From: a virus
Lineage: Duplodnaviria > Caudoviricetes
Direction: 5' to 3' (one strand)
Virus record (IMG/VR): IMGVR_UViG_3300030372_004273
Span: 1-62,355 of that record
Length of the DNA stretch: 62,355 nt
Shown in pieces: positions 1-62,355 of the stretch (positions are counted from its first letter, which is position 1; each line of letters starts with the position of its first letter). The translations under genes and the position numbers were made by a program. The notes under the pieces were generated by a model. It worked only from the letters and a program-made list of their open reading frames with translations, had not been told where the DNA came from and searched no databases.

Positions 1-1
1 C

Positions 2-78
2 TACTAAATTGCCAAAAAAATCATCTGGTTCTGGACTTACTTGTACAGACTCTTGCTCCTGTTCTTCTTCATCAGTCG
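2..78. repeat. 77-nt terminal direct repeat, copy 1 (assembly overlap of a circular or terminally redundant genome)
   Basis: TACTAAATTGCC...CATCAGTCG at 2-78 is identical to 62279-62355; base 1 (C) differs from 62278 (T). Confidence 0.95.
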
Positions 79-190
79 TTACATCTACTTCATAAAAAGC
101 ATCTTGTTGATCCTGTAGATCCATAATTTCAGCATCTGTTTCAGGAGCTCTATATAAAGCACGGTCAATGTTAGTTGGTTTCATAGCCAT
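2..190 (-). CDS. Portal protein, N-terminal 63 codons; continues across the junction into 62278..60122
   Basis: ATG at 190-188 overlaps the terL TGA; MAMKPTNIDRALYRAPETDAEIMD... stays in frame with the portal ORF after circularisation (781 aa in total). Confidence 0.88.
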   Translation of the reverse strand, partial: MAMKPTNIDRALYRAPETDAEIMDLQDQQDAFYEVDVTTDEEEQEQESVQVSPEPDDFFGNLV

Positions 191-1659
191 CAGTAATAAA
201 TCCTCTCTCTTGGTACTGGATCATCATCTTCATAATCACTTGGGTGAGTTATAAAACCACCCTCTCTAAATCTTCGTAGAGCCTGTGTCACCGTATCAAC
301 ATAATCATCATTTTCTCCTGCAGGAAATTGAGCACACTCTTCAATCACCTCTTCAGACCAACGAGACTCTGGAGCCCATACTAACCCACTTTCTAGCAAA
401 GGTGCAACAGAATTTACTCGCATGTGTTTATCGTTACCTCTACTTGGGCTGTAGTTTGTTACTGGAACTCCCGTAGCTCTTAGCTCTTGGGTCAATGGCA
501 TACCTGAAGCTTTTGCTTCTATTAATACCATTTCTGGTTCCCAGTATTTATATTCTTCATAAGATATTCTTTTTAGTTCAGGAAAGTCCCATCGTCCACG
601 CTTGGCATCAACAAGAATAATGTTTGGTGCTTCACCTTCCTCTGGATAAAAAACTCCCCAAGTTGTTATCGCACTATAATCAGCAGATTCCTTTTTGCTA
701 TATGCAGTATCATAACTCTGCATTATATATTGTAAAGGGGGTAAATCTTCCTTTTCCCATTTTTTCCACCACTCACGTTTCAAAATCGCGGCTGACTCAC
801 TAGTGGGGTTTTGTTGCCATTGGGCTTCCCATTTACCTATAGACAAACTACCCTTTACAGCTAATAAGTCTTTCTTGTTCCAAAACTCACCCCACAAAGG
901 TTCATTAGTTTCAGGCATCAAAGCAGGGAACTCAACTACTTCCCATTGGTCTGCCAATATATCTCTGCCTTGTTGCTTTAATAATTTACCAGTCAAATCA
1001 TTTTCAGCCCAACGTGTCATCACGATTACTATTGAACCTCCTGGCTGTAAACGCTGTCTAGGTCCAGAAGTGTACCACTCATACGCATTTTCCATAGCAG
1101 TTGGCGATAAAGCATCTTGTTCGGAATGTGGGTCATCAATAATTAACAAGTCAGCACCTCGCCCTGTAACAGCACCCCCGACTCCTGCGGCGAAATATTC
1201 ACCTCCTGCACTCGTCTCCCAACGTCCTGCCGCTTGAGAATCTGCTCGTAACTGGACGTTTTGAAAAACCCTTGTATACTCAGAACTATTCATCAAGTTC
1301 CTTGTTTTACGACCAAATCTAAAAGCTAACTCGGCTGTGTGTGTTGTCTGCATAATTTTTAAAGTTGGCTTACGTCCCATCAACCAAGCAGGAAGTAAGT
1401 AACTCGCAAATTCAGATTTCGTATGTCTTGGTGGCATGTTCACGATTAAACGTTTCAACTCACCACGAGCTAGGCGATTGAATTTTTCCGACATAATAGC
1501 ATGGTGTCTGCCATGTATAAAATCAGACCAAACGCTTTGTACAAAAGTAAGGAAGTCTTCTTGGCAAGCTTCAGCTTCTTGCATGGACTTTGCCCTGTCT
1601 AACAAAAGAGCAAAATTCCTCAGTTTGTCTTCAGGCAATAGAGATAAATCCATAGTCAT
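190..1659 (-). CDS. terL: Terminase large subunit
   Basis: MPPRHTKS Walker A variant, LLIIDDP Walker B, VIVMTRW coupling motif, RNase H-like nuclease (SYDTA...NDDYVDT). Confidence 0.95.
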   Translation of the reverse strand: MTMDLSLLPEDKLRNFALLLDRAKSMQEAEACQEDFLTFVQSVWSDFIHGRHHAIMSEKFNRLARGELKRLIVNMPPRHTKSEFASYLLPAWLMGRKPTLKIMQTTHTAELAFRFGRKTRNLMNSSEYTRVFQNVQLRADSQAAGRWETSAGGEYFAAGVGGAVTGRGADLLIIDDPHSEQDALSPTAMENAYEWYTSGPRQRLQPGGSIVIVMTRWAENDLTGKLLKQQGRDILADQWEVVEFPALMPETNEPLWGEFWNKKDLLAVKGSLSIGKWEAQWQQNPTSESAAILKREWWKKWEKEDLPPLQYIMQSYDTAYSKKESADYSAITTWGVFYPEEGEAPNIILVDAKRGRWDFPELKRISYEEYKYWEPEMVLIEAKASGMPLTQELRATGVPVTNYSPSRGNDKHMRVNSVAPLLESGLVWAPESRWSEEVIEECAQFPAGENDDYVDTVTQALRRFREGGFITHPSDYEDDDPVPRERIYY

Positions 1660-1821
1660 AATTTTCTTATATATCGAAAATTTTCAAACGACAATGAACC
1701 TAATGAATTATTTTGAAAAAAGGGGTATACGATTTTAATAATTTTTTGATATACCACGAATCGCGGAAAACTTGCCACGCCCAAGGACATGGCTATGAAC
1801 GTCGTCAAAAATGGTGGGTAT

Positions 1822-1854
1822 AAAAAAAGGGCGTTAGGTGTTACCCTAACGCCC
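1822..1854 (-). terminator. Rho-independent terminator of the Asp/Glu-free gene
   Basis: Perfect 10-bp stem GGGCGTTAGG/CCTAACGCCC with a 6-nt loop, followed by T7 on the minus strand, just after the stop at 1868. Confidence 0.85.
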
Positions 1855-1867
1855 CCCAAGTACCTTT

Positions 1868-2338
1868 TTATTTGGTTGTTGGTTTAACTTGCAAAGTTAT
1901 AAAACCAACGCCCCAAGTGCTACTACTAGGGCTGTAACCACCATTTAACAGTGCTAATAAACAAATTGGGTTTTTTGCACTATGCCCCAATTTACTTGCA
2001 AAGCTTAAAGCACTACCAACATTTTTAAAAGGTTGGTTGCTGTTGGTTGGGTTAGTGCCAAACAATAAAGCATTTTGTATAGTTGCCCTAACACCGTTGC
2101 CCTTGCCACCATAACCAAATGGCGTTGCAGGTTTATTTGGTGTTGGGTTGGTAACAACGTTTTTATTTGGTACTACTACAACGTTGTTAATATTACCATT
2201 GGCATGGGTGTTTATAAACGCCCATAACATTGTATTAGTTACGCCAGTTTTACCAGTACCATTATTAGTTAATACTGGTGTTTTAGTTTGGTTTGCACCT
2301 TTATTGCTAGTGCTAGCATTTTTATTATTTTGTACCAT
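1868..2338 (-). CDS. Hypothetical protein of 156 aa with no Asp or Glu; paralog of 2790..3221
   Basis: ATG at 2338 with AAAGGGG RBS-like element and its own terminator; shares PFGYGG..GVR.TIQ, KLGHS.K.P.CL.AL..GGYSPSS.TW with the neighbouring ORF. Confidence 0.88.
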   Translation of the reverse strand: MVQNNKNASTSNKGANQTKTPVLTNNGTGKTGVTNTMLWAFINTHANGNINNVVVVPNKNVVTNPTPNKPATPFGYGGKGNGVRATIQNALLFGTNPTNSNQPFKNVGSALSFASKLGHSAKNPICLLALLNGGYSPSSSTWGVGFITLQVKPTTK

Positions 2339-2750
2339 TGTACGACCCCTTTGGGTTACCACCTAAACATAATTGTTTGGGCTTGCTTATATTATTACTA
2401 TACTTTTAATATACTTGTAAATAAAAAAATTAACTCCTTGACAACTTTTTTAAGGGACATTTGTATTGAGCGTATAGGTGTAAGGGACTCTCTTATGACT
2501 GGGACAATCCTTTACCGTAATGTGGTAAGTATTAAGATTGTCAGTATAAGTATTAGTATTAAAAACATATAAGCACTATAACCCAACAATTATAATTGAG
2601 TAGTCCTTGATTTTTATATTATTATGCGGATCAAGGATTTTCCTTGATGATAAATAGTGATACTCTAAGAGTGTCAACGCTAACGTTCACACTATGACAA
2701 GTCTTGTTCTCGGGAATGGGACAGTCCCTGATTCTCTTGAATGGGATGGG

Positions 2751-2781
2751 AAAAAAGGACGCCAGACATAGCCTGACGTCC
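2751..2781 (-). terminator. Rho-independent terminator of the paralog 2790..3221
   Basis: GGACGCCAG/CTGACGTCC imperfect stem followed by a T run on the minus strand. Confidence 0.7.
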
Positions 2782-2789
2782 CGATAGTA

Positions 2790-3221
2790 CTAGCCTTTGA
2801 CAACTAGTTTGATGTATGGAGTCATCCAAGTTTTACTGCTTGGTGAGTATCCACCATGCATCAAAGCATGCAAGCAATTAGGACGTTTCTTAGAGTGACC
2901 AAGCTTGGCAGACTTATCAAGTATAAGCCTTAACGACATAGAGCCGTCAATCCCTCTAAGCATCCAATCTTGGATGGTTTGCCTGACACCTCCGGACTGT
3001 CCGCCATAACCAAAGGGGACAGGCTTTGGATCGTCAAGTTTTACATTGTCAAGAGGTTGGATGTAGACGTTCGCGTCGTTGCCTCCTGCATGCTCGTTGA
3101 CAAATTGCCACACGTCGTCATAAGACAACTCTTTATCGGTGACTAGGAGCTCAGCCTTTACAACTTGAGCTTTGGACTTTGGTGCAGTCTTGACAACTGC
3201 CTTAGTTGACTTTTTAGCCAT
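2790..3221 (-). CDS. Hypothetical protein of 143 aa; paralog of 1868..2338
   Basis: Likely start MAKKSTK at 3221 after AGAAAGGAG RBS; same conserved C-terminal blocks as the Asp/Glu-free protein. Confidence 0.88.
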   Translation of the reverse strand: MAKKSTKAVVKTAPKSKAQVVKAELLVTDKELSYDDVWQFVNEHAGGNDANVYIQPLDNVKLDDPKPVPFGYGGQSGGVRQTIQDWMLRGIDGSMSLRLILDKSAKLGHSKKRPNCLHALMHGGYSPSSKTWMTPYIKLVVKG

Positions 3222-3366
3222 ATCAATTCTCCTTTCTACGAGAATAGTGTAAATGCTTAATTGCAAGTACAAGTATAGAATAGCAAATAAAAAGTCCGGG
3301 AACAACAATAAAATGCTCCCCGATGATCTTTTTTTATCCCTGACATAGACAGTCAAGAAAAGAGAA

Positions 3367-3487
3367 TCACGGAATCAAGGATTTTCATTTCCTCTCTTCT
3401 CTCAAGGGAATCAAGGATTTTCAAGGATCAAGGAAGATCAATGAATCAAAGATCAAAGAAGATCCTTGACGAACCGATGATCAAGGA
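3367..3487. repeat. Non-coding cluster of TCAAGGA / TC-NNN-GA motifs
   Basis: TCAAGGA at 3375, 3411, 3421, 3428, 3481; reverse TCCTTGA at 3463; variants TCACGGA 3367, TCAATGA 3438, TCAAAGA 3446 and 3453. Confidence 0.85.
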
Positions 3488-3496
3488 TTCTCTCTT

Positions 3497-3943
3497 TTAG
3501 GATGGGAGAATCTTTCTCTTTCCTGAATGGGATTGATGTGATAAGATATGATGCAAGAGTCCAGTCCAATCGTAGGGAGCAGGACATGTCCAGTCAGGGA
3601 GTGGTGGCTCATCTCCCGTCAATCCTTTTCCTAATAGAAGGCTCTTGTCACCCCTAAATAAATACAAGGTGCGAGCGGAAGGGAGCTTCGCCAAGTTCCA
3701 GACTTGTCCACCATTGAGAAAATACTGGGTCTGCCACGATATTTGATGTGGACGTAGATTTAAAGACTTTAGGGACTTTAAGTTACTCACCTTTAACTCA
3801 AGCCAAAAACTTTTGCCATTTTTTATGCCATGCACATCAGGGATTCCTGGCATAGCCCATGACTCAATTCTAGTCCAAAAGACACCTAACTCCTTTGTGC
3901 CTTCTCTTAAATCTTTCCATAATTTTGTTTCGGGATTACCCAT
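3497..3943 (-). CDS. PD-(D/E)xK nuclease, VRR-NUC / Holliday junction resolvase-like
   Basis: E...RIE...PGIPDV...FWLELK...LRPHQISW motif set. Confidence 0.8.
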   Translation of the reverse strand: MGNPETKLWKDLREGTKELGVFWTRIESWAMPGIPDVHGIKNGKSFWLELKVSNLKSLKSLNLRPHQISWQTQYFLNGGQVWNLAKLPSARTLYLFRGDKSLLLGKGLTGDEPPLPDWTCPAPYDWTGLLHHILSHQSHSGKRKILPS

Positions 3944-3999
3944 AAAGAAAAGATAACAAGGTGCAACAGGATTTGCTACACCTTATTTATCTTGTTTAA

Positions 4000-4248
4000 T
4001 CAGCAGGAAGTGACCTCATATAAAGGTGCATCTTCTTCAAAATACTTGCCATGACCATACATTTCTTTTGCTATCTTTCTAACAGTTTTTGTCCATGAAC
4101 TTTCAACACCATCAGCATAAATTTCCTCGCCATCTTCTCCATATACGACTAGTACATTGCTGTCTTCTTGAAGGTCACCATAACAATAAACATCGTGTTT
4201 CTCACCTTTGTCATCTGTATAAGTGACTTTACATTTATAATCGCCCAT
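4000..4248 (-). CDS. Hypothetical protein
   Basis: Acidic 82-aa ORF with AAGGAG RBS and AT-rich upstream region. Confidence 0.7.
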   Translation of the reverse strand: MGDYKCKVTYTDDKGEKHDVYCYGDLQEDSNVLVVYGEDGEEIYADGVESSWTKTVRKIAKEMYGHGKYFEEDAPLYEVTSC

Positions 4249-4323
4249 AATTAGCTCCTTAAAAATAGTTATTAATTAATTTATACTAATAATATAATAA
4301 AAGATTTTATGGTGGACTACTCT

Positions 4324-4893
4324 TTAATTATCTTTTGTTATCTGGTTTTTATGTTCTATAATTAAGTTATCTTGAGTTACTGCTTTGAGTGCAGGAAACT
4401 CATTTTGGAGTCGTTGAATTTCTTTCATAACTTCCTCCTTACTCATTTGATCTATCTTTCCATGCAGTATCTCTTTACGATCAATATAAAGTCCTGCCGC
4501 TTGACCTCTGCTTTTTTCAGCCGCGACTGCTGATGCGAAGTTCCCTGCTGTGATTGCCTGATCGCGAATTTCCGCGAGTTTTTTTACATGACCTTCAAAA
4601 GTCACTTCATATTTCTGTGCTAACTCTTGTTTGATTTCACGTATTCGCTCTACAACATGAGGGTAACGTCTGCCATCTAACAACTGCGAAGCAATAGCAT
4701 GAGCAGATGCGACTGAATATCCTGCACGAATCGCGGCTTCGGTCTGGGTTATGTCTTCACAAACATACAATCTAGCAAATTCTTCTTGCTTTGGAGTAAT
4801 TTGTTTTTCTTTACGAGGATTTGCAACTACATCAAGTTTTTCTTTGTGTGTTTTCTTTGCGAGTACCATAGATACTTTATATAATAGTACCAA
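4324..4893 (-). CDS. terS: Terminase small subunit (start may be 4869)
   Basis: ITPKQEEFARLY...TQTEAAIRAGYS...ASQLL HTH signature of TerS. Confidence 0.88.
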   Translation of the reverse strand: MVLLYKVSMVLAKKTHKEKLDVVANPRKEKQITPKQEEFARLYVCEDITQTEAAIRAGYSVASAHAIASQLLDGRRYPHVVERIREIKQELAQKYEVTFEGHVKKLAEIRDQAITAGNFASAVAAEKSRGQAAGLYIDRKEILHGKIDQMSKEEVMKEIQRLQNEFPALKAVTQDNLIIEHKNQITKDN

Positions 4894-4930
4894 ATGATAT
4901 TAAAGTAAAAAATTAAAGGGCGTCCTGTTT

Positions 4931-4952
4931 TTTCCCAGAAAGCCCCGAAAGT
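4931..4952. repeat. 22-nt dispersed intergenic repeat, copy 1
   Basis: TTTCCCAGAAAGCCCCGAAAGT is identical to 25948-25969. Confidence 0.85.
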
Positions 4953-5074
4953 AGAATAAAATATACAATCTTGCCACTAACTCATTGTTATTGTTAGATA
5001 GCAAGATATTGTATATTATGGATTGTGTAAAAACGATTTTACACTTTTATGAATTTACCTTCTATATAGTAAAG

Positions 5075-5284
5075 TTATCTGTCTTGTAATGCTTTTGTGA
5101 CAGCTTCTTCTACCATCTTTGGCGTTTCATCAAATACTGCTTTGCATTTTATCAAATACGAAACAGTATTATTTAAGCTCAAAGTGGTGAATCCAAGTTC
5201 CTTGCACAATTTGTCACGACATATTTTTAATTCATTCAATACGTCAGTTTCAAGTGCTACGACTCGTTTTTCAATATCAGCCAT
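5075..5284 (-). CDS. Small putative ribbon-helix-helix-like DNA-binding protein
   Basis: Start MADIEK after GGAGG RBS; beta-alpha-alpha pattern ending NTVSYLIK, similar to 6967..7179. Confidence 0.55.
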   Translation of the reverse strand: MADIEKRVVALETDVLNELKICRDKLCKELGFTTLSLNNTVSYLIKCKAVFDETPKMVEEAVTKALQDR

Positions 5285-5501
5285 TTTTACCTCCTTCCTG
5301 AAAATTTTGGTCCCACATTCTTGCATAGTAGTCAACTAATCGTAGTTGTTCTCCAGTAATTTTATTTGTCACTTTTTGTTTTTCCCCACACGGAGGGCAA
5401 AACTCCAACCAGTCATTATCATTGAGTATAAGTATGTCGGTATCGGTTTTTTCCTCACAAAAGCTACATCTATTTCCCATTTTGTTTCTCCCATTTATCA
5501 A
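5277..5501 (-). CDS. Small Zn-ribbon-like protein (start possibly 5480)
   Basis: CSFC...CPPC pairs; coupled to neighbouring genes. Confidence 0.6.
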   Translation of the reverse strand: MINGRNKMGNRCSFCEEKTDTDILILNDNDWLEFCPPCGEKQKVTNKITGEQLRLVDYYARMWDQNFQEGGKNG

Positions 5502-5676
5502 TTTGGATTAACAGATTTTTTGCACATTCATATCTGCCTTTACATATATCTCCCGTGCCGTCGGACAATACTTCTACTCCGTCAACCACGCCTTGCCAAG
5601 TTTCAATTTCCTCCTGCAACCAAGTTTTCGTTAGTTCTAGTACAGGGACTTCAGCACATTTAGCAAACTTACTCAT
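5470..5676 (-). CDS. Hypothetical protein
   Basis: ATGA overlap with the upstream ORF. Confidence 0.65.
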   Translation of the reverse strand: MSKFAKCAEVPVLELTKTWLQEEIETWQGVVDGVEVLSDGTGDICKGRYECAKNLLIQIDKWEKQNGK

Positions 5677-6008
5677 GCTGACACCACTTTTTGAGTAACG
5701 TAATCAATTCTAGCTAAGTGATCTAAACGAGCACCACAAGCAAGTCTTTGGTTGACCCATTCCTCATGCTCTTGAATAATATCTTCAAAAGTTGTTTTAC
5801 GCTCAACTTCTGTATAACTATCACGCCAAGCTCTCATGTGGACATCAGGTTCACACTGATGCCATCCATTACTAGACATACATTCTGTATAATATACAGT
5901 AGTGAGAAGTACCTTAGGAGATTGCTGTAAGTCCTCAGGTTTAGGGACAGCTAATATATAACCACGATTAGCTTTATATTCTGTCACACTAGGTAAATAA
6001 TTTTCCAT
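5673..6008 (-). CDS. Hypothetical protein
   Basis: AAGGA RBS; first gene left of a divergent AT-rich intergenic region. Confidence 0.7.
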   Translation of the reverse strand: MENYLPSVTEYKANRGYILAVPKPEDLQQSPKVLLTTVYYTECMSSNGWHQCEPDVHMRAWRDSYTEVERKTTFEDIIQEHEEWVNQRLACGARLDHLARIDYVTQKVVSA

Positions 6009-6213
6009 TTTAATATCCTTTCATTATTATTAAAAATTAAATATATATTATAAGTATACACATTATTTATCTTTAATATACCAGTATTTTATCTTTTGTT
6101 TTCAAGGAGTTGACCAGTCTAATCAAGGAAAATAAAGGACTAAAAAAGAAGTGTCTTAGTATATAATACATATATATTTAATATAACGTTAACAATTAAC
6201 AAGGAGACATCAA

Positions 6214-6573
6214 ATGTCGTACAATCCAGTAATTAATAATAATCGTTACTCACTTTTTATGGACGTCGTTAGCCGTATACATGACGTCGCAAAATATTAT
6301 GAGGGTCAAGGTAACGAGTTATCCCAATTAAACTTTGGTGGTAAGGAAGTCCACCCAAACGTAGCAGTTTGGCATATTGACGACCTCCAACAAATGACCA
6401 TCGTACACTCACCAGTTCAACCAATGCCGTTGGCAAGTAGTGTTGAGGTCTTTTTAACCAACTGGAATAATGATGATGTCAAGCCAGACACAATCAAAAC
6501 TTGGTACATTTACGAACCTCAGCATGTGGAAGATTTTCATAGTTGGGTCGTTGAGGAATATCTAAAAACTTAA
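6214..6573 (+). CDS. Hypothetical early protein
   Basis: AAGGAG RBS, TATAAT upstream and its own terminator. Confidence 0.8.
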   Translation: MSYNPVINNNRYSLFMDVVSRIHDVAKYYEGQGNELSQLNFGGKEVHPNVAVWHIDDLQQMTIVHSPVQPMPLASSVEVFLTNWNNDDVKPDTIKTWYIYEPQHVEDFHSWVVEEYLKT

Positions 6574-6579
6574 ATCAAG

Positions 6580-6611
6580 TAAGGCATGGTTTTGACTGTG
6601 CCTTATTTTTT
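6580..6611 (+). terminator. Rho-independent terminator
   Basis: TAAGGCATGG/CTGTGCCTTA stem (G-U pairs) followed by a T run. Confidence 0.75.
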
Positions 6612-6642
6612 AACTTAGCTTGGTCAAGGAAAACAAAGGATT

Positions 6643-6666
6643 ACAAAAGACTTTATACTTGATTAT
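6643..6666 (+). promoter_or_regulatory. Conserved 24-nt upstream element, copy 1
   Basis: ACAAAAGACTTTATACTTGATTAT recurs exactly on the minus strand at 10951-10974; both lie about 50-55 nt upstream of a start codon in the sense orientation. Confidence 0.75.
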
Positions 6667-6715
6667 GTAGCTTGTATATTATTAGTATATTTCAACAATT
6701 AGTAAAGGTGATGTC

Positions 6716-6970
6716 ATGTCTCATAAATTTTATACTTTTGTGTCTTTATGTAAGCTCACTAAAAGTTTAGTAGCTGTCTATGCTTCAAATGATTTAAGTG
6801 ATGCTGAACTCAAAAAAATGAGGGGTATGTTAAAAAGTGAACGCAGTTATAATCACAAATACCCTAACTTGATTTATAAATGGATTGGTACAGTAAGTCA
6901 AGATCAAGTGCGTAAAACTCCTTATAATTTACTGTTAAATGGGAACGTCATTTACGGCTCACAATCATGA
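6716..6970 (+). CDS. Hypothetical protein
   Basis: AAAGGTG RBS; ATGA overlap with the next gene. Confidence 0.7.
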   Translation: MSHKFYTFVSLCKLTKSLVAVYASNDLSDAELKKMRGMLKSERSYNHKYPNLIYKWIGTVSQDQVRKTPYNLLLNGNVIYGSQS

Positions 6971-7179
6971 GTGAGGTTAAACAAAAAGCTACTCGCAGGA
7001 GTATGTATAATAAAATTACGCATAAAGATATTCCTACTACACAAATTGGTATTAAGGATCCAAAAACAATAGAAGATTTAACATATATCAAAGGTTGTAT
7101 AGAGGAAGAAACGGGATTAGTGGTTAGTTATCAAAATACAGTTAACTATCTTATCAAGTATTACTTAGCCGAGACATAA
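6967..7179 (+). CDS. Small putative ribbon-helix-helix-like protein
   Basis: TTQIGI followed by two helices ending NTVNYLIK; resembles 5075..5284. Confidence 0.55.
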   Translation: MSEVKQKATRRSMYNKITHKDIPTTQIGIKDPKTIEDLTYIKGCIEEETGLVVSYQNTVNYLIKYYLAET

Positions 7180-7188
7180 AATTTTAAG

Positions 7189-7217
7189 TTGGAGGGCTAT
7201 ACGTCCTCCAATTTTTT
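7189..7217 (+). terminator. Rho-independent terminator
   Basis: TTGGAGG/CCTCCAA stem followed by a T run after the stop at 7179. Confidence 0.75.
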
Positions 7218-7389
7218 ATACCTAGCCTGGTCAAGGAATATCCAAGTTCCTTGGTTTTTGGCAATTTTTGGCTTGTTTGATTAAAATTAAGACTGTTTTA
7301 AAGCCCTTCAGACAGTCACAAATGTGTTTTAGGTAGTAAACTAACCCAAAATATTTTGACTATTTTAGCTAAATTGATTGTTTTTGGTC

Positions 7390-7417
7390 AAAAAAAGCCC
7401 CCAGTCTAAGACTGGGG
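7390..7417 (-). terminator. Rho-independent terminator
   Basis: CCCCAGTC/GACTGGGG stem with a T run on the minus strand, downstream of 7483..7812. Confidence 0.75.
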
Positions 7418-7482
7418 AGAGGAAAAAATAAAATCACTTTTAAATATATCTTGGGAGAAATATTGTGTTAATTTACTCTAAC

Positions 7483-7812
7483 TCATTTTCTGCCGAGGAG
7501 CCAATCAAAAAATGAGATTCCTGGAATGTTTTTTCTTTTCTTAGCGAGTACAGGACGGAGTGTGACGGTTGCTTCTTTGATGTTACGTTTAACTCTAGAT
7601 GGCTCTACATGTTTAATTGCTTTTTTAATTTCCCTTTGCAAATCTTTTCCTCTGTTAGAATGGGATCTATTTGGGTTAAGATTATAGAGTATGTAGTAAA
7701 GCTGTCCTGCTTTAAGACCTTCCTCTTTAGCTAACTGCTTCAAAGTAATGTTTTCATTAGCGTTTCTTTTGTGAACTCTTGCAACTAATTTTGAATCGTA
7801 TTTAGATTTCAT
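7483..7812 (-). CDS. Basic helix-turn-helix protein
   Basis: ITLKQLAKEEGLKAGQLYYILY HTH-like pattern; AGGAG RBS. Confidence 0.6.
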   Translation of the reverse strand: MKSKYDSKLVARVHKRNANENITLKQLAKEEGLKAGQLYYILYNLNPNRSHSNRGKDLQREIKKAIKHVEPSRVKRNIKEATVTLRPVLAKKRKNIPGISFFDWLLGRK

Positions 7813-7905
7813 AAGTTTCTCCTATTTATTTTGGTGGAGAAAGATAGGCTAAAACATATCCAGCGAGGAAACATTTGAGAGTTTTGCCTATCCCTCTCCA
7901 TAACT

Positions 7906-8319
7906 TTAATCCCTCATTTTAAGTTCATATATTTCATCGTAAAGTTCTTTTATCATTGTATCATACTTTGCGAGTTTTTCGTTAATTAAATTGATTATTT
8001 GTTTTCTGTTAGGATAACCTTCGTCCCTTGCAGAAATATCACTGAATGCACCTCCCGAATAAATTTCCTTGCCAAGTTGCTCGCGTGGATCTTCATCGTT
8101 GTGTAAAGTATCATGCTCTGCTTGCTTATCTTTTTCGGTGGGGTTGTCTAGGCTTCCAGTAAATATCTTAGGTGGTTGTCTAAACTTCCATGGTCGTATG
8201 TAATCGTCGGAATAAATATCTTCATATTCATTTAAAAAAGGCGATTTAGTAATCGACTGAGGAACTTTAGCTTCAGGGTCGTAACCCTGAAGCTTTTTAA
8301 TTAAATCTTTTACTTTCAT
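7906..8319 (-). CDS. Hypothetical protein
   Basis: MKVKDLIKKLQGYDPEA N-terminus of a type common in small phage proteins; ATGA overlap. Confidence 0.7.
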   Translation of the reverse strand: MKVKDLIKKLQGYDPEAKVPQSITKSPFLNEYEDIYSDDYIRPWKFRQPPKIFTGSLDNPTEKDKQAEHDTLHNDEDPREQLGKEIYSGGAFSDISARDEGYPNRKQIINLINEKLAKYDTMIKELYDEIYELKMRD

Positions 8320-8717
8320 ATAACCCTTTCCTCATAGTATTTTGCTATGCGTTGCTCAACATTATTGAAGTGGTCTGTTACATAAGATACTTCATAGTCT
8401 GAGTTTTCGTCTAGCCACATTTCGTCAAGTATTGCAGTATCTATAACAGTACTCTGTGCAAATGCGTCACCGTTTCTACGAACAATGCGAAACTTAATAT
8501 CTAAAGTTTTTAGTAGACCATTTAACCTTTCCCTCGTGGTATGGGTATTCCATCCACAAAGATTAAAGTACATACCGTCAACATCTTTCCAAGCAATTAA
8601 GTTCCCAAACAAATACATGAATGTACCATCAAACCCGACAGTAATTACTGTATTGTTTGAACTAAATCCTTCATTGTTTCTAAATGCTTCACAAGCTTCT
8701 TCAGTTATTTTTCTCAT
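8316..8717 (-). CDS. Hypothetical phage protein
   Basis: Likely start MRKITEE after AGAAAGGAG RBS; GW.T.TTRERLN motif. Confidence 0.75.
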   Translation of the reverse strand: MRKITEEACEAFRNNEGFSSNNTVITVGFDGTFMYLFGNLIAWKDVDGMYFNLCGWNTHTTRERLNGLLKTLDIKFRIVRRNGDAFAQSTVIDTAILDEMWLDENSDYEVSYVTDHFNNVEQRIAKYYEERVI

Positions 8718-8815
8718 AAAATGCTCCTTTCTACGAACATTGGTTAATATATAATTATAGTATAACACGGGATTTATAATTTAGTAACACCCTCGACAAA
8801 AAAAGATGCAACTTT

Positions 8816-9244
8816 TTACTCAACGTCCCACCGATAAAATATATGGTCATTTATTCTTACTGTCTGTGTAAACATTTCACTCCAACTGGGACTAACCCAA
8901 TATGCGTGATAATGAGTAGAACCTTCAGTAAGATCTATATGATTTAACTCACCATATAATAAACCTGATGCAATTTCCTCAGCCCATAGATAAGCTTGTT
9001 CATCTTCTATTGTTTCTGGTTTACCATCACAGTAAAAACTAAATTGACATTTATCAGGGATTGGAATGCTCGTGTTCCATGAATAATAGTATCCTTCTTT
9101 TACTACTTCGCATACAGTACTAGGATAGCGATAGTCTGCTACCCTAGTCATGATTACTTGCCCGACTGCAATTTGCCCGACGGTAGGTTCACCTCTGGCT
9201 TCAAAGTAAATTGCAGTTGCAAGACATACCAACGCTTCAAGCAC
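8816..9244 (-). CDS. Cell wall hydrolase, SleB / Hydrolase_2 family
   Basis: CLATAIYFEARGE, YPSTVCEVV, CQFSFYCDG, GSTHYHA, HIFY motifs. Confidence 0.9.
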   Translation of the reverse strand: MLEALVCLATAIYFEARGEPTVGQIAVGQVIMTRVADYRYPSTVCEVVKEGYYYSWNTSIPIPDKCQFSFYCDGKPETIEDEQAYLWAEEIASGLLYGELNHIDLTEGSTHYHAYWVSPSWSEMFTQTVRINDHIFYRWDVE

Positions 9245-9449
9245 GATGTGCCTTCATCCACTCTGATAATATATCAGTGGCTTCGTTTTTGCTAATGTCG
9301 AACTGCTCCATGAGGTAAGGTCTAGCCCCGAACATGTTCGTTTGACCACTTTCCCTTAATTCGTCTAAGTAGTTAAAGCAGTCTAATTTGAATTGTAGCC
9401 AATCATTCATTTCGTCTTGGCTTAACATTTGTAGATCTTTTCCTTTCAT
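9237..9449 (-). CDS. Conserved small phage protein
   Basis: YLDELRESGQTNMFGARPYL motif; GGAGG RBS. Confidence 0.75.
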   Translation of the reverse strand: MKGKDLQMLSQDEMNDWLQFKLDCFNYLDELRESGQTNMFGARPYLMEQFDISKNEATDILSEWMKAHRA

Positions 9450-9458
9450 AATATCCTC

Positions 9459-10121
9459 CTATAATCCTGATCTAAAGGTAAGATTGATTCGCGAGCCACC
9501 TTGACCAAGTAGCTCAGGTACGCCATGTCTGCTTTGCATTTGGCTATCGCCATCAAATATAAGAACATCACCATGCTCCATAAGAAACAAATCAGTTGTA
9601 TAGGCATATCCAGTTTCACCTAGCTTGTGGTCAAGAAACTGTAGCTTGCTCGTATTTGAATGGGCTTTTATATTCAACTCATATTGTCGCCACTCAAATA
9701 TTCTTGTTGCACCAAACGATACTGAAAACACTAGGTCGTCAATATCTGGTACAGTATCAGTATGTAAAGGTATGCCCTCACTACCATCACGGTATAAACC
9801 GACTAGGCAAAAGTCATAACCTTTGAATGTTTTACGGTCAAGCCAATCATCACAAATAGCCATCTTGGTTATTTTGTTGGCTTCAACCAATAAGTCGTGT
9901 ACGTCAGGGTGAGCAGTCCAAGGTTCAGGAGTCATAAGCTTTCCTGCATAGTTAAACTCTCTATTACCAAACCCTCGTGTGGGTCTGCCCTTTATCACTT
10001 TCCCATTTGCTTCCCTATCTTGGGGTACATCCCATTGTAGAAATTTAGGGTCATATTGTTTTAAGGCTCCCTTTATATGGTAGACTGAACCACTAGAGGG
10101 ATAAAATCGTTTTATTTCCAT
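9459..10121 (-). CDS. AlkB-like 2OG-Fe(II) dioxygenase
   Basis: LYRDG...HTD (HxD), SVSFGATRIF, HGVP, terminal RINLTFR. Confidence 0.88.
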   Translation of the reverse strand: MEIKRFYPSSGSVYHIKGALKQYDPKFLQWDVPQDREANGKVIKGRPTRGFGNREFNYAGKLMTPEPWTAHPDVHDLLVEANKITKMAICDDWLDRKTFKGYDFCLVGLYRDGSEGIPLHTDTVPDIDDLVFSVSFGATRIFEWRQYELNIKAHSNTSKLQFLDHKLGETGYAYTTDLFLMEHGDVLIFDGDSQMQSRHGVPELLGQGGSRINLTFRSGL

Positions 10122-10185
10122 ACTTCCTCCTATTTAAAAAATAAACTGATAAATAATATTAAGAACACGAAACAGAAAAACAGCG

Positions 10186-10431
10186 TCATGATCCCCACCA
10201 ATTTTTCGGTTTGTTCCTTGTCCAGAAAGTATATATTCTAGAACGGTGGTTCATTTCATGCTCAGTGATCAACTCGTCGATGATACATTCTATTTCATCT
10301 TCTTCCATACCAAACTTTCGCAGTTTAGCGATAGCTTGGTCTTTGTTGATAATGGCTTCTGCAAATTGGGAGAGCGTGTTTTCACGCTCCTCCATTAGAA
10401 ATGCTTTCATCTTACCCATTGTAGTCACCAT
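10186..10431 (-). CDS. Hypothetical protein
   Basis: Operonic 81-aa ORF. Confidence 0.6.
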   Translation of the reverse strand: MVTTMGKMKAFLMEERENTLSQFAEAIINKDQAIAKLRKFGMEEDEIECIIDELITEHEMNHRSRIYTFWTRNKPKNWWGS

Positions 10432-10894
10432 GCTTTACTCGTACAACTTTTAGCTGACGCTCTTCAATGTGTTCCCAACACTTATCCATAAGATAGAAGT
10501 GTATCTTTTGGCGACCATTCCAATTACTGTAGGCATGATGAAGGTGCTCTTCAAGACCAAACTTTTTCATAATATCTTCAAGAACATCGTGACACATAAT
10601 GCCTTCACTTTCTTTTATTATGCTACCATCCTTTGCGAATATAGTAGTCTTATAATTGCGTGTATCACTTTTGAATGTTCGGATAAAGTGATCCATATAA
10701 TATTGTGGTAGAGGGCAAACACCATCTTCAAAGTGTGTGCGATAAAATATATTGTAACGATCACCAAGTAGTTCATAGAACTCGTCTTTGGTAATAGTCT
10801 TGAAACAATCATACAACTTACGTGTCGTAATCATGCTTAGTACTTGCTCCATCTTTTCAAGTTGGGCTAGACGATATTTAGTAATGCTAGGCAT
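10412..10894 (-). CDS. Hypothetical protein
   Basis: AGAAAGGAG RBS and conserved upstream element. Confidence 0.75.
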   Translation of the reverse strand: MPSITKYRLAQLEKMEQVLSMITTRKLYDCFKTITKDEFYELLGDRYNIFYRTHFEDGVCPLPQYYMDHFIRTFKSDTRNYKTTIFAKDGSIIKESEGIMCHDVLEDIMKKFGLEEHLHHAYSNWNGRQKIHFYLMDKCWEHIEERQLKVVRVKHGDYNG

Positions 10895-10950
10895 AGAAGC
10901 TCCTTTCTGCGAGCGTTGGTTAAAATTAATATTATATTTATTACATATAA

Positions 10951-10974
10951 ATAATCAAGTATAAAGTCTTTTGT
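10951..10974 (-). promoter_or_regulatory. Conserved 24-nt upstream element, copy 2
   Basis: Reverse complement is identical to 6643-6666. Confidence 0.75.
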
Positions 10975-11236
10975 TATCTTATTAATTCAGATGGTTCACC
11001 GTGATAGAGGACCTTTAAAACTCTATCACGGTTCGCCAACGTCTGCTTTCGTTGTATAGTTTTTCCGTGAATTTATAGGGCATGCCTTTGTGATAATCAC
11101 CCACTTTGCTTTCTATAGTTTTTCACAATGAACGGTGTGTCTCTTCACACATGGGGGGAGCGAAAAACAGAAAGATCCACAGCTCAGGTGAGACGCGTCT
11201 ATACAACTCGCCCCGAAAGGATTGATTATCTCCCCC

Positions 11237-11539
11237 TTACTCCGATAAGACAAATTCTCTAGAACCTTCACCAACATAGTTTTCATTGTGGATATATAAC
11301 GTATTACCGTCAATCACAAATGTATGGTCTTTGGTAAAAGAAATCCTGCCTTTTAAACTGTTGATACCAAAATGTTTCGCTTCAGGTACTGTAGGACTCG
11401 ACCAATCTAAACAAGCGAGTGCTTCAAGTGGCGTCATTGGGGTATCAGGTAAATTAGAATTTTCTATCTTGTTGAGTAAACGCTCATAAGTTACATCGTC
11501 ACTCAACATGTTCAAATATGTTACATTGTCATTATTCAT
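11237..11539 (-). CDS. Hypothetical protein
   Basis: AGAAAGGG RBS; 100 aa. Confidence 0.7.
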   Translation of the reverse strand: MNNDNVTYLNMLSDDVTYERLLNKIENSNLPDTPMTPLEALACLDWSSPTVPEAKHFGINSLKGRISFTKDHTFVIDGNTLYIHNENYVGEGSREFVLSE

Positions 11540-11618
11540 TTTATTCCCTTTCTAGATAAAATGGTTAGCGTGTATTATATTAAATAACTATAAATAAAAA
11601 TGAGCAAGTACTATTTTG

Positions 11619-11858
11619 TCAGTGGGGTTTCCACGTTCCTGCTATCAAATTTCCACAGTTCGTACATCCTATTTCACCTCCAGTTGAGCTCACTAGAAAA
11701 AACTTATCGTTGTCACAAAGACTGCAGAGACAAGTTTCTACCTCTTCTTTTGTAAGCATAACAGGACCTTTTATGAAACGTTTAATTCTTTCCTCTGGGA
11801 ATGGGATAATATTTCTATTTGGTTTTTTATGAATGGGGGTTGACTTCTTTTTTTCCAT
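11619..11858 (-). CDS. Zn-ribbon-like protein
   Basis: CSLC...CTNCG; NIIPFP motif. Confidence 0.6.
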   Translation of the reverse strand: MEKKKSTPIHKKPNRNIIPFPEERIKRFIKGPVMLTKEEVETCLCSLCDNDKFFLVSSTGGEIGCTNCGNLIAGTWKPH

Positions 11859-12283
11859 GTAGCTATTCCTAATTTTTCGTTAATGTAATAAGACCTATAA
11901 GCAACTATAGGATCAGTAGATTTATACTCGTCAGGCATTGCCTGAGCAAACTTTGTGAACCCTCTGCTTTTTAATTTAGGTGGAGGGCATTTTAAAAAAG
12001 ATAATACTTTTTCACACGCATGTCTTTTTTCGTATCGATAAGTATACTCTTTACATAAAGCTATAGCGAGCTTCCATAGAAAAGAATAGTTTTCAATTGT
12101 TCGTCCTGCCCATAAAGTACAAGGATGTTTGGCATGGACAGGCTTGTAAGGTGCAGGACTATCGTAGTGCCAATGGACAGTGCATAACATTTGAGTGCTT
12201 TCAAGTGGCATTTTGACGACATGTTTATCACAATGCCATTGAACGCAGTTTTCAATATTCCAGTCGAGTAAAAATATATTCAT
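11771..12283 (-). CDS. Pyrimidine dimer DNA glycosylase-like (DenV-related) protein
   Basis: MNIF.LD...HCDKHVVKM.LE..QMLCT, H..HPC..W, AQAMPDEYK, AYR.YY..EK. Confidence 0.8.
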   Translation of the reverse strand: MNIFLLDWNIENCVQWHCDKHVVKMPLESTQMLCTVHWHYDSPAPYKPVHAKHPCTLWAGRTIENYSFLWKLAIALCKEYTYRYEKRHACEKVLSFLKCPPPKLKSRGFTKFAQAMPDEYKSTDPIVAYRSYYINEKLGIATWKKRSQPPFIKNQIEILSHSQRKELNVS

Positions 12284-12321
12284 ACGTTATATATACAACA
12301 ACTAAAAATAGAAGACTGTAA

Positions 12322-12843
12322 TTATTTTTTCAGTGAATATAAAGTCATACTGAAGTGGGCTGTTTCATCATTGCGTCTTATCCAACCCTTACCAAATGTA
12401 TCAAAGGTTTTCAATGAACGATAAAAGTTTTCTCTTTCTTCTGATACTCTGTCAATTATTTCTTTTGGTGATTTAGTATCTACAAGTTGAAGAGTTTTAG
12501 GACCAATGGCTCCATCTTGTGTTGCACCAATTACTTTTTGTAAAGCTTTTGATGCTCTTCCAGGACCACTATTCACAGCCCAGTCAAAGATTGAAAAGTC
12601 GACTCCGTTAGGTAAATCATCTCCCTTTACTTTATCCCAATAATTTTTCTTATATATTTCTTCTACATGATCCATTGGAATGTTTTTTAATTCATCAATA
12701 GTACATTCCCTACCAAGATATTCGTCGTAAACCTTTTTGGTTACTCCTTTATTTGTTGCACCTCCTGGATCTTTTGGGTGGTCTACAAAACCTCCCTCAT
12801 GTTTTAAAAGCATACTCAAACAATCTTTAAAGTTTTCTTTCAT
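12322..12843 (-). CDS. Lysozyme, glycoside hydrolase family 108 with peptidoglycan-binding domain
   Basis: HEGGFVDHPKDPGGATNKGVT, FDWAVNSGP, DGAIGPKT, FGKGWIRR. Confidence 0.92.
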   Translation of the reverse strand: MKENFKDCLSMLLKHEGGFVDHPKDPGGATNKGVTKKVYDEYLGRECTIDELKNIPMDHVEEIYKKNYWDKVKGDDLPNGVDFSIFDWAVNSGPGRASKALQKVIGATQDGAIGPKTLQLVDTKSPKEIIDRVSEERENFYRSLKTFDTFGKGWIRRNDETAHFSMTLYSLKK

Positions 12844-12856
12844 TTTGTTCTCCCTT

Positions 12857-13051
12857 TTATTTAACGTAAAGTAATCTTCTGGCTTGTCCTTCCGTTATGT
12901 TAAAATGATCTGCTAAATCTTGCAAACCATATTTTTTCTCTGTTGTTCTTTCTATGTGAATACCACCAGTTTTATCACCCAAAGTTTTACCTTTGTTCTT
13001 TTTCCAATGGTTTTTTACTTCATGAATAAATTCATCATTAAATTTTGTCAT
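12857..13051 (-). CDS. Small HTH protein
   Basis: LQDLADHFNITEGQARRLLY pattern; GGAG RBS. Confidence 0.6.
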   Translation of the reverse strand: MTKFNDEFIHEVKNHWKKNKGKTLGDKTGGIHIERTTEKKYGLQDLADHFNITEGQARRLLYVK

Positions 13052-13060
13052 TTTTTTCTC

Positions 13061-14980
13061 CTATGTTTGCATGACAGAGTGATTATCTTTCAACCCTCGA
13101 GTCCAAGGTTTATCACTCAAAGTTTGTTTAGCTTCCCCCCAATTAGGACCAAGTTCAGCATCTACTATACTTGGTACTTCTAACTGGACACATTCCTGCA
13201 TAATTTCTTTTATTTGCAGACATTGTTTTTCATTTTCTACACTAACATCTAACTCATCGTGAACTTGTATCATGGGTGTAATACCCTCTTCGTGTAGAGC
13301 TACCATTGCTGATTTAGTTTGATCAGCGGCTGATCCTTGAATTAGTTTGTTGAGTGCTTTATATGTAAACGCTCGTTTGATTGCAGGACCATGTTCCGTG
13401 TACGCTTCTTGATATGACATAGGTTTCCATGAACCGTAGGCATTTGGCTCCCATTTATCAAATCTACATCTACGCCCAAGCAATGTTCTTATAACTCCTT
13501 TTTGTGTAGCACGATTAGTAGCATAATCGGATAAGGCTTTTACGAATGGGACCTTTTCGTGGTAGATAGCAAACAACTCTTTTGCATCTTCATATTCTAA
13601 TCCCAAGCTTGCTGAAAGTTTCTTGCTCCCCATACCATAAAACAAGCCGAGGTTAATATCTTTAGCTTGCTTGCGTGGGACACCTACAATGTCAGACGCC
13701 ATTTGATGAAAGTCTGTTAATGGGTCTATGTTATACTGCTCTGCAAACTTTTCTGCTCCTCTAAAATTCATTAGTTTTGCATAATGCACCACAAGGCGAG
13801 GTTCTTGGCTACTATAGTCAAATGCCCCCCATAGAGTGTCTTGTTCGGGTATAAATAAGCTACGAATTAGTGGACCAATTTCACCGTGTCGTGCAGGGAT
13901 TTGTTGTAAATTAGGATTACTGTAACTAAACCGACCAGTGACTGTGCCACCAGAATCACTACGCAAAGGATGTAACTCTGCATGAATGCGACCATTAACC
14001 TGATGTTTTAATATTGTATCTATAAAGGTAGTTCTTGCCTTGTTTAACTCCCTCGCTTCTACAATCATTTTAGGTAACTCATGTTCGTGGTTAGCTAAAA
14101 ATCCCTTTGTAAAACTAGGTGCTCCAGTTTTTTCTGTTTTACCATAAGTAAGACCTATTGAATCAAAACTTTTAGCTACACTTTCAGCAGACCATATTTC
14201 TACATTTACATCAGTTTTAGCTTTTATCTTTTTTAAAAGTTCTTGTTCTCTGTAATAAAGATTTGCCTTTACGTTTTCAGCTTTATTTAAATCAACCCTT
14301 ACACCCTTTGCCCTCATGGGTATAATTGTTTTGAGTACTTTTAGTTCTAAATCAAATATGTCCTGAATGTCCTCCTTTATTATAAGGGACTTAAATAACT
14401 TCCAAAGTTTTAGAGTTAATGAAGCATCTTTTTCTGCGTATGTTCCTACATGGTGAGCAGGAAGTTTCCACATCTCACTTTTATGGCTCACACCAAATGC
14501 TTCAGCGGCTTCTCTAAGTTCTACTTCTGATTTTTTCTCTTGTAGGTAATCTTTACCTAGCGAGTTAAGTGCATAGCTAAACCTATTTTCATCTAATAAA
14601 GGAGCAACCACCATAGTGTCTACTATTCTACCTTTTACATGGATATTATTAGCCAATAACCAACCGACGTCATACGGAGCATTGTGAAATACATAGTCAC
14701 GATCAATAGATACAAGGTCTCTAACCCATTCAAGTGTAAGCCTTTCATCTAAGTTAGGACCAATTTCATGTCGTATGGGAAAGTACCATTGTCCACCCTC
14801 TACAGCTACAGCTACACCTATTATATATCCATCTCTTCTAGCCCACCCTGAACCAAGCGTGGTTAGATTAGGGTCTTTAGTTTCTAAGTCTATAGCTACT
14901 TCTGTGTAACCTTTTAAATCTGGATAACCATCAGGCATTACCCATTCAGTAGGGGGTTGAAATAGGGGGAGTTGTCTCAT
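13061..14980 (-). CDS. polA: DNA polymerase family A with 3'-5' exonuclease
   Basis: ExoI DLET, ExoII HNAPYD, motif A DYSSQEPR, motif B KDINLGLFYG, motif C VHDEL. Confidence 0.95.
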   Translation of the reverse strand: MRQLPLFQPPTEWVMPDGYPDLKGYTEVAIDLETKDPNLTTLGSGWARRDGYIIGVAVAVEGGQWYFPIRHEIGPNLDERLTLEWVRDLVSIDRDYVFHNAPYDVGWLLANNIHVKGRIVDTMVVAPLLDENRFSYALNSLGKDYLQEKKSEVELREAAEAFGVSHKSEMWKLPAHHVGTYAEKDASLTLKLWKLFKSLIIKEDIQDIFDLELKVLKTIIPMRAKGVRVDLNKAENVKANLYYREQELLKKIKAKTDVNVEIWSAESVAKSFDSIGLTYGKTEKTGAPSFTKGFLANHEHELPKMIVEARELNKARTTFIDTILKHQVNGRIHAELHPLRSDSGGTVTGRFSYSNPNLQQIPARHGEIGPLIRSLFIPEQDTLWGAFDYSSQEPRLVVHYAKLMNFRGAEKFAEQYNIDPLTDFHQMASDIVGVPRKQAKDINLGLFYGMGSKKLSASLGLEYEDAKELFAIYHEKVPFVKALSDYATNRATQKGVIRTLLGRRCRFDKWEPNAYGSWKPMSYQEAYTEHGPAIKRAFTYKALNKLIQGSAADQTKSAMVALHEEGITPMIQVHDELDVSVENEKQCLQIKEIMQECVQLEVPSIVDAELGPNWGEAKQTLSDKPWTRGLKDNHSVMQT

Positions 14981-15128
14981 CTTTTTTCACTTTCATTGGT
15001 TTTTTACATTTACAAAAAATCCATTTGTTTTTCAGCCTACGAAAAGTTGTTACCTTACTCTCCAAGCCACAATCACAAACAGCTTTAACTTCTTTATCTA
15101 GTTTGTTTGGAATGTTTAGGGTAGTCAC
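14946..15128 (-). CDS. Small Cys-rich hypothetical protein
   Basis: CDCG...CKC; fills the gap between polA and the upstream gene. Confidence 0.5.
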   Translation of the reverse strand: MTTLNIPNKLDKEVKAVCDCGLESKVTTFRRLKNKWIFCKCKKPMKVKKDETTPPISTPY

Positions 15129-15429
15129 TAACTGTTCCTTGCCTAATTAACTCTGCTTCAACTAACATTAAATAACGCCTGAGATCACGCACATCGTCGA
15201 TAATACCTTCTTTACGTTTGTCGGCTTGGGCTGATTTAAATATATCGTAGTGTTTATCCTCTACTTGTTTTTCTAGCCTGTCCCATTTACGAGCAAGCAT
15301 CATAAAAGCACCTACACCTCCTCGTTGTTTCCAACTATCGCCGTAGCTTTGCTCAGACACATGTAGCCCTTCAACATCATACAAGGCTACTCTTTCTACA
15401 ATTTTAATAATTTCACTTGGGTTTTTCAC
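15094..15429 (-). CDS. Nucleotide-modification-associated all-alpha (MazG/DUF1599-like) putative dNTP pyrophosphatase
   Basis: SYGDSWK.RG...RKWDRLE...DDVRDL..Y helical motif; adjacent to the thymidylate synthase homolog. Confidence 0.65.
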   Translation of the reverse strand: MKNPSEIIKIVERVALYDVEGLHVSEQSYGDSWKQRGGVGAFMMLARKWDRLEKQVEDKHYDIFKSAQADKRKEGIIDDVRDLRRYLMLVEAELIRQGTVSDYPKHSKQTR

Positions 15430-16603
15430 TTTTTCTGCCTTTCTTTGGTTTTATTGGATCATATAACTTTCTAGTTATCCACTCTACGCAAGCTTTTCTC
15501 CACGCTAGATCTTTAATGCTCTTTGCTGATTCTAGTGCATGGTATCTACCTCCTTCCCAAGCTTCTTTGTGTACTTCTTTTTGGTGTCTGTTTAAAAACA
15601 AACCCCACTCTTCTTTTTCGAATGTTTCTTTTTTACTTTCATCCTTATAAAAAGTATGAATTTCTCTAAAGTCAGCCATCTTTGCTCTTTTGTAATTAAA
15701 GTAACATTCCAACATGGGGACAGCTACCTCAGAAAAAATAGAGTTTTCAAACTGTACCTTTTTTAATTCATCTAAAACATCATACGTTTCTTTATCGTCC
15801 CATATTTTGAAAAAAGTATTTAACTCATCATCAAAAGTTGTAAACGAATCCATTATAGGCATTGGGTTATAACTCGTACCATCTTCACCTAAAGTTAAGT
15901 AAGGCTCGTAGTCTGGTGGCATATCTTTTAATCTTTCTAGTATATCAACATAAGCGTGAAGATTATTACTAAATTGAGTATAAGTACCAACACCTAACTC
16001 TAACCTTCCTGCAAAGTATTCTTGAAGCATAGACATGTGAACAGCGTTTGCACCATACGCTCCCCAAATTAAATCATTACTACGATTTACTACTGTCATG
16101 TTAAGTAGGTCTTTTCTTTCACTAAAAAATATTTGAGTATTACATGGGTAGTCTTTACCATTGTTTGTTTCAACTAAATCTTTTACTGGATCCCACATTG
16201 TTAAAACTGTACGTCTGTCGTTTGGAAAAGAAAGCAACCTTTCTATTACTCTATCAAACTGATCATAGCCAAACCATTTTCTCCACCTATAACCATAAGC
16301 ACCATGATACGTTATACCATCGTCTGAGTATTGGTTCATGCGTCCATTAAAAGTATTTACAAACTGCACGTCATTACGTCCTGCTAACATCCATAAACTT
16401 TCCATAAAATGGAAAAAAGGGTTAGCGTCCCGTTGTGGATAAAACAATACTCTTTCTCTTGGGTGAGTATAAGTAGTGGTAACTGGACCAGGAAACTCTA
16501 AAACATCACCACCACGAGTACTTACAGCTACCCCATTCTCTTCTAAGGACTGTTTTACTACAAAAAGTGCTTCGCTTACGTTCCTAACATAAAAATTATA
16601 CAT
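15413..16603 (-). CDS. Thymidylate synthase-fold dUMP hydroxymethylase-like protein
   Basis: NPFFHFMESLWMLAGRND, GAYG.RWR, DYPCN catalytic Cys, RSNDLIWGAYGAN (Asn at the base-specificity position, indicating dUMP), NNLHAY, plus a C-terminal extension ending WRKACVEWI. Confidence 0.82.
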   Translation of the reverse strand: MYNFYVRNVSEALFVVKQSLEENGVAVSTRGGDVLEFPGPVTTTYTHPRERVLFYPQRDANPFFHFMESLWMLAGRNDVQFVNTFNGRMNQYSDDGITYHGAYGYRWRKWFGYDQFDRVIERLLSFPNDRRTVLTMWDPVKDLVETNNGKDYPCNTQIFFSERKDLLNMTVVNRSNDLIWGAYGANAVHMSMLQEYFAGRLELGVGTYTQFSNNLHAYVDILERLKDMPPDYEPYLTLGEDGTSYNPMPIMDSFTTFDDELNTFFKIWDDKETYDVLDELKKVQFENSIFSEVAVPMLECYFNYKRAKMADFREIHTFYKDESKKETFEKEEWGLFLNRHQKEVHKEAWEGGRYHALESAKSIKDLAWRKACVEWITRKLYDPIKPKKGRKSEKPK

Positions 16604-16682
16604 ATAAAGCTCCTACGCTATTTGATTAATATTTTGGGGTACAAACATACTACCCACCTTGTTTATGACCGTCTGAAGGGCT

Positions 16683-17990
16683 TTAAACGGAGTCATTTTT
16701 TGGCTCTATTGGGTCAATATTAAAAAACTGCAAGTTTTTATTACATTTTTGAAAAACTAGGTCATCTACTTCACCTTTGTCTGTTTTTTCATAACCACCA
16801 TTAATAAAGTCAATATATTTTTGTGCTACATTTACTTTATCAAACTGAGGTAAAATCTGTTTTCCGTTTTCTTGCAACTTTAACCACCTGACTTTTACTG
16901 TTACAGCATCGTCTACTATGTCTGCAAATTCTTGAGGAGTAGAATCGTGTGGTATTTGAATATAGTTTTGTTTATCACCCTGACTATGAAAAGGATGTTT
17001 TACTTTTTGAGATGAAGTTATCATACCTAAGTCTGTTGCCATTGGAACAGCACCACAAATAATCGCTTCTACAGTTGTTCTATTAAAATGGGATCCGAAC
17101 CCTGAATATTTAACCGACCAACTTGGATCAATTTGTACACGAGCGTTTTTTAAAATAGAAAAAACTTTTTCGTTTGGTAAAACTCCTGCATAATGCATTC
17201 CGTGTTCTAAAGCATTATCCCAAATACGAGTACCATCAGGTTCAAAGTACTTTTCTTTACACTTATCTTTACTTGTCATGTACCTATATTCAATCCCTGC
17301 TCCACCAACTATTTTGCTTTGCTCATTTTTCATATAAGAGATTGCTCTTACTAAAGTATCCATACGTTTCCAAGCTTTGAATATTTGTACTGCAACCAAA
17401 CCAGTCCTTTCTTCAAATGAATTTAAGTTTTCTTGGGTAACATCAAAAGGGTTACATATCATAGTGCGAGGTAAATCCATTTTAGCAGAAGATTCATAAG
17501 CTGAGTTATGTACACAAACAGAGCCGATAAAGTGTTTTGAAACTTTTGCTAAGTGAGGATACAAATGAGGTAAGTTACCATCATGTATGATAGCTATGTT
17601 TTTAGTTCCATTATCATAAAGTTCTAACCACTCCTTAACACCTTCATTATCTTTATTTAACGTAGGTACTGGAATATGCCAAAGGACAGCATCATACTTA
17701 CCCATATCATGCACAAAGTTTTTTCTATGGTAAGAACTTAGATATGGTATCTTTGGTACTCTAATCCAACCTCTTGCTTGGTGGTGTGGATATCCAGTAC
17801 CTTCAAGCTTTGTAGTGTATTCCCTTATATCTTTAGGTAGCTTTCGCATAGGAGTATACTTGTCTCTAGGGATAAGCATACGGAAATCAACTTCATGTCC
17901 TAACTCTTTTAGCCCTTGAGCTAAAAACTCTACATGATTTATAATACCACCATAATCTTGAATCTGATACATTGTCATAAGTATTCTCAT
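16683..17990 (-). CDS. GT-B fold glycosyltransferase (GT4-like), putative DNA-modifying
   Basis: MRILM...YGGI..H...LA.GL..LGHEV N-terminus; KAWKR.D.LVRA; TTVEAIICGAVPMATD donor-binding segment. Confidence 0.8.
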   Translation of the reverse strand: MRILMTMYQIQDYGGIINHVEFLAQGLKELGHEVDFRMLIPRDKYTPMRKLPKDIREYTTKLEGTGYPHHQARGWIRVPKIPYLSSYHRKNFVHDMGKYDAVLWHIPVPTLNKDNEGVKEWLELYDNGTKNIAIIHDGNLPHLYPHLAKVSKHFIGSVCVHNSAYESSAKMDLPRTMICNPFDVTQENLNSFEERTGLVAVQIFKAWKRMDTLVRAISYMKNEQSKIVGGAGIEYRYMTSKDKCKEKYFEPDGTRIWDNALEHGMHYAGVLPNEKVFSILKNARVQIDPSWSVKYSGFGSHFNRTTVEAIICGAVPMATDLGMITSSQKVKHPFHSQGDKQNYIQIPHDSTPQEFADIVDDAVTVKVRWLKLQENGKQILPQFDKVNVAQKYIDFINGGYEKTDKGEVDDLVFQKCNKNLQFFNIDPIEPKNDSV

Positions 17991-18910
17991 AGTACTGCTC
18001 CCTCAGGTGGTTTTTGGAAAAGGTCATCTTGCTTACCATTATATCTACTTCGTGGTTTACCCTCCCCATTTTTTACTCGTATATACTTATCAAACTCACA
18101 AAGGCTATGTTCAATGGTTCGCATATCTACTTGGTCTTTTGGACCAAACCTAAAAGGCAAATGATCTTGAGCTTCGTATAATAGAGTTTGCATTTCTAAG
18201 TTAGCTTGAGTTTGTGAAAGCGACTTTTTTAAATCTCTCTTGTATAACCTATTCAGTCCCCTCTTTGCTCCTGGTCCTGCGTTAGCCCAAGTATAACGGT
18301 CTTTTGCCGTCCCCAAAACAGACGTGTAGTTGAGGTCGGTAACGACTTCGTATGACATAAAGCCTCCCCCTCCCCATCCCCTAAACTTACCCATCGCTTC
18401 ATGCGTGGCTTGTAACGACTGCGTTTCTTGGGATACCTTCGCCAGATCTTCTTTCGCTTTCCATATCGGGATGAGAAACTCATCTACAACAACCTCAGAT
18501 TTAGGTTTCTTTATACCTTGATTAGTAATTATATATGCTCCAGTAAAAGTTCGTAAACCTTCGTGTAACCTTTTTTCTAAAATAAATTTAGTTGATTCAG
18601 GTTCCCAATCTTTTACCCAACCATGCTCTTCAGCAAACTCACTTGTACCTATCATTCTAAACAAACAACAGTTAAATATAATTTCAGCAGGAGGACGATT
18701 GTCATTTGGTTTAGTCCAGTTCTGACGCATCCAAACTGTTACCCTATCATTTTCCCTAAACGGATTTGTAAATTTATAATCCCTTAATATGGGGTCGTAA
18801 GTCCAAGGAGGAGGCTTTCCTGCACTCCTCACTTTGAACATGTTATGGCGTTCATCTATCCAATAGAAAAACTTTTCAACCATACTTTCATCTAATAACT
18901 CACTAACCAT
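17987..18910 (-). CDS. 5hmdU DNA kinase-like protein (aGPT-Pplase1, helical glycosylase-like fold)
   Basis: FFYWIDERH...PPPWTYDPILRDYKFTNPFRENDRVT, FTGAYII, FMSYEVVTDL, GPGAKRGL, IEHSLCEFDKY.R. Confidence 0.85.
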   Translation of the reverse strand: MVSELLDESMVEKFFYWIDERHNMFKVRSAGKPPPWTYDPILRDYKFTNPFRENDRVTVWMRQNWTKPNDNRPPAEIIFNCCLFRMIGTSEFAEEHGWVKDWEPESTKFILEKRLHEGLRTFTGAYIITNQGIKKPKSEVVVDEFLIPIWKAKEDLAKVSQETQSLQATHEAMGKFRGWGGGGFMSYEVVTDLNYTSVLGTAKDRYTWANAGPGAKRGLNRLYKRDLKKSLSQTQANLEMQTLLYEAQDHLPFRFGPKDQVDMRTIEHSLCEFDKYIRVKNGEGKPRSRYNGKQDDLFQKPPEGAVL

Positions 18911-19541
18911 TTGCAGGACGCAACTCTATAGCTTTAGCTTCTATAGCTATCTTAACATCTTTTAAACTTCCAGGAGAAGGATTTAAGTTTCTTAGCTTAT
19001 CTAAAGCTTCTGCCAAGTTTTTAGATTCTAGTATTACTTGTTGGTTGCGATGTCTGTTAGTGCCAACTTTAGGAGTTGGCTCCTTTACCAAAGCTACAAT
19101 TACATCGCTAGGATCAAACCCATTACTACTCTTGGGTTGAGTTACTTTTGGTTTTTCTTCATTTACTTCCATTTTGTTCTCCACAATTTGATTGATATAT
19201 TGGTCTGAATATAGTTTTGCTTTTTTCTTTACGAGTGAATGTAAAGCCAAGCATGAAGTATTATGGTTAGGGAATCCTTTATTATTGTCCCATCTACCAC
19301 CTTCTATTTCGGCACAATCCTTCAGACCAAAGGACTGCCAAATAGAATCAATTAATTCTTTGCTATAATTTTCTTTTAAACTTTCAAGGCTATCGTCGTT
19401 GTACACAACTAGATTACAAAGCATTTCTGGATGAGCCAATACACCCATCGCTTTAGAAGCTACTCGTAAATCTTTAAATTTATAAAACAAAAAAGGTGGA
19501 CCATCACTTCCTGGAACACCATCGCTAATAACATAAAACAT
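18903..19541 (-). CDS. Hypothetical protein heading the modification operon
   Basis: Likely start MFYVISDG at 19541 after GAAAGGG; overlaps the kinase-like gene. Confidence 0.7.
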   Translation of the reverse strand: MFYVISDGVPGSDGPPFLFYKFKDLRVASKAMGVLAHPEMLCNLVVYNDDSLESLKENYSKELIDSIWQSFGLKDCAEIEGGRWDNNKGFPNHNTSCLALHSLVKKKAKLYSDQYINQIVENKMEVNEEKPKVTQPKSSNGFDPSDVIVALVKEPTPKVGTNRHRNQQVILESKNLAEALDKLRNLNPSPGSLKDVKIAIEAKAIELRPANG

Positions 19542-19570
19542 ATATTTCCCTTTCTTTGGAAAATTAAGTA

Positions 19571-19597
19571 ATGCCCCTATTCTAATAATAGGGGCAT
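19571..19597. terminator. Stem-loop after the DUF932 gene (terminator or processing site)
   Basis: Perfect 11-bp stem ATGCCCCTATT/AATAGGGGCAT. Confidence 0.6.
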
Positions 19598-19618
19598 CAC
19601 AGGACAACAGTTATTTTA

Positions 19619-20662
19619 TCAAGCTACTTTAGCATATTCAACTGCTTTGTCTAGTGCTTTTCTTTTGGTCATAGCACCAGTCCCAAACCATGCAGAGTGT
19701 AAAGCGTTACCCTCAGCTTTGGATTTTTTCTGGTGGTCTACAACATAAGTTACTGCGTTCAACGCTCCCCACCAAGTACCTTTTGCAGATTTAAGGTTGC
19801 TTCCTGGAGATAAGTCAACAGCATCATAAACTTGTTGTGCCGTATGCTTAAACTCATCCCATAGTGGTGGCAATGGTACGCTATTGTTCACATCTAACTC
19901 ACGGTGTTTAGCCCTTTCAATTAACAAGTTAGATTGAAACAGTTCGGCAATATAGTTAGCTATTTGTGAATCCTTTGCTCTTTTGCTAGCTAGGAACTCA
20001 GACTGTTCTTGGAACAACTTCATTTGTTGTGAACTAATACCAAGAGCTTCTTCAGCAGACTTTTGTATTTCCTCATCAAACATTTGTAAGTGTAATACTC
20101 TAAACCTATTGCCATCTGCATTAAGTGCCATCGTAAGAGTGTTATTACAAACAACTCTTATTGGTGTGAACATAACTGTCATAGCTTTACCAACTTGGTG
20201 ACTATTATTCAAAAGCAAGTAGCCTTTAATTTCATCACCTCCTGCTAGTTGGAAGTTTCCAGTTAGTTTAGCCAACCCCCAGATGTCCTTACCTTGTTTT
20301 AAACTTCCTGCAGTTTCCATTTTCATTTTTCCTGCTTTAGTAAACTTGGTAAAAAAGTTCATCACTTCTGAGTTTTGGAAAGGTACATAACCTTCACCAC
20401 AAGGCGATAACACCTTGTTATCACTGTCACGAACTAAGAAGTAATTGTCTTCACAGCGAAGAAAACTTGCTTCGCCAGTCGGATCAATTATGTTCCAACA
20501 GTTTGGTTTGTCAGTTGTATAAGCAGGACGTTTACTAACTGTCCAGTTAAGACCTGCTGATTCTAACATTTGGTCAGGAGTAAAATTATCATCTACTTGC
20601 TGACCTAGCCCATGCCAAGGAACTTTCCCTGCATAAGCCATAGTTTCTACTTCGTGTGCCAT
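19619..20662 (-). CDS. DUF932 / TIGR03299 phage-plasmid protein
   Basis: MAHEVETMAY...PWHGLG, AGLNWTV, ETAGSL..G, TPIRVVCNNTL, GTWWGALNAVT. Confidence 0.9.
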   Translation of the reverse strand: MAHEVETMAYAGKVPWHGLGQQVDDNFTPDQMLESAGLNWTVSKRPAYTTDKPNCWNIIDPTGEASFLRCEDNYFLVRDSDNKVLSPCGEGYVPFQNSEVMNFFTKFTKAGKMKMETAGSLKQGKDIWGLAKLTGNFQLAGGDEIKGYLLLNNSHQVGKAMTVMFTPIRVVCNNTLTMALNADGNRFRVLHLQMFDEEIQKSAEEALGISSQQMKLFQEQSEFLASKRAKDSQIANYIAELFQSNLLIERAKHRELDVNNSVPLPPLWDEFKHTAQQVYDAVDLSPGSNLKSAKGTWWGALNAVTYVVDHQKKSKAEGNALHSAWFGTGAMTKRKALDKAVEYAKVA

Positions 20663-20674
20663 ATATCCCCCTTT

Positions 20675-20962
20675 CTATGAGTTTAGTTGCACGATTTCAC
20701 TTATGTTAGGTAAACTATCATAAGTTTCAAATGGTACGTCTAAGTACCCTTTACCCCCCTCACCGTCTAGCAAAACGCCTAAACGTAACTCTACATCATT
20801 ATGGGGCATTGTAAATATTACTGGAAACTTGTCTGTATCAGAAAGCTCAAGTAACTTAGTACTATCCAATGCTCTGTTCCTATTAGTGCGTAAAGCTTCG
20901 TTGTTAGCTTCAAGCAAAGACTGCTTGGTAAAGTATTTGTAGTCTGGTATTTCTTTTTTCAT
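20675..20962 (-). CDS. Hypothetical protein
   Basis: AAGGA RBS; 95 aa. Confidence 0.7.
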   Translation of the reverse strand: MKKEIPDYKYFTKQSLLEANNEALRTNRNRALDSTKLLELSDTDKFPVIFTMPHNDVELRLGVLLDGEGGKGYLDVPFETYDSLPNISEIVQLNS

Positions 20963-21043
20963 TTAATATTCCTTATAAAAAATTAACCATGTATAATATA
21001 AACCACATATACTTTACCATGATAATTCTTATTAGTTCTTATT

Positions 21044-22564
21044 TTATCTGCCAGATAAATTAAAACCTTGACTAAACATAGGATGCACTAAATGTAGGTT
21101 TTGCTGTGCTCTAGTCAACCCTACATAAAATACTCTTACTTCATCTTCTTCAAATGTATTTATTTTTCTCCACATAGAATAAGGTCTACGCATCGTATCT
21201 GTTAACATTAAAACATTAGTAGCTTCTGCTCCTTTTGCAGAGTGTATAGTTGAAATCCTAATTCGTGGTTCACGAGTAAGTGACTCACCTTTTCTTAAAC
21301 AAGCTTTTAAATATGCCTTATCTGTTTTTGATATTTTACCTAATCCTTCATCCCATGAAAGGCTATGCAACAACCCATGTTGTTGACGTAATTCTTCCAT
21401 TGAATAAAAAACACCCTCTTTACCATCAGGCATTGTTTTTTGTCCATAAGCAACTTCTGCATTCAAAAGCATAAATTTGTATATGTTTCTTACTTGATCG
21501 GCTGTTATTTTACCACCTTCTCTTAAATGTTCCCACAACTTAACTGCTTCAATAACTTTACTGTCTAAACTTTTAGAGCCATTGTAAATATACAAATGTC
21601 CTCTACGTCTTACCTCTTCTTCTATTTGTAATGCTCCCCTTGTAGTACGACTTAATAATAGCCAATCACCTTGTGATAAATCAACTTTTTCTGAATGGGA
21701 ATGCCACATGATAGTACCTTGCTCCTCCTTTGGAGCAAACGGTTTTTCGTGCCTAGATACCAACTTTTTTATTACTTGATTAGAAAGTTCATGGTGCTTT
21801 GCAGGAATTCTATAGCTTTTATCTAACAAAATTATTTCCCCTTGTAGATTCAAAAAATGTTGAACATCAGCTCCTGCATATCTAAAAATAGCTTGGTCAT
21901 CATCTCCTGCAATATATACCTTATCAGAATTTTTTATGAGTAAATTAACCATTTCCCATTGAATGGGTGAAAGGTCTTGGGCTTCATCTATAAACAAAAC
22001 TTCTAGCTTGGGGGAAAGGCTTCTATCAATGAACACCTCTAACATATCTGTATAGTCATATAATCCAAACTTGTTTTTGAAATGTTTTAACCCTCTACTA
22101 ACATAGTCTACTCTAGCCCAATCTGTTTTGAGTGGTACAATACTTTCATTGTAAACTTTTCTCAAAGGTTGACGAAGTATCCTCGACATACCTATTATTT
22201 CTAAAAACTTATCACCATAACCAAAGTCTTTGTAAGGTGTTTGTTGCATACTAGAATCATTGTAAAAGCTACCTATTTTCAACCACTCTGATATTTCTTT
22301 ATATTTTTCTGCATTCATAATTTGATTATGATTTAATCCTGCTTGGAAAAAAGCAAGACTGTGTAATGTTCTAAAATAAGGTAACTCTTTTTTAGTAAGC
22401 TTAAACTCTACACATGCTCTATCAATCGCTTCAGTCGCGGCTCGTCTAGTAAAAGCAAAGTACCCTATTTTATCAGGCGATACTCCTGCTGTAAGGTATT
22501 GCCTAACTAGACTAAGTAACTTGGTTGTTTTTCCAGTTCCAGGAGGACCAAGTACAATGTTCAT
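21044..22564 (-). CDS. UvrD/Rep-like superfamily 1 helicase
   Basis: GPPGTGKT, TLHS, DEAQD, GDDDQAIF, SYR, STIHSAKGAE, YVGLTRA. Confidence 0.93.
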   Translation of the reverse strand: MNIVLGPPGTGKTTKLLSLVRQYLTAGVSPDKIGYFAFTRRAATEAIDRACVEFKLTKKELPYFRTLHSLAFFQAGLNHNQIMNAEKYKEISEWLKIGSFYNDSSMQQTPYKDFGYGDKFLEIIGMSRILRQPLRKVYNESIVPLKTDWARVDYVSRGLKHFKNKFGLYDYTDMLEVFIDRSLSPKLEVLFIDEAQDLSPIQWEMVNLLIKNSDKVYIAGDDDQAIFRYAGADVQHFLNLQGEIILLDKSYRIPAKHHELSNQVIKKLVSRHEKPFAPKEEQGTIMWHSHSEKVDLSQGDWLLLSRTTRGALQIEEEVRRRGHLYIYNGSKSLDSKVIEAVKLWEHLREGGKITADQVRNIYKFMLLNAEVAYGQKTMPDGKEGVFYSMEELRQQHGLLHSLSWDEGLGKISKTDKAYLKACLRKGESLTREPRIRISTIHSAKGAEATNVLMLTDTMRRPYSMWRKINTFEEDEVRVFYVGLTRAQQNLHLVHPMFSQGFNLSGR

Positions 22565-24117
22565 TAGATGATATTGTCAGGTGAATTTAGTTTAGGTAGT
22601 GGCATCTCTTTTTCCTCCGTTTCAAAATGCTCTTGTGGCATTGACCATACATGTACACCTTTACCTCTAACTCGCCAAAACTTTTTTTCTGCTTCAAGCT
22701 GTTGAAGTCTTAGTGTTATTTTGTTAGAAGTATAATGGTTAAAATCATTTACGGACAAATGCTTTTTTATATCTTTTACTTGGAAATAAACTCTGCCATC
22801 TAACCATACAGCTACTCCCTGCAAGATATCCTCACGCTCTTCACCCCTTGCTCTTTCACATGCAAATGCATGAAGTAAATCTTCAAACTCACCACGAAAA
22901 GTAGCATCAGGTGGTACTTCAATAATTGTTACATTATCTAACAAAGTTTGTATTCTAGTTTGCCATGCTCTTTGGTTTACTGAAACTGGAAACTTATTTA
23001 TTTGTGAAACACATTCTTTTTGAAATTGTGTTTGAGTAGTTAATCCTCCAGTTGTTAACTCTACACGCTCTCCATCTACATTCAATATCCAAATAGGTGG
23101 ATCACCATCTATTTTAGTTAAGCTACTTAAATCATTACGAGTAGAAGCAGGACCAACCCCATACTTTCTACCTTTACATAACTCTTTATCACAAAAAGGT
23201 TTAATAGGTTGGTCATCACATTTGTAAAAATACTCTTTCTTTTTCAATTGTCTTATTACTGCTCCAACTTCTGAATGACTTAGTGGAGGAGTTAGGTAAT
23301 CCATATTATATTTTTGTACAAGCGTTTCCCAATTTTCTTCATCAAATAAACGAGCATATACTCCTAAATTAAACAAACCATTGTTGCGTGAACCTTGAGG
23401 AAAGTTCATTGATATAAGTCTCTGTAAACATGGAGGACCATCTGTTAAAACATCTTTACTTGTTCCAAAAGATAAGTCAAGTTTACTTAATTCTTTTGGT
23501 GAGATGATAAATTTTTTACAATGTTCTATAAACTGTTCGGGGGATAAAACTTCACCATTGTATGGATTAAAACCATAGCGAGTGCTGTTCTTACCTGAAT
23601 GGTAGGGCATATTTAAAAAATTTCCAGTGTCTCCTCTATCTAATAATATTTCAGATTGTTTTGGAAATATTTCACTACCTGAAAAACCAAGTGCTGAAGA
23701 TAGTTCCGTCATAACTCTTTGTAATTCACTTGCTTCTATAGGCTCATTCAAAAACAACCATATATGAGCTCCACCACTTTTAGTCCTACCAACAACAGCA
23801 GGAACTTTAGCTTCTTTGAGTGAATTAACAATTTGTTTATGATCTATATCATACTTATCAATATCAATAGCACCCCATTGACAAGTATTATCACTACGAA
23901 TTGGTATTATTCCTAATCCAGTACCACCCTTTAAATGCTCTTCCCACATTTCTAAAGTAGTAGATTCTCTTATAATCTTAGCGTAACCTTGCTTTTTAGC
24001 ATCACTTTGTCTGTTTGATTTTACAACAAAAGTGCCATGAGCAATATCACTACCTTTGAATAAGTTAAAAAATTCTTGTGCTAAAGACATACTTTTTCCT
24101 TTAAAAGTGAGAGCCAT
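22564..24117 (-). CDS. Primase, AEP-like with PriCT-type region (start possibly 24090)
   Basis: WGAIDID, TKSGGAHIW, FPKQ, GNFLNMPY; PPCL...GSRNNGLFNLG C-terminal region. Confidence 0.8.
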   Translation of the reverse strand: MALTFKGKSMSLAQEFFNLFKGSDIAHGTFVVKSNRQSDAKKQGYAKIIRESTTLEMWEEHLKGGTGLGIIPIRSDNTCQWGAIDIDKYDIDHKQIVNSLKEAKVPAVVGRTKSGGAHIWLFLNEPIEASELQRVMTELSSALGFSGSEIFPKQSEILLDRGDTGNFLNMPYHSGKNSTRYGFNPYNGEVLSPEQFIEHCKKFIISPKELSKLDLSFGTSKDVLTDGPPCLQRLISMNFPQGSRNNGLFNLGVYARLFDEENWETLVQKYNMDYLTPPLSHSEVGAVIRQLKKKEYFYKCDDQPIKPFCDKELCKGRKYGVGPASTRNDLSSLTKIDGDPPIWILNVDGERVELTTGGLTTQTQFQKECVSQINKFPVSVNQRAWQTRIQTLLDNVTIIEVPPDATFRGEFEDLLHAFACERARGEEREDILQGVAVWLDGRVYFQVKDIKKHLSVNDFNHYTSNKITLRLQQLEAEKKFWRVRGKGVHVWSMPQEHFETEEKEMPLPKLNSPDNII

Positions 24118-24192
24118 AGCCCAAAGTTATCAGAAAAACTATGGCTCTCGCAACGTAGAGGAACTAATTACGATCAACCTCTACGTTGAACT

Positions 24193-24999
24193 CTACATTA
24201 TGCTATCGTCGTTTTCCTTTGAAGAGTCAACATCTTTAGCTTCTACTTCTCCTGCTTTAGCAGAGTTAGCAAATTCTACTGCCATTTTGAAAATAGAATT
24301 TTCATCACTGTTTGAAAGGTCAATTTCCCTTTCGCGAACTACCTCCCAACCAAACCAACTACCTTTTTCATTTGATTCTGGAACAGTAGTCAGCTTATAT
24401 ATTTGAGACATAAGTGGCATTGTATAAATACCATTCTTGCCTTTACGAGTAAGTGATTGTGATTGGCTCAACCACTTCCTAGCTTTTTTCAACTGTGAAC
24501 TTGTCATAGTAATTAAGGCTCGTTGTGGACCAAGTTCAGGATGTAAGAAAATTACATAAAACTGAGCTGTTCTAGTTAACTCATTTCCATTTGGTAACAT
24601 ATCTTTACTACTATCTTTATCTCTTACAGCAGTTTCTACTATTGGGTCGCTTGGCAAATAACTTTCTACAAAGCCACCTCCTTTTGCAATAGGTATCCAT
24701 TCAACATATCTAGTGTTGTAATGGCATGGTATAACTCTAATACCATCTGTGCCACTGTACCTTTCACTTAATACTGTATTAAAGAAGTCTCCTGCTTCAG
24801 CACCTTCAACATAAGCACCTTCACGCTTTTTAGTTTGGGGACTACTAGAATCTAGTATTCTTAGAAAAGGAATGGCAAGGTCTTCAGCAGTTATTTCACT
24901 GAATCCTGCTCCTGCCATTTCTTCAAATTGTGTTGCACTAGCAACTTGAGTATTTGTTGCATTAGCAACATTAGTATTCGGTTTATTCATATCTTTCAC
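24193..24999 (-). CDS. Putative single-stranded DNA-binding protein
   Basis: DLAIPFLRIL...SPQ, SSQLKKARKW, N.KGSWFGW, acidic C-terminal tail; located in the replication module. Confidence 0.7.
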   Translation of the reverse strand: MKDMNKPNTNVANATNTQVASATQFEEMAGAGFSEITAEDLAIPFLRILDSSSPQTKKREGAYVEGAEAGDFFNTVLSERYSGTDGIRVIPCHYNTRYVEWIPIAKGGGFVESYLPSDPIVETAVRDKDSSKDMLPNGNELTRTAQFYVIFLHPELGPQRALITMTSSQLKKARKWLSQSQSLTRKGKNGIYTMPLMSQIYKLTTVPESNEKGSWFGWEVVREREIDLSNSDENSIFKMAVEFANSAKAGEVEAKDVDSSKENDDSIM

Positions 25000-25538
25000 C
25001 TCTTAATTTTAGTTTCTTCACCGATGTATACACCGAGCAAGTCTTGGGGCAACTCTGCACCAGACTCTACTTGCTCTCTAACCCAACCTTTTAATGTCAT
25101 AGGTTCAACCCATTTTTTAGTGCTAACTGACATATCACGTTGGGAAAGTTCTTCAACAAACTTTTCAGCTTTTTCTTCTTGTCCTCTTACAAAACTTGTT
25201 GATACAACATTTTTTATAAGATCACCGAAACCGTTGTCCACCAACCATTTAAAAGCTTCATCTTGTTTATCTTTTGTAATGGAAGCTCTATAGAATGGTT
25301 TCACTTGTATAGTAGAACCATCATCTAATTTTAACTCTTGTATACTATGCTCAGCCATAGCTGAGGGTAGCTTTTCTTGTGAAATTTCACGCAAGTTAAT
25401 CTTAGCTTCCTTTAATTGTAATTCTAATTCTGATATTGAGTTTTCTAACTGCAACTGTTGTTTGGCGAGTTTACTTACTTGGCTCAAACCACTTTCATCT
25501 ACAGTTTTTAAGTTCTCAGCTGTTGATTCAAAGTCCAT
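24996..25538 (-). CDS. Conserved replication-module protein
   Basis: Coiled coil then AFKWL..NG.GDLIKN, VEPMTLKGWVREQ; start MDFEST after GGAGG. Confidence 0.75.
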   Translation of the reverse strand: MDFESTAENLKTVDESGLSQVSKLAKQQLQLENSISELELQLKEAKINLREISQEKLPSAMAEHSIQELKLDDGSTIQVKPFYRASITKDKQDEAFKWLVDNGFGDLIKNVVSTSFVRGQEEKAEKFVEELSQRDMSVSTKKWVEPMTLKGWVREQVESGAELPQDLLGVYIGEETKIKR

Positions 25539-25873
25539 TATAAACCTCCTGGTTTCCAATTTAAATCTGCTTGTAAGGGATAATATTTTTCTTGTTGCCT
25601 ATCCCATTTCAGCAACTTGAACCTACCATTGTTATGTCTAGAAGCTATAGCAGAAGCAAGAGCAATGGCTACTGGATCTCCTGCTAACAGTAAATAATCG
25701 TTATCTGTAAACTTTTCTAGCTTTCTACCCATTTTTCTGATAGTGGGCTGAGTAGAAAAAGTAGTCTGCTTATCGCTTGTTAACAATATCTCTACGTCTC
25801 CAAACTGTGTAGCATCTGTTATATCTCTGCCACGCATTTCTTGTATTATGTAAACAGTCACGCCTTTCTCCAC
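25538..25873 (-). CDS. Hypothetical protein
   Basis: DYLLLAGDP motif; first gene of the leftward replication arm. Confidence 0.75.
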   Translation of the reverse strand: MEKGVTVYIIQEMRGRDITDATQFGDVEILLTSDKQTTFSTQPTIRKMGRKLEKFTDNDYLLLAGDPVAIALASAIASRHNNGRFKLLKWDRQQEKYYPLQADLNWKPGGL

Positions 25874-25947
25874 ATGCTTTAATTCAGGTGTACTTTACAT
25901 TATAAACGTAATTTTAAAAAATAGTACATTTATTTTTTCTCCCATTA

Positions 25948-25969
25948 TTTCCCAGAAAGCCCCGAAAGT
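25948..25969. repeat. 22-nt dispersed intergenic repeat, copy 2, in the divergent AT-rich region
   Basis: Identical to 4931-4952. Confidence 0.85.
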
Positions 25970-26116
25970 GGAAGATATTATATATTGTATATTATAATAT
26001 ACGAAAAACAGAAAACATTGTTTTATCGTTTTTACCTCTATATATAAAAGTGATAAAAAATTACTGGTAAATGATAACATATAAATATAGTATTTTTATA
26101 TACGCTCTAAAAGAAA

Positions 26117-27565
26117 GTGAGAGCAATGCGATATAAATTTAAATATAAACCTTATGATCACCAGATTGAAGCGTTAGAACGTTCATGGAAAAAACGATAC
26201 TATGCTTACTTTATGGATATGGGTACTGGAAAGTCTAAAGTACTTATTGATAACATAGCAATGCTATATGATAATGGTGAAATAGATTCAGCTTTGATCA
26301 TTGCACCTAAAGGTGTCTACAGAAACTGGGAACGTAAAGAATTACCAGAACATATCCCTGAACACATAGAAAGGGATATAGTTGTATGGTCACCAGAAAA
26401 AACACAAAAGAAACAAAAAGAGTTACAGATATTAAAAAAAGTAACAGATAACCTTGTGCTTTTCATAATGAATGTTGAAGCTCTATCAACCAAAAGAGGT
26501 TTTGAACAAGCAGATAAATTTTTGTTTACACATAGAGCAATGTTAGCAGTAGATGAAAGCACCACTATAAAATCTAGAACTGCAAGCAGAACAAAAAACT
26601 TAATAAAACTTTCTAAGAAAGCACCTTACAGAAGAATACTCACAGGATCACCAGTAACTAAATCACCTTTAGATTTGTTTACACAATGTGAGTTTTTAGA
26701 AGATCATATACTTGGTCACTCTTCGTTTTGGACTTTCCAAAATAGATATGCTAAAATGGTTAGAAGAACATTAGGTTCACATAGTTTTAACCAAATAGTA
26801 GGATATCAAAACCTGAGCGAGTTGAATGGGTTAATTGAAAAGTTTAGCTATAGGGTTAGAAAAGAACAATGTTTACAGTTACCTGATAAGGTCTACCAAA
26901 AAAGAATAGTTGAACTTACAGATAAACAAAAAGCTATATATGTTCAAATGAAAAAATCTGCTCTTGCTTTTGTAGAAACAGAAGGCATGATTAGTGCTTC
27001 AACTATATTGACACAAATTATAAGATTACAACAAGTGTGCTCAGGCTTTGCTAAGTTAGATGATGGTAAAACCATTTATCTAACAAACAATAAACTACCT
27101 GAGTTAATGTCAGCACTAGAAGAAACAGATGGCAAAGTAATTATATGGGCTAACTTTACTTACGATATCGAGAGTATATCTGCGAAGCTTTCTGACATAT
27201 ATGGTTCCAATACTGTTGCGTCTTATTACGGAGCCACTCCCAACGACGAGCGACAAAAGATTGTAGAAACATTTCAAGACCCCCAAAGTGAGTTAAGGTT
27301 TTTTGTTGGTCAGCCTAGAACTGGAGGGTTTGGTTTAACTTTAACTCAAGCTCATACTATAATATATTACAGTAATGGTTATGATTTAGAAGTTAGACTA
27401 CAAAGTGAAGATAGAGCTCACAGAATAGGTCAAACCAACAAAGTTACATATATAGACATTATTGCAGAAAAAACAATAGATGAAAAGATTTTAGTGGCAT
27501 TAAGAAATAAAATTGATATCAGTAGCCAAATATTAGCTGAGGGCTATAAGGAATGGATAATTTAG
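26117..27565 (+). CDS. SNF2-family (superfamily 2) helicase
   Basis: MDMGTGKS, VDEST, LTGSP, GFGLTL, QSEDRAHRIGQ. Confidence 0.93.
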   Translation: MRAMRYKFKYKPYDHQIEALERSWKKRYYAYFMDMGTGKSKVLIDNIAMLYDNGEIDSALIIAPKGVYRNWERKELPEHIPEHIERDIVVWSPEKTQKKQKELQILKKVTDNLVLFIMNVEALSTKRGFEQADKFLFTHRAMLAVDESTTIKSRTASRTKNLIKLSKKAPYRRILTGSPVTKSPLDLFTQCEFLEDHILGHSSFWTFQNRYAKMVRRTLGSHSFNQIVGYQNLSELNGLIEKFSYRVRKEQCLQLPDKVYQKRIVELTDKQKAIYVQMKKSALAFVETEGMISASTILTQIIRLQQVCSGFAKLDDGKTIYLTNNKLPELMSALEETDGKVIIWANFTYDIESISAKLSDIYGSNTVASYYGATPNDERQKIVETFQDPQSELRFFVGQPRTGGFGLTLTQAHTIIYYSNGYDLEVRLQSEDRAHRIGQTNKVTYIDIIAEKTIDEKILVALRNKIDISSQILAEGYKEWII

Positions 27566-28008
27566 AAGAAGAAGAGAAAAAGAAAAAACGAAATTTTCTT
27601 AGGAAGAAAAGGTGGTATCAAAACTGGTTGTTTGAAAAACTTGGATTAGAAAATGTAGATCCAGACCACCAAGAAACGCTTTTAGATAATACTCCTTTAG
27701 CAGAACAATTAGAAACTATTGACTTTGTAAAACATAAACCAAGAGTTTATTCAGACTGTTATATGCTCAATGAAAACATAACAGCAAATGAAGCTAGGGA
27801 ACGTGCAGAGCGTGCCGATAGAGAAAAAATTAGAAAACATTACATTAAACTTGGATATAAAAATGTAAGAGTAAAAAGCAGATGGGCTAATCAATCAGAA
27901 GCTACAAAAAAAGCTTGGGCGAATAAAACAGAAAAACAAAGAGCCAAGCATCTTAAAAATATCGCTAAAGGTATTAGAAAAAGTTTAAAAAATAAGAAAG
28001 CTAAGTAG
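27553..28008 (+). CDS. Hypothetical protein with a basic C-terminus
   Basis: Overlaps the helicase stop; SEATKKAWANKTEKQR resembles NUMOD3-type helices. Confidence 0.6.
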   Translation: MDNLEEEEKKKKRNFLRKKRWYQNWLFEKLGLENVDPDHQETLLDNTPLAEQLETIDFVKHKPRVYSDCYMLNENITANEARERAERADREKIRKHYIKLGYKNVRVKSRWANQSEATKKAWANKTEKQRAKHLKNIAKGIRKSLKNKKAK

Positions 28009-28474
28009 GTCTTTGCATGACCAAATAAATAATAGCTATTATAGAGCCAACAAGCACTATAGAACCCAATATAACTCCAGTTATATTTATTATATTTTGT
28101 CTTAACTCTTGTTGAGCGTACAGTTGTTCCTGACGTTCTTTACGAATTTTTACTTGCATTTTAAGTAGATCACTCCATGCGTTTGGTCCATGAACCATGT
28201 TTATCCAAGTGCGTAGTTCATCTTCCATTGCCTCAGCTTTTTTCTTAGCCGCGAATGCGTCCATAGCTTCTTGTTCTACTGAAGAGCCATTAAATAATTT
28301 TTTAAATATAGGTGGATTTTTTGCCATTTTTTCTGCATGATTAACATCTGATATTGCTCCCATCCATTTACCAATGTCACCATACATAGATTCAACATCT
28401 CTCCCTGCTTGGAAACCTTTCTTTATGATAGAAAAAGCTGAACTTGCAACAGCTAAAGCACTCACTGGATCCAT
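28001..28474 (-). CDS. Hypothetical membrane-anchored protein
   Basis: MDPVSALA N-terminus, coiled region and C-terminal hydrophobic helix. Confidence 0.75.
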   Translation of the reverse strand: MDPVSALAVASSAFSIIKKGFQAGRDVESMYGDIGKWMGAISDVNHAEKMAKNPPIFKKLFNGSSVEQEAMDAFAAKKKAEAMEDELRTWINMVHGPNAWSDLLKMQVKIRKERQEQLYAQQELRQNIINITGVILGSIVLVGSIIAIIYLVMQRPT

Positions 28475-28476
28475 AA

Positions 28477-31400
28477 CTAACCTATAAGATTAGTTATACC
28501 ACCTGATCCTCTTCTATTTTCTATGGCTTGGGAAGTAGGGTCAAATGGGAATAGCTCAGATACAGATGTATTAACGTTTGTGTTCGCAGGAGAAGGAGCA
28601 GTTGTATTCATAGCTAATTGACTTACGTTAGGTATAGGTTGAGTTTGGGGTAAAGGTTCTGGCTCCGTTAAATCACTGGCACTTGTAGGTTCTATGGTGA
28701 TTGTTTGTGGTTTTGGTGGACCTTTAACATCATCAAGTGGAATAATCATATTTCTTTGTTCAGGAGTATCATAAAAATAAGGTATACCCATATTGAAAAA
28801 ATAAGCACCAATTTGTCTATCTAATTCAGGAGTAATAGTAAAATCTTTTTCAGATTGTTTTAATAACATTTTAGCAAACTCTGGATCCATCATTGCATTT
28901 TCAAATATTGCATCTGCTTTTGCTTGAGCATTTGCTCTGTACGCTCTGCCTAACAAAAAGATTAAAGCTGTTCTTGGGCTAATTCTTCCTTCAGCTTGTG
29001 CATAGAACCTTGATTGAATAGCCGTAAAACTTGAACCTATTTTTTGTTGTACTTTAGCCATGAAATCTCTTGCACCTATACCAGGACCTTCTTCCATGCC
29101 TGTGAGTAAAGCTCTTTCAAAAGCATCAGCTATAACAAACATATTATTTGTGTGACCTTTACTAAAAGCTGTATCTAAAATATTTGAGTTTTCATTTATC
29201 CATTGTTTAAATTTTGCAGGATTTTCCATAGCACTTGGAGCTTTTTTCAACAATGTTTCCATTACAGATTGATTGAAAGCCTTTAAAACTCCAGGATCAT
29301 TTTCTTTTTTAGCAGTACTTATAGCGATTTGTTTTAAATCTTTTAAAATACTTAAATCATCAAAAGCTGAGTTTAATAATTTTTGAGGTTTGTCTGTATC
29401 GTTTGCTTTCATGACTGCTTTCCACAAACGACTATTAGAAACTGTTTTTGCTCTTTGATGTAACAAATCTTTTCTTGTAAAAGCATATTGTAGAGCTGAA
29501 CCTTGTTGGCTTAAATCACTCCAAATACCAAATTCTTTTAACCACTCTGAGTTTTTATTAATATATTGTTGTACTTTTCCAGGATCTAAAAACCTTTCTC
29601 CTGCTTTTCCACTCATAGACTTAGAAACTAAATCATCAATAATAACATTTTTTAAATCCGCACGAGTAATCCTATCTGTTCCAAGACCTGTTTCAGGGAA
29701 AATTTCATTAAACTGTTTAATCGCTTTCACACTACCAATAAAAGCATTTGCTTGAGCTTCACCATCTAATAAATAAATAGGACTAGTGTCACTTGATCCT
29801 GCATCTTTAGATAAAACTTGTTGAATTCTTCCGTTGGAAAAAGGTATTGTATACTGCTCATTATAAGCTTTATTGAAAGTTTCAAAATTAGGTTTTGTGT
29901 TAGCGAAAGCACCACCAAAATCATCTATTATTTTAGAAAAACTAATTAACATTCTAGCACCAGTTTTATCTTTTACTGCTAAAGCTTTTCCAATTTCATT
30001 GCTTATTTGTTCTTTGTATATTTTCCAATCTTGAAAAGTAATTTTATCTTTAGGTCTTTTTAAAAATTCAGTTATGATTTTAGGCAACCCCTTATAAGAC
30101 AAACTATCTTGAACGTTTATTGGCAACATTGCTGACAATTGAGTTTGTGCTGACCCCATTTGGCTAGCACTAGCTATTTCATCAGTATTATTAATTCCAA
30201 GAGTTGTGGCTAAATCTTCTAAATTTTGTAAAGCATTCTTTTTAGCTTCTTCTACTCTTTTGGCTATATTAGTTCCCACTTGAGCTTTGTTATCAAGAGT
30301 ATTAAATCCACTAGTTGTAATGTCTTCTAACTTATCTGACCACTTATCACTTCCCTTTTGCCAGTTGTTAGCTATAGTTTCAAGTTTATTTTTTGATACA
30401 TTCATAACCATAGTGGGAGCAGACTCTACATTATTTACTGTAGGAGAATAATCAAATTTAGCTTTCATAAAACCTCTAACAGCATTTATTATATTTGCTA
30501 TTCTTGCTTGGTTAGCTCTTATAAAATCAGGATCTGCGGCTCCTAATATATTTTTTTGTTCTGCTGTTAATGGTGCATCTAATGTCATTTCTGCAGGAGT
30601 AAAAATTATTTCTTCATTTGCATAAGGGGCTAAGTCAGTAGCTATTTCTTCTGCTCTTTGTGCATTTACTAAACCATCTCCTGAATCATACGCTTTTTTA
30701 ATTTGTTTTTGTACTTCATCTGTAGCTTTTACTTCTGCGTCTCTTTTAGCTTGTCCAGTAAGCCAGTTTTTCATGAAGCCAAACCCTCTTCCTATAAAAC
30801 TGTTTCTAGCCATATTGTAAGTACCCATAATTAATCCAGGAACGGCAATCGTAGGAGCCATAGCTCCTGCAGAAGCTCCGATTCCTGTATCTGTACCATA
30901 TATATCTTTTTCTAATTGTCCACCCATTTCTGCTCCACCACCTGATAAACCACCAAACAAAGTATCTAGAGCAGTCATAAAAACAGGATTTTTACCATAA
31001 GAACGAGCCATGTCTTGATATATTCTTTGAAACGTCGGACCCATTTTAGTTCCAATAGCTTGACTAGCATAGTTTAGTGGCATTTCTAAAGCTTTAGATC
31101 CTTTTGATAATAATCCTCCACTTATAGGAAGAGTTAAAGCAGTACCTTCTCCTATTCCTCGTAATGTTTTAGCTACAGCACCTGTAGGATCTACCTTTTC
31201 ACCTAGACCATAACTTAATATGTATGGGATAAGAACTTTTTTAGTTTCGTAATCGTTACTATTAAACAATCTATTTAAATAATTTCTACTCGTTTCATTT
31301 TCTTTTACAAAGCCTAACTTTTCTCCAATTTCAGCACCTACGTTTATAATTTCATCAGGTAGTTTTGTAAGTATATCGTTTGCTCCTGCAAAAGGTTGAT

Positions 31401-31602
31401 ACAACATGTTGTATAATGTTCCATAATTATCGCTAACAGGAAAAGGTTGATTTTCTAATGTTATAGGAGCTTTTTGAGAAAGGTCAGCTCCTCGTAAATC
31501 AGGCACAACATTAAAAACATCTGGTCTTACAACGTCTAAATTTTGTACATTGTACTCTTTTATTTGATTAGAATTTGGTGGAGTTATTGAAATTGTTGCC
31601 AT
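28477..31602 (-). CDS. Large putative internal virion / DNA ejection protein
   Basis: 1041 aa, helical, Gly/Ala-rich segments; distal to the tail genes. Confidence 0.6.
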   Translation of the reverse strand: MATISITPPNSNQIKEYNVQNLDVVRPDVFNVVPDLRGADLSQKAPITLENQPFPVSDNYGTLYNMLYQPFAGANDILTKLPDEIINVGAEIGEKLGFVKENETSRNYLNRLFNSNDYETKKVLIPYILSYGLGEKVDPTGAVAKTLRGIGEGTALTLPISGGLLSKGSKALEMPLNYASQAIGTKMGPTFQRIYQDMARSYGKNPVFMTALDTLFGGLSGGGAEMGGQLEKDIYGTDTGIGASAGAMAPTIAVPGLIMGTYNMARNSFIGRGFGFMKNWLTGQAKRDAEVKATDEVQKQIKKAYDSGDGLVNAQRAEEIATDLAPYANEEIIFTPAEMTLDAPLTAEQKNILGAADPDFIRANQARIANIINAVRGFMKAKFDYSPTVNNVESAPTMVMNVSKNKLETIANNWQKGSDKWSDKLEDITTSGFNTLDNKAQVGTNIAKRVEEAKKNALQNLEDLATTLGINNTDEIASASQMGSAQTQLSAMLPINVQDSLSYKGLPKIITEFLKRPKDKITFQDWKIYKEQISNEIGKALAVKDKTGARMLISFSKIIDDFGGAFANTKPNFETFNKAYNEQYTIPFSNGRIQQVLSKDAGSSDTSPIYLLDGEAQANAFIGSVKAIKQFNEIFPETGLGTDRITRADLKNVIIDDLVSKSMSGKAGERFLDPGKVQQYINKNSEWLKEFGIWSDLSQQGSALQYAFTRKDLLHQRAKTVSNSRLWKAVMKANDTDKPQKLLNSAFDDLSILKDLKQIAISTAKKENDPGVLKAFNQSVMETLLKKAPSAMENPAKFKQWINENSNILDTAFSKGHTNNMFVIADAFERALLTGMEEGPGIGARDFMAKVQQKIGSSFTAIQSRFYAQAEGRISPRTALIFLLGRAYRANAQAKADAIFENAMMDPEFAKMLLKQSEKDFTITPELDRQIGAYFFNMGIPYFYDTPEQRNMIIPLDDVKGPPKPQTITIEPTSASDLTEPEPLPQTQPIPNVSQLAMNTTAPSPANTNVNTSVSELFPFDPTSQAIENRRGSGGITNLIG

Positions 31603-31611
31603 GTAATTCCT

Positions 31612-34218
31612 TTAATTATTAAAAGTGAATGAATTAGTATTTTGGTCATATCCAATAATTGTTAAATCTTTATAATCAGCATCTTGAGGTATGTTAATTC
31701 CTAGCTGTAGAGCTTGTTGTTTTGGAAACCTTACTGTTATACCTTTACCACCATTGATATTACTCCAATCTACACCTTGTTTAGCTAAAACTTGCAAATA
31801 ATCCATTTGTCCATAACCCATGTATTTTACTGGATCGTTTGGAGTACCAGAAGGCATAGAATTTAATTGATAAGCCATAACGCCTGAACTGGCTCCTCCT
31901 GCCATTTCTGCTGTTAAATAGTTTACTTGATTGATCATCATTCGTGTTAACTCTTGAAATCTTACTTTACTCGCGGCAGGATTATCAATCCACTTTCTTG
32001 GGTCTTCTGCTAAGTTAATAATATATTGTTGTTCAGCCCATGCGTATCTATCACTGATTGCTAAACCACGAGCTAATTCTTTTGCGTATAAATCCATAAT
32101 TTCTTTACCTTGCTCTGAACCTAAAAATTCAGTCCATTTATTCAAGGTAGTTGGATCAAAAGGAGCAAGAGTATTAGTTGCCATACCTTTTAAAGTAGCT
32201 TTAAAACCAACTGCTTGATCTATAGCTTTCATAACATCTTGTGTTTTGTTCAAAATTAAATTTAAGTTATGAACTTTTTCAGTCATTTGTTTCATTCTTT
32301 CAGTAGAAATCATACCTACTGGAGTATTGGTTAATGGCATATATTCAGCTAAAGGATTACCACCTATATGATTTCCGTTAGCATCTTCTTTGCGAGGAGC
32401 AACTTGATATTCAGGTGACATATTAATTTGTCGTAAAACAGTATCTTTTATACCATCACCAGTTGTATCTACTTTAATTTCCTCACCTAGCAGTTTAAAT
32501 AAATCAAATTGAGAAACAACCTTTTGTCCTGCGTTCGGTCCTGTTTTATATGTTGTTATTGTTCTTCCATCACCTTTAGCATCTACTGATATTATATCAC
32601 TTTCATTTCCTGCTATAGCATCAATAGGAACTTGTTTTCTCTGCATAGTAACCGTTCCGTCTTCAGCTTGCACAGGAACATCTATAAAATATCCTGCTTT
32701 TGGTGCGAAATATCCAGGAACTTGCACATAACCAGATTGATCTGTTCTCAAAGGTTGACCATTGATTAACATATCAATTGTTCCATCACCGTTTGAATCT
32801 TTACCAAAATGTGTATTGTACCAACGTAAAGGAATTAAAATATTTTTTGCTTTTGAACCAGAAAAATCAACTCCTGGTTTATTTGCTTCAGTGTAGTTCA
32901 TTGTATTTAATTTTATGGCGTTTTTAGGAATAGGAGTTCCATCAAGCATAACTAAACCATCTCCAGATTTTCTAACTGTAAAAGGTTTACCATCTCCACC
33001 CTCTTTTTTTGGAACATAATATGTATCTGTCGTTGCAAGCATAAAGCTATTATTGTCTCTGTAAGCCATTTCTTGAGCATTATTTATTGTAGCTACATTG
33101 AACTTCATTGTTTCTAATGCTTTTGTTGTCCCCGTTTTAAACATTTCTAACTTAGCTTGTTCAAAAGTTTTATTTTCAAGGTTTTGTGTGCTGAGAGCAT
33201 TAACAGCTAAATTTAAATCTTGTTGTTCTTTAGCAAGTCTTTCTTGAGTAGCTATAGCTAAAGCACCTTCTTTTTCTTTAGCTTCTGCTTGAGCAAGTAA
33301 AGCAGACACTTGTCCGAGGTCTTTTGTAAGTCCAGGAGCTTGAGCAGTTAAAGCTTGTAATAAACCACCTAAACCTTCACCACCTTCGCTAGCAACTCCT
33401 GCTCCAAACCTAGCTAGAGCTAAAGCATTTTGAATATTGGCTTGTTTCTTTACATCATCACTTAAACCTAATGCTTCCCTTTCAGCCATAATTTGCTCTA
33501 CTGTTCTAGGCTTTTTAATAAAAGGAGCTAAAAACTGTTGTTGATCTGCTAAAATTTCTTCTTTTGTTCTAACAGTTGGTAGGTAAGGAAGACTTGCTTG
33601 TACATATTGATTACCTTCTTGCACAGCTTTATTAAGATCTAACAAGCTATAATTTGGCACACCAGAACCTGACAAAGGATACATTGAAGTATCAGGAGTA
33701 TATGTATTTCCTAAATAATTTTCTCCTAATCGTCGTAAATTTAAACCTCTTTGTTGCTCTGCAAACATTTCATTCATTCCACCCATGTAGAAATTTTTAG
33801 GTTGTTCTCCCATTTGTATTCTAGAAATAGCTTCTTCCATTCCTGGAGATTGTACAATCCCACCTTGTAAAGAAGCATCTTGTTCCATGGGCATGGTTTC
33901 TTCTTGCATGGTGCTTGGATTCTGTGCAACCTCCATTGCTTCAAACAAAGGCTGTACAATAGTTAAAACAGATTCAGGTGTTTTGCTTGCATCAGTTTCA
34001 CCTACATATCCTGCTAATTCAGCACGACGTTGATCAACTGTTGCTGAGTCACCCCTAATTAAATCCATTATTTGTTTAGGGTCTTCAGCATTATCTACTT
34101 CTTGGTTAAATTGTTCAAAACCTTCAGCTAATTCTGTAAGACCAGAAGTAATCCCAGTACCATCAGAAGCTTGTGTTGTCGGTTGTTGAAGTTTTAAAAT
34201 TTCATCTAGTCCTGCCAT
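31612..34218 (-). CDS. Putative internal virion / ejection protein
   Basis: 868 aa, Gln/Ala-rich coiled N-half; ejection-module position. Confidence 0.6.
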   Translation of the reverse strand: MAGLDEILKLQQPTTQASDGTGITSGLTELAEGFEQFNQEVDNAEDPKQIMDLIRGDSATVDQRRAELAGYVGETDASKTPESVLTIVQPLFEAMEVAQNPSTMQEETMPMEQDASLQGGIVQSPGMEEAISRIQMGEQPKNFYMGGMNEMFAEQQRGLNLRRLGENYLGNTYTPDTSMYPLSGSGVPNYSLLDLNKAVQEGNQYVQASLPYLPTVRTKEEILADQQQFLAPFIKKPRTVEQIMAEREALGLSDDVKKQANIQNALALARFGAGVASEGGEGLGGLLQALTAQAPGLTKDLGQVSALLAQAEAKEKEGALAIATQERLAKEQQDLNLAVNALSTQNLENKTFEQAKLEMFKTGTTKALETMKFNVATINNAQEMAYRDNNSFMLATTDTYYVPKKEGGDGKPFTVRKSGDGLVMLDGTPIPKNAIKLNTMNYTEANKPGVDFSGSKAKNILIPLRWYNTHFGKDSNGDGTIDMLINGQPLRTDQSGYVQVPGYFAPKAGYFIDVPVQAEDGTVTMQRKQVPIDAIAGNESDIISVDAKGDGRTITTYKTGPNAGQKVVSQFDLFKLLGEEIKVDTTGDGIKDTVLRQINMSPEYQVAPRKEDANGNHIGGNPLAEYMPLTNTPVGMISTERMKQMTEKVHNLNLILNKTQDVMKAIDQAVGFKATLKGMATNTLAPFDPTTLNKWTEFLGSEQGKEIMDLYAKELARGLAISDRYAWAEQQYIINLAEDPRKWIDNPAASKVRFQELTRMMINQVNYLTAEMAGGASSGVMAYQLNSMPSGTPNDPVKYMGYGQMDYLQVLAKQGVDWSNINGGKGITVRFPKQQALQLGINIPQDADYKDLTIIGYDQNTNSFTFNN

Positions 34219-34227
34219 TTATGTTCC

Positions 34228-35133
34228 TTAGGTAAAAATATTTTTTCCTGCTCCATATAAACTAGCTCCAGTTATACCACCACCTACTAATTGATTTAAA
34301 AAGGAAGGTCCTGGGTCAGCAGGAGCTGTAGTATACTGCATAGTAGAACTAGGAGCACCTTGATAAATGTCACTCAAAAAAGCTAAACGTTGATAAGGCT
34401 CTTGTTGATCTTTCATTATATTTTTCCTTGCTACGTCTAACTCTGCTTGTTTTTGGGCTTGTTGTTTTGTACCCATGTCGTACAACATTCCTGCATCTTT
34501 AAACCCTAAGTCTTGTGTTAGTCCTGCAATCCCTGCAAACTGATTACCTAATCCTGCCATTGCTTTTCCTGCCGCGAGATCTCTACCTCTAGCTCCTTCG
34601 AATGCACCAAGAGCCATTTTACTTGCATCACCATAACCTTTATATAATAAGTCTGCAGTAGCTTTACTGGTTCTGTCAGCTACATCTCCTGCCATTTGAG
34701 CACCTACAATAGCTTGACGACCACCACCAAATGCGTTTTGGGAAGCAGACCCTAAACCTAATTGATTTTGTAACATAGCATTTTGTTTTAAAGCTTCTTT
34801 CGTATAAACATCAATAACATTGGGTGCGTAAGGATTCATAAAGTCAGCAATAGTATTAGGATCAAAATCACCCTGACTTGCTTTAAAAGCTACATCGGCA
34901 TCATCTAAACTAGCAATACCTTTATCTAAAGAAGTTGTGTAGTTACCTACGTTATCTAATATTTGATTATAAGCTTTTGTTTGAGCAGGATCCATTCCTG
35001 CTATTTCAAAATCTGGTATACCACCTTTAGGAGCTTTACTAGCTAACTCTTTAGCCATTTCCATAAGAGATAGTTTATAAGCTTCTACTTCTGGACTTTC
35101 TCTTTGTATTACTTCAGTTGTTTCGTACGCCAT
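34228..35133 (-). CDS. Putative DNA ejection (pilot-like) protein
   Basis: FMNPY, AFGGGRQ, Q...Q.ELD, PYQRLAF motifs; Gly/Ala/Gln-rich. Confidence 0.65.
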   Translation of the reverse strand: MAYETTEVIQRESPEVEAYKLSLMEMAKELASKAPKGGIPDFEIAGMDPAQTKAYNQILDNVGNYTTSLDKGIASLDDADVAFKASQGDFDPNTIADFMNPYAPNVIDVYTKEALKQNAMLQNQLGLGSASQNAFGGGRQAIVGAQMAGDVADRTSKATADLLYKGYGDASKMALGAFEGARGRDLAAGKAMAGLGNQFAGIAGLTQDLGFKDAGMLYDMGTKQQAQKQAELDVARKNIMKDQQEPYQRLAFLSDIYQGAPSSTMQYTTAPADPGPSFLNQLVGGGITGASLYGAGKNIFT

Positions 35134-36398
35134 TACGCCACCTTGTTTTCTAATTGTTTCATCATTTTGTACATCTTCGCGGCTCCTTTTTTACGGTTGC
35201 CTCCTCCTGCTCCTTTTACAGCACTTGCAGTAAATACAAACTCACCATCACTAAGCATGGCAGGAATAGAATCACTTGTTCCTGTTCCTGGTCCAGATAT
35301 TTCTCCACCAGAATCTCTATATACAATAGGCAAGTAACTAGAATCATAATAAGGATTGCCACTAAAAAAATCTTTTCCACCATAGTATTTATCAGGTTCC
35401 ATTTCCAATAAATCTGCACCTGTCATTGGAATGTACTCTTCTCCCTCTTCAGGCTGATTCATTAAAGAGTAAGCACCAATACCTCCTGCTCCTACCATAG
35501 CTAATGGTAAATATTTTTGGAAAGTAGAAGGTTCTGCGTCTTTAATAAGTTTATCTAACATAGCTTTCTTAGTATCTGCATTTATAGTACCTTCACCTAA
35601 AATGCCTTCATACTTGGCTACATTAGTATCTAAAGCTTTTTCCAAAGCATCATTACTTACGTTTAGTGATGGTCTACTAGGACTAAGGTTAGTTTCATAA
35701 AATTCTTTTCCTACGTTTATTGGTCTTTCAATATACTTTTCATAAAAATTTGCATCGTCTCCTGTAAACATGCCTGTTTTGTCAGGCATACCCATAGATT
35801 CTGGTGTGGTTACGTTACCAGATAAATCTACACCATACTTATCATAATAAGCTTGCTCACTAGCTAACTTTTCCATAGGAGTTTTGTAAGTAGGCGACCT
35901 ACCCAAAAATCCTCTACCACTTGCCATACTTCCAAGTCCTGCAACTCCTCCTGTAACTAAAGCATTTTTCAAAGCATCTTTAGGTTTAGATCCTCCTATC
36001 ATACTTCCTGCAAAACTACCAATACCAGTTGACAAAGCTAAAGGCATAGCAGGAAACAATATAGGAGCAACCATAGGTAAAACTACGGGAGCAATTTTTT
36101 TAACAACTCCTTTTAGTTTTTTAAATAATTTTTTGAAGAAAAATTCTGGTTGACCAGTTACAGGATTTATACTGTTTAACTCATTACCTACAACATATTG
36201 TTCAGGGTCTAGCCCCATTTCTTCCATTTGGCTAAACAACATCTTTTTCATTTTAGGATTAGCTTCTAAAACTTTTAAGGGTACGACTGTTTCACCCTCT
36301 TCAGCGTGAACAATGTATGTATCACCTTCACGACCAAAGGTTGCAAGGTAGTCTGCTGTTTGTTTAAATTCTGGTAGTGTTTCTATTCCTTGCGTCAT
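35133..36398 (-). CDS. Putative virion / ejection protein
   Basis: GREGDT..VH, INPVTGQPEFF, hydrophobic Gly-rich segment, C-terminal GPGTGTSDSIPAMLSDGEFV. Confidence 0.65.
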   Translation of the reverse strand: MTQGIETLPEFKQTADYLATFGREGDTYIVHAEEGETVVPLKVLEANPKMKKMLFSQMEEMGLDPEQYVVGNELNSINPVTGQPEFFFKKLFKKLKGVVKKIAPVVLPMVAPILFPAMPLALSTGIGSFAGSMIGGSKPKDALKNALVTGGVAGLGSMASGRGFLGRSPTYKTPMEKLASEQAYYDKYGVDLSGNVTTPESMGMPDKTGMFTGDDANFYEKYIERPINVGKEFYETNLSPSRPSLNVSNDALEKALDTNVAKYEGILGEGTINADTKKAMLDKLIKDAEPSTFQKYLPLAMVGAGGIGAYSLMNQPEEGEEYIPMTGADLLEMEPDKYYGGKDFFSGNPYYDSSYLPIVYRDSGGEISGPGTGTSDSIPAMLSDGEFVFTASAVKGAGGGNRKKGAAKMYKMMKQLENKVA

Positions 36399-36634
36399 GT
36401 CACTATCTTAACAGTTCCTGAATCATTATACAATGCTCCTGTCTCTAATCCTGATGCACTTGTGGGTAAATCGGTTAAAGTGAGTTGCGATCCACGCATT
36501 ATTCCAGGATTGTTTGTCTGCTCTATAAATACTTCTAACGCACGAGTTAAATCTTGTAAATAGATTTGTACATTAAAAGGTAAATCTTCTGGTGGGTTAG
36601 GTAGTCTTGGTGGTGGCACATCACGAGTAGGCAT
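36395..36634 (-). CDS. Small virion-associated protein
   Basis: LPTSASGLETGALYNDSGTVKI terminal motif; coupled to the nozzle gene. Confidence 0.7.
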   Translation of the reverse strand: MPTRDVPPPRLPNPPEDLPFNVQIYLQDLTRALEVFIEQTNNPGIMRGSQLTLTDLPTSASGLETGALYNDSGTVKIVT

Positions 36635-39105
36635 TAACGTCTCCCATCTGGTCTTACTTCTACTCTAGGTGAACCTAACTTCCATTTCATACCTAAAGCA
36701 CTAGAATCAATACGCATTGCAAAAGACCTACCTCTTGCTCGTACATGTAGTTCTTTTGTAAACTGTTCTACTGGCGAGGTAGAAGTTCTAGTTGCTGTGC
36801 CACTACTTGTTTCATGAAAATTAATTCCAGGAAAGTTTCGTGTTTTTATGCTAAACTCAGCCGAAGGGTTGCTTGTATCTACAGAGCCATTAAAAGTTAA
36901 GTCAGGTATTATTCTACTAATCAAAGTAAATTTATCACCATCACCTATGTCTATTGGTGCAGATTCAATAAAAGAAGTTAAAGCAGAACCATCATCGTCA
37001 AAACCAAACTCATGATTGTATAAATAGTTATTTGTTCCTGCACCTATAGGATAATTTTTTACACCTCTATCAAGCCAAGCTGTGCGAGACAATACACCAT
37101 AATACCAAACTTTTTCGTTATAATTGTAAATAACATATTTGTCATTATCACCAGTACCACCATTAGCTATAGAATTACTTTCTGAAGGATAATACCAAAT
37201 TATTTCACCAAACTCACTATTTACTCCTGCCACTACTTTTTCTTTTTGGGCTAAATTAAAATCATTAAAAACTTTATCTTTTACAGAGCATGGCAACTGT
37301 TGAGTTTGACCAGAGTAAACATAGAAATTATCTATACCCATCCAAAACACTACATCTTCTGTTGCTACAGCAGACTTTGCTCCTGCTATAGTAATGTTAG
37401 AAGACAACGATTGTAAACCAAATACTAACGGAGCACCTATAAATCGCATAGAAAATAATGCAGTATCTGTCCATACAAGTATTTCTCGTTTAGTTTCTAC
37501 AGCTTGTACAAATGTAGAACCTGAGCCTAGTCTTAAACTTCCTGCTGTTGTAGTGGCACTGATAGTCCAGTTTTCAGGTGATGCTTGTTGTGACCAACGA
37601 ATTAACAGAGGATCTTGAGTACTTGTTCCATAGGTGTTTGTACCAAAACAAATAACATGACGATCGTTGTTACTTATGATAACTTGTTTAGCAACTGTAG
37701 GAGTGTTAGAAGCACCCCCTAAAGTGCTTAACTCTACAGCTCTAGAACTTAATCCTAAAGACCTATCCCAATAATAAACAGCACTATCTCTTGGGTTTAT
37801 AATTAAATCTTCACCAAAGTTATCATGCGACCATGTTCTAAGTTCTGCTGTTGTAGTTGTATTAGAAGGCATACCCCAACCAGTCGTAGCATCAGTTACC
37901 GTTGCTCCATTAGAATGGGTACTGGCTGTTGTTAAATACATTCCTCGCACACAACCAGTTAAATTATTTGTGCTAACACCACTATAAGTAATTAATTCAG
38001 TACCGATAAGGACAATACCAGAGCTAGGAAAACCAGTAGAACTTGTAAGAGTAATAGTTGTAGCCGTAGCATTTAATCCACTACCCATGTTTATAGTGTT
38101 TGTTTGAGCAGAGGTTAATTGTCCACCCCATATTCCACCACTCCAACCAGTACCACCAACACCTGAATCTAGTCCAACATTTATTTGATAAGTAGCTGTT
38201 ACAGCATTGCCCCCTCCTGCACCACTACTAGATGCAGTAGCATCAACAATAATTTTATATGTACTGCCATCTACTATTTCAGTAATTTGGTGTTCAGCAT
38301 TTATAACAGAAGCATTGACACCGTTTGTGGTTGTAGCTCCTGCGATAACTACAAAGTCATTTTCTACAGCTCCATGATTTGTGTCACTAATAGTTAATGT
38401 TGTTTGAGGAGTACCACCACTACCTGAAGAAACTGTTGTAATAATATTACCCATTCCATTTCCGTGTACTGTACAATAATATCTGTATGGGAAGGGTGCA
38501 GATGTTGGAACAACTATAACAACTTGTGAACCTGAAGTTCCTGGAGCATTTGAACTATAGTTATTAGTTACTCCCGTTGTGTAAGAACTACCACCACTGT
38601 CTTGAAAAGCTAGAGGATGACCACTATTAGAAGAATCACTTAAATCAAAAGTATAAGTAACCCCTCTAGTAAGAGTAAGTGTTGGAGCAACAACACCGTC
38701 TATAGCATATTTGTTGCCACCTGAGTTCACAACAGTAACTGTAAAAGTAACTCCACTTAAAGCATTTGTATTAGTAGAAGTAGCTGTTGTTATGGGATTA
38801 TTGCCTAATGATTGAGCTCCTCCTCGTGTAGGAGTAATATCATTATATGTGCCACCTTCTTCAATATAATATTTTAAATTTGTTCCTATTCCTAAATAGT
38901 TACTTCCATCTAAACTAACCCAATCATGCAACCTTCTAGCTGTTCCCAAATAAGTGTTTTGAGAATACTTTGACCAACCACCTATTTTTTCTGGATAACC
39001 AAAACGGAAACGTATTTTATCGCCATCTGTCCAACCACCTTCATTACTGTAAGCAGTTATTTCTCTATTGATTCCTGGTTTAAATTGTAGCTTCGTTAAA
39101 GGCAT
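36634..39105 (-). CDS. Tail nozzle / head-closure (P22 gp10, T7 gp12-like) protein with inserted domains
   Basis: KPGINRE...KIRFR.G.PEKIGGW N-terminus, LIRWS, GEIIWYYPS, YNY.EKVWYYG.L.RTAW, terminal RPDGRR. Confidence 0.75.
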   Translation of the reverse strand: MPLTKLQFKPGINREITAYSNEGGWTDGDKIRFRFGYPEKIGGWSKYSQNTYLGTARRLHDWVSLDGSNYLGIGTNLKYYIEEGGTYNDITPTRGGAQSLGNNPITTATSTNTNALSGVTFTVTVVNSGGNKYAIDGVVAPTLTLTRGVTYTFDLSDSSNSGHPLAFQDSGGSSYTTGVTNNYSSNAPGTSGSQVVIVVPTSAPFPYRYYCTVHGNGMGNIITTVSSGSGGTPQTTLTISDTNHGAVENDFVVIAGATTTNGVNASVINAEHQITEIVDGSTYKIIVDATASSSGAGGGNAVTATYQINVGLDSGVGGTGWSGGIWGGQLTSAQTNTINMGSGLNATATTITLTSSTGFPSSGIVLIGTELITYSGVSTNNLTGCVRGMYLTTASTHSNGATVTDATTGWGMPSNTTTTAELRTWSHDNFGEDLIINPRDSAVYYWDRSLGLSSRAVELSTLGGASNTPTVAKQVIISNNDRHVICFGTNTYGTSTQDPLLIRWSQQASPENWTISATTTAGSLRLGSGSTFVQAVETKREILVWTDTALFSMRFIGAPLVFGLQSLSSNITIAGAKSAVATEDVVFWMGIDNFYVYSGQTQQLPCSVKDKVFNDFNLAQKEKVVAGVNSEFGEIIWYYPSESNSIANGGTGDNDKYVIYNYNEKVWYYGVLSRTAWLDRGVKNYPIGAGTNNYLYNHEFGFDDDGSALTSFIESAPIDIGDGDKFTLISRIIPDLTFNGSVDTSNPSAEFSIKTRNFPGINFHETSSGTATRTSTSPVEQFTKELHVRARGRSFAMRIDSSALGMKWKLGSPRVEVRPDGRR

Positions 39106-39301
39106 TATGTTTTCCTAAGGGACAGTTACTTCCTTTGAATTTAACTTTTAAAGGCATGATGCACTTGCATTGTTTACAATGTTTCGTTAGTTTTACATAT
39201 TCTTCACAATTTTTACAAATGTTTAATTTCTTTTCAGCTATATCTGATTTTTCTAAAGCACCGAAAAAAGAAGTATTTATTTGCAAATAGGGATTAGGCA
39301 T
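39080..39301 (-). CDS. Small Cys-rich protein
   Basis: CKNC...CKQCKC...CPLGK; likely start MPNPY. Confidence 0.65.
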   Translation of the reverse strand: MPNPYLQINTSFFGALEKSDIAEKKLNICKNCEEYVKLTKHCKQCKCIMPLKVKFKGSNCPLGKHNAFNEATI

Positions 39302-39674
39302 ATTCATTACCAGTAAGTGAAGTTGGAGCAGTATTAGGATTACCATTAAGTTCAATGGCTATAGCTCCTTCTAACCATCTAGAAAAATCAGACAAATGAG
39401 TTATAACACCTCCTGCTTCTGCAACTCTATTATCTCCACCAAAAAGAATAATACAAGGAAGAACTGGAGGAGCAAAAGTTGGTGGCTTTGTAACGTAAAT
39501 TTTAAACCATTTTACATTAGGAAAATTAGGCATAACGTTTTCTATTAATTGTTTTTCAAAAAACAAACAATCTGGTTCTTCTTTTAAATTAAGAAAAACT
39601 GCATTAAACCCATTAGGATTACTTGTTAAATGACTATCTAGTGATTTTAAAGTAATTTCTTGCATTTTAATCAA
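39294..39674 (-). CDS. Thioredoxin-fold-like protein lacking CxxC
   Basis: AVFL...EPDC...VKWFKI...LPCIILF pattern. Confidence 0.45.
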   Translation of the reverse strand: MIKMQEITLKSLDSHLTSNPNGFNAVFLNLKEEPDCLFFEKQLIENVMPNFPNVKWFKIYVTKPPTFAPPVLPCIILFGGDNRVAEAGGVITHLSDFSRWLEGAIAIELNGNPNTAPTSLTGNEYA

Positions 39675-40275
39675 ACTGACCAGATGTTCTAAAACATAAT
39701 CTTACTCTTACTGAGCCATAAGGAAATCCTGATTGTCCACAAAAAACTCCACTTGTACTCATAGAATGAATTAACCACGACCAACCAAGTTGATTAGATG
39801 TTCCATAATAATTTGTTGTCATGCTTGCTCCAAATAAAGCTGAAGTTAAAACAACAGAACCCGAAGAGTCTGCTTCACTTGTAAATCCTGAAGGACAATC
39901 TGGAGGAGCTACACTTCCAGTAAAATTAGGTGCAGACCAACATTGATTACCAAAAGGTTGAGTCATATTTGACTTAACCAAATATAGTTTTGGTGTGCCT
40001 GACAAATTTTGTGGATGATGAAAATGCCCTGTATACATTGTCATACCTGAAACACTACCAAGATGTGCATAAACAGATTGTTTTTCAGCAGATGTATTAG
40101 CAGGGATAAATATTGTTGATCCCGTTCTATTTTCAAACTGGCAGGAAATGCCCGATAGAGCGGCTTTAGCTATAAAATTTGTTGTTCTATTACCCATCTC
40201 TAACACGGGAGAACCTGAATTAGTTGTCAAACTAAAAGCTGTACCATTAATTCCAGTTAAAGTTGTAAAAGTCAT
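39667..40275 (-). CDS. Putative tail fibre tip / accessory protein
   Basis: Ser/Thr/Gly-rich; ATGA-coupled to the fibre gene. Confidence 0.55.
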   Translation of the reverse strand: MTFTTLTGINGTAFSLTTNSGSPVLEMGNRTTNFIAKAALSGISCQFENRTGSTIFIPANTSAEKQSVYAHLGSVSGMTMYTGHFHHPQNLSGTPKLYLVKSNMTQPFGNQCWSAPNFTGSVAPPDCPSGFTSEADSSGSVVLTSALFGASMTTNYYGTSNQLGWSWLIHSMSTSGVFCGQSGFPYGSVRVRLCFRTSGQFD

Positions 40276-41669
40276 TTTTTCAGTTCATCTATTTGTTTTT
40301 GTTGATCTTTAACAGCTTCTATTAAAAGACCAATCAAATGTCCATAATTAACAGTTTTAGTATCCATACTATCGGATTGTGCAACAAGTTCTGGAAGTAC
40401 TTTTTCAACTTCTTGAGCGATTAATCCTATATCTTTTTTACCTTCTTGTGTAGAGTTTTCATTCCATGTATAACTCACACCTCTTAATTGTTTAATTTTT
40501 TCAATAGGTTCTTCTATAGTTTTAATATCTTTTTTTAAACTTTCGTCAGAAGAATACATAAAACTTCCTGCAGTGATTGTGCCTGTCGCTGTTAAATGTC
40601 TAAACGACCCTATGTCTTTATTACCATCAACAACAACTGCTTTAGAAGCTACGACTGTTCCTCCAGAAGAACCATCAAGAAAGTTTATTTCAGTTGCTGT
40701 AGAAGTTATTGCAGTTCCACCTAATGTTATCGAGCCAGAAACATCAAGGTTTCCATCAAGATCTACTGTAGGAGCTACGAAAAAAAGTGTGCCATCTGCA
40801 ACTAATTTAAGGACACCATCCGCTGACTGGTGTATATATGTGCCACTATCACCAAATTGTAATTGTCTTGAACTGTTTAACAACAAGGCAGTATCATGAA
40901 CATGAGTTAAGGTTGTGTCACCATCTACACCAAAAGATAAAGAGATATTATCAAGAACTAATTGAAGATTTCCTGCACTTGTTAGTTTTAATTTAGTTGT
41001 TGCAGGAGCATCTAAACCAGTTTTAAATTCAAGAGTGGTTGGGTTAGCCGTTGCAGAAAAAGTATTTTCAGCTACAGCTTCTATGGAAGCAGAAACTTCA
41101 ACAGCATCACCACTATCCGAATCGGCTGAAGATCTATACTGTAATTTACCTAAAACATCATTAGCTGTTATATCTGTGTCACTTGAGCGTAAAGTTAGTA
41201 CACCACCCGAGCTAGTTGTAATAAAAACATTTTCTCCAAACGAACTGGTGCTTGTTTCTATTACTGCAACATCTGCTCCTGCCCCACCTCCATTTGCAAA
41301 CACAATCGCAGTTTTACCATTCGCTACTGTAACTGTCGTGCCACTACCTTGTTTAATAATAACATTATGTCCACCAGAAGTAGAGTTTTTACAAAACAAT
41401 ATTTTTTGTTGATCATTAGGCTCTATGGTAACTGTATTATCCCCACTAGGACTACCATTGAAAATAATAAGTTTATACATGCCATCAGACAATGTTCCAT
41501 CTGTAGTGGTTAGAGTATGAGTTGTTCCTGAAATAGTTACAGTACCAACACCGTTGATTAAACGATCTATTATATCTAAGTTTAAATTAGTAGTTGTTCC
41601 CCAAGTTCCTGCTTGATCACCAGTTCCTATTTTTTCTATACCACCGTTAGTTGTATATGTACTTGCCAT
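40272..41669 (-). CDS. Tail fibre with C-terminal peptidase S74 intramolecular chaperone
   Basis: GDQAGTWGTTTNLN N-terminus; SDESLKKDI...GLIAQEVEKVLPELV...LIEAVK. Confidence 0.85.
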   Translation of the reverse strand: MASTYTTNGGIEKIGTGDQAGTWGTTTNLNLDIIDRLINGVGTVTISGTTHTLTTTDGTLSDGMYKLIIFNGSPSGDNTVTIEPNDQQKILFCKNSTSGGHNVIIKQGSGTTVTVANGKTAIVFANGGGAGADVAVIETSTSSFGENVFITTSSGGVLTLRSSDTDITANDVLGKLQYRSSADSDSGDAVEVSASIEAVAENTFSATANPTTLEFKTGLDAPATTKLKLTSAGNLQLVLDNISLSFGVDGDTTLTHVHDTALLLNSSRQLQFGDSGTYIHQSADGVLKLVADGTLFFVAPTVDLDGNLDVSGSITLGGTAITSTATEINFLDGSSGGTVVASKAVVVDGNKDIGSFRHLTATGTITAGSFMYSSDESLKKDIKTIEEPIEKIKQLRGVSYTWNENSTQEGKKDIGLIAQEVEKVLPELVAQSDSMDTKTVNYGHLIGLLIEAVKDQQKQIDELKK

Positions 41670-41678
41670 CTTATTCTC

Positions 41679-42266
41679 CTACACGTCTAAATTTGTCCAA
41701 GTATTTGTATTGGAAGGTGTTACTTCTGTCCATGTTCCCCCAGTTGGTGTTACTTCTGTCCATGTTCCCCCAGTTGGTGTAATAGGTGTCCATAATAATC
41801 TACCGTCTGTTGTTACTATAAAATGGGAACTAAGTCCTGCAACTCCAGAAGCAATATATATTCCAGAAGTTGTTTGCGTAAACGTAAAATCTAATGACGC
41901 TATTGCTGTCCTTACTCTATTACCAATCGCAGTAGATGTAAAGCTAAACAATAAATCAGCTTCACCTGAAGCTATATAAACAGCGTCCGAATCTAAAGTA
42001 AAATTAGTTGATTGTTCAGAAACACCTGATGCAATATACATTCCATCGGCATTTTTGGTAAAACTAAAATCAAGTTGACTTAGTCCTGCACTTTTTATTA
42101 TAGCATTAGCCGTAGCTATAAAGTTAGCTGATAAAGAAGCTGTGCCATTGTATACTCTGTTGCCTACATTTACTTTCGTAAATGTACCGATCATACTAGA
42201 GGAGCCAAAAAATAAAGTGCCTTGTACTCCTATGGCACGTTCACTTAAAGCTAGCTCACCTAACAT
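41679..42266 (-). CDS. Virion structural protein
   Basis: Repeated YIASG units; C-terminal TPTGGTWTEV repeats. Confidence 0.65.
   Translation of the reverse strand: MLGELALSERAIGVQGTLFFGSSSMIGTFTKVNVGNRVYNGTASLSANFIATANAIIKSAGLSQLDFSFTKNADGMYIASGVSEQSTNFTLDSDAVYIASGEADLLFSFTSTAIGNRVRTAIASLDFTFTQTTSGIYIASGVAGLSSHFIVTTDGRLLWTPITPTGGTWTEVTPTGGTWTEVTPSNTNTWTNLDV
41716..41780. repeat. 30-bp perfect tandem repeat (about 2.2 copies), in frame
   Basis: GGTGTTACTTCTGTCCATGTTCCCCCAGTT twice, plus GGTGT. Confidence 0.9.
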
Positions 42267-42274
42267 AAATTATC

Positions 42275-42544
42275 CTACTCTGGTTTTTTGCTTGCTTCTT
42301 TGTTTACTTCTTCAGCAGTTTTTACAACTTTCAAATCAAAGGCTTGTGCAACTTGTGCATCTTCTCCAGTAGCTATTTGAATACTATTTGCATTACAATG
42401 TGCTGTGTTAAGAGCAATAATTTCATCTTTAGCTATTCTTGCTCTATTTTTTAAAGCATTTTCTACCCACTCTTGAGTAGATAAAGCACAGTAAGACATA
42501 GCCTTATCTTCTGTGTCTGTTAATTTTACTGTATAATCTGCCAT
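42275..42544 (-). CDS. Small tail-fibre-associated protein
   Basis: EW..NA..NRARIA.DEI motif; located in the fibre module. Confidence 0.7.
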   Translation of the reverse strand: MADYTVKLTDTEDKAMSYCALSTQEWVENALKNRARIAKDEIIALNTAHCNANSIQIATGEDAQVAQAFDLKVVKTAEEVNKEASKKPE

Positions 42545-42562
42545 AATTTTTCCTTATATTTA

Positions 42563-43402
42563 TTAAGCTATTAGTGAAATACTTGCTCCACCAAAAGTAC
42601 CTTCATGGAATTGCACATCAGTACCACCACATTGAAAATTAAATCTAATCGTGTCATTAGCACTAGCTTGTATAATTGTACTGCTACTAATATTTTGCCA
42701 AGCCGTGTGTACGTCATTATAGGCAGTACATATGATAGTAGAATTATGTTTTGTATACATAGCTACCCAAGTAGACGAAGATGAATAAAATAAACCAAAA
42801 AGAGTACAATGATATTTACCAGCATATGGAACTGTAAAAATATTTGATGACACATGATTTCCATTATTTATATAATTACTAAATGGAATTACTTGGTCGG
42901 TAGTCATTGTGTAACCATTTGACGTTCTTACTCTTGTTGAACTCCTTTGTGCTGACCACATAGGTGTTTGTGGTGCTATAAGATAACCAGCACTTGTTAC
43001 ATCAAAAAGTGTAGTAGAACCATTAAGTAATGACATTGCACCATTGCCATAAAGTCTAAAACAATCAAAAGCATTACCACTGTTTAAATTTGAGTTTGTT
43101 GTTGTAACAGCTATTACTTGTCCATCACCTTGATTTTGACCTGCATTTTTAATATGTAATCCTTGTTTATCTCCAGGATTACCACCTTCACCAGTTTGTT
43201 CTAAAACCATTGTTGGTAAATTAGTTGCACCACTTTGTTTTACATGGACAACACCATTTGCTGTATTGTGACCAGAAGAGTTTAAAAAAGTTCCATTAGT
43301 GGTATTGCTTGTAGTTGTTGATATTGTACCAGTTGTATTTATAACTTGATTTGCTTTTGTGCTAGTTCCTAAAAAATTAGCAAGGTTTCGTGCATTACTC
43401 AT
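42563..43402 (-). CDS. Tail fibre / receptor-binding protein with C1q-like C-terminus
   Basis: MSNARNLA start; FTVPYAGKY; beta-sandwich end. Confidence 0.7.
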   Translation of the reverse strand: MSNARNLANFLGTSTKANQVINTTGTISTTTSNTTNGTFLNSSGHNTANGVVHVKQSGATNLPTMVLEQTGEGGNPGDKQGLHIKNAGQNQGDGQVIAVTTTNSNLNSGNAFDCFRLYGNGAMSLLNGSTTLFDVTSAGYLIAPQTPMWSAQRSSTRVRTSNGYTMTTDQVIPFSNYINNGNHVSSNIFTVPYAGKYHCTLFGLFYSSSSTWVAMYTKHNSTIICTAYNDVHTAWQNISSSTIIQASANDTIRFNFQCGGTDVQFHEGTFGGASISLIA

Positions 43403-45066
43403 GCTTCCTCCAGTGCTTTAACTTTGGCTTCTAGTGTTTCTATTCTTGTCATTGCTTCTTGTAAGGCTTTAACTGCTTTCATGTAAAGAATACTATCTTT
43501 AACATTTTTAACATTTGACTTTACTTCTTTAACATCACCATCTTCATTTAAAGTTCCAAACTCCGAACTATGTTTTATTTCTTGTGCTTCTGGTGGAGTT
43601 TCAAAAACTAAATTAGGACAAACTTTTTCTACATCTTGTGCAACTAAACCTAGCTGTTTTAAATCTGGATTATCAAATTTAGTAAAGTTCTTAAACTTTA
43701 ATGCCTTTATATCTTCCCATTGTGATTTAGCATCTACTATATCAGACTTTAATCTTTCATCAGAAAATGAAGTATAAGTTCCAGTTGAGTTTTTAAGTGT
43801 TCCACTAGAAAATATTTTCATCCTACCATTACCTTGTGAAACACATGATAGAAAATAGTTGTCAGTATTATTTACGTTTACATTTGGAAATTCTATGTAA
43901 ACTCCATAAGGTGCTGAACTATGAAGATTTTGAAAATATTGTGCTACTGAATTTCTTGTGTTTTTAAAAATTGAATATTCATTTAAAATAGAAGCTATTG
44001 TAGTAAGAGTTGCATTTTGTCCTGCATTTACGTTTGCTGAATATTGATAATGAAAAACTCCAGAAGTATCTATATTAATAGCACTACCAGCACCATTTTC
44101 TTTAGCTACCCAACTACTTCCATTATAGTATCTATTTTTAACTATGTATAAAGAACCACCATCATACTCACCATAAAATGCTTGATCACCTACATCTACA
44201 CCTTTCATATTTGTGTCGTGTGAATAGGTAGCACCATTTTCAACACCAATACCATTAGCTGTAGTTTCTAATTTTTTAACATCATCATAGTAAAGACTAA
44301 CTGCACCATCAGCTACAGCATTTATCATGGTTTCTCCAGTATACTTGTGCATAGTTACTCGGCTACTTCTTATAAATAAAGAACCATCATCAGCTTCATC
44401 TATAAATGAACCAGTACCAGGAGTATGATATATCTGTAAATCATTACCAGTGCCTACTTTAATTTTAGCATTATCCGGAAGGTTAACCCCACCACTATGA
44501 GTTGTAGCTCCAGTAAAAGTTCCACCAGTGCTAGCAGGGACTGTGTCAGCTAATTGTACTGTATTATATGCTAATACAACCAACTCATCACTTGTTGTAG
44601 CTCCTGATCCTAATACAACAGAAGTACCATTCGTAGCTGTGTAGTCTGTTTGATCTAAACGCACCCCATTTAAAAATACATCAATATCTTCAACAGTATA
44701 AGAAAGTGTTAAACCATTAGAGTCTTCTCCTGAAAAAGTTTGCTGACCATTAGTAGCTACGTATCTATATCGTATAATTCTTTTATAATTAGTAGCAACA
44801 TCAACAGACCTACCTAAATAACGTATAATAATATTATCACCGTTTGCAGGAGGTCCAGTGAAAGTAATTGTATTACCAGAAGCTGTATAAGCTCCTGCTA
44901 TACCTTGATGAGTAGGTTGTTGAACAACATTACCAACTAATACAATTATACTTTGACCATCAGGAACTGTTTGGTCTAATGTAAAACTTGTAGCAGAACC
45001 ATTTGCACTCGTTATAATTTGAGTTGCTACTGTTCCTGCGTTTGGTGATACTCCTATATATGCCAT
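43399..45066 (-). CDS. Tail fibre with peptidase S74 chaperone
   Basis: MAYIG.SP start; DVFLNGVRL..TDYTATNGTSV; SDERLKSDI...LGLVAQDVE...RIETLE. Confidence 0.85.
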   Translation of the reverse strand: MAYIGVSPNAGTVATQIITSANGSATSFTLDQTVPDGQSIIVLVGNVVQQPTHQGIAGAYTASGNTITFTGPPANGDNIIIRYLGRSVDVATNYKRIIRYRYVATNGQQTFSGEDSNGLTLSYTVEDIDVFLNGVRLDQTDYTATNGTSVVLGSGATTSDELVVLAYNTVQLADTVPASTGGTFTGATTHSGGVNLPDNAKIKVGTGNDLQIYHTPGTGSFIDEADDGSLFIRSSRVTMHKYTGETMINAVADGAVSLYYDDVKKLETTANGIGVENGATYSHDTNMKGVDVGDQAFYGEYDGGSLYIVKNRYYNGSSWVAKENGAGSAINIDTSGVFHYQYSANVNAGQNATLTTIASILNEYSIFKNTRNSVAQYFQNLHSSAPYGVYIEFPNVNVNNTDNYFLSCVSQGNGRMKIFSSGTLKNSTGTYTSFSDERLKSDIVDAKSQWEDIKALKFKNFTKFDNPDLKQLGLVAQDVEKVCPNLVFETPPEAQEIKHSSEFGTLNEDGDVKEVKSNVKNVKDSILYMKAVKALQEAMTRIETLEAKVKALEEA

Positions 45067-45785
45067 TATGATCTTATTCCATATAAACTAAATTTACCTT
45101 GATTAATATTACCACTATTAGCTGTGAACTTTAGATTATTTATTTTTGTTCTATCACTGTTTGATGAGCCTATAATTTTTGCACCACCAGTCCACCAGTA
45201 GTCGTTGCCAGTATTATGACCACCATCATTATCATGTGCATTATGACAACTAAAATACATTGCTTTAAAACCAGTAGTTTGTCTTAATCCAATAAAATTT
45301 ATATCTGCACTAAGACCTTTGTTTGCAGTATTTTCTGTGCCAGCACCTATTTGTACTTTAGCTTCACTATTTCCATTTGTTCCTGCAGTACCAGAAGCAA
45401 GAGATGCCTTTAAATCTGCATAAGTCATATGTTGCTCAATAAATATATCATAAGTTGAACCATTATTATCTGATGGATGAACAAAAAGTGCTTGTCCATT
45501 TGTTACTGGTGCATAATTCCTTATAACAACTTTGTAATCCATATAAGTATCTGTAATATGGCTAGATGTAAAAGTTACTGCAGATTGATTAGATGCAGTT
45601 ATTGTATGTATTAAAGCAAAGTCAGAAGCAACTTTAGTTGCTTCAATCCCTGCACTTGCATTAACTTCTGTGTTTGTAACAGCTCCTGCTCCAATCTTTG
45701 CATTAGTTACAGCATCATCAACTATTTTAGCTGTAGTTATTGAATTGTCAGCTATTAAATTTGCACTTATTGTTGATAATGCCAT
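45066..45785 (-). CDS. Tail fibre-like protein
   Basis: ITTAKI/VTNAKI repeats; GKFSLYGI end. Confidence 0.7.
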   Translation of the reverse strand: MALSTISANLIADNSITTAKIVDDAVTNAKIGAGAVTNTEVNASAGIEATKVASDFALIHTITASNQSAVTFTSSHITDTYMDYKVVIRNYAPVTNGQALFVHPSDNNGSTYDIFIEQHMTYADLKASLASGTAGTNGNSEAKVQIGAGTENTANKGLSADINFIGLRQTTGFKAMYFSCHNAHDNDGGHNTGNDYWWTGGAKIIGSSNSDRTKINNLKFTANSGNINQGKFSLYGIRS

Positions 45786-46357
45786 TATGTTTCTCCTAAT
45801 TTAAAAAATTGTACATATGTATTATTTGCAGTTGTGCTTCCTTGTATCCAAACATTAGATGGACTTTCAAAATTTACTAAAAATTTAATCTTACAATTTG
45901 TTGTATTTGTAACATCAAATTGAGCACTTGTAGAACCACCAGTATGCATATAACTAGAAGCCCATGGAATAGGAAAAGAATGATACATATTTGTATAATA
46001 ATTTGAATTATCATTTGTAACTTGAGCATACATATCATTTACTCTTGTAAAAGAATTTGAATAAACATACAGATGAAAATTTATTAAATACTTACCAGTA
46101 CTTGGAAAAGAAAATACACCAGAAGAATTTGTCATTCCAGTTCCTATTTTTTGAAAACTGTTATCGTTTCTTTCCCAACTATTTAATGTACCAGTTATAT
46201 TATTAGGATTAGTATTAAATCTAAACTCATCAGCTTCAGTTATACCATTGGTAACTCCAGTTAATTTAGAAAAAGCTATTCCTGCACTCGCATTAATTTG
46301 AGTATTAGTTATGGCTCCGTCTGTTATACTGTTTGCAATTATCTTGCTTAGTGGCAT
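45785..46357 (-). CDS. Tail fibre-like protein
   Basis: GITEADEFR, GVFSFPSTGKYLI, F.KLGET end. Confidence 0.7.
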   Translation of the reverse strand: MPLSKIIANSITDGAITNTQINASAGIAFSKLTGVTNGITEADEFRFNTNPNNITGTLNSWERNDNSFQKIGTGMTNSSGVFSFPSTGKYLINFHLYVYSNSFTRVNDMYAQVTNDNSNYYTNMYHSFPIPWASSYMHTGGSTSAQFDVTNTTNCKIKFLVNFESPSNVWIQGSTTANNTYVQFFKLGET

Positions 46358-46365
46358 AATTTATC

Positions 46366-46869
46366 CTATTGTGCAATTTCCATGACTGTTAAAGTTGATG
46401 GAAAATTCTCATTATTTCCTTTATCTCTGTTATAATAAAAATTACCACCATTGTAATTGTTAGCTTGTACAAAATATGATACTTGTGCTGTAGCACCTGG
46501 ACTATCTATAAATTGTGGTAATACTGAACCTATAATACCATTTACATCAGCACTAGCTGTTCCTCTAATTGCAGTGCAACCTACTCTACCTACATTTGCT
46601 CCAACACCAATAACAGTTGTTATATTACCTTGAGTGCGTGCATATCTAAAAATAACTAAATAACTATCTGTATCATGGTCTACACAACCTAATTGTCCAG
46701 ATATAAGCATTTTACTATTAGAAAGTTTAGGTGTTATATCTACTTGTAAGCCACCTAAATTAAACCATGTATTTGAACTGGTATAAATATGAGCAGTTGT
46801 TGCATAACCTTGTTTAACTTGAACTATTGAACCAGTTGGATAAATTCCAGAAGTTGATATTCCTGTCAT
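46366..46869 (-). CDS. Tail fibre-like protein
   Basis: GSIVQVKQ, ITP..SNSKMLI, STLTVMEIA end. Confidence 0.7.
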   Translation of the reverse strand: MTGISTSGIYPTGSIVQVKQGYATTAHIYTSSNTWFNLGGLQVDITPKLSNSKMLISGQLGCVDHDTDSYLVIFRYARTQGNITTVIGVGANVGRVGCTAIRGTASADVNGIIGSVLPQFIDSPGATAQVSYFVQANNYNGGNFYYNRDKGNNENFPSTLTVMEIAQ

Positions 46870-46878
46870 ATAATTTGC

Positions 46879-48027
46879 CTATATCGCATATCTAATCACC
46901 ACTATTCCAGAACCTCCATCTTCTCCACTAGTATTATTACCAGAAGAAGTGGAAACTCCTCCTGCACCATTTCCAGTATTTGGACTTCCAGCGATACCAA
47001 GTATATTATCACCTCCTTGTCCTACACCACCAGTAGAATAAGTTACATTACTTCCAGTTCTAAAATTATTTGCTCTTCCTGCTCCACCTGTTACTGTCCC
47101 ACCATTTGCAGTAGCTCCTGCACCTCCTGCACCACCACCAGAGCCACTACCCCCACTCGGGTAAGAACCTCCATTACCACCTACATTTCCGTATCCAGTT
47201 ACATTGGTAGTTCCAGAATAAGTATCTTGTGTTGTACCTCCACCACTTTCACCATCTTCTGAACCTCCTGCTCCAGAGCCTCCATTTCTTATACCACCTT
47301 CGTAATCTCCACCTCCTGCACCACCAGTAGCAGTAAAACCATTAAATGAACTATCGCCACCGTCAGAAGCACCAACAGAAACATTAGTAGATTTAGCACC
47401 TCCTGCACCTACTACTACTGTATAATTTCCTGCAGATAAAGATTGTGAAGTACCTTCAACTAAACCTCCTGCTCCACCTCCACCAGTTGAACCTTGATGA
47501 CCTTCAGCACCTGCTGATCCTCCACCTCCTGCAACAATTAAAAAATCAACAGTTACTGCAGAAGAAACAGAAAATTTATGCTCACCAGATGTTAAAAAAG
47601 AATGAACTCTATAATTAGTTGAACCAGATTTATACTCAGTAATTTCACCACCGTTTGAAATAACAAAATTTGTAGATGAAATACCCCCAGTTACAGTTCC
47701 AGTAATAGTTTGATTGCCAGTAAATGAGTTATTTCCATCTAATCTAGGAGCTCCAGTATCTGTTCCATGTTGTTGGGCTAATCCTCTAAATATAAAATAA
47801 ACTGTTCCAGTACCTGAGGGAGTAGTTTCAGTAAAAGTTAAACTTACTCCATCAGAAGCAACACTATAAGCTACGGTAGGCTCTTGTTGGACATTATTTA
47901 CAAATACCTCAAGTTCTTCTGCACTATTAACTCTAGTATCTAATGTATAAGTGGCTGACCCACCATTTTCAACTTGTGAAGTAGGAGCTGAAAAAGAGCC
48001 AACTGCAGGAGCTCCAATAATAGACAT
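46879..48027 (-). CDS. Glycine-rich tail / virion protein
   Basis: VFVNNVQQEP; IVAGGGG...GGGGAGG; GGSGIVVIRY end. Confidence 0.75.
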   Translation of the reverse strand: MSIIGAPAVGSFSAPTSQVENGGSATYTLDTRVNSAEELEVFVNNVQQEPTVAYSVASDGVSLTFTETTPSGTGTVYFIFRGLAQQHGTDTGAPRLDGNNSFTGNQTITGTVTGGISSTNFVISNGGEITEYKSGSTNYRVHSFLTSGEHKFSVSSAVTVDFLIVAGGGGSAGAEGHQGSTGGGGAGGLVEGTSQSLSAGNYTVVVGAGGAKSTNVSVGASDGGDSSFNGFTATGGAGGGDYEGGIRNGGSGAGGSEDGESGGGTTQDTYSGTTNVTGYGNVGGNGGSYPSGGSGSGGGAGGAGATANGGTVTGGAGRANNFRTGSNVTYSTGGVGQGGDNILGIAGSPNTGNGAGGVSTSSGNNTSGEDGGSGIVVIRYAI

Positions 48028-48368
48028 TAACTAATCTCCAAATAACTAACTATGGCATCAGAAGCACTTGCTTGACTTGCCCTTATTCTTAATTTATCTC
48101 CTGTTTCTAACACAACTTTTTGATCACCACCGACAGGAACTTGACCACCACCTACTGGAACGGGAGCATCTTTTAAAATAAATACTGTAGAACTTGCACT
48201 TACGTCTTCATACGCAACATCAATTGTTATACCACTTGATATTTTGTTAGAAATAGTTAAACCTATAATCACAGTACTGTTTGCTCCAGTGTGAACAACT
48301 GCGTCTCCGTGAGTAATTGCATTGTTTGTTACGTTTGATTTTATAGCCTTTTTAAATGTATTTGCCAT
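48027..48368 (-). CDS. Virion structural protein
   Basis: MANTFK...KVVLETGD...SYLEIS pattern. Confidence 0.7.
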   Translation of the reverse strand: MANTFKKAIKSNVTNNAITHGDAVVHTGANSTVIIGLTISNKISSGITIDVAYEDVSASSTVFILKDAPVPVGGGQVPVGGDQKVVLETGDKLRIRASQASASDAIVSYLEIS

Positions 48369-48372
48369 TGTG

Positions 48373-48771
48373 TTATCCTAACGCTATTGCCATTGCTACA
48401 CCAGTTCCTGCAGGATCAAAATGAGTTGCTCCTGCTGTGGCTAAATTATCTGTATGAATTATTTTGCTAGCAGGAAGAGTACAAAATACAGTTTTAGTTC
48501 CTGCCCCCCAATCAACAAGTTGGTTAGTTGTATTGTTCGGAACATCTTTTGCATCTAAAACAGTAGTCCTAGCTAATAAAGTACCAGAAAGAGTATATGT
48601 CCCCACTCCCACTTCAAAACTTGTGCCGTCTGTACATGAGTAAAAAGTTGTATTACCATCACCAACTATTGAAAAAGGTTCAAAACCAGTTAACGCTCCT
48701 GCTAAATTAAATGTTCCAGTTCCCGTTGTAGTAGTCGTTTCTTTTATTCTATCTGATAATACAAGTGCCAT
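48373..48771 (-). CDS. Virion structural protein
   Basis: DRIKETTTTTGTG...FEVGVGT...VFCTLPASK...AMAIALG. Confidence 0.7.
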   Translation of the reverse strand: MALVLSDRIKETTTTTGTGTFNLAGALTGFEPFSIVGDGNTTFYSCTDGTSFEVGVGTYTLSGTLLARTTVLDAKDVPNNTTNQLVDWGAGTKTVFCTLPASKIIHTDNLATAGATHFDPAGTGVAMAIALG

Positions 48772-48772
48772 C

Positions 48773-49222
48773 TTAGTTCAACTGTATTGTTATATTTCCT
48801 GAATTAATTCTGAATATATCGCCACTAGCTATTGTTCTAGGTGAATCTAGTTGTCCTACAAAAAATATTCTATTAGAAGCACCACTTGTAGCAATAGTTC
48901 CAGTTCCATTAATTATAAAAACATGAGTAATTGTATTAGACCCACTTGTAGAAGCACTCCATTCAACATTGTTAGTATTTGAAACAATTTGTGCATCTGT
49001 GCTTACTGCAGGAAGCGTCCAGTTTGCATGAGCTACTTGTACTCTAGAATAATTTCCAAAGTTAGCTTCTGTAACAGTTCCTGCTTCTATACTAGAAACT
49101 GCTGTGGCTAATCCTATATAGATATTATTACCCATTGTTTGAAACGACTCACTATTGTTTTTAAACAAAAAATCAAGTATCGCATGCTCTAGATAAGTCG
49201 TCGCTGCATTTGATGTTGCCAT
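48773..49222 (-). CDS. Virion structural / tail protein
   Basis: TYLE..ILD, Y.RV, ITHV.I, I.SGDIFRI..G.I pattern. Confidence 0.7.
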   Translation of the reverse strand: MATSNAATTYLEHAILDFLFKNNSESFQTMGNNIYIGLATAVSSIEAGTVTEANFGNYSRVQVAHANWTLPAVSTDAQIVSNTNNVEWSASTSGSNTITHVFIINGTGTIATSGASNRIFFVGQLDSPRTIASGDIFRINSGNITIQLN

Positions 49223-49233
49223 CTTTTATCCTC

Positions 49234-50085
49234 CTAAGTTCTAGGTCTCTTTACAAGACCTTCTCTATAAGCGTCGCTATTCTCTCTAGCTTCACCTAAA
49301 TCTTTTAACCTCATTATTTCTTCTGAAAATCTTTTTTCATAAGCAGTCATTAAATCGGCTTCACCTTTCATATATGTATACGCTTCTATTAATGATCCGT
49401 AAAGCATTGCATTCATCGCATTTTTACTTAACCATGTAGTAGTTGAATCTAAATTTTGTGAAGATATAGTTGTAGTTGCCCCACTTCTAGCTCCAGTAAT
49501 AGTTTCACCAGTTGTAAAAGCATTTAATGGAGCTATTACATTCATTGAAGTGTTATTATCTTTTGAAAAAATAACTGTAGTAGAACCACTTGTTGATCCA
49601 GTAATTGTTTCATCTAATTGAAAACTTGCACTTGCAGGAACTGTAAAAAGAATAGTACTGTCTGCTAAACTTGTTGGTCTATAATAATAATGTAACTCTA
49701 TTGCATATGCAGAATCGGGTGTTGGGGCGACTATAAAATTATCTGTATCAAAACGACCATAATATTTAGGTGTGCCAGTTGTTCCTGCGTTTGGTCCGTA
49801 CTCTTGTAAAAAGTTTACATCTTTTTCCAATAAAAATGTTTTTACATTATTGTTAGTTAAAGACATACTAAAAGGTGCTAAAAAATCACTGGGTGTTGAA
49901 ACATATTCGTCGTTTTGAGTTAAGGCACTTGTAGCATTTTTTCTAAAATTTTCAAAATCAACCAACTTAAATATTCTGTTTTCTGTTGATCTTATAAAAT
50001 TTCTTAAATTATCATTAAATGTAGTTTCACTATTTTCTGTGTAATTTTGTATAGCCGATCTTAATGTGGTTAGAGTGTAACTCAT
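49234..50085 (-). CDS. Head-tail adaptor-like protein with inserted module
   Basis: L...IQNYTEN, TGTPKYY, APTPD..Y..ELHYYYRP, LYGSLIEAY.YMKG. Confidence 0.7.
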   Translation of the reverse strand: MSYTLTTLRSAIQNYTENSETTFNDNLRNFIRSTENRIFKLVDFENFRKNATSALTQNDEYVSTPSDFLAPFSMSLTNNNVKTFLLEKDVNFLQEYGPNAGTTGTPKYYGRFDTDNFIVAPTPDSAYAIELHYYYRPTSLADSTILFTVPASASFQLDETITGSTSGSTTVIFSKDNNTSMNVIAPLNAFTTGETITGARSGATTTISSQNLDSTTTWLSKNAMNAMLYGSLIEAYTYMKGEADLMTAYEKRFSEEIMRLKDLGEARENSDAYREGLVKRPRT

Positions 50086-50610
50086 TTATTTCTCCAAAGT
50101 CACTGGTCCTGCTGTAGCTCCTGGTCCCCCACCTTTAGTAGAACCATTAGTTGCTGTAGCTGAAACAGTAACCCTATAATTGTCTGAATCGGTTGTACCA
50201 TCACTTAATGTTATCAATGATACATCATATCCAGTAGCACTTTGCATCACTGTAGCCGATATTCCGTCAAAAGGAAATACATTTCTAAATCTAACTTTAC
50301 TTCCTGCTGTACGACCATGACCTATTTCATTAACAGTGATTACAGTCGTTACTTGTCCTCCTGTACCAGTTTTAAAAGCATCAAAAGGTAAAAGACGAGC
50401 TACTTGTGGTTCTGTTCTATCTACTCTAGGTTGGTAAAGTGACTGAGGTTCAAAAGGAGGTTTTTCTGGCTGTAGTTGAGGTTGTTTTGATTCATACTCC
50501 GAAATGTGTACTACTGATCCATTCCATTCCGTAATGCGTTCCCTGTAAGGAAACTGCATGCCACTTCTATCGGATATAAATTTTGAACGTCTTCCAGAAG
50601 AAAATTTCAT
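50086..50610 (-). CDS. Conserved virion-module protein
   Basis: ISDRSGMQFPY...EWNG..VH.SEYE.KQPQL. Confidence 0.7.
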   Translation of the reverse strand: MKFSSGRRSKFISDRSGMQFPYRERITEWNGSVVHISEYESKQPQLQPEKPPFEPQSLYQPRVDRTEPQVARLLPFDAFKTGTGGQVTTVITVNEIGHGRTAGSKVRFRNVFPFDGISATVMQSATGYDVSLITLSDGTTDSDNYRVTVSATATNGSTKGGGPGATAGPVTLEK

Positions 50611-51512
50611 ACTAAATTATAATAAGTAGAACTTGGAGTTAAGGATAAAGTTGACCTATCTCTATCTTCACTCGCGGCTCTCTCAAACTCCTCTTCATAA
50701 ATTGCTTTTAATAGTTGAACTCTATCAGGTGCTTTTTTAATTGCTAAATAATAAGCAAGTCCTGCAGACAAACATGGATAAAAACGAAAAGGCACTTCAG
50801 CAGTGTTAGCATAACCATCTGCATCATCTATTCTTACCATTCTATCATAAACTAACTGATAAGCTGTGCTTGAATCAGGAACTGACCACAATTTTATTAC
50901 TGGTGTGATTTGTCTGTCTACATAATATTGCGTTGGTCTAGCAGAATTTCGTTTACTGTTTAAAGATAAATAAGCATCTCTACTAATTCTAGAAATACTT
51001 ATATCTGATTGTGTTGAAGTTCCTGCATTTTGTCTAATAACAGCAGATAAAACATCTATACTAGCTTGTACATCTTCAAAACTAACTACACTAGATACAG
51101 TTGTAGTTGCTCCACTTGTCCCACCAGTAATCGTTTCAGCAACAGAAAACGTTCCTACTGGAACGGTAATGGCTAAAGAAGTTGCACTCGGTTTACTCGT
51201 AACACTAGCCGTAGCAGTACTTGTACCTCCAGTAATCGTTTCAGCAACGGAAAAATTTGCAGAGTTTGCAACACTTATTGTTAATGTTCCCAAGGGATAA
51301 ATATCAACACCATTGGCTAAACTTATTGTTTCTTGCTTCATTGTCCAACGATTCAACCCTCTGTTAGCCCAATCAGCAAATAATAAATTTAAAGAACGTT
51401 TGGCTGTTTTTAAGTCATATCCAGTTCTTACTTGTAAACCACAACGCTCAAAAGCTTCTTCTACATATTCGTCTACAGCTAAATCGAAATCTTTTGAGCC
51501 TGAAGTTGCCAT
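50607..51512 (-). CDS. Head-tail connector-like protein with inserted module
   Basis: EEAFERCG...GYDLKTAKRSLN...WANRGLN.W; PFRFYPCL.AGLAYYL; YEEEFERA..ED. Confidence 0.72.
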   Translation of the reverse strand: MATSGSKDFDLAVDEYVEEAFERCGLQVRTGYDLKTAKRSLNLLFADWANRGLNRWTMKQETISLANGVDIYPLGTLTISVANSANFSVAETITGGTSTATASVTSKPSATSLAITVPVGTFSVAETITGGTSGATTTVSSVVSFEDVQASIDVLSAVIRQNAGTSTQSDISISRISRDAYLSLNSKRNSARPTQYYVDRQITPVIKLWSVPDSSTAYQLVYDRMVRIDDADGYANTAEVPFRFYPCLSAGLAYYLAIKKAPDRVQLLKAIYEEEFERAASEDRDRSTLSLTPSSTYYNLV

Positions 51513-52187
51513 TTACTCCTCGTTATATATATTATCAAAAATCTTATTTACATCTAGTGTATAGTCTAAATCAGATTTTGAATAGTGTATATGTTGTGAT
51601 GGTAAAAAATCTGGAGCACCTTTTCCTGTTTCAAACCATGCAGGATGTGTAACACGAACTCTATTATTTGGCAAGGCTACAATATTTCCTGTCCACTTTC
51701 CTGCATCAACTAAATACATAACATGATTTTGTTTGTGTTGTGCAGGATCATCAGCTATTTCACTTTCTGTATAGTCTACAGTAAATAAATATTTAGCAGG
51801 GAAAAACTCCCCATCTATTTTAGCTATCCAAGGACATGGTGTCGCTCTATCTAAAGTATAAACAGCGTGTGTATGAGAAGCACAATCCCAAGGTTGAGCT
51901 TCGTGAACAGCCATCGGTTCAGCCCATTTTTCAACAGCAATGTCAGCAACCATAGCTGTTATAGGCATTCTAGCCCACATAGCTCCACCGTGTACGTTGG
52001 GATTTTTAGTACCATCTGTTTCACAACCAGTAAAGATAACTTGGAAACTTAAACATCTATTCGGTATAGTTGTTACAGCTATTGCCATAGCGTGTAAAAA
52101 CTCACCATGATACTTTTGATGATTACAAGTATATTCCCTTCTTACCCAACATTTAAAATGAGGAATATTACTTTGTAGATAAGGCAC
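51513..52187 (-). CDS. Conserved hypothetical phage protein
   Basis: GGAMWARMPI, QPWDC, YLFTVDY, ALPNNR; GTG start. Confidence 0.8.
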   Translation of the reverse strand: MPYLQSNIPHFKCWVRREYTCNHQKYHGEFLHAMAIAVTTIPNRCLSFQVIFTGCETDGTKNPNVHGGAMWARMPITAMVADIAVEKWAEPMAVHEAQPWDCASHTHAVYTLDRATPCPWIAKIDGEFFPAKYLFTVDYTESEIADDPAQHKQNHVMYLVDAGKWTGNIVALPNNRVRVTHPAWFETGKGAPDFLPSQHIHYSKSDLDYTLDVNKIFDNIYNEE

Positions 52188-52345
52188 TACTTCTTTTTCT
52201 TTTTAGACCTTAACATCTTCATTTTTTGAGCCATAGTCATTTTTTTGGCTGTTGGCTTTTTCTTCTTTTTCATCAAGCCACCTTTAGCCATACCTTTTTT
52301 CTTCATCAAACCACCTTTAGCGTAGCCTTTTTTCTTTTTCATCAT
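52187..52345 (-). CDS. 52-aa Lys/Met-rich basic protein (absent from the ORF track)
   Basis: MMKKKKGYAKGGLMKKKGMAKGGLMKKKKKPTAKKMTMAQKMKMLRSKKKKK; AAGGAG RBS; exactly fills the gap. Confidence 0.8.
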   Translation of the reverse strand: MMKKKKGYAKGGLMKKKGMAKGGLMKKKKKPTAKKMTMAQKMKMLRSKKKKK

Positions 52346-52361
52346 AAGATTTTCTCCTTTA

Positions 52362-52550
52362 TTATGATATTAATGTAAACACTAAACCAAATAATTGAGC
52401 AATAACTAAAATAACAATTACCCAAATTTTTTGGTTCAAACCTTTTATATCTTCTCTTAAATGGACTAAATGATTAGTCTCAATAATATCTAGCCTTTGG
52501 GCTATAAGTCTTATATCGCTTTCCAGACTAGATATTTTTCTTGCAGACAT
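52362..52550 (-). CDS. Small membrane protein (coiled coil plus one TM helix)
   Basis: TNHL.HL motif; C-terminal hydrophobic helix. Confidence 0.7.
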   Translation of the reverse strand: MSARKISSLESDIRLIAQRLDIIETNHLVHLREDIKGLNQKIWVIVILVIAQLFGLVFTLIS

Positions 52551-52831
52551 TATGATAGCAATATTGTTAATTCGTTACTACTACCAGTAAAAGCACTAAC
52601 ATACACCCCTTCAGTGGCTAGTATGCCATCATCAGGAATGTATACGTCAGAGTCTCCTGCCTTAAATTTTTGAGTTAAAATTACTTCGCCAGAGTTGCTT
52701 CCGTTTTTAAATGTAAAAGCTCCATCTGCATTTCCGTAAATTCTAACTCCTCTTAGCCTAGAACGAGAAGGACCAACTATTCCTGCACTCGTTCCTTGAG
52801 CCCAATTATACGCTCTAATTGGTCCTGCCAT
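52550..52831 (-). CDS. Virion-associated protein
   Basis: YIPDDGILATEGVYV motif. Confidence 0.7.
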   Translation of the reverse strand: MAGPIRAYNWAQGTSAGIVGPSRSRLRGVRIYGNADGAFTFKNGSNSGEVILTQKFKAGDSDVYIPDDGILATEGVYVSAFTGSSNELTILLS

Positions 52832-52843
52832 TATTGACTCCTA

Positions 52844-53305
52844 TTAAGCTAGGTTATTGTTTTGTTGATATAAGACTGTGATTCTAACTTCTCCTGCGTT
52901 AGTTCCTGCTGAATTAGTTACATTCATTCTTACATCAGTTGTTCCAACATCTTCCCAAGCTAAAGCTCCCCCTGATTTTGTAGTTGGATATTGTCTTCCT
53001 GCAGTTGTTCCGATTGTATGTGCGTTTACAAATGCAGTTGCACTTCCACCTACTTTACCAAGACTGATATTAGTTGATGTGTTCGCGGCAGTGATGACGT
53101 CAAATACGCAATCTATTATTTGAGAGTTCGCTGGAATGATCATATCAGTTGCTTGAGCCGCGATAGCACCACCTGATAAATCAATAGCAGTAGTCTGTGC
53201 CATTACAACCTGACCTGTGTTTTTCATGTCAGAGCCGACTGTAGTTCCAGTAGTTTCTTTGATAGTTCCTGCTTTAATAGGACCTGAAAAAGTTGTAGTA
53301 CCCAT
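52844..53305 (-). CDS. Putative capsid decoration protein
   Basis: MGTTTFSGPIKAG, IPANSQIID; follows the major capsid gene. Confidence 0.65.
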   Translation of the reverse strand: MGTTTFSGPIKAGTIKETTGTTVGSDMKNTGQVVMAQTTAIDLSGGAIAAQATDMIIPANSQIIDCVFDVITAANTSTNISLGKVGGSATAFVNAHTIGTTAGRQYPTTKSGGALAWEDVGTTDVRMNVTNSAGTNAGEVRITVLYQQNNNLA

Positions 53306-53372
53306 AATACCTCCTTGTCTGGGTTTAGTCTATCACATTATGCAATAGTCAAGAATACTTATGTTGTACTAT

Positions 53373-53412
53373 AAAAAAAGGGAGGCGACAAGCGTCACCT
53401 CCCAATTTTTTC
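53373..53412 (-). terminator. Terminator after the major capsid gene
   Basis: GGGAGG.GAC/GTC.CCTCCC stem flanked by A and T runs. Confidence 0.75.
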
Positions 53413-53433
53413 TCCATCGGGTTAAAGAAAAAA

Positions 53434-54342
53434 TTATGCTCCTGGAGAACCAAACACACATCGTGGGTCTGATACGCCAAAAGAATATCTTTCTCTAGCT
53501 TTATATCTGACGTTGCCAGTTTCAAAATCACCTTCCATAGATGTTTTGACTGAAGCTCTTTCAAAATGTTTAAAGCCATTTGGAGCATCGGTTTTGATGA
53601 AAAACGCATCTGGGTCGTTAAGGAAATGGTTTACAACATATCCCTCAGGTAACATACCCATGTTTTTCATTGCGTTAATATCATTGTCTGCTGTTGCAGA
53701 TCTTAGAGTAGATTCTAAAATTCTGTCAGCAACAAACTGTAATTGTGGTGGGATAATTAATTTCCTACCTTGTAACGCAATTTTTAAACCACGCTCGTCA
53801 ATGAAAGCTGAAATATCAATTAAAGCAGTTTCCAAAGAAGTTTCATTTAAATCAGCAGATGTTGCTAATTCATTTGAAAAGTTACCTCCACCTACTGTTG
53901 GGTGGTCTGTAGCACAAAGCTCTTTACCATCACCATAAGTAACAGTATTGCTGAAAGCATTATTTAAAATACTCGCGGCTTTGACTTGCTTTGTGTTAGA
54001 CATGGAACGAGCTAGAGCTTTTGTATAACGACTTGAAAGTCTATCGTAGAGATTATCTTCAATAGCTTCTTCTGTTATAGCAAATGCTAAAGCAACAGTT
54101 TCATGAGTATAACGAGCAGTATATGCTTCGTTAGCATCATCATAAGTTACAGACGCACCTTCACCTTTGGTTGGGGCTTGTCCAAAACCTGACAACATCA
54201 CTTCTTCCTCAAACGCTCTGTCTGAAGATTCAGTATCAAATATTTCAGCATGTTCGTTATCATAACGATCATACTCAAGACCAAACAATGCGTTTAGTCC
54301 TGGCTCCAGTTCTTTCAGGAGTTGACTTCTACTTATTGCCAT
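53434..54342 (-). CDS. Major capsid protein
   Basis: MAISRSQLLKELEPGLNALFGLEY...TEEAIEDNLY...YKARERYSFG.SDPR; strong terminator downstream. Confidence 0.88.
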   Translation of the reverse strand: MAISRSQLLKELEPGLNALFGLEYDRYDNEHAEIFDTESSDRAFEEEVMLSGFGQAPTKGEGASVTYDDANEAYTARYTHETVALAFAITEEAIEDNLYDRLSSRYTKALARSMSNTKQVKAASILNNAFSNTVTYGDGKELCATDHPTVGGGNFSNELATSADLNETSLETALIDISAFIDERGLKIALQGRKLIIPPQLQFVADRILESTLRSATADNDINAMKNMGMLPEGYVVNHFLNDPDAFFIKTDAPNGFKHFERASVKTSMEGDFETGNVRYKARERYSFGVSDPRCVFGSPGA

Positions 54343-54353
54343 TATCTATTCTC

Positions 54354-54971
54354 CTATATTCCTGCACCAGTACCGTTAGCATTGTAACGATAAAAGTGAT
54401 TGTTTAACATTACGATCGCTAACATTCCTGCAGACGCAGTATCTGAGTTTGAAGGTGTATCTTCTAAACCAACAATTCTCAAATTCAACGTATTAGTGCT
54501 GTTTAACGTTCCCTGAGCTAATTCACCAAGTGATAAACCAGTAGTATCATTACCAGTTAGGCAAGTTGCAAAATTAGCGTTCCTAAATACATCAGCTTGT
54601 GTTACTCCTGCATTACAATTGATCAAAAATAATTGATCAGGATGATCTGCAACAAGTGCTGTCACTTCTGTACTTGATTTTACTGACGCAGTTCCAGGAT
54701 ACTTATTTGTAAAAACAGTATTTCCTAGTAAGTCAGTATAGTTACAGCCTATAAAGGCTCCAAGAATTGGAACAGTACCACCATTAGCATTTCCACAATA
54801 AGAAATCAAACCATTTGCAAGAGGAATAACTGGCTGACCTTGATAGATCGCATTCGCTACTCCTTGTGTGCCTGTAGTTTGAATTTTATATGTTGACATA
54901 CCACTAGTATTGGCTCCTGAACCAAGCATTTTATATGGTCTAAGACCAAAACTGGCATCAATATTTGCCAT
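54354..54971 (-). CDS. Minor capsid / cement-like protein
   Basis: MAN.DA.FGLRP start; immediately upstream of the capsid gene. Confidence 0.65.
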   Translation of the reverse strand: MANIDASFGLRPYKMLGSGANTSGMSTYKIQTTGTQGVANAIYQGQPVIPLANGLISYCGNANGGTVPILGAFIGCNYTDLLGNTVFTNKYPGTASVKSSTEVTALVADHPDQLFLINCNAGVTQADVFRNANFATCLTGNDTTGLSLGELAQGTLNSTNTLNLRIVGLEDTPSNSDTASAGMLAIVMLNNHFYRYNANGTGAGI

Positions 54972-54986
54972 ACTTAATTCTCCTAA

Positions 54987-55445
54987 TTAGTTACTGGGAG
55001 CTTTGCCCCCAAAGGTTACACGAGATTGCCTTTCAGGTTTACTGATCGGCATACTAGGGTGCTCTTCTCTCATCATATCATTATCAACTGCAAGTTGCTG
55101 ATCTTCAGTTCTTCGTTGAAAATAAGCAGTTCGCTCTTGTTGAGTTTCAATGGGAAAGCGAGCTAAGAGTAATCCTCCAACTCCAATAACTCCTGCATGT
55201 TTTCCATCTTGGACAGTAGGAGCTTCAAAATCAGGGTACTCATCAGCACGAACTAAATCAAAGCCTTCGCGTAGGCGAGCAGAGAGGTTCTTTTTATCAT
55301 CGCGACCCATTATAGATTCACGAATCCATCTATGAACATAGCCTTCTGGGGCTTGTGGAGCGTCTAACGTAGACGGTGGCTTCCAAGGTTTTCTACGACC
55401 TTGTTGTTCCCTTGTTTGGGAAGTGCGTGGGGTTTTATCTACCAT
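54987..55445 (-). CDS. Conserved head-module protein
   Basis: W.PPS.LDAP.APEGY.HRWIR...REG..LVRADEYP...IGVGGLLLAR. Confidence 0.75.
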   Translation of the reverse strand: MVDKTPRTSQTREQQGRRKPWKPPSTLDAPQAPEGYVHRWIRESIMGRDDKKNLSARLREGFDLVRADEYPDFEAPTVQDGKHAGVIGVGGLLLARFPIETQQERTAYFQRRTEDQQLAVDNDMMREEHPSMPISKPERQSRVTFGGKAPSN

Positions 55446-55464
55446 AAAATATCCTTCACGTTGA

Positions 55465-56376
55465 TTATCTGTCTTTATTCATTAATGCGACTTGTTGTGC
55501 ATACTGCTTTGGTGATACACCAAGTTTCTTCGCTATTGCAAGCTCTGATTGAGATAATTTGATAGTTTTTCTATTTGCCGTAGCATTTTTATTACTACCA
55601 GACATCACAGTCGGTCTTGTAGGGGTTTTAGGCTTTTCTTCAAATTTATGAGGAAATTGAGTTCTCATTCTTGAATCAAGCTCTTCATAATATTGGTCGC
55701 TAGTAGTGTCATATCCTTCTTGCTCGACCAATGTTTTATGAATACTAAACGCAGTTAAGGTCATAGGTTCATCTTGACCAAACCATGTATTTCTGCTCGC
55801 CCAAGCTGTAGCTTTTGGATCAGGAGGTGCTTTTTGTTGAGCTTGGGGTGTTGTTTGTTCCTGTTTTGGCTCTTCTTTAGATTTTTCTTCCTGTTGCTGT
55901 TTTACATAAGATAATCTTTCATTATCGTGAGCAACTTTAGCTAATTGTTTTTGTGCTTCTACTTGAGCATCTACATCACCTGAGTCTATAGCTCTTTTTA
56001 ATTGATCTTTTAACAGTTGTTCTTGGGTTTTGACCCTTGTTTCAAACTCTGTCATATAAGAAGTATCTAAAGTAGTGCCTTTTTTCTCAGCTTCTGACAA
56101 TTTTGATTGTAAACCTTTTGCATAATCGATCGCGGCTTGCTCCCTACGTTCGGCTTCTCGCATTTTGGCTGTTAATTTATTAATTCTTTTTTGAACACCT
56201 TCGCTGTAGTCTTCAAGTTCGTCAGTTTTTTCTTTTGACTCAACTTTTTCTTCAGTTTCTGGTGGTTTTTCTGGTTTTTGTTCAGTTTCAGTAGATTCTT
56301 CCTCTACTTCAACATCTACAACCTCTTCATTTTCTGGTTTTTCTTCTTGAGTTTCAATTTTTTCTGCTTCTGGCAT
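55465..56376 (-). CDS. Capsid scaffolding protein
   Basis: Acidic N-terminus, coiled coils, C-terminal LSQSELAIAKKLGVSPKQYA helix pair. Confidence 0.78.
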   Translation of the reverse strand: MPEAEKIETQEEKPENEEVVDVEVEEESTETEQKPEKPPETEEKVESKEKTDELEDYSEGVQKRINKLTAKMREAERREQAAIDYAKGLQSKLSEAEKKGTTLDTSYMTEFETRVKTQEQLLKDQLKRAIDSGDVDAQVEAQKQLAKVAHDNERLSYVKQQQEEKSKEEPKQEQTTPQAQQKAPPDPKATAWASRNTWFGQDEPMTLTAFSIHKTLVEQEGYDTTSDQYYEELDSRMRTQFPHKFEEKPKTPTRPTVMSGSNKNATANRKTIKLSQSELAIAKKLGVSPKQYAQQVALMNKDR

Positions 56377-56388
56377 AACTTTTCTCCG

Positions 56389-56817
56389 TTATGAATGTAA
56401 AATGTCTTCAGGATTGTTTATTGTTGCTAAAATTTCGTCGTCGTTTAGCAATCTAACTTCTCCACCTTCTATTTTGAAACGACTTCCTGCGTATCGCCCA
56501 AAAATAACCCAGTCTTTTTCTTTGCACCACGCTCCTGTGTCTCCAAATTTAGAGTCATCTTTGTAAGCTAGTGGTCCAACTTTCAAAACATAACCACAAA
56601 CGGTCGCTAAAGCTTCACGATCAATATGTGCATCTGGTAAATATACGCCAGATTCAGTTTTAGCTTTACCTTTGTATGGCAAAATTAAAATTCGCCATCC
56701 AGTTGGTTGTGGTAATTTTTCCAAAGAAGGAGTTTCAGGTTTTGATGAGGGTGAATTTGTTTTTTCTTTAATGTAGCTCGGTAGTATTAGCTTCTTTTTC
56801 GTTGTCTTCATTATCAC
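56389..56817 (-). CDS. groES: GroES-like co-chaperonin
   Basis: PTGWRILI...TESGVYLP, VLKVGP, VIFGRYAG, LLNDDEILA. Confidence 0.88.
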   Translation of the reverse strand: MIMKTTKKKLILPSYIKEKTNSPSSKPETPSLEKLPQPTGWRILILPYKGKAKTESGVYLPDAHIDREALATVCGYVLKVGPLAYKDDSKFGDTGAWCKEKDWVIFGRYAGSRFKIEGGEVRLLNDDEILATINNPEDILHS

Positions 56818-57001
56818 TCACTTTATTTAGCAGGGATTTTAACTCCTGTTCTATTGTTGCAAGTTCTTGATACTTAGCTCTTAACTCTTTAAACATTGTG
56901 AAATCTTCTACAATGCCATGCATAAGTTGTTCTTGAACTTGATCTTTTCTATTCCTGATCAATTTAAGGGATTTTTCATAAATGTAAAGGTCTAAAGTCA
57001 T
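56768..57001 (-). CDS. Hypothetical coiled-coil protein
   Basis: 77 aa, operonic. Confidence 0.7.
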   Translation of the reverse strand: MTLDLYIYEKSLKLIRNRKDQVQEQLMHGIVEDFTMFKELRAKYQELATIEQELKSLLNKVSDNEDNEKEANTTELH

Positions 57002-57417
57002 TATTTTTTCATTTGTCTGTTTTTATTTATCATTTGCAACCCTTGCTTACCAAACCTATATCCAAAACTAGCACCTATAGAAATGTATAAACAATTTTGA
57101 AACCATGTAGGACAATGCTCATCTAAGAATATAAACCCTTCTTTTACATACTCTTGTGTCCAAGGGAGAAAACATCCCAGTAAAATACCACCGAATATAA
57201 TTGTCCAAAACTCATCTTTCCAACTTCCTGCCATTTGGCTAGTTAAGTTTTGTTCCATGAGCATAGAACTCGTAGCTTCTGTTTCGTAAACCTTTGCTTC
57301 AGCTTTTGCTCTAGCTACCTTAACTTCGGTTTCTGCTTTTGCTTTATTTACTCTGCCCTCTAGCCAAGTTCCAGCGAGACTAGCTATTGGTGAAATTAAA
57401 CTGCTTAACATTTCCAC
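57001..57417 (-). CDS. Putative holin-like membrane protein
   Basis: SWKDEFW followed by two hydrophobic segments, SFG.R and a basic tail. Confidence 0.65.
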   Translation of the reverse strand: MEMLSSLISPIASLAGTWLEGRVNKAKAETEVKVARAKAEAKVYETEATSSMLMEQNLTSQMAGSWKDEFWTIIFGGILLGCFLPWTQEYVKEGFIFLDEHCPTWFQNCLYISIGASFGYRFGKQGLQMINKNRQMKK

Positions 57418-57677
57418 CTTCTTCTTGCTTGCCTGATTCTAGAATTAGGATTATTTCTTGTTTTAGCTGAACTTCTTTTCAACTGTCCTAACGACCTAGC
57501 ACAATAAGACTTACGTCTCTTCGCGGCTTTACTCCCTTTTTTTACTTTTCCAGTAACAGCTCCTTGAAGTTTACTCCCAGGATTTTGCCTACGATAAAAC
57601 TTTATTCCTGCTTTTGTCATTCCTGCCCCTTTTTCAGTAGGGCGATAATACTTTTTACTTCTAGGAGGGTTAGCCAT
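57405..57677 (-). CDS. Small basic protein
   Basis: GAGMT.AG...NPGSKL...RRKSYCARS...ARRRWKC. Confidence 0.75.
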   Translation of the reverse strand: MANPPRSKKYYRPTEKGAGMTKAGIKFYRRQNPGSKLQGAVTGKVKKGSKAAKRRKSYCARSLGQLKRSSAKTRNNPNSRIRQARRRWKC

Positions 57678-57679
57678 AC

Positions 57680-57808
57680 TTACTTCCTTTTCTTTTTAGG
57701 CTTTTTCTTTATAATGTTTTTTAAAGTTTTAGCTTGTGAAGCATGCAATTTAGAAGCTTTATTTAAACCTTTAATTACTTTTTTCATTTTTTTAACTGCG
57801 TGGGGCAT
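57680..57808 (-). CDS. 42-aa Lys-rich protein (absent from the ORF track)
   Basis: MPHAVKKMKKVIKGLNKASKLHASQAKTLKNIIKKKPKKKRK; tightly packed between neighbours. Confidence 0.72.
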   Translation of the reverse strand: MPHAVKKMKKVIKGLNKASKLHASQAKTLKNIIKKKPKKKRK

Positions 57809-57809
57809 T

Positions 57810-57938
57810 TTACTTCCTTTTCTTTTTAGGGAATCCTGCTTGCATTCTTTTGTATGCTTTTCTAGTTATTGTAGAATTTTTCTTAGAACGTGAAGTGCCA
57901 GATTTTTTTCTTCTGTTGATGTTTTCGTATAGTGACAT
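57810..57938 (-). CDS. 42-aa Lys/Arg-rich protein (absent from the ORF track)
   Basis: MSLYENINRRKKSGTSRSKKNSTITRKAYKRMQAGFPKKKRK; TAATG overlap with the upstream gene. Confidence 0.72.
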   Translation of the reverse strand: MSLYENINRRKKSGTSRSKKNSTITRKAYKRMQAGFPKKKRK

Positions 57939-58189
57939 TATGTTTTCTTCTTTCCTTTTCCTAATAAATCAGAATCTGCTTTTCTTGCTCCACCTCTACC
58001 AGAAACGAAACTCTTTACACGACCCATAGCCCAAGCGTGTTGAGATGTTTTTGGTCTACTACCAGAACTAAAATACGCTCCTAATCCTCTTTTGTAAACC
58101 TTATCTAAAGTTGATTTAGAAAATTTTCCTGCTCCAGGAATAGATCCATACTTACCACTGCTTTTCTTTTTAGTTACTTTTGTAGCCAT
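57938..58189 (-). CDS. Small basic protein
   Basis: VYKRGLGAYFSSGSRP..SQH.WAMGRVKSF...ARKADSDL. Confidence 0.75.
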   Translation of the reverse strand: MATKVTKKKSSGKYGSIPGAGKFSKSTLDKVYKRGLGAYFSSGSRPKTSQHAWAMGRVKSFVSGRGGARKADSDLLGKGKKKT

Positions 58190-58371
58190 TAACTTTTACT
58201 CCTTTTTTTACTTATTCTTTCCATCATTGCAGGAGTCAGTTTACCCTGTCTATATAACTTAGCTGTTCTTTTTATTTCAGCTTCTCTAGCTTTAGGGTTT
58301 TTCGCTCCTTTTAAATAAACTTTAGGAACACCTTTTTTACTCTTAGGTACTTTAGGAAATTTTCGTTTCAT
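58189..58371 (-). CDS. Small basic protein
   Basis: GVPK.YL.G...RE.EIK; Lys/Arg-rich. Confidence 0.7.
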   Translation of the reverse strand: MKRKFPKVPKSKKGVPKVYLKGAKNPKAREAEIKRTAKLYRQGKLTPAMMERISKKRSKS

Positions 58372-58373
58372 AC

Positions 58374-58574
58374 TTAACCTTTTATCTTTTTAGTTATCCA
58401 CAAAAACATAGCGTATACTGCCAAACCATAGACAGTTGCAATACCAATATCAACTAAATGTTCACGCATGTGATATATAAACTGTATCCCTGCTTCTACA
58501 TCACTACTGCCACCATCATTAAAATTAACTGTTTTAGTTAAATTTTCTACATCGCTTATTGTTTGTTCCATCAT
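58374..58574 (-). CDS. Small membrane protein
   Basis: C-terminal hydrophobic helix. Confidence 0.65.
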   Translation of the reverse strand: MMEQTISDVENLTKTVNFNDGGSSDVEAGIQFIYHMREHLVDIGIATVYGLAVYAMFLWITKKIKG

Positions 58575-58580
58575 TTTTTC

Positions 58581-58769
58581 TTACTCTTTTTTCGGAACCG
58601 ATTTAGGAACGCAATAAGCTTTAACCCAAATTTTGCTGTCCCCTGCGAGGGAAGGGTCATAGTTTTGTGACCTAATTTTCTGTGCAACTCTAAGACACGC
58701 GTCCAAATCACTGAAATAGACACTTTCTTGCACCGTTCCTGATAAAAATACAACTAAGAGCCATGTCAT
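58581..58769 (-). CDS. Small protein with hydrophobic N-terminus and a Cys pair
   Basis: MTWLLVVFL...F.....C...AYCVP. Confidence 0.65.
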   Translation of the reverse strand: MTWLLVVFLSGTVQESVYFSDLDACLRVAQKIRSQNYDPSLAGDSKIWVKAYCVPKSVPKKE

Positions 58770-59095
58770 TTACCATTTTCTTTTGACCGAGTAAAAGCAG
58801 TCGTTCCCATAAATGTTGCAACTATACCCAAGTTTGCCACGACATAAGTAGAAAGTAAAGCTGTAACCATCTCAACTCTTGTATCTGGTATTACTGGTGA
58901 CATAACTAAAACAATTAAAATAATAGATGATATAGAAGATACCCAACAAAGCATACGTTGTTGGTCTTGCATCTTATCGGAGTTTTCTAAACGTATCATG
59001 TGTTCAGACCGTGCCAGTTCTGTGTCGGTAACTACGCCATCACCGTCTAAATCAAACTGTTCGTACTTACTGCCTTTTTCTAGTTTTTTAGACAC
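58766..59095 (-). CDS. EF-hand-like loop plus two TM helices
   Basis: DLDGDGVVTDTE loop; two hydrophobic segments; GTG start. Confidence 0.7.
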   Translation of the reverse strand: MSKKLEKGSKYEQFDLDGDGVVTDTELARSEHMIRLENSDKMQDQQRMLCWVSSISSIILIVLVMSPVIPDTRVEMVTALLSTYVVANLGIVATFMGTTAFTRSKENGK

Positions 59096-59367
59096 TAGAA
59101 AACTCCGGAAAACTTAGTCCCTCTAATCGCGGCTCCTGTCCCACGCATAACGTTTTTAGTTTTCTTCTTTTTCTTTTTAAGTATTTCTCCACCCTTTGGG
59201 CTTCCTTTACTTCTCATTCTTATTTTTCTACCCATAACTTCTCCTTCTTGTGGTTGATTACCAAAATGCAATTGAATCATTGCATCAATTTCCATTACTT
59301 TATCCATGTCTCCTGCTTCTTGTGCAAATTTTCTTTCTTCTATAAGCATATCTAAGTTACTTGACAT
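59095..59367 (-). CDS. Hypothetical protein with basic C-terminus
   Basis: RGTGAAIRGTKFSGVF end; AAGGAG RBS. Confidence 0.7.
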   Translation of the reverse strand: MSSNLDMLIEERKFAQEAGDMDKVMEIDAMIQLHFGNQPQEGEVMGRKIRMRSKGSPKGGEILKKKKKKTKNVMRGTGAAIRGTKFSGVF

Positions 59368-59378
59368 TTATTTCTCCT

Positions 59379-60122
59379 TTACTTGGGAACACCCATTATA
59401 CGTTGTAATGCAATTAACGGACTTTCGTAAGCCCTGTTTCTTAGTGTAGAAGCAACTCCCGTTTTAAATAAAGGACTTGTTTCATCTACTCCTGCATAGC
59501 CTAATGATCTCATAACATTTGCGTATGGATTATTGGTTACTATACCCTCTACCATATTGCTTGGATTTTGGTAAATATTATCTATAAATTCTTGTGCTGT
59601 AGCAGGAGGATTATAACCTTCCAAAGTAATAACATTTCTTATAGGGTTTCCAGTTTTATCTGTACTACCTACATTGATATTACCAGTTCCATAACGTTGA
59701 GCATTGAGAGCAGATTGTAATAACGCTCCCTCGTTTTGTTGCAAAAATTCTGGCAACTTATGTTTCGGTCCATATAAAGCAGTGCCTAAACTAAACGGTC
59801 CTTTATCTAAAGTGAAACCCTGTATTCCATCAATTGAAAATTCTTTGCCATATAAATCTTTGTTAGGTATAGTTACATTTCTATCACCACTTCCAGAGGG
59901 CATAAGACTAGCTATACCTTTTTTTATTTTGCTAAGAATGTTTTCTTTTTGCAAAGCTTCTTTAGGAACTTGGTCTTGCATCATACTTGCAAATTCTTTT
60001 TTCTTATCTTTTGTAAGTATGTTTTTATCTCTAGTTTTTTTAGTGGCGATTGTGCCTTTACCACCTTTTTTATCTTTTACTACACCATCGTCAGTTGAAA
60101 TAGTCCCACTAAAAGTGACCAT
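59379..60122 (-). CDS. Hypothetical protein
   Basis: 247 aa; TAATG-coupled to the portal gene. Confidence 0.7.
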   Translation of the reverse strand: MVTFSGTISTDDGVVKDKKGGKGTIATKKTRDKNILTKDKKKEFASMMQDQVPKEALQKENILSKIKKGIASLMPSGSGDRNVTIPNKDLYGKEFSIDGIQGFTLDKGPFSLGTALYGPKHKLPEFLQQNEGALLQSALNAQRYGTGNINVGSTDKTGNPIRNVITLEGYNPPATAQEFIDNIYQNPSNMVEGIVTNNPYANVMRSLGYAGVDETSPLFKTGVASTLRNRAYESPLIALQRIMGVPK

Positions 60123-62278
60123 TATTTGTTACCTCCGTGTGCTTGTTGAGTTCTTTCCATTGCTATCTTAGCTCTCATTTCAGCTATATCTTCAGTGCTA
60201 TCTATTCTTTCTTTTTGAACTCCAACGTTTTCTTGCTGTTTTACTTTATCAAAATTTAAACGCATTTGATCTAACTGTTGATTAGCCACATTGTCTTGTT
60301 CTCTTATAGCTAACTCTTGTTTTTTGATTTCAACTAACGGATCACTGTTTGGTTGTGGTGGATACTGTTGTTGATATTCAGCAATTAACTCTGCTTGTTT
60401 TCTAGCTATGCTAGACTGCATCGCCATTTGCACTTGTGGGTTTTTCATATCAGCTTGACCCATTTCCTGTTGCACCATATTTTGAGCCTTTAATGTTAAA
60501 TGTTCATAAACATGATTTTCTAAAGTAGTAGCTATCTGTGGTTGCAAAGTACTTGCTTTTGATAACATGTATGCCTGATGTACTGCAATATGTGCATCAT
60601 GGTCTTGTTCAGGAAAAGCTTTCAATTCACCTTGCCCTATAATTACTTTCATGATTTCATTGTTTTCTGTTCCAGGATCTTTTGGCTGTGGTGGATTAGG
60701 TGGTGTTAATATTTGATCAATTTGATCTACACCTAATGCTTCATACATTCTACGATAAGACTCATACATATTGTGCATTTGAGGGCTTGCTTGAGCTAAC
60801 TTCAACTGCTCTTGAGCAAGCACTACCCTTTGTGACATACTAAAAATATTAGGATCACTTACTGGAATTACATCAATGCGTGGGTCAAAATCTTGAGCCT
60901 TGATTGAAGGATCAGCCCCCACGTCATAAGGATAAGGAGTTGGGTCTTCTGCAAAAAGAGTAGCAATCATTTTAAGTTCTAACTTCAAACTTGCATGTAA
61001 TCGTTTATGTATTGCACTGATTATCCGTGAACCACGCTCCAATAATGCTATTGTTGTTCCAACTGGCATCTCTTGTCTGCCATCGCCTACACCTATCTCG
61101 CTTGTACCAACAAACTTTTCTGCAGAGCCAACAACAAAACCCATCAACTGAAACAATGTTGCACTCGGCTCTTTATAAGGTAAAGGTATCAAACTACTTT
61201 TTAAATCACCTCCTGGAACATCAACATCTCTAAACTCTCCTGGCTGTAACGGATCAGAATCATCTGCTATACGCAAACCCCTCGCTTTAAATCCTGCAGG
61301 CATATTTGCGAGTGTTCCTGCATCTATCAACTGACGCAAATTAGCTGTTGCTGTTCTAGATAAATTACCCAACAAGTGAATCAAACCAAAACCATAAAAC
61401 CCTAATCCTGGAGTAAACTTGTACTGCACAAAATGTGGGATTTTATTTTTCATAGTATCTTCAGGTGAATAGTTTCTACGAATAGAAAGTACTTGTTCCG
61501 TGTCTACACAAACTGTTATTATGTATGGTAGCTTAATTTCGTTTTCGTCAGGGAACTCTTCTAAGTTAAAATAACAATGACATTCATATAAAGTATAATC
61601 TTGGCTTCTGTCACTAGGATCACGACCTTCTAAGTCATCATACTTTTCTTGTATTTCAGTATCAGATCTACTTGCAGAACCAGTTAATTCCATATCAGCA
61701 TATACACCACTCACTTGAAGTTTGCGTAGCTCGTTTTCTGATATTTTAATTACATGCGTTACTCTTTCTGCTGATTTTAAATCAGTTGCTGAGTAGCTTA
61801 CCAATATATCTTCTGATGTTATGAATTTACTTACAGGACGGTTTAGGGAAGTATCGCGATATACTTTTTTAAAAGCACTTCCTGCCAAACCTAAAAAATA
61901 GAGCATTTGGTCATACTCTGGCTCATACTCTTCCATGTTATACATAATTTGATAATTCAAATATTCTTGTACTCGTTGAGCTTGTTGTTCTAACATTGGA
62001 TTAGCTGTGCCAATTATCTGAGCTCTAACTGGTCCACTAGAAGGCAAAAGTTCCTTGTACGCTTGAGCTTGAAACTGAGTTACTGCTTCGTTTAAAATTG
62101 GATGTGTTACACCAGTTGCTCCATCAAAAGGCTCTGTACGGTTTTCGTATTTTAAACCAAGTAAATCTAAACCACGAGTATACGAATCTTCCCAATCTTT
62201 ACGGCTTGCTCTATCCTCTTCTGCATTAGTAAGAACATAAGAAGAAACTTCGTCAAGCGTAGAATCGGAAACACTATT
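60122..62278 (-). CDS. Portal protein, main part (begins at 190 across the junction)
   Basis: SRKDWE...GLDLLGLK...HPILNEAV.QFQAQAYKELLP, GSAFKKVY, GFYGFGLIH, RQLIDAGTL.N.PAGFK; follows terL. Confidence 0.9.
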   Translation of the reverse strand, partial: NSVSDSTLDEVSSYVLTNAEEDRASRKDWEDSYTRGLDLLGLKYENRTEPFDGATGVTHPILNEAVTQFQAQAYKELLPSSGPVRAQIIGTANPMLEQQAQRVQEYLNYQIMYNMEEYEPEYDQMLYFLGLAGSAFKKVYRDTSLNRPVSKFITSEDILVSYSATDLKSAERVTHVIKISENELRKLQVSGVYADMELTGSASRSDTEIQEKYDDLEGRDPSDRSQDYTLYECHCYFNLEEFPDENEIKLPYIITVCVDTEQVLSIRRNYSPEDTMKNKIPHFVQYKFTPGLGFYGFGLIHLLGNLSRTATANLRQLIDAGTLANMPAGFKARGLRIADDSDPLQPGEFRDVDVPGGDLKSSLIPLPYKEPSATLFQLMGFVVGSAEKFVGTSEIGVGDGRQEMPVGTTIALLERGSRIISAIHKRLHASLKLELKMIATLFAEDPTPYPYDVGADPSIKAQDFDPRIDVIPVSDPNIFSMSQRVVLAQEQLKLAQASPQMHNMYESYRRMYEALGVDQIDQILTPPNPPQPKDPGTENNEIMKVIIGQGELKAFPEQDHDAHIAVHQAYMLSKASTLQPQIATTLENHVYEHLTLKAQNMVQQEMGQADMKNPQVQMAMQSSIARKQAELIAEYQQQYPPQPNSDPLVEIKKQELAIREQDNVANQQLDQMRLNFDKVKQQENVGVQKERIDSTEDIAEMRAKIAMERTQQAHGGNK

Positions 62279-62355
62279 TACTAAATTGCCAAAAAAATCA
62301 TCTGGTTCTGGACTTACTTGTACAGACTCTTGCTCCTGTTCTTCTTCATCAGTCG
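62279..62355. repeat. 77-nt terminal direct repeat, copy 2
   Basis: Identical to positions 2-78. Confidence 0.95.

What the first reader, a model, noticed from the sequence alone, without database searches (positions are those of the whole stretch)
1..62355. C-initial restriction palindromes survive almost only when fused to a TC/GA step
Seen, by eye and not exhaustive: all four CCGG I found are TCCGG (near 2991, 3295, 44474, 59104). About two dozen CGCG are TCGCG or CGCGA, with exceptions near 11194 and 58698. Roughly forty CCWGG are TCCWGG or CCWGGA, with one exception near 7226. GATC, which contains TC on both strands, is common, while GGCC and GCGC look scarce. Chance would give a flanking T or A only a little over half the time. 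Inference: a bulky group at TpC shields the overlapping site, so only shielded sites are tolerated. This is independent, genome-wide support for a TC-context modification.
Basis: partly seen in the sequence, partly recalled or inferred. Interest (0 to 1): 0.8.

Follow-up and report, generated by a model that had tools for sequence, protein, structure and literature searches.

The report
Restriction sites survive only beside TC
In this marine phage, short restriction-type words such as CCWGG remain only where a T sits directly in front of them; relatives with the same thymine-hypermodification genes share this and relatives without them do not, which suggests a modified base at the TC step protects the DNA.

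Summary
The window is a complete 62,355-bp marine phage genome. It has 0 GGCC and 0 GCGC. All 4 CCGG, 25 of 27 CGCG and 39 of 40 CCWGG have a 5' T or 3' A. A shuffle preserving codons and amino acids expects 56%, 55% and 65%; none of 200-300 shuffles came close. The rule also covers non-palindromes: CAGG without such a flank is 43 against 134 expected.

The phage carries a thymidylate-synthase-like / glycosyltransferase / 5-hmdU DNA kinase cassette. Five whole related contigs with that kinase have 0 unflanked CCWGG (109 expected). Singly flanked sites are 65 (107 expected) and doubly flanked 113 (26 expected). Three syntenic relatives without the cassette match the null. Unmodified T7 and SPP1 lose CCWGG whatever the flank.

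Caveats:
- T7 and SPP1 show the same CCGG flank pattern without any modification, so CCGG is not diagnostic.
- GATC is depleted, not common, and so are TCGA and the TC step itself.
- QueC (deazaguanine) phages give the same signature, so sequence alone cannot tell T of TpC from G of GpA.

Best reading (about 0.55): TpC-specific thymidine hypermodification shields abutting sites.

The parts
1..62355 (.). Genome-wide word signature. C-initial G+C-rich words (CCWGG, CCGG, CGCG, CAGG and others) are kept only when a T precedes or an A follows. GGCC and GCGC are absent.
2992..2995 (.). CCGG site 1 of 4, context TCCGGA.
3296..3299 (.). CCGG site 2 of 4, context TCCGGG (T on one side only).
44475..44478 (.). 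CCGG site 3 of 4, context TCCGGA.
59105..59108 (.). CCGG site 4 of 4, context TCCGGA.
7226..7230 (.). The only unflanked CCWGG of 40 (GCCTGGT).
11194..11197 (.). Unflanked CGCG, exception 1 of 2 (ACGCGT).
58698..58701 (.). Unflanked CGCG, exception 2 of 2 (ACGCGT).
15413..16603 (-). Thymidylate-synthase-like protein, 396 aa. Presumed dUMP hydroxymethylase that supplies 5-hmdU; this function is inferred.
   Evidence: Pfam PF00303 3.2e-18. PHROG 5131 1.2e-106. Far below NCBIfam equivalog cut-offs. Homologs sit beside the kinase in the marine cassette contigs, M6 and SP10; in ViI and phiW-14 they lie elsewhere in the genome.
16683..17990 (-). GT4-family (GT-B) glycosyltransferase, 435 aa, between the synthase-like gene and the kinase. 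Candidate for adding a sugar to the base.
   Evidence: Pfam Glyco_transf_4 only at E=0.017, below cut-off. Atlas neighbours are viral Glycos_transf_1 and T4 AGT-like clusters at 0.98-0.99. 246 homologs, many carrying PF00534/PF13692/PF13439. A homolog is present only in G004 and G005 among the relatives examined.
17987..18910 (-). 5-hmdU DNA kinase (5-HMUDK), 307 aa. Presumed to set the sequence context of the modification.
   Evidence: Pfam PF18723 5.7e-53. 22 related viral loci at 57-99% identity. 37-38% identity to the M6-group kinase.
18903..19607 (-). Cassette ORF of 234 aa with no recognised family.
   Evidence: No Pfam, PHROG or NCBIfam match. Atlas best score 0.76, a lead only.
19619..20662 (-). 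DUF932 / TIGR03299 protein, 347 aa, conserved in all cassette-bearing relatives.
   Evidence: Pfam PF06067 1.3e-46. TIGR03299 2.2e-69. 64-78% identity in relatives.
15094..15429 (-). Small cassette ORF (111 aa) shared with most cassette-bearing relatives.
   Evidence: 57-69% identity in 9 of 11 marine relatives examined. No family.
13061..14980 (-). Family A DNA polymerase. It borders the cassette on one side.
   Evidence: Pfam. In cassette-less 023Pt_psg01, DSL-LC04 and HTVC027P the polymerase lies within about 0.6 kb of the helicase, separated by at most three small ORFs.
21044..22564 (-). UvrD-type helicase. It borders the cassette on the other side.
   Evidence: Pfam. Synteny.

Best explanation
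The phage replaces thymidine with 5-hydroxymethyl-dU. Its 5-hmdU DNA kinase then marks a subset of these residues for a bulky group, and in this lineage a GT-B glycosyltransferase gene lies in the cassette. The genome record implies that the marked residues are those followed by C (TpC). A modified T directly abutting a C-initial recognition word (TCCWGG, TCCGG, TCGCG, TCAGG, TCCTG) blocks the host nucleases that read that word. Copies without such a T were purged by selection. G-initial words (GGCC, GCGC, GCWGC) cannot be abutted by a TpC step and were purged completely, even at the cost of avoiding Ala-Ala in proteins.

Shown: the word statistics, their link to the cassette-bearing clade, their absence from cassette-less relatives, and the absence of CCWGG flank rescue in the unmodified controls.

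Inferred: that the base is T and not G, that the context is set by the kinase, and that the agents of selection are restriction enzymes.
For: 1. **The flank bias survives the codon null.** Window unflanked against null: CCWGG 1 / 16.5, CGCG 2 / 12.7, CCGG 0 / 13.0. Flanked: 39 / 30.3, 25 / 15.4, 4 / 16.2.
2. **It acts at the DNA level.** CCAGGA is 21 sense and 17 antisense. Ala-Gly is GCA GGA in 108 of 125 cases although GCT and GGT are the commonest codons. All 10 GCC-GCG Ala-Ala pairs are followed by an A-initial codon.
3. **It covers asymmetric words.** V-CAGG-B is 43 / 134.6 while flanked CAGG is 343 / 218.4.
4. **The unbiased scan picks T|C.** The scan takes cores depleted below 0.3 unless preceded by base X. 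T|C accounts for 8 of 14 hits in the window, plus 2 G|A (a T inside the word followed by C). It accounts for 10 of 16 in one sub-clade and 4 of 7 in the other loci. A|C scored 0 in all three sets, and there were no hits at all in the cassette-less relatives.
5. **Cassette-bearing relatives share the CCWGG rule.** In 11 dereplicated kinase-bearing loci, unflanked CCWGG is 1 / 58.0 and flanked 67 / 73.3. Unflanked CCGG is 2 / 71.2 and flanked 40 / 78.1. In five whole contigs, unflanked CCWGG is 0/26, 0/20, 0/20, 0/20 and 0/23.
6. **There is a dose effect in G001-5.** With 0, 1 and 2 flanks, CCWGG is 0/109.0, 65/106.8 and 113/25.7. In the window it is 1/16.2, 16/22.4 and 23/8.2.
7. **Cassette-less syntenic relatives match the null**.
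8. **Unmodified controls show no CCWGG rescue.** T7 + SPP1 give 1/41.7, 2/39.7 and 0/9.5. SPO1, with plain 5-hmU, gives 0.36, 0.42 and 0.41.
9. **T/A still matters among C/G-flanked CCGG in the marine contigs.** 12 / 22.7 with a T/A partner against 2 / 43.4 without (binomial p 1e-4).
10. **The rule follows the shared genes.** The kinase and the synthase-like gene are shared by the clade, while the genes between them vary; the glycosyltransferase is found only in the window, G004 and G005.
11. **No rival modification genes were found.** No QueC, TGT, C5 or N6/N4 methyltransferase was detected. No protein resembles those of three deazaguanine phages except the polymerase, helicases, primase and SNF2.
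12. **Literature.** Hypermodification is reported to be dinucleotide-specific: TG or TC in M6, ViI and phiW-14, and TG more than TC in phage 15599. A flanking modified T was suggested to protect G+C-only sites (PMC6449724 section 10 and passages; PMC13458397 passages and section 46).
13. **Other hypermodifying phages.** The same scan gives T|G in SP10 (T|GGCC 54/70 against 26/152). In M6 it gives T inside the word followed by G (AGCT|G 125/77 against 17/86).
Against: 1. **TC-containing words are depleted, not protected.**
 - Window: TCGA 19 / 82.5, GATC 131 / 186, GCCTC 7 / 48, TCCAGC 4 / 31.
 - Pooled cassette loci: GAATTC 7 / 43.
 - The TC/GA dinucleotide is low: 21,783 / 23,296 (z -29) in the pooled loci and z -9.4 in the window.
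 - By contrast TG/CA is enriched in phiW-14 and ViI.
2. **The proposed modified T lies outside the recognition word.** A block from outside is less certain than one from inside.
3. **QueC phages give a similar CCWGG signature.** Me-ZS1 is 17/56.2 flanked against 2/60.6 unflanked, and VpKK5 is 14/49.9 against 2/58.2. A group on G of GpA would fit the counts equally well.
4. **The CCGG flank pattern occurs without modification.** It is seen in T7 and SPP1. In ViI, T-flanked CCSGG is not rescued (2 / 42.8).
5. **The comparison is phylogenetically thin.** The cassette-bearing contigs form one clade (polymerase 70-79% identical, against 52-57% for the cassette-less relatives). Cassette presence therefore changes only once among the genomes compared, and the hosts may differ as well.
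6. **No chemistry.** No read-level or chemical data on the DNA were available; the public runs are held as contigs only.
Confidence: 0.55

Rival explanations
1. No modification is involved. The pattern is the sum of avoidance of several host restriction enzymes whose recognition sequences include flanking positions or are degenerate (for example R-CCGG-Y types), so that T- or A-flanked copies are simply not sites.
For: - Unmodified T7: CCGG unflanked 8 / 43.9, flanked 50 / 49.8.
- SPP1: R..Y class 0 / 32.1 while C/G-flanked copies are 69 / 39.4.
- SPO1: R..Y class 3 / 33.8.
- SPP1 and SPO1 keep GATC mainly when it is T/A-flanked: 84/75.9 against 28/78.0, and 255/222.7 against 52/203.5. This fits R-GATC-Y-type enzymes (enzyme type recalled).
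- In the marine loci that keep GGCC, the hexamers TGGCCA (0 / 54) and AGGCCT (4 / 46) are the ones removed (both-strand tallies). Hexamer-specific avoidance therefore does occur.
Against: - For CCWGG every class without T/A is empty in G001-5 (R..Y 0 / 64.4, C/G-flanked 0 / 44.6), while T/A classes are not depleted (18 / 20.4 and 160 / 112.1).
- An enzyme reading plain CCWGG would remove all classes, as in T7 and SPP1.
- Asymmetric V-CAGG-B, T|CCCGT, T|CGGGT, T|CGGTT and others would each need an unusual V...B specificity.
- The dose effect, with a 4.4-fold excess of TCCWGGA, is not predicted.
Confidence: 0.15
2. The protecting group sits on G of GpA, that is, inside CCWGG-A, CCGG-A and CAGG-A. 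It would be put there by an unrecognised guanine-modifying activity, not on T of TpC.
For: - TC and GA are the same step, so all the word counts fit equally.
- Phages with QueC show T/A-flank rescue of CCWGG.
- A strict GA motif is reported for dPreQ0 in phage iggy (abstract seen in the listing).
- A group inside the site explains blocking more easily.
- The Pfam TGT model missed DpdA in all three QueC phages, so its silence on the window is weak evidence.
- Two cassette ORFs have no known family.
Against: - No QueC.
- No protein similar to any Que or DpdA protein of VpKK5, Me-ZS1 or Pan1 at blastp E<1e-3.
- The only recognisable modification genes are the synthase-like gene and the 5-hmdU DNA kinase, which act on the thymidine position.
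- The rule tracks those genes across the clade.
Confidence: 0.12
3. TCCWGGA and TCCTGC are positively selected functional motifs, for example binding sites for a phage or host protein. The flank bias would reflect gain of these motifs and not protection of sites.
For: - TCCWGGA is 4.4-fold over the null in G001-5 and 2.8-fold in the window.
- GCAGGA/TCCTGC occurs 150 times against 38.2 expected.
Against: - It does not explain the complete loss of unflanked copies or of GGCC and GCGC.
- The GCAGGA excess follows from avoiding GCTGG (8 / 77) and GCAGGT (4 / 33) at Ala-Gly codon pairs.
- Many unrelated words show the same T|C dependence.
Confidence: 0.05
4. Codon usage or codon-pair preference in translation (for example Pro-Gly as CCA GGA) creates the bias.
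For: Many of the sites lie at Pro-Gly or Ala-Gly codon pairs.
Against: - The null keeps amino-acid order and codon usage, and still does not reproduce the bias.
- The motif is as common antisense as sense (CCAGGA 17 against 21; TCAGGT 24 against 24).
- Relatives with similar G+C content and no cassette show nothing.
Confidence: 0.02

Closest known systems
Dinucleotide-specific thymidine hypermodification in phages M6, ViI, phiW-14 and SH-Ab 15599 (5-hmdU DNA kinase pathway)
   Same: - The window has a thymidylate-synthase-like gene plus a 5-HMUDK.
- The literature reports partial, context-specific modification at TG and/or TC.
- It also suggests that a modified T flanking a G+C-only site may protect it (PMC6449724; PMC13458397).
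   Different: - Here the inferred context is TpC and not TG. TGGCC and TGCGC are absent (0 / 25.8 and 0 / 25.5).
- No aGPT-Pplase-type transferase was recognised in the cassette; a GT4 glycosyltransferase sits there instead.
- The evidence is the genome's own word record, not restriction digests.
- No chemistry is known for this phage.
7-deazaguanine (dPreQ0 / dG+) DNA modification with a GA motif in Queuovirinae-type phages
   Same: It acts at the same TC/GA step and leaves the same kind of flank signature for CCWGG in the QueC-bearing Me-ZS1 and VpKK5.
   Different: - The window has no QueC and no homolog of those phages' modification proteins.
- Rescue is partial in those phages (ratio about 0.3) but complete in the marine clade.
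Classical restriction-site (palindrome) avoidance in phage genomes
   Same: Complete or strong loss of GGCC, GCGC, CCGG, GCWGC and TCGA against a codon null. The unmodified controls T7, SPP1 and SPO1 show the ordinary form.
   Different: - Avoidance here depends on one flanking base, with a dose effect.
- It reaches asymmetric words.
- It reaches into protein sequence: Ala-Ala is 22 against 101-102 expected.

Membership tests
5-hmdU-derived thymidine hypermodification system | 5-hmdU DNA kinase (HMUDK) gene | tested here: met
   PF18723 5.7e-53 over residues 9-283 of the 307-aa product of 17987-18910. PHROG 2396 1.2e-55.
5-hmdU-derived thymidine hypermodification system | Thymidylate-synthase-family dUMP hydroxymethylase | tested here: inconclusive
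   Family membership is clear (PF00303 3.2e-18; PHROG 5131 1.2e-106). Scores are far below every NCBIfam thymidylate synthase cut-off. Hydroxymethylase versus methylase activity was not tested.
5-hmdU-derived thymidine hypermodification system | Transferase that replaces the phosphate (aGPT-Pplase type) | tested here: not met
   No such Pfam, PHROG or NCBIfam match among the cassette ORFs that were scanned. A GT4 glycosyltransferase and a 234-aa orphan are present instead.
5-hmdU-derived thymidine hypermodification system | Non-canonical thymidine derivative in virion DNA | not testable with these tools
   Needs LC-MS. Public runs holding the phage are kept as contigs only.
Context-specific (TS) hypermodification that shields restriction sites | Sites overlapping the modified dinucleotide are spared while others are purged | tested here: met
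   CCWGG with 0, 1 and 2 flanks: window 1/16.2, 16/22.4, 23/8.2; G001-5 0/109, 65/106.8, 113/25.7. T|C dominates the unbiased scan.
Context-specific (TS) hypermodification that shields restriction sites | Sites containing the modified dinucleotide internally are protected | tested here: not met
   TCGA is 19 / 82.5 and GATC 131 / 186. GCCTC is 7 / 48. GAATTC is 7 / 43 in pooled relatives.
7-deazaguanine DNA modification | preQ0 synthesis genes (QueC) and DpdA transglycosylase | tested here: not met
   No QueC and no TGT (a weak test: the same model also missed DpdA in the three QueC phages). No blastp match to modification proteins of three QueC phages.
Methyltransferase-based self-protection | C5 or N6/N4 DNA methyltransferase gene | tested here: not met
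   PF00145 and PF01555 give no match in the whole genome.

The most novel reading that the evidence does not exclude
A clade of widespread marine phages has a 5-hmdU DNA kinase with TpC specificity, unlike the TG preference reported for M6 and phage 15599. A hypermodified T lying just outside a recognition sequence is enough to block restriction. Because of this, the dinucleotide target of a phage's DNA hypermodification can be read from its genome alone. The read-out is which flanking base 'rescues' otherwise purged words: T|C in this clade, T|G in SP10, T-before-G inside words in M6, and the GA step in QueC phages.
Probability: 0.45. Interest if true: 0.75.

Novelty: new variant of a known kind. 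Interest (0 to 1): 0.62.

Why it matters
[quoted passage not shown] Later work inferred TG or TC from restriction digests of a few cultured phages.

If the reading here holds, three things follow:
- It gives a sequence-only way to infer the target motif for uncultured phages.
- It points to a TpC-specific kinase lineage, with a glycosyltransferase partner, in phages whose cassette stretch is held, at least in part, by 20 listed marine metagenome runs from 16 studies.
- It shows how far restriction pressure can reshape a genome. The pressure reaches protein sequence: Ala-Ala is cut to a fifth of its expected number.

It also warns that flank patterns at CCGG alone can mislead, since unmodified T7 shows them.

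Tried and rejected
- **Megablast** of 20 kb of the window against the phage collection found nothing. Relatives were reached by protein search instead.
- **First negative controls failed as controls.** Me-ZS1, Pan1 and VpKK5, taken from the polymerase hit list, all carry QueC. They were reclassified as deazaguanine phages, and T7, SPP1 and SPO1 were fetched as true controls.
- **ViI as validation was withdrawn.** I first read the ViI result (CCGG unflanked 8 / 172, flanked 227 / 196) as independent support. Unmodified T7 shows the same pattern, and in ViI the T-flanked CCSGG class is not rescued.
- **Abutting targets idea kept only as a remark.** I considered that the palindrome made of two abutting targets is specifically counter-selected: TCGA here (19 / 82), and TGCA in M6 (32 / 134). 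SPO1, which has no kinase, also has TCGA at 89 / 274.
- **TC depletion as a general mark of the target motif was rejected.** TG/CA is enriched in phiW-14 and ViI.
- **The Pfam TGT model** found nothing in the three QueC phages, so its negative result on the window is weak.
- **Read-level evidence was not obtainable.** All 24 listed runs are kept as contigs.
- **Literature searches** returned no paper, judged from the listed titles and abstract openings, that describes a flank-dependent survival of restriction words in hypermodified phages. The library lacks most subscription journals.
- **Arbitrary thresholds.** The rescue scan used ratio <0.3 against >0.6 and an expected count of at least 12. 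Other thresholds were not explored.
- **Rows dropped.** Of the 22 kinase-bearing loci, 11 were left out of the null-model analysis as near-duplicates by shared 13-mers: L005, L006, L008, L011, L014, L015, L016, L018, L020, L025 and L026. Their raw counts are and agree. G001-G005 contain L007, L013, L021, L024 and L010, so they are not independent of those loci.

Full report
**What the window is.** The 62,355 bases are a whole virus record, 35.8% G+C, with 78 of 87 called ORFs on the minus strand. It encodes:
- a large and a small terminase,
- a family A DNA polymerase, a UvrD-type helicase, an AEP primase and an SNF2 helicase,
- Pam3 gp33/gp34-like proteins and an AlkB-type 2OG oxygenase.

The nearest polymerases belong to seawater phage 023Pt_psg01 (57%), lake phage DSL-LC04 (54%) and Pelagibacter phages HTVC027P and HTVC023P (52% and 50%). 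M6-like Pseudomonas phages are at about 39%. A 9.9-kb stretch is held, at least in part, by 20 listed marine metagenome runs from 16 studies.

**The cassette.** Between the polymerase (13061-14980) and the helicase (21044-22564) lie seven ORFs:
- a 111-aa ORF,
- a thymidylate-synthase-like protein (15413-16603; PF00303 3.2e-18, PHROG 5131 1.2e-106),
- a 435-aa protein (16683-17990),
- a 5-hmdU DNA kinase (17987-18910; PF18723 5.7e-53),
- a 234-aa orphan,
- a DUF932/TIGR03299 protein,
- a 95-aa ORF.

The 435-aa protein is a GT4-type glycosyltransferase:
- Pfam gives only a weak hint (E=0.017).
- Its Atlas neighbours are viral Glycos_transf_1 and T4 alpha-glucosyltransferase-like clusters at 0.98-0.99.
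- Many of its 246 homologs carry PF00534, PF13692 or PF13439.

In 023Pt_psg01, DSL-LC04 and HTVC027P the helicase lies within about 0.6 kb of the polymerase, separated by at most three small ORFs and with no such cassette. No QueC, TGT, C5 or N6/N4 methyltransferase was found in the window.

**Checking the observation.**
- 4 CCGG, all TCCGG, 3 of them TCCGGA.
- 27 CGCG, 25 flanked, with exceptions at 11194 and 58698.
- 40 CCWGG, 39 flanked, with the exception at 7226.
- GGCC and GCGC are not scarce but absent.

I shuffled synonymous codons within each ORF, keeping protein sequences and codon usage, 300 times.

| Word | Observed | Null mean |
|---|---|---|
| GGCC | 0 | 33.8 |
| GCGC | 0 | 41.2 |
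| CCGG | 4 | 29.1 |
| TCGA | 19 | 82.5 |
| GATC | 131 | 186.0 |

Total CGCG (27 / 28.0) and CCWGG (40 / 46.8) are close to the null. The flanked and unflanked classes move in opposite directions: unflanked 2 / 12.7 and 1 / 16.5, flanked 25 / 15.4 and 39 / 30.3. No shuffle came near these values.

**The rule is wider than palindromes.**

*Depleted and enriched words:*

| Word | Observed | Null |
|---|---|---|
| CCAGC/GCTGG | 8 | 77 |
| GCAGC/GCTGC | 1 | 24.5 |
| GAGGC/GCCTC | 7 | 48 |
| CCGC/GCGG | 29 | 78 |
| ACCTG/CAGGT | 60 | 129 |
| GCAGGA/TCCTGC | 150 | 38.2 (z 22) |
| CAGGA/TCCTG | 254 | 144 |

*The CAGG flank table.* CAGG preceded by A, C or G and followed by C, G or T is 43 against 134.6. 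T-preceded or A-followed CAGG is 343 against 218.4.

*Codon pairs.* Ala-Gly is written GCA GGA in 108 of 125 cases although GCT and GGT are the preferred codons. The alternatives contain GCTGG or GCAGGT.

*Ala-Ala.* It always contains GCNGC, and it occurs 22 times against 101-102 expected from amino-acid frequencies. Ten of the 22 are GCC GCG, and all ten are followed by a codon starting with A, giving TCGCGGC on the other strand. This accounts for most of the TCGCGG excess (17 / 4.0). The CGCG flank rule in this genome is therefore real, but it is tied to GCNGC avoidance.

*Strand.* The motifs occur on both strands relative to the genes: CCAGGA is 21 sense and 17 antisense, TCAGGT 24 and 24. 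Translation-level codon-pair preference is therefore not the cause.

**An unbiased scan.** For every 4- or 5-base core and every 5' base X, I asked two things. Is the core depleted below 0.3 of the null when preceded by the other three bases? Is it kept above 0.6 when preceded by X (expected counts at least 12 and 4)? Both strands are counted, so X|core also stands for the complementary 3' flank.

| Set | Hits (5-base cores) | T\|C | A\|C | Notes |
|---|---|---|---|---|
| Window | 14 | 8 | 0 | CAGGT, CCCGT, CCGGA, CCTGG, CGCCT, CGGGT, CGGTA, CGGTT; 2 more are G\|A, a T inside the word followed by C |
| Sub-clade L012, L021, L022, L023 | 16 | 10 | 0 | includes T\|CCAGC 32/16.1 against 2/32.7 |
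| Other seven loci | 7 | 4 | 0 | – |
| 023Pt_psg01 + HTVC027P | 0 | 0 | 0 | no hits at all |

**Relatives with and without the cassette.** A search with the kinase found 22 viral contig loci at 57-99% identity. In raw counts, 114 of their 115 CCWGG are flanked. After removing near-duplicates, 11 loci were tested against their own codon nulls.

| Class (11 loci) | Observed | Null |
|---|---|---|
| CCWGG unflanked | 1 | 58.0 |
| CCWGG flanked | 67 | 73.3 |
| CCGG unflanked | 2 | 71.2 |
| CCGG flanked | 40 | 78.1 |

Five whole contigs, G001-G005 (52-60 kb), give unflanked CCWGG of 0/26, 0/20, 0/20, 0/20 and 0/23. Unflanked CCGG is 0/36, 2/31, 1/17, 0/24 and 0/25.

The three cassette-less relatives sit on the null for every statistic. 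For example, 023Pt_psg01 has CCWGG unflanked 40 / 34.9, CCGG unflanked 31 / 26.6 and GGCC 68 / 48.7.

*What is shared and what is not.* GGCC and GCGC are lost in only some cassette lineages, and the CAGG and CGCG rules are confined to the window's sub-lineage. The shared core is therefore the CCWGG and CCGG flank rule. The genes shared by the clade are the synthase-like gene (not seen in the L023 fragment), the kinase, DUF932 and two small ORFs. The glycosyltransferase is present only in the window, G004 and G005. The rule follows the kinase, not the final group.

*Caveat.* The cassette-bearing contigs are one clade (polymerase 70-79% identical to the window's, against 52-57% for the cassette-less relatives). 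Cassette presence therefore changes only once among the genomes compared, and the hosts may differ.

**Dose effect.** CCWGG by number of T-5'/A-3' flanks, observed / null:

| Set | 0 flanks | 1 flank | 2 flanks |
|---|---|---|---|
| Window | 1 / 16.2 | 16 / 22.4 | 23 / 8.2 |
| G001-5 | 0 / 109.0 | 65 / 106.8 | 113 / 25.7 |
| Cassette-less relatives | 74 / 66.2 | 74 / 64.3 | 17 / 16.4 |

**Controls, including results against my first reading.**

*Known hypermodifying phages:*
- ViI: CCGG unflanked 8 / 172, flanked 227 / 196.
- Acinetobacter phage 15599: 30 of 32 CCGG flanked. Its paper says the host has an HpaII homolog (section 46 read).
- SP10: T|GGCC 54/70 against 26/152, plus T|GGACC, T|GGTCC and T|GGCCG.
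- M6: words ending in T are kept when G follows, for example AGCT|G 125/77 against 17/86. This matches the report that the M6 kinase modifies TG (PMC6449724 section 10).

*Unmodified phages undercut part of this:*
- T7 has the same CCGG pattern: 8 / 43.9 unflanked, 50 / 49.8 flanked.
- SPP1 lacks R-CCGG-Y entirely (0 / 32.1) while keeping C/G-flanked copies (69 / 39.4).

The CCGG flank rule can therefore arise from enzymes that read R-CCGG-Y (enzyme type recalled), and ViI fits that model. In the marine contigs the C/G-flanked classes are empty too (2 / 43.4) unless a T/A sits on the other side (12 / 22.7; p 1e-4). The enzyme model does not predict this.

*CCWGG is the clean case:*
- T7 and SPP1 lose it in all flank classes (1/41.7, 2/39.7, 0/9.5).
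- SPO1, with plain 5-hmU, shows no flank effect (0.36, 0.42, 0.41).

*The accidental controls.* Me-ZS1, Pan1 and VpKK5 all carry QueC and no kinase. Me-ZS1 and VpKK5 show partial T/A-flank rescue of CCWGG: 17/56.2 against 2/60.6, and 14/49.9 against 2/58.2. A GA-step guanine modification, reported for phage iggy (abstract in the listing), would explain that. It also shows that word counts cannot say which strand's base carries the group. In the window no protein resembles those phages' modification proteins.

**What does not fit.**
- If T of TpC carries a protective group, words that contain TC should be safe. Yet TCGA, GATC, GCCTC, TCTC/GAGA (220 / 352), ATTC/GAAT and GAATTC are depleted in the cassette clade.
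- The TC/GA step itself is depleted: 21,783 / 23,296, z -29 in the pooled loci. The cassette-less relatives give z -2.4.
- Pairs of TC steps are low at nearly all spacings.

Possible reasons are hosts with modification-dependent nucleases, a cost of dense modification, or incomplete modification at crowded targets. None of these was tested. TCGA depletion is not specific to the clade, since SPO1 has 89 / 274.

**Comparison with the literature.**
- Lee et al. 2018 state that the exact motifs were not known (passage).
- Lee et al. 2021 say that 5-hmdU is converted in sequence-specific contexts (passage).
- Flodman et al. 2019 found TG/TC in resistant sites of M6, ViI and phiW-14. They speculated that a flanking T (tGCCGGC) may protect G+C-only sites (section 10 and passages).
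- The 2026 paper on phage 15599 reports TG, and to a lesser extent TC (passages and section 46).

I found no paper, judged from the listed titles and abstract openings, that describes flank-dependent survival of restriction words as a genomic signature. The library lacks most subscription journals, and supplements were closed.

**Verdict.** A modification at the TC/GA step that shields abutting sites is the best explanation (about 0.55). From gene content, the base is most likely T of TpC. The chemistry is unknown, TC-containing words behave against simple expectation, and the CCGG part of the evidence is not diagnostic.

Noticed in passing
window 1-62355 (all ORFs): The Ala-Ala dipeptide occurs 22 times against 101-102 expected from amino-acid frequencies. 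In relative G003 it is 34 against 97. In all ten other genomes examined the ratio is 0.96-1.31. Avoidance of GCNGC appears to reach into protein sequence.
   Followed up: partly
window 1-62355: GCAGGA/TCCTGC occurs 150 times against 38 expected (z 22). 108 of 125 Ala-Gly pairs are GCA GGA. This is explained as the only encoding that avoids GCTGG, GCAGGT, CCGG and GCGG.
   Followed up: yes
window and loci L007-L024, G001-G005: TCGA, GATC, TCTC/GAGA, ATTC/GAAT, AATT and GAATTC, and the TC/GA dinucleotide as a whole, are depleted in cassette-bearing phages but not in cassette-less relatives. This is unexplained and runs against simple protection at TC.
   Followed up: partly
L100-L101 (T7), L102-L104 (SPP1), L105-L111 (SPO1): Unmodified T7 keeps CCGG only when it is T/A-flanked (8/43.9 unflanked, 50/49.8 flanked). 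SPP1 has 0 of 32 expected R-CCGG-Y. SPP1 and SPO1 keep GATC mainly when it is T/A-flanked. Degenerate R...Y enzyme specificities can mimic a flank 'rescue'.
   Followed up: partly
L087-L089 (Me-ZS1), L094-L096 (VpKK5), L090-L093 (Pan1): All three polymerase relatives carry QueC, although the Pfam TGT model finds nothing in them. Me-ZS1 and VpKK5 have purged CCWGG (19/117 and 16/108), and the survivors are almost all T/A-flanked. This fits a GA-step guanine modification.
   Followed up: partly
L033-L035 (M6), L059-L066 (SP10): In M6, TGCA is 32 against 134 expected, and AGCT survives mainly as AGCTG. In SP10, GGCC and GGWCC survive mainly when T-preceded. These are possible genomic read-outs of TG-specific hypermodification.
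   Followed up: partly
G001-G005, between the synthase-like gene and the kinase: The genes between the synthase-like gene and the kinase differ among lineages. The GT4 glycosyltransferase is found only in the window, G004 and G005. Different final groups may therefore be built on a shared kinase step.
   Followed up: no
loci L007, L009, L010, L013, L017 (pooled): In lineages that keep GGCC, the hexamers TGGCCA (0 against 54; both-strand tallies) and AGGCCT (4 against 46) are removed, while TGGCCT/AGGCCA is kept (52 against 58). This looks like ordinary hexamer-specific avoidance.
   Followed up: no
window:13000-22900: The cassette stretch is held, at least in part, by 20 listed public marine metagenome runs from 16 studies (11 hold half of its sampled words or more). 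The phage type is therefore widespread. All runs are kept as contigs only.
   Followed up: no

What the first reader, a model, noticed from the sequence alone, without database searches (positions are those of the whole stretch)
1806..2435. A whole transcription unit purged of the TC/GA dinucleotide: candidate modification-free bootstrap gene
Seen: reading base by base, 1806-2344 (539 nt) contains no TC and no GA, so neither strand has a TpC. There is one GA at 2344-2345 and then none until 2435. A rough composition-based expectation is about 60. The purge covers the upstream region, RBS (AAAGGGG rather than the AAGGAG used elsewhere), ORF and terminator. The 156-aa product therefore has no Asp or Glu, and uses Ser only as AGY, Phe only as TTT, and no GGA/AGA/CGA. 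Because both strands, synonymous sites and non-coding flanks are affected, selection must act on the DNA, not on protein charge. Established: restriction-resistance patterns of 5hmdU-hypermodifying phages (M6, ViI, PhiW-14) implicate T in TG/TC contexts as the modified positions. Inference: this phage places a bulky group at TpC and keeps this one gene unmodified so host RNA polymerase can read it at once; the product may then license expression or protection of the modified genome. Alternative: escape from a host TC-targeting defence (DarT-type ADP-ribosylation, TC-preferring deaminase or nuclease) on first-entering DNA.
Basis: partly seen in the sequence, partly recalled or inferred. Interest (0 to 1): 0.97.

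Follow-up and report, generated by a model that had tools for sequence, protein, structure and literature searches.

The report
Phage gene purged of TC/GA steps
An uncultured marine phage that carries thymine-modification genes keeps one small, self-contained gene completely free of the DNA step TC/GA, giving up all aspartate and glutamate in its protein, most likely so that this stretch alone stays ordinary unmarked DNA.

Summary
Window 1806-2344 has no TC or GA, and after one GA the run continues to 2435. The longest such gap elsewhere in this 62-kb genome is 60 nt.

The zone is one minus-strand transcription unit: predicted promoter, leader hairpin, GA-free ribosome site, a 156-aa protein without Asp or Glu, and a terminator. 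It is the downstream copy of a tandem paralog pair; the upstream copy is compositionally normal.

The purge recurs in relatives at 41-58% protein identity and 36-57% GC. It is always GA/TC and always this gene, and it is actively maintained.

Two results are new here:
- Sense-strand GA (that is, template-strand TC) is depleted in every downstream copy, while sense-strand TC is purged only in some lineages.
- Genome-wide, CCWGG survives almost only as TCCWGGA, which marks TpC independently as a protected DNA context.

A 5-hmdU DNA kinase is present in 14 of 14 near-complete genomes that carry the family, including 5 unpurged ones.

Best reading (0.5): the unit is kept free of a TpC-directed thymidine hypermodification. 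The "bootstrap" role is untested. This scan noted the same phenomenon earlier on other DNA. My paper searches found nothing in print.

The parts
1806..2435 (.). TC/GA-free zone, 630 nt, with a single GA at 2344-2345 (a TC on the sense strand 6 nt upstream of the ATG)
   Evidence: runs of 539 and 91 nt; the next longest in the genome is 60 nt. Close relatives L001, L002 and L003 have uninterrupted runs of 629, 628 and 846 nt.
1868..2338 (-). Copy 2: a 156-aa basic protein with 0 Asp/Glu and 12 Lys + 1 Arg, of no known family or fold
   Evidence: No Pfam, PHROG or NCBIfam match. AF2 model has pLDDT 76 and pTM 0.73. No PDB or BFVD fold match with E below 2.
1816..1857 (-). Intrinsic terminator of copy 2: a 13-bp stem followed by a T run, free of TC/GA
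2346..2352 (-). GA-free ribosome-binding site AAAGGGG, 7 nt before the ATG
   Evidence: Copy 1 has AAAGGAG at the same place.
2362..2381 (-). Leader hairpin in the predicted 5' UTR
   Evidence: An analogous hairpin precedes the ribosome site in other purged lineages (by eye).
2392..2434 (-). Predicted sigma-70-like promoter inside the free zone: A/T-rich upstream stretch, -35 TTTACA (2416-2421), 18-nt spacer, -10 TAATAA (2392-2397)
   Evidence: Read by eye. This is an inference and no transcription start is known. My stricter consensus scan did not list it.
2790..3221 (-). Copy 1: the normal paralog, 143 aa, 47% identical to copy 2, with 13 Asp+Glu and 52 TC/GA (44.7 expected)
2756..2782 (-). 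Terminator of copy 1, which makes copy 2 a separate transcription unit
17987..18910 (-). 5-hmdU DNA kinase
   Evidence: PF18723, E 5.7e-53. It is 37-38% identical to the kinases of Pseudomonas M6-like phages.
15413..16603 (-). Thymidylate-synthase homolog, a candidate dUMP hydroxymethylase
   Evidence: PF00303, E 3.2e-18. phrog_5131, E 1.2e-106. Substrate chemistry was not tested.
16683..17990 (-). 435-aa ORF of no known family between the synthase homolog and the kinase; a variable slot present in 8 of 11 complete genomes
18903..19607 (-). 234-aa ORF of no known family next to the kinase, present in 10 of 11 genomes

Best explanation
The phages of this lineage most likely hypermodify thymine in the TpC context. 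The route would be 5-hmdU made by the thymidylate-synthase homolog, then activation on DNA by the 5-hmdU DNA kinase, then tailoring by enzymes not yet identified.

One self-contained transcription unit, the downstream copy of a tandem paralog pair for a small basic protein, has been recoded so that no TpC exists on its template strand. In most lineages none exists on the other strand, the promoter or the terminator either. That stretch therefore cannot carry the mark, and its template reaches RNA polymerase as ordinary DNA whatever the state of the rest of the genome.

The price is every GA and TC: all Asp and Glu, four Ser codons, the preferred C-ending codons, and the GGAG ribosome site.

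What is shown:
- the purge itself, its conservation and its active maintenance;
- its strand asymmetry;
- that TpC is a special DNA context genome-wide;
- that the family co-occurs with the kinase.

What is inferred:
- that the mark sits on T of TpC;
- that the benefit is unobstructed, or attack-proof, transcription of this one gene.

What is unknown: what the protein does and when it is made.
For: 1. The two missing dinucleotides are reverse complements of each other, and the purge spans the predicted untranscribed promoter.
- In the window the zone starts 14 nt upstream of the -35 element.
- In a 57% GC relative, 110 nt upstream of the gene are free where the mean gap is 7.3 nt. In a 56% GC relative the whole zone is 1,158 nt with a single GA.

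2. It is always GA/TC and always this gene.
- In 81 loci, only the GA/TC class among the 10 classes gives extreme runs.
- In each of 8 complete genomes the gene is the only low-density ORF.
- Among 66 distinct downstream copies, 31 have no TC, 12 have 1-14, and 23 have 15 or more.

3. The purge is maintained by ongoing selection. Seven purged clades carry at least 707 substitutions. About one third of random substitutions would create GA or TC, yet their 22 sequences hold 12 GA/TC in total.

4. The template strand comes first. By synonymous resampling, observed/expected values are:

| Gene class | non-Asp/Glu sense GA | sense TC |
|---|---|---|
| Downstream copies with normal TC | 0.32 | 1.34 |
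| Copy 1 | 0.74 | 1.54 |

- Five lineages have sense GA = 0 with TC 6-23.
- In near-free genes the residual GA count equals the Asp+Glu count.

5. An independent genome-wide sign, from a codon-aware null over 11 genomes:

| CCWGG sites | Observed | Expected |
|---|---|---|
| 5' T on neither strand | 3 | 266 |
| 5' T on one strand | 112 | 217 |
| 5' T on both strands (TCCWGGA) | 225 | 48 |

- CCWGG and CCSGG are the top outliers among 48 palindromic cores, and the effect is absent in control phage PAE1.
- The 28 purged zones hold 0 CCWGG against 35.8 expected.
- The genome has no C5, N6/N4 or D12 methyltransferase.

6. The kinase is present in 14 of 14 genomes that are at least 90% complete and carry the family.

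7. Literature:
- TG/TC is implicated for M6, ViI and PhiW-14 (PMC6449724, sections 10 and 19).
- A phage thymine dioxygenase strongly prefers NTC (PMC13229309, passages).
- Bulky major-groove groups block bacterial RNA polymerase, probably at initiation (PMC4838386, abstract).
- Template-strand and non-template-strand uracil modifications act differently on T7 RNA polymerase (PMC11550810, abstract).
Against: - No modification has been measured. None of these phages is cultured, and the family is absent from 50,697 phage records.
- All other genes, including structural ones, are full of template-strand TC and must still be expressed. A hypermodified T therefore cannot be an absolute block, and no reason is shown why this gene alone needs protection.
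- 5 of 14 kinase-bearing genomes have an unpurged downstream copy. Three of them (G008-G010) show the same TCCWGGA signature.
- Cassette gene content does not separate purged from unpurged genomes.
- PAE1, a kinase-bearing cultured phage, needs no such gene.
- In two fully purged lineages (L005, L047) one or two GA/TC sit inside the predicted promoter spacer or ribosome site.
- Co-occurrence with the kinase may be shared descent only, because all genomes are syntenic relatives.
- Promoters and transcription starts are predictions only.
Confidence: 0.5

Rival explanations
1. RNase-proof message. The mRNA is kept free of GA, and in many lineages also of UC, so that a dinucleotide-specific endoribonuclease cannot cut it. 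The nuclease could be a phage shut-off enzyme or a host abortive-infection or collateral RNase. This one protein would then still be made when other messages are destroyed.
For: - Sense-strand GA depletion is the universal and primary feature.
- The ribosome site is rebuilt without GA, and a leader hairpin and a strong terminator are present. These are features of a stable, highly translated message.
- Total removal, at the cost of all Asp and Glu, suggests that every single site is harmful, as it would be for cleavage sites.
Against: - The second purged dinucleotide is the exact reverse complement of the first. That is unexplained for an RNA target.
- The purge usually covers the predicted untranscribed promoter and the stretch upstream of it.
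- TpC is independently marked at the DNA level by the TCCWGGA pattern.
- No RNase family was seen among the 35 window ORFs that I scanned. Many small ORFs were not scanned.
Confidence: 0.15
2. Escape from a host weapon that acts at TC on DNA. Candidates are DarT-type ADP-ribosylation of T in TNTC, a TC-preferring deaminase, or a nuclease. The gene would stay readable, and it may encode the countermeasure.
For: - Lesions on the template strand stop RNA polymerase while those on the other strand mostly do not, which fits the asymmetry.
- The unit is self-contained, with its own promoter and terminator.
Against: - The rest of each genome is rich in TC.
- TC-flanked CCWGG is actually enriched 4.7-fold, so TC appears beneficial rather than dangerous.
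- The purge is conserved from 36 to 57% GC, hence probably across many hosts.
- Where an unpurged sister gene has TC, the purged gene has TT in only 37 of 190 cases. It has GC in 35, TA in 31 and CC in 19. There is therefore no deaminase footprint.
- The DarT motif is recalled from memory and comes from no call.
Confidence: 0.12
3. Self-immunity to its own product. The family protein would read the TC step or the modified T and coat or silence DNA. Its gene lacks the sites, so it keeps being expressed while everything else is shut down.
For: - The protein is small and very basic, with no acidic residues, and the unit carries signals suggesting high expression.
- The family is found only in kinase-bearing genomes, 14 of 14.
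- In about half of the purged loci, GA/TC-dense repeats abut the zone.
Against: - A duplex-binding reader would see TC/GA in either orientation, yet lineages exist with sense GA = 0 and 16-23 sense TC.
- There is no DNA-binding fold and no known fold of any kind.
- Copy 1 of the same family is full of sites.
Confidence: 0.1
4. A cis-acting DNA element that must stay unmodified, such as a packaging-recognition site, an origin or a recombination site between terS and terL. The coding capacity would be incidental.
For: - The zone sits in the packaging module between the small and large terminase genes in all relatives.
- C-rich conserved motifs follow the terminator.
Against: - The borders of the zone track the promoter and the terminator of one gene.
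- The open reading frame and 21 invariant residues are conserved down to about 40% identity.
- The purge is asymmetric with respect to the direction of transcription.
- Unpurged lineages package DNA without it.
Confidence: 0.08
5. A mutational by-product, such as hypermutation of a duplicated gene, or an assembly artefact.
For: The gene is a duplicate, and Asn and Lys are frequent where the paralog has Asp and Glu.
Against: - The replacement spectrum is broad.
- The state is maintained through at least 707 substitutions.
- It is seen on independent contigs from many samples. The first 6 kb of the window is held by runs from 13 studies, of which study P1 includes the run that may be the window's own source.
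Confidence: 0.01

Closest known systems
[quoted passage not shown]
   Same: - A thymidylate-synthase homolog, a 5-hmdU DNA kinase (PF18723) and a family-A polymerase lie clustered together.
- The kinase is 37-38% identical to those of M6-like phages.
- The literature reports partial, sequence-dependent modification with TG/TC implicated (PMC6449724, sections 10 and 19; PMC5889632, passages).
   Different: - None of those papers, in the parts I read, describes a motif-free gene.
- The M6-like phage PAE1 has no dinucleotide-free stretch.
- The tailoring enzymes here match no known family.
- The modified base of this phage is unknown.
Restriction-site avoidance in phage genomes
   Same: A short sequence is removed by selection at synonymous sites. 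These same genomes also show classical avoidance: unflanked CCWGG is about 100-fold depleted, and TGGCCA occurs once against 91 expected.
   Different: - The target is a non-palindromic dinucleotide.
- The purge is confined to one transcription unit rather than spread over the genome.
- It costs two amino acids.
- It probably avoids the phage's own mark and not a host enzyme.
Messages that escape sequence-specific mRNA interferases (ACA-less transcripts and MazF); recalled, no call
   Same: A whole message lacks a short motif, so it survives when others are cut.
   Different: Here the reverse complement is purged too, together with predicted untranscribed flanks, and no cognate RNase is known.
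Unmethylated CpG islands in methylated vertebrate genomes; a conceptual analogy, recalled
   Same: Both are an island of unmarked DNA around a promoter and gene in a genome that is otherwise marked at a dinucleotide.
   Different: CpG islands keep the target dinucleotide and exclude the enzyme. This island removes the target itself.
NTC-specific phage thymine dioxygenase 5mYOX97 (O'Toole et al. 2026, PMC13229309; passages read)
   Same: It shows that a phage enzyme can select T in the TpC context for the first step of hypermodification.
   Different: It belongs to a different enzyme family and route (oxidation of T on DNA). The only 2OG-Fe(II) oxygenase in this window is an AlkB-like protein that is unique to this genome.

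Membership tests
5-hmdU-derived thymidine hypermodification system (M6/ViI type) | 5-hmdU DNA kinase | tested here: met
   PF18723, E 5.7e-53, covering 278 of 281 profile positions. Present in 14 of 14 near-complete relatives.
5-hmdU-derived thymidine hypermodification system (M6/ViI type) | dUMP hydroxymethylase (a thymidylate-synthase homolog that makes 5-hmdUMP) | tested here: inconclusive
   The synthase fold is present (PF00303, phrog_5131). Hydroxymethylase versus methylase chemistry cannot be read from these matches.
5-hmdU-derived thymidine hypermodification system (M6/ViI type) | Amino acid:DNA transferase or another known tailoring enzyme | tested here: not met
   The two ORFs flanking the kinase (435 and 234 aa) match no Pfam, PHROG or NCBIfam family.
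5-hmdU-derived thymidine hypermodification system (M6/ViI type) | Hypermodified thymidine present in virion DNA | not testable with these tools
   There is no isolate. Only contig-level public runs were available.
Restriction-site avoidance | Genome-wide depletion of a palindromic or otherwise R-M-type site | tested here: not met
   TC/GA is at 0.93 and 0.82 of expectation genome-wide and is absent only from one 630-nt unit.
mRNA-interferase-resistant transcript | Motif missing from the transcribed strand only, within the transcript | tested here: not met
   In the window both strands and the predicted promoter are purged. The feature is met only in five partly purged relatives.
7-deazaguanine DNA modification (DpdA type; the GA context is recalled for phage CAjan, of which only the search listing of PMC7544227 was seen) | tRNA-guanine-transglycosylase-family DpdA gene | tested here: not met
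   PF01702 has 0 matches in the genome, while the control rings in 14 of 14 reference genomes.
Deaminase-driven hypermutation (TC to TT) | TC replaced predominantly by TT, and GA by AA | tested here: not met
   TT in 37 of 190 TC positions, and AA in 11 of 53 GA positions.
Any described protein family or fold for the product | Significant sequence or structure match | tested here: not met
   Pfam, PHROGs and NCBIfam: 0 matches. PDB sequence profile: 0 matches. Foldseek against PDB and BFVD: best E 2.0 and 4.0.

The most novel reading that the evidence does not exclude
The TC/GA-free unit is a hard-wired pioneer gene. Its template carries no hypermodified thymine, so it would be the one gene that host RNA polymerase can read at full rate from the injected, fully marked genome, or from a genome under attack by a modification-dependent defence. 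Its abundant basic product would then make the marked genome usable or safe. The normal paralog would do the same job later, from freshly replicated and not yet marked DNA. This would mean that phage DNA hypermodification carries a transcriptional cost large enough to reshape a protein's amino-acid alphabet.
Probability: 0.2. Interest if true: 0.95.

Novelty: categorically new. Interest (0 to 1): 0.9.

Why it matters
- The sequence context of thymidine hypermodification was stated to be unknown in 2018 (PMC5889632) and had only been inferred from restriction patterns by 2019 (PMC6449724). Here two independent genomic footprints point to TpC, read from sequence alone: a TpC-free gene, and CCWGG tolerated only as TCCWGGA.
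- The gene provides a built-in negative control for mapping the modification in viromes.
- It shows that a DNA mark can dictate protein composition. A whole protein family has lost Asp and Glu repeatedly.
- It implies that hypermodified DNA has a cost or a vulnerability during gene expression that phages must engineer around. That cost is directly testable with native versus recoded templates.
- The protein family has no known fold or function, and it is confined to kinase-bearing phages.

Tried and rejected
**Function and family of the protein**
- Pfam, PHROGs and NCBIfam gave no match.
- A PDB sequence profile search gave no match.
- Foldseek on the AF2 model against PDB and BFVD gave no match.
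- The ESM Atlas returned only unnamed viral clusters.

**Relatives among cultured phages and cells**
- tblastn against 50,697 phage records found nothing, with window copy 1 or with the two copies of the 57% GC relative L114.
- megablast of the first 6 kb found nothing.
- A scan of 185,579 prokaryote species genomes found no relative.

**Gene content as a predictor of the purge**
- All-against-all clustering of ORFs from 11 complete genomes found no gene family that separates the 8 purged from the 3 unpurged genomes. The exceptions were short ORFs of doubtful reality.
- The kinase cassette is alike in both groups.

**Alternative chemistries**
- There is no TGT/DpdA gene.
- There is no C5, N6/N4 or D12 DNA methyltransferase.
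- A deaminase origin is rejected by the replacement spectrum.

**First-entering DNA**
- The window is a circular permutation broken next to terL, so its ends say nothing.
- In the only relative with terminal repeats (G010, which is unpurged) the pair lies at 18.2-19.5 kb of 55.5 kb.

**Expression**
- No RNA holder was listed for the stretch.
- Two metatranscriptome runs from a sample that holds the phage DNA were laid. One gave three short contig pieces, all on terL, and the other gave nothing. This says nothing about copy 2.
- One DNA run had no contig cover over 1801-2800. A hole in contigs is not a finding.

**Other attempts**
- A consensus promoter scan of the whole genome returned only noise and did not list the promoter I read by eye.
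- Residual TC contexts in partly purged genes (n = 33) lean towards TCA, at 58% against 30%. This is too few to refine the motif.
- Rfam (1-8000, E up to 0.1) and a tRNA scan found nothing.
- The 5' T test on 4-mer palindromes with a trinucleotide null was noisy, since AATT, AGCT and TTAA also deviate. I rely on the codon-aware version instead.

**Print searches**
- Searches found no description of a dinucleotide-free gene in a modified phage.
- The library omits most subscription journals.
The supplementary tables of Flodman 2019 and the SI of O'Toole 2026 may bear on the context claims.
Full report
**1. The observation**

The window is the entire record, one contig of 62,355 bp. It holds 6,450 TC+GA with a mean spacing of 9.7 nt. 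Positions 1806-2344 (539 nt) have none. After one GA at 2344-2345, another 91 nt up to 2435 have none. The next longest gap anywhere in the genome is 60 nt, and no other strand-symmetric dinucleotide class behaves like this.

The zone holds a minus-strand gene at 1868-2338 for a 156-aa protein with no Asp or Glu.

Controls that keep the protein show that the purge is not a side effect of protein composition:
- Synonymous resampling with the genome's codon usage gives a mean of 28.9 GA+TC, with a minimum of 13 in 20,000 samples.
- Shuffling the order of the real codons gives a mean of 14.1 at codon boundaries, and never 0 in 20,000 shuffles.

Among 57 minus-strand ORFs of at least 100 aa, the gene is the only outlier.

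**2. Anatomy**

On the minus strand the order is: small terminase (4324-4893), a VRR-NUC-like nuclease (3497-3943), copy 1 (2790-3221), copy 2 (1868-2338), large terminase (190-1659).

Copy 1 and copy 2 are 47% identical. Copy 1 has 13 Asp+Glu and 52 TC/GA against 44.7 expected.

Each copy ends in its own hairpin terminator. Upstream of copy 2, by eye, lie these elements:
- an A/T-rich stretch;
- a -35 TTTACA, an 18-nt spacer and a -10 TAATAA;
- a leader hairpin;
- the ribosome site AAAGGGG.

All of these are free of GA and TC. Copy 1 has AAAGGAG at the corresponding place. The promoter is a prediction only.

**3. Relatives**

Two protein searches and one profile search over 1.84 billion representatives found about 100 family clusters. 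None is named. Their Asp+Glu counts are mostly either 7 or more, or 0-2, with a few in between.

Two scans of IMG/VR fetched 120 loci. The findings were:
- The tandem arrangement of a normal copy followed by a second copy is conserved.
- In the first 81 loci, GA/TC is the only one of the ten classes with extreme runs.
- Eleven distinct first-scan loci have a downstream copy with 0 GA and 0 TC. Their free runs are 537-846 nt long. They reach 6-147 nt upstream of the ATG and 62-88 nt past the stop.
- Of 66 distinct downstream copies in tandem loci, 31 have no TC, 12 have 1-14, and 23 have 15 or more.
- The purge also occurs at high GC. L114 (57% GC) has 1 GA and 0 TC where 61 are expected. L115 (56% GC) has a 1,158-nt zone with a single GA.
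- In each of the eight complete genomes with a purged copy, that copy is the only ORF of low TC/GA density.

**4. Selection, not mutation**

Within seven purged clades the aligned unit (gene plus 60-70 nt flanks) carries at least 707 substitutions. One third of random substitutions would create GA or TC, yet the 22 sequences together hold 12.

Where an unpurged sister gene has TC, the purged gene has TT in 37 of 190 cases, GC in 35, TA in 31, CC in 19, and TG and AG in 16 each. Both letters are replaced, so this is not a deaminase footprint.

On a FastTree of 130 proteins, 51 of 53 copy-1 rows form one well-supported clade. The purged state needs at least 9 changes on supported branches. Purged and unpurged genes are repeatedly sisters. 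The tree rests on few columns and is rooted at the midpoint only, so I make no claim about the ancestral state.

**5. Strand asymmetry**

Counts per 100 codons:

| Gene class | NGA | G\|A codon boundary | TC |
|---|---|---|---|
| Copy 1 | 2.36 | 5.48 | normal |
| Downstream copies with normal TC | 0.53 | 1.60 | at copy-1 level |
| Downstream copies with TC = 0 | 0.06 | 0.00 | 0 |

Controlling for protein sequence and local codon usage gives these observed/expected values:

| Gene class | non-Asp/Glu sense GA | sense TC |
|---|---|---|
| Copy 1 (25 genes) | 0.74 | 1.54 |
| TC-unpurged downstream copies (12 genes) | 0.32 | 1.34 |

Five lineages have sense GA = 0 with 6-23 sense TC. In near-free genes the remaining GA are exactly the Asp and Glu codons.

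So the constraint common to all is on sense-strand GA, which means TC on the template strand. The constraint on the other strand is added in some lineages. A duplex-symmetric reader does not explain this. A process tied to transcription does.

**6. Is TpC special elsewhere in these genomes?**

I followed a lead from an earlier first-stage note on this genome (e1-6291659). The test asked whether restriction-type palindromes depend on a 5' T. The null was codon-aware: synonymous resampling of ORFs of at least 120 aa in 11 complete genomes.

| Site class | Observed | Expected |
|---|---|---|
| CCWGG, T-flanked on neither strand | 3 | 266 |
| CCWGG, T-flanked on one strand | 112 | 217 |
| CCWGG, T-flanked on both strands (TCCWGGA) | 225 | 48 |
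| CCSGG, T-flanked on neither strand | 1 | 113 |
| CCSGG, T-flanked on both strands | 32 | 18 |

Further results:
- In the window, 23 of 40 CCWGG sites are TCCWGGA and only one is unflanked.
- The flanked sites are Pro-Gly codon pairs, NNT-CCW-GGA, all in one phase. The signal therefore lies in the synonymous choice of the neighbouring letters.
- In an unbiased scan of 48 palindromic cores, CCWGG and CCSGG are the top outliers.
- The control phage PAE1 shows no such effect for CCWGG: observed/expected 1.01, 1.03 and 1.79.
- The pattern holds in all 11 genomes, including the three with an unpurged copy.
- The genome has no DNA methyltransferase of the three main families.
- The 28 purged zones contain 0 CCWGG against 35.8 expected.

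The simplest reading is that a T directly 5' of C carries something that shields an adjoining site, and that the TC-free unit, lacking it, must avoid the site outright. This is an inference. No modification was measured.

**7. Link to the modification genes**

The window encodes a thymidylate-synthase homolog, a 5-hmdU DNA kinase (PF18723, E 5.7e-53), two adjoining ORFs of no known family, and a family-A polymerase.
- The kinase is found in 14 of 14 genomes that are at least 90% complete and carry the protein family. Nine of these have a purged or nearly purged copy and five an unpurged one.
- Seven fragments, 20-45% complete, gave no match, which says nothing.
- Cassette content does not separate the states.
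- PAE1, which has the kinase but not the family, has no dinucleotide-free stretch.
- There is no DpdA.

**8. Literature**
- Flodman 2019 (PMC6449724; abstract, sections 10 and 19) infers TG/TC as the modified context in M6, ViI and PhiW-14.
- Lee 2018 (PMC5889632; passages) states that the conversion is sequence-specific and that the motifs are not yet known.
- O'Toole 2026 (PMC13229309; passages) shows a phage thymine dioxygenase with a strong NTC preference.
- Raindlova 2016 (PMC4838386; abstract) reports that bulky major-groove groups block bacterial RNA polymerase, probably at initiation.
- Gracias 2024 (PMC11550810; abstract) reports strand-dependent effects of phage-type uracil modifications on T7 RNA polymerase.
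- Nine searches found no description of a motif-free gene in a modified phage.

**9. Reading**

The evidence best fits a transcription unit kept free of a TpC-directed thymidine mark, with the template strand as the critical strand (confidence 0.5).

Weaknesses:
- The mark is unmeasured.
- All other genes tolerate template-strand TC.
- Five kinase-bearing genomes do without the purge.
- The protein's role and timing are unknown.

Rivals are an RNase-proof message (0.15), escape from a host TC-directed weapon (0.12), self-immunity to a TC-reading product (0.10), a cis element (0.08), and mutation or artefact (0.01).

**10. Earlier notes of this scan**

A word search returned 55 earlier findings in at least 45 genomes, of which I saw the top eight. 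All eight describe GA/TC-free islands or gene units, on other genomes. These are unchecked AI notes and are not counted as support. They show that the phenomenon was met before on other DNA.
- the graded and strand-asymmetric nature of the purge;
- the substitution and replacement-spectrum tests;
- the kinase tally including unpurged genomes;
- the negative control in PAE1;
- the codon-aware TCCWGGA result.

Noticed in passing
whole window; TCCWGGA at 7520, 12560, 12764, 18970, 19510, 19803, 22539, 29291, 29579, 30836, 32714, 33332, 33842, 36504, 36827, 38540, 43173, 53441, 54694, 58134, 60672, 61212, 61407: CCWGG occurs almost only as TCCWGGA. In the window, 23 of 40 sites are flanked on both strands and 1 is unflanked. 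In 11 genomes, 3 unflanked sites are seen against 266 expected, and 225 doubly flanked against 48 expected. The flanked sites are NNT-CCW-GGA (Pro-Gly) in one codon phase.
   Followed up: yes
11 related genomes (G000-G010), coding regions: TGGCCA (GGCC flanked by T and A) is almost absent, at 1 observed against 90.9 expected under the codon-aware null. Other GGCC sites are only 2-3-fold depleted. This may reflect a separate restriction pressure.
   Followed up: no
L139, L072, L046, L075, L145, L138-L142, L114, L115: the 100 nt upstream of the free zone: In about 12 of 25 purged loci the zone abuts a stretch with twice the background density of GA/TC (17-24 per 100 nt). These are often short repeats such as GATGAGGAT, runs of TCA, or spaced GATC. 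The window itself does not show this, with 3 per 100 nt because its run is interrupted only once.
   Followed up: partly
downstream of copy 2 in many loci (for example L008, L014, L138, L005, L146); window 1700-1810: A C-rich tract of the type CCCCACCCCC follows the terminator inside the free zone. It is followed by a conserved block containing TCTTCGAG about 100-130 nt past the stop, just before terL. Its function is unknown. A Rho-type site or a packaging signal are guesses.
   Followed up: no
L005, L017, L007, L119, L013: upstream of the -35 element: Three phased copies of GTTAAAAAAA (A-tracts about 10 nt apart) precede the predicted -35 of copy 2, like an UP element.
   Followed up: no
L115:3679-4837: In a 56% GC relative without a copy 1, the free zone is 1,158 nt with one GA. 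It extends about 390 nt beyond the family gene and holds a further 69-aa ORF at 4518-4727.
   Followed up: partly
G007 (L060 and L062): This 60-kb contig begins and ends inside copy 2, and the two end copies differ (3 against 4 GA). This suggests an assembly break at strain variation in this gene.
   Followed up: no
window 16683-17990 and the same slot in G001, G004 and G006: The slot between the synthase homolog and the kinase is variable. The 435-aa ORF is present in 8 of 11 complete genomes and replaced by other DNA in three. This does not track the purge state.
   Followed up: partly
window 9459-10121: An AlkB-like 2OG-Fe(II) oxygenase (PF13532, E 3.1e-19) is present only in this genome among the 11 compared.
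   Followed up: no
copy 1 genes of all loci: Copy 1 is enriched in sense-strand TC relative to synonymous expectation (observed/expected 1.54), as are unpurged downstream copies (1.34). This is probably a preference for C-ending codons, which the purge overrides.
   Followed up: no
Pseudomonas phage PAE1 (L153 and L154): In this M6-like control, the palindromes most enriched for T flanks begin with G: GTAC observed/expected 0.61, 1.11 and 3.11, and also GAWTC and GATC. This is weakly in line with a TpG context for that phage group. Counts are small.
   Followed up: no

What the first reader, a model, noticed from the sequence alone, without database searches (positions are those of the whole stretch)
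1868..3221. Tandem paralog pair: one Asp/Glu-free copy and one copy that uses Asp/Glu
Seen: 1868..2338 and 2790..3221 share PFGYGG..GVR.TIQ, KLGHS.K.P.CL.AL..GGYSPSS.TW..I.L.VK, and each has its own RBS and terminator. Acidic residues of the second copy are replaced in the first (VNEHAGGND vs INTHANGNI; PLDNV vs PNKNV; TIQD vs TIQN). The second copy uses TC/GA freely, but I found only two GAA/TTC trinucleotides in it (near 2887 and 3070), although GAA/TTC looks common elsewhere. I do not recognise the family. Inference: a two-stage arrangement in which a compromised but modification-independent copy is made first and a less constrained copy takes over. The conserved His/Cys/Gly-Tyr-Ser-Pro core could bind modified DNA, RNA polymerase or a defence protein.
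Basis: partly seen in the sequence, partly recalled or inferred. Interest (0 to 1): 0.85.

Follow-up and report, generated by a model that had tools for sequence, protein, structure and literature searches.

The report
Phage gene purged of GA/TC dinucleotides
In an abundant group of marine phages that chemically modify their own thymines, one small gene, from promoter to terminator, has lost every GA and TC dinucleotide (and so every acidic amino acid), while its neighbouring twin is ordinary; this probably keeps that one gene free of the phage's own DNA modification.

Summary
B (1868-2338, minus strand) and A (2790-3221, minus strand) are paralogs: 47% identity, E 2e-32. B lies in a 631-bp island (1805-2435) with one GA/TC where about 65 are expected. 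No other dinucleotide-free island exists in this 62-kb phage genome. The avoidance is at nucleotide level: recoding B's own protein with genome codon usage gives 29.5±4 GA/TC, and 0 are observed. It is under ongoing selection. Equivalent islands of 0.6-1.2 kb occur in related marine phages with GC 36-55%.

The phage is an HTVC023P-type relative that carries a 5-hmdU DNA kinase thymidine-hypermodification cassette. The A/B family co-occurs with that cassette. Published work shows that such hypermodification is dinucleotide-specific, at TG/TC (PMC6449724, PMC13458397).

Best reading (about 0.45): TpC is this group's modification context, and B is a modification-free transcription unit. B's protein function is unknown; it is basic, with a weakly winged-helix-like fold. 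"Made first" is untested. Some cassette-bearing relatives have no island.

The parts
1805..2435 (.). GA/TC-free island: 631 bp with a single TC at 2344. It covers the promoter region, 5' UTR, gene B and its terminator.
   Evidence: Searches give the positions of all GA/TC. One search gives log10 P -20.4 and shows it is the only dinucleotide-free island in the genome. CA/TG is not depleted (0.137 in the island, 0.128 in the genome) and island GC is 0.363 against 0.358 for the genome.
1868..2338 (-). Gene B: 156 aa, no Asp/Glu, pI 10.6, 25 Asn. It is the GA/TC-free paralog.
   Evidence: Codon use: Ser 11 AGY to 0 TCN, and no GGA, ATC, TTC, GTC, CTC, AGA or CGA. Recoding simulation gives 29.5±4.0 expected GA/TC against 0 observed. 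dN/dS is 0.06-0.11. AF2 model has pLDDT 74.9 and the same order of secondary-structure elements as A.
1826..1857 (-). Intrinsic-terminator-like hairpin after B (13 pairs plus a T run), itself free of GA/TC.
2339..2435 (-). 5' UTR and promoter region of B. It contains the RBS AAAGGGG, a hairpin at 2362-2381 and a TTTACA -35-like hexamer near 2421. The promoter assignment is tentative.
   Evidence: sequence; hairpin. My own sigma-70 scan did not score a near-consensus promoter here. Orthologous B genes do have clear ones: TTGACT-17-TATAAT in L025 and TTGCAA-17-TATATT in L028, read by eye.
2790..3221 (-). Gene A: 143 aa, 13 Asp/Glu, pI 9.6. It is the ordinary paralog with 52 GA/TC, GC 0.458 against 0.358 for the genome, and only two GAA/TTC.
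   Evidence: AF2 model has pLDDT 85.9.
2756..2782 (-). Intrinsic-terminator-like hairpin after A.
2603..2648 (.). Cluster of 3 ATCCTTGAT-like repeats between A's terminator and B's promoter.
   Evidence: All 4 exact copies in the genome lie in this cluster or in the one at 3374-3488.
3374..3488 (.). Cluster of 8 ATCCTTGAT-like repeats, several overlapping GATC, upstream of A. The function is unknown; an operator or a pac-like site are guesses.
3497..3943 (-). Nuclease-like gene, conserved directly upstream of the pair.
   Evidence: PHROG 2165 E 2.5e-19 and phrog_93 endonuclease E 1.3e-6. Synteny is shown.
4324..4893 (-). Terminase small subunit.
   Evidence: PF03592, E 2.4e-13.
190..1659 (-). 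Terminase large subunit, directly downstream of B.
   Evidence: (67% nt identity to HTVC027P terL).
15413..16603 (-). Thymidylate-synthase homolog, the presumed dUMP hydroxymethylase of the hypermodification cassette.
   Evidence: PF00303 E 3.2e-18 and phrog_5131 E 1e-106. The hydroxymethylase role is inferred from PMC5889632.
17987..18910 (-). 5-hmdU DNA kinase (HMUDK_hel / aGPT-Pplase1-type).
   Evidence: PF18723, E 5.7e-53, 180 bits against a cut-off of 25.
16683..17990 (-). 435-aa cassette gene, possibly a glycosyltransferase.
   Evidence: Only a sub-threshold GT4 hit, E 0.017. It is conserved in G001, G003 and G004 but not found in G002.

Best explanation
B and A are two old paralogs of a small, basic protein family found only in phages. 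They sit between terS and terL of an HTVC023P-type marine podovirus relative. Both are functional genes.

Selection acting on DNA has removed the dinucleotide TpC from both strands (seen as GA/TC) across B's whole transcription unit, from promoter to terminator. This cost the protein every Asp and Glu.

The most likely reason is that TpC is the sequence context in which this phage group installs its thymidine hypermodification, a pathway that starts with the 5-hmdU DNA kinase. If so, the island is the one stretch of the chromosome with no hypermodified base on either strand. B then stays transcribable by host RNA polymerase, or invisible to anything that reads the modification, whatever the modification state of the rest of the genome. 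A is the ordinary, modifiable copy.

Shown here: the paralogy; the nucleotide-level purge and its maintenance by selection; its conservation; the presence of the cassette and its co-occurrence with the family.

Inferred: that the avoided agent is the phage's own modification (my estimate about 0.55); that the benefit is expression from incoming, fully modified DNA (about 0.3); and that the protein binds nucleic acid.
For: **Nucleotide level, not protein level**
- 0 GA/TC over 539 bp against 0.103 per base genome-wide.
- B's own D/E-free protein, recoded with genome codon usage, gives 29.5±4.0 GA/TC, with a minimum of 14 in 20,000 simulations.
- Ser is 11 AGY to 0 TCN in B, against 2 to 9 in A. 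All NTC and NGA codons and all codon-junction GA/TC are absent.

**Both strands, and beyond the transcript**
- GA and TC are both absent from the sense strand, so TC is absent from both DNA strands.
- The island extends upstream of the start codon and through the terminator, in the window and in 10 other loci.

**Ongoing selection**
- The W and L001 islands differ by 39 substitutions, and W and L003 by 43. None creates GA/TC.
- 33% of random substitutions, and 35.5% of synonymous ones, would create GA/TC. 0.67^39 is about 2e-7 (my arithmetic).
- In near-complete purges the residual GA/TC equal the retained D/E codons: L015 3 and 3, L025 2 and 2, L028 5 and 5.

**Conservation**
- 15 of the 25 loci L001-L030 that reach the B position have 7 or fewer GA/TC in B, while A always has 0.10-0.155 per base.
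- Further islands: 715-735 bp (L049-52), 719 and 829 bp (L071, L072), at least 562 bp (L063), and 678 to about 1200 bp at GC 0.55 (L073, log10 P -34).
- Depleted and partly depleted B genes form one clade with 100/99 support.
- 40 of 94 family representatives have 1 or fewer D/E.

**Link to hypermodification**
- The window carries a TS homolog and HMUDK.
- HMUDK was found in all 9 records holding the family that are at least 43% complete, G000-G008.
- The two cultured or deposited relatives without HMUDK also lack the family.

**Precedent**
- In M6, ViI and phiW-14, restriction-resistant sites share TG/TC, and the authors propose that the kinase prefers T-S dinucleotides (PMC6449724; abstract and passages).
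- In Acinetobacter phage SH-Ab 15599 the modification is mostly at TG and less at TC (PMC13458397; abstract and passages).
- 5-hmdU is converted 'in sequence-specific contexts' (PMC8989533, passage).
Against: - No modification has been mapped in any member of this phage group, so TpC specificity is inferred from the island itself. That is partly circular.
- The published contexts are TG, or TG plus TC. In the island CA/TG is not depleted, so this kinase would have to be TC-only.
- Complete, cassette-bearing G001 has no island: the B-position gene has 40-41 GA/TC in the three G001-type loci L004-L006. L010 and L014 (30-36) are also not depleted. L018 and L021 (28-29), L027 (13) and L029 (16) are only partly depleted. 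The exemption is therefore dispensable in some lineages.
- No gene's presence or absence tracks depletion among G000-G004.
- M6-like phage PAE1 (whole genome) and phiW-14 (100,000 of 157,486 bases) have no dinucleotide-free island. The family is absent from 50,697 deposited phage records, although HMUDK is in 226 of them.
- Nothing shows when B is expressed, and a clear sigma-70 promoter was not scored in the window itself.
- The co-occurrence counts are phylogenetically non-independent.
Confidence: 0.45

Rival explanations
1. The island evades a host (or phage) nuclease or restriction-like activity whose short recognition contains GA/TC. It would work in the manner of the first-entering, site-free early region of T7 that encodes Ocr. 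B would lie on the leading end of a stepwise-injected podovirus genome and encode an anti-defence protein.
For: - The phage group are podoviruses (PMC9599517 abstract; preprint 10.1101/2019.12.14.876532, passages).
- B is an insulated single-gene unit with its own promoter and terminator.
- The block containing B (about 1828-2574) is 4-12 times more diverged at synonymous sites than its flanks. Depleted and non-depleted alleles occur in otherwise close relatives, for example L015 and L018. This is typical of arms-race cassettes.
- Depletion varies between lineages, as host-dependent pressure would predict.
- Island lengths of 0.6-1.2 kb resemble the roughly 850 bp that T7 internalises first; that figure is recalled, not from a call.
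Against: - No nuclease with plain GA/TC dinucleotide specificity is known to me.
- Common palindromic 4-mers such as AGCT, GTAC, CATG and CTAG remain in the island.
- Genome ends are unknown. The contig is a circular assembly with a 77-nt overlap, and only contigs, not raw reads, could be laid.
- B has no acidic residues, so it is not an Ocr-like DNA mimic.
- The family tracks the modification cassette.
Confidence: 0.2
2. A/B proteins, or another phage DNA-binding factor, coat or silence DNA through GA/TC-containing sites, whether modified or not. B's unit is purged so that its own expression escapes this binding.
For: - Both proteins are basic: pI 9.6 and 10.6.
- The fold is weakly winged-helix-like.
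- GA/TC-rich repeat arrays (ATCCTTGAT here; GATGATGA and ATCAATCATC in relatives) flank both genes in all lineages inspected.
Against: - No DNA-binding evidence exists, and the fold matches are only Z 3-5.2.
- A dinucleotide is too short to be a protein operator.
- It does not explain why A, the paralog, is not purged.
Confidence: 0.1
3. RNA-level immunity: B's mRNA lacks GA and UC so that it survives an endoribonuclease, in the way ACA-less mRNAs escape MazF.
For: The purged stretch runs through the terminator and 5' UTR, so it roughly matches the transcript.
Against: - Two different dinucleotides that are reverse complements of each other are both absent. This is what a double-strand DNA feature predicts, not an RNase site.
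- The purge continues roughly 50-150 bp upstream of likely transcription starts, for example 146-166 bp upstream of the start codon in L049.
- All other phage mRNAs carry GA/UC at normal density.
Confidence: 0.06
4. Mutational erosion rather than selection: a TC-directed cytosine deaminase acting on this highly transcribed unit converted TC to TT and GA to AA.
For: - B is rich in Asn (25), and several D-to-N replacements are seen.
- Synonymous divergence in the block is elevated.
Against: - Conserved Ser codons switched from TCN to AGY, a change deamination cannot make.
- D/E were replaced by T, I, K, S, L, A and P as well as N.
- The substitution spectrum between island alleles is mixed: 22 of 39 are transitions.
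- Once TC is gone, a TC-specific mutator cannot explain continued high divergence.
- The diverged block (to about 2574) overshoots the island edge at 2435, which fits allele exchange.
Confidence: 0.04
5. The protein itself must be free of acidic residues (for example for extreme basicity), and the codon pattern is secondary.
For: 40 of 94 family representatives have 1 or fewer D/E.
Against: - A D/E-free protein would still carry about 30 GA/TC under genome codon usage.
- Non-coding flanks are purged too.
- Lineages that keep 2-5 D/E have purged everything else.
Confidence: 0.02

Closest known systems
Dinucleotide-specific thymidine hypermodification in phages M6, ViI, phiW-14 and SH-Ab 15599 (5-hmdU DNA kinase pathway)
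   Same: The enzyme family is in the window (PF18723 HMUDK plus a TS homolog). Published data show the modification is placed by dinucleotide context, T followed by G or C (PMC6449724 and PMC13458397; passages read).
   Different: Those phages show mainly TG, whereas here only TC/GA is avoided. None of them is reported to have, or in my scan of PAE1 and 100 kb of phiW-14 has, a target-free island. The A/B family is absent from them.
Restriction-site avoidance and the first-entering early region of T7 with gene 0.3 (ocr) (recalled knowledge, not from a call)
   Same: A short stretch holding an early, self-contained gene is kept free of the motif that would expose it. The logic is cis-acting exemption by absence of target.
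   Different: Here the avoided word is a bare dinucleotide on both strands, which forces a change of proteome alphabet (no D/E). The likely agent is the phage's own modification rather than a host enzyme. The leading-end position is unknown. The product is basic, not an acidic DNA mimic.
ACA-less mRNAs that escape MazF (recalled knowledge)
   Same: A whole gene is recoded to lack a short word while keeping a functional protein.
   Different: That is strand-specific and RNA-level. Here both reverse-complementary words and the untranscribed promoter flank are purged.
Winged-helix / RRE-like small domains (Fur, MecI/BlaI, MCM and RPA32 C-terminal WH, PqqD-like RRE)
   Same: Residues about 60-143 of the A model align to many such domains.
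   Different: Z is only 3.1-5.2 with rmsd 2.5-4.3 Å, below the level the tool regards as meaningful. Foldseek found nothing in PDB or BFVD, and there is no sequence match to PDB or Pfam. No membership is claimed.

Membership tests
5-hmdU-kinase-type thymidine hypermodification system | Thymidylate-synthase-like dUMP hydroxymethylase | tested here: met
   15413-16603: PF00303 E 3.2e-18 and phrog_5131 E 1e-106. Hydroxymethylase rather than methylase activity is inferred, not tested.
5-hmdU-kinase-type thymidine hypermodification system | 5-hmdU DNA kinase (HMUDK_hel / aGPT-Pplase1) | tested here: met
   17987-18910: PF18723 E 5.7e-53, 180.5 bits against a cut-off of 25.
5-hmdU-kinase-type thymidine hypermodification system | Downstream transferase that installs the final group | tested here: inconclusive
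   The 435-aa neighbour has only a sub-threshold GT4 hit, E 0.017. The 234-aa neighbour has no hit.
5-hmdU-kinase-type thymidine hypermodification system | Hypermodified thymine present in virion DNA, in a defined dinucleotide context | not testable with these tools
   This needs LC-MS or native-DNA sequencing. Only assembled contigs were available.
Leading-end anti-restriction gene (T7 ocr-like) | Gene lies on the genome end that enters the cell first | not testable with these tools
   The assembly is circular with a 77-nt overlap. No raw reads were available and no molecule ends were reported.
Leading-end anti-restriction gene (T7 ocr-like) | Highly acidic DNA-mimic product | tested here: not met
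   B has 0 D/E and pI 10.56.
Toxin-endoribonuclease-resistant (motif-less) mRNA | Avoidance confined to the sense strand and the transcript | tested here: not met
   GA and TC are both absent, and the purge extends upstream of the promoter-like region.
Winged-helix DNA-binding domain | Significant structural match to a solved WH domain | tested here: inconclusive
   Best WH-type rows have Z 3.4-4.0 and the best row overall has Z 5.2. Foldseek E is 2 or more.
HTVC023P-type marine podoviruses | Shared core genes and synteny with HTVC023P/HTVC027P | tested here: met
   terL has 64.5-66.9% nt identity to HTVC023P, HTVC027P and 023Pt_psg01. The paper on this group reports TS plus aGPT-Pplase1 in clades V, VIII and IX (PMC9599517, passages). 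Which clade the window belongs to was not determined.

The most novel reading that the evidence does not exclude
The island is a genetically hard-wired blind spot in a self-modifying viral chromosome. Its missing word (TpC) directly reads out the sequence specificity of an uncharacterised thymidine hypermodification in one of the ocean's most abundant phage groups. B is a pioneer factor, made from the only modification-free template on the incoming DNA. It is needed to make the rest of the hypermodified genome usable or safe, and A supplies the same activity once unmodified progeny DNA exists. Target-free islands could then be used as a purely computational way to discover the modification motifs of uncultured viruses.
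Probability: 0.25. Interest if true: 0.9.

Novelty: new variant of a known kind. Interest (0 to 1): 0.85.

Why it matters
Motif avoidance is well known, but two features here are, as far as my searches show, undescribed. One is a whole transcription unit with every occurrence of a dinucleotide removed from both strands. The other is a conserved protein that has consequently lost two of the twenty amino acids, next to an unconstrained paralog. My literature searches were made; none returned such a case. They cover open-access papers and bioRxiv only.

The feature occurs in relatives of the HTVC023P-type phages, which the preprint 10.1101/2019.12.14.876532 calls the most abundant known marine viral group (abstract).

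If the link to hypermodification holds, three things follow:
- It gives a testable prediction of the modification context (TpC) for uncultured phages.
- It shows that hypermodification has a cost that must be circumvented for at least one gene.
- It offers a natural experiment: graded alleles with 0, 2, 3, 5, 7, 13, 16, 28 and 40 sites, for measuring that cost.

It also defines a new phage protein family (94 clusters at 50% identity) tied to DNA modification.

Tried and rejected
**Function of A and B**
- Pfam and PHROGs gave no hit even at E 1 or less.
- A PDB sequence profile gave 0 hits at E 10 or less.
- Foldseek against PDB and BFVD gave nothing at E 0.001 or less.
- The ESM Atlas returned only unnamed viral clusters.
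- VIA-align gave only Z 5.2 or less.
- Complex prediction for A with B returned no verdict, which is evidence neither way.

**Expression and genome ends**
- The look-up of sequencing runs listed no RNA holder.
- The RNA run I laid gave one 164-nt contig over terL and a 35-nt piece of a 111-nt contig at 1406-1440, also in terL. Nothing lay over A or B.
- All runs were contigs, so no molecule ends, depth or strand information could be read.

**Promoters and motifs**
- My sigma-70 scan found no near-consensus promoter for B in the window.
- TCCCATYC-like motifs next to A and B are local, not a genome-wide promoter.

**Gene content**
- No ORF is present in the depleted genomes G000 and G002-G004 but absent from the non-depleted G001, or the reverse.

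**Generality**
- PAE1 (62,181 bp) and the first 100,000 of 157,486 bp of phiW-14 have no dinucleotide-free island. The rest of phiW-14 was not fetched.
- tblastn of A against 50,697 phage records found nothing.
- The P0143 scan found no locus.

**Rejected readings**
- A tRNA- or codon-level cause, because codon junctions and non-coding DNA are purged too.
- General palindrome or restriction-site avoidance, because AGCT, GTAC, CATG and CTAG remain.
- CRISPR PAM avoidance, because cleavage elsewhere would still kill the phage, and only TTC-type PAMs are known to me.

**Not seen**
- Supplements are closed. Supplementary Tables 1-3 of PMC6449724 and Data Set S1 of PMC9599517 (orthogroups) could bear on the TC context and on whether A/B were noted.
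Full report
**What is there**

The window is a complete, circularly assembled 62,355-bp phage contig. Its first and last 77 bases are identical. Nearly all genes are on the minus strand.

A nuclease-like gene (3497-3943) lies upstream of them. I call the ORF at 2790-3221 A (143 aa) and the ORF at 1868-2338 B (156 aa). They align with 54/116 identities, E 2e-32. Each has a purine-rich RBS and is followed by a strong terminator-like hairpin. B has no Asp or Glu (pI 10.6) and A has 13 (pI 9.6).

**The real anomaly is in the DNA**

From 1805 to 2344 there is no GA or TC dinucleotide on the plus strand, and therefore no TC on either strand. After a single TC at 2344 there is none again until 2435. 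GA/TC occurs 6,450 times in the genome (0.103 per base), and the next longest gap anywhere is 60 bp. A scan of all ten strand-symmetric dinucleotide classes puts this gap at log10 P about -20.4. The runner-up, a CG-free stretch, is at -3.9.

The island is not unusual in other respects:
- Its GC is 0.363 against 0.358 for the genome.
- CA/TG is 0.137 against 0.128, so it is not depleted.

The purge is not a by-product of the protein's composition:
- B's own protein, recoded with the genome's codon usage, carries 29.5±4.0 GA/TC. The minimum was 14 in 20,000 simulations; 0 are observed.
- Ser is encoded 11:0 by AGY in B, against 2:9 (AGY:TCN) in A.
- GGA, AGA, CGA, ATC, TTC, GTC and CTC are all unused.
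- No GA/TC arises across codon junctions.
- The terminator, the 5' UTR and about 50 bp upstream of any plausible transcription start are purged as well.

**Conservation and dynamics**

Thirty IMG/VR loci carry an A ortholog in the same terS-nuclease-A-B-terL order. Of these, 25 reach the B position.

| GA/TC in B | Loci |
|---|---|
| 7 or fewer | 15 loci |
| 13-16 | L027, L029, and L012 (cut) |
| 28-29 | L018, L021 |
| 34-41 | L004-6, L010, L014 |

A is always ordinary, at 0.10-0.155 GA/TC per base. Where the purge is nearly complete, the residual GA/TC are exactly the retained Asp/Glu codons: 3 and 3, 2 and 2, 5 and 5.

More distant family members sit in even larger islands:
- 715-735 bp in L049-52.
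- 719 and 829 bp in two complete genomes (L071, L072).
- At least 562 bp in L063.
- About 1.2 kb with three or fewer sites in L073, a contig with 55% GC (log10 P -34).

In four of the five complete or near-complete genomes I scanned whole, this is the only dinucleotide-free island. The fifth, G001, has none.

In a maximum-likelihood tree all depleted and partly depleted B genes form one clade (100/99), with the partly depleted ones nested inside it. The purge is therefore old and has relaxed several times. The non-depleted B-position genes of L004, L010 and L014 branch nearer the A clade. L004's B still shows an AGY-biased Ser usage of 8:3, against 0:9 in its A.

Selection is ongoing. The islands of the window and its close relatives L001 and L003 differ by 39 and 43 substitutions. 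None creates GA/TC, although 33% of random and 35.5% of synonymous single changes would.

B is a working gene, with dN/dS of 0.05-0.13. Yet the block that holds it (about 1828-2574) is far more diverged than its flanks:

| Pair of relatives | dS of B | dS of A |
|---|---|---|
| W and L001 | 0.28 | 0.055 |
| L015 and L018 | 1.2 | 0.17 |
| L028 and L029 | 0.57 | 0.047 |

The block overshoots the island edge by about 140 bp. I read this as exchange of B alleles between lineages.

**Genomic setting**

terL is 64.5-66.9% identical at nucleotide level to Pelagibacter phages HTVC027P and HTVC023P and to phage 023Pt_psg01. The group is described as extremely abundant marine podoviruses, and several of its clades carry thymidine-hypermodification genes (PMC9599517, abstract and passages; preprint 10.1101/2019.12.14.876532, abstract and passages).

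The window has this cassette: a thymidylate-synthase homolog (15413-16603) and a 5-hmdU DNA kinase (17987-18910, PF18723, E 5.7e-53).

- The kinase was found in all nine records with an A/B gene that are at least 43% complete, G000-G008.
- Two fragments, 22-25% complete, gave no match.
- HTVC027P and 023Pt_psg01 have neither the kinase nor the family.
- The family is not a general companion of the kinase. tblastn of A finds nothing in 50,697 deposited phage genomes, while the kinase is in 226 of them.

**The proteins**

A profile search of 1.84 billion representatives finds 94 clusters, all small proteins apart from two chance-looking long ones. Of these, 40 have one or no acidic residue and most of the rest have 7-17, so the family is bimodal. 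In one acid-free subfamily a single invariant Asp survives.

AlphaFold models are confident for A (pLDDT 85.9) and fair for B (74.9). Both show the same order of helices and strands and a disordered Lys/Thr-rich N-terminal tail. No significant structural or sequence relative exists. The best alignments are to winged-helix and RRE-like domains at Z 3-5.2. I therefore treat 'small basic nucleic-acid-binding protein' as a guess.

**How it most likely works**

A word that is absent together with its reverse complement, in coding and non-coding DNA alike, points to a double-stranded-DNA feature with dinucleotide specificity. The known process of that kind in phages with this cassette is the hypermodification itself:
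- 5-hmdU is converted 'in sequence-specific contexts' (PMC8989533, passage).
- Restriction-resistant sites in M6, ViI and phiW-14 share TG/TC, and the authors propose that the kinase prefers T-S dinucleotides (PMC6449724).
- In phage SH-Ab 15599 the modified base sits mainly at TG and less at TC (PMC13458397).

I therefore propose that TpC is the target context in this marine group, and that B's transcription unit is kept free of targets so that it is never modified. The graded series of alleles, and the retention of a few essential Asp/Glu codons, imply a per-site cost rather than an all-or-none effect. Why one gene needs this is inferred only.

**What speaks against it**

- No modification map exists for these phages.
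- The published contexts are TG-dominated, and TG is not avoided here.
- G001 and a few other cassette-bearing lineages manage without a purged copy.
- No gene's presence tracks depletion.
- PAE1 and phiW-14 (100 of 157 kb scanned) have no island.
- Expression timing and genome ends could not be read from the public data available here.

The rivals are weighed in the Rival explanations section. In brief:
- RNA-level immunity, mutational erosion and a protein-level need for an acid-free sequence are each contradicted by specific results above.
- Evasion of a host nuclease on a leading genome end, and escape from binding by a GA/TC-reading protein, remain open.

**Verdict**

I found no description of such a feature in five literature searches. 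I rate it as a new variant of motif avoidance, tied to a new phage protein family and, probably, to DNA hypermodification.

Noticed in passing
window 1-78 and 62279-62355: The first and last 77 bases of the contig are identical. It is therefore a circular or overlapping assembly of about 62,278 bp, and the physical ends are unknown.
   Followed up: partly
window 2603-2648 and 3374-3488: There are two clusters of ATCCTTGAT-like repeats, 3 and 8 copies, and many overlap GATC. They lie just upstream of B's and A's promoter regions, and all 4 exact copies in the genome are here. Relatives have different GA/TC-rich repeat arrays (GATGATGA, ATCAATCATC) at the same places. They could be operators or a pac-like site.
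   Followed up: partly
window 2790-3221: Gene A is much more GC-rich than the genome (0.458 against 0.358). It uses GAC/GTC heavily (24) and almost never GAA/TTC (2, against about 16 expected). The GAA/TTC scarcity is seen in some A orthologs (1-7) but not in others (10-16).
   Followed up: partly
window 1828-2574: The block holding B is 6-7.6% diverged from the near-identical relatives L001-L003, while terL, the nuclease gene and A differ by 0.2-1.9%. dS of B is 4-12 times that of A in three pairs of relatives. This suggests that B alleles are exchanged between lineages.
   Followed up: yes
L007:5692-5860, L025 about 5700-5800, and L010, L015, L027 between A and B: Several relatives carry a short ORF for a hydrophobic, single-pass-like peptide between A and B. 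In L007 it lies inside the GA/TC-poor zone.
   Followed up: no
window 2710-2746 and 3496-3507; same positions in relatives: A conserved TCCCATYC...GAGRA element follows A's terminator and precedes A's repeat array in all lineages inspected. It is local, not a genome-wide promoter motif.
   Followed up: partly
window 45203-46165: There is a 962-bp stretch without CG (log10 P about -3.9) within a run of genes (45066-46357 and neighbours) whose products share similar N-termini and look like tail-fibre-like paralogs.
   Followed up: no
window 22564-24117: The primase-like gene matches the AEP domain of the TOTE conflict system (PF22548, E 5.6e-20).
   Followed up: no
G003 (L042-L045) ends: This 60,123-bp IMG/VR contig repeats about 1.35 kb, including gene B, at both ends at 93-99% identity. 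It looks like a circular assembly that joined two population variants of the B block.
   Followed up: partly
L002:4659-4940: In one close relative the GA/TC-free island is 846-885 bp. The B reading frame is extended upstream by about 70 Asn/Lys/Phe-rich codons, which may be a second small acid-free ORF or an in-frame insertion.
   Followed up: no
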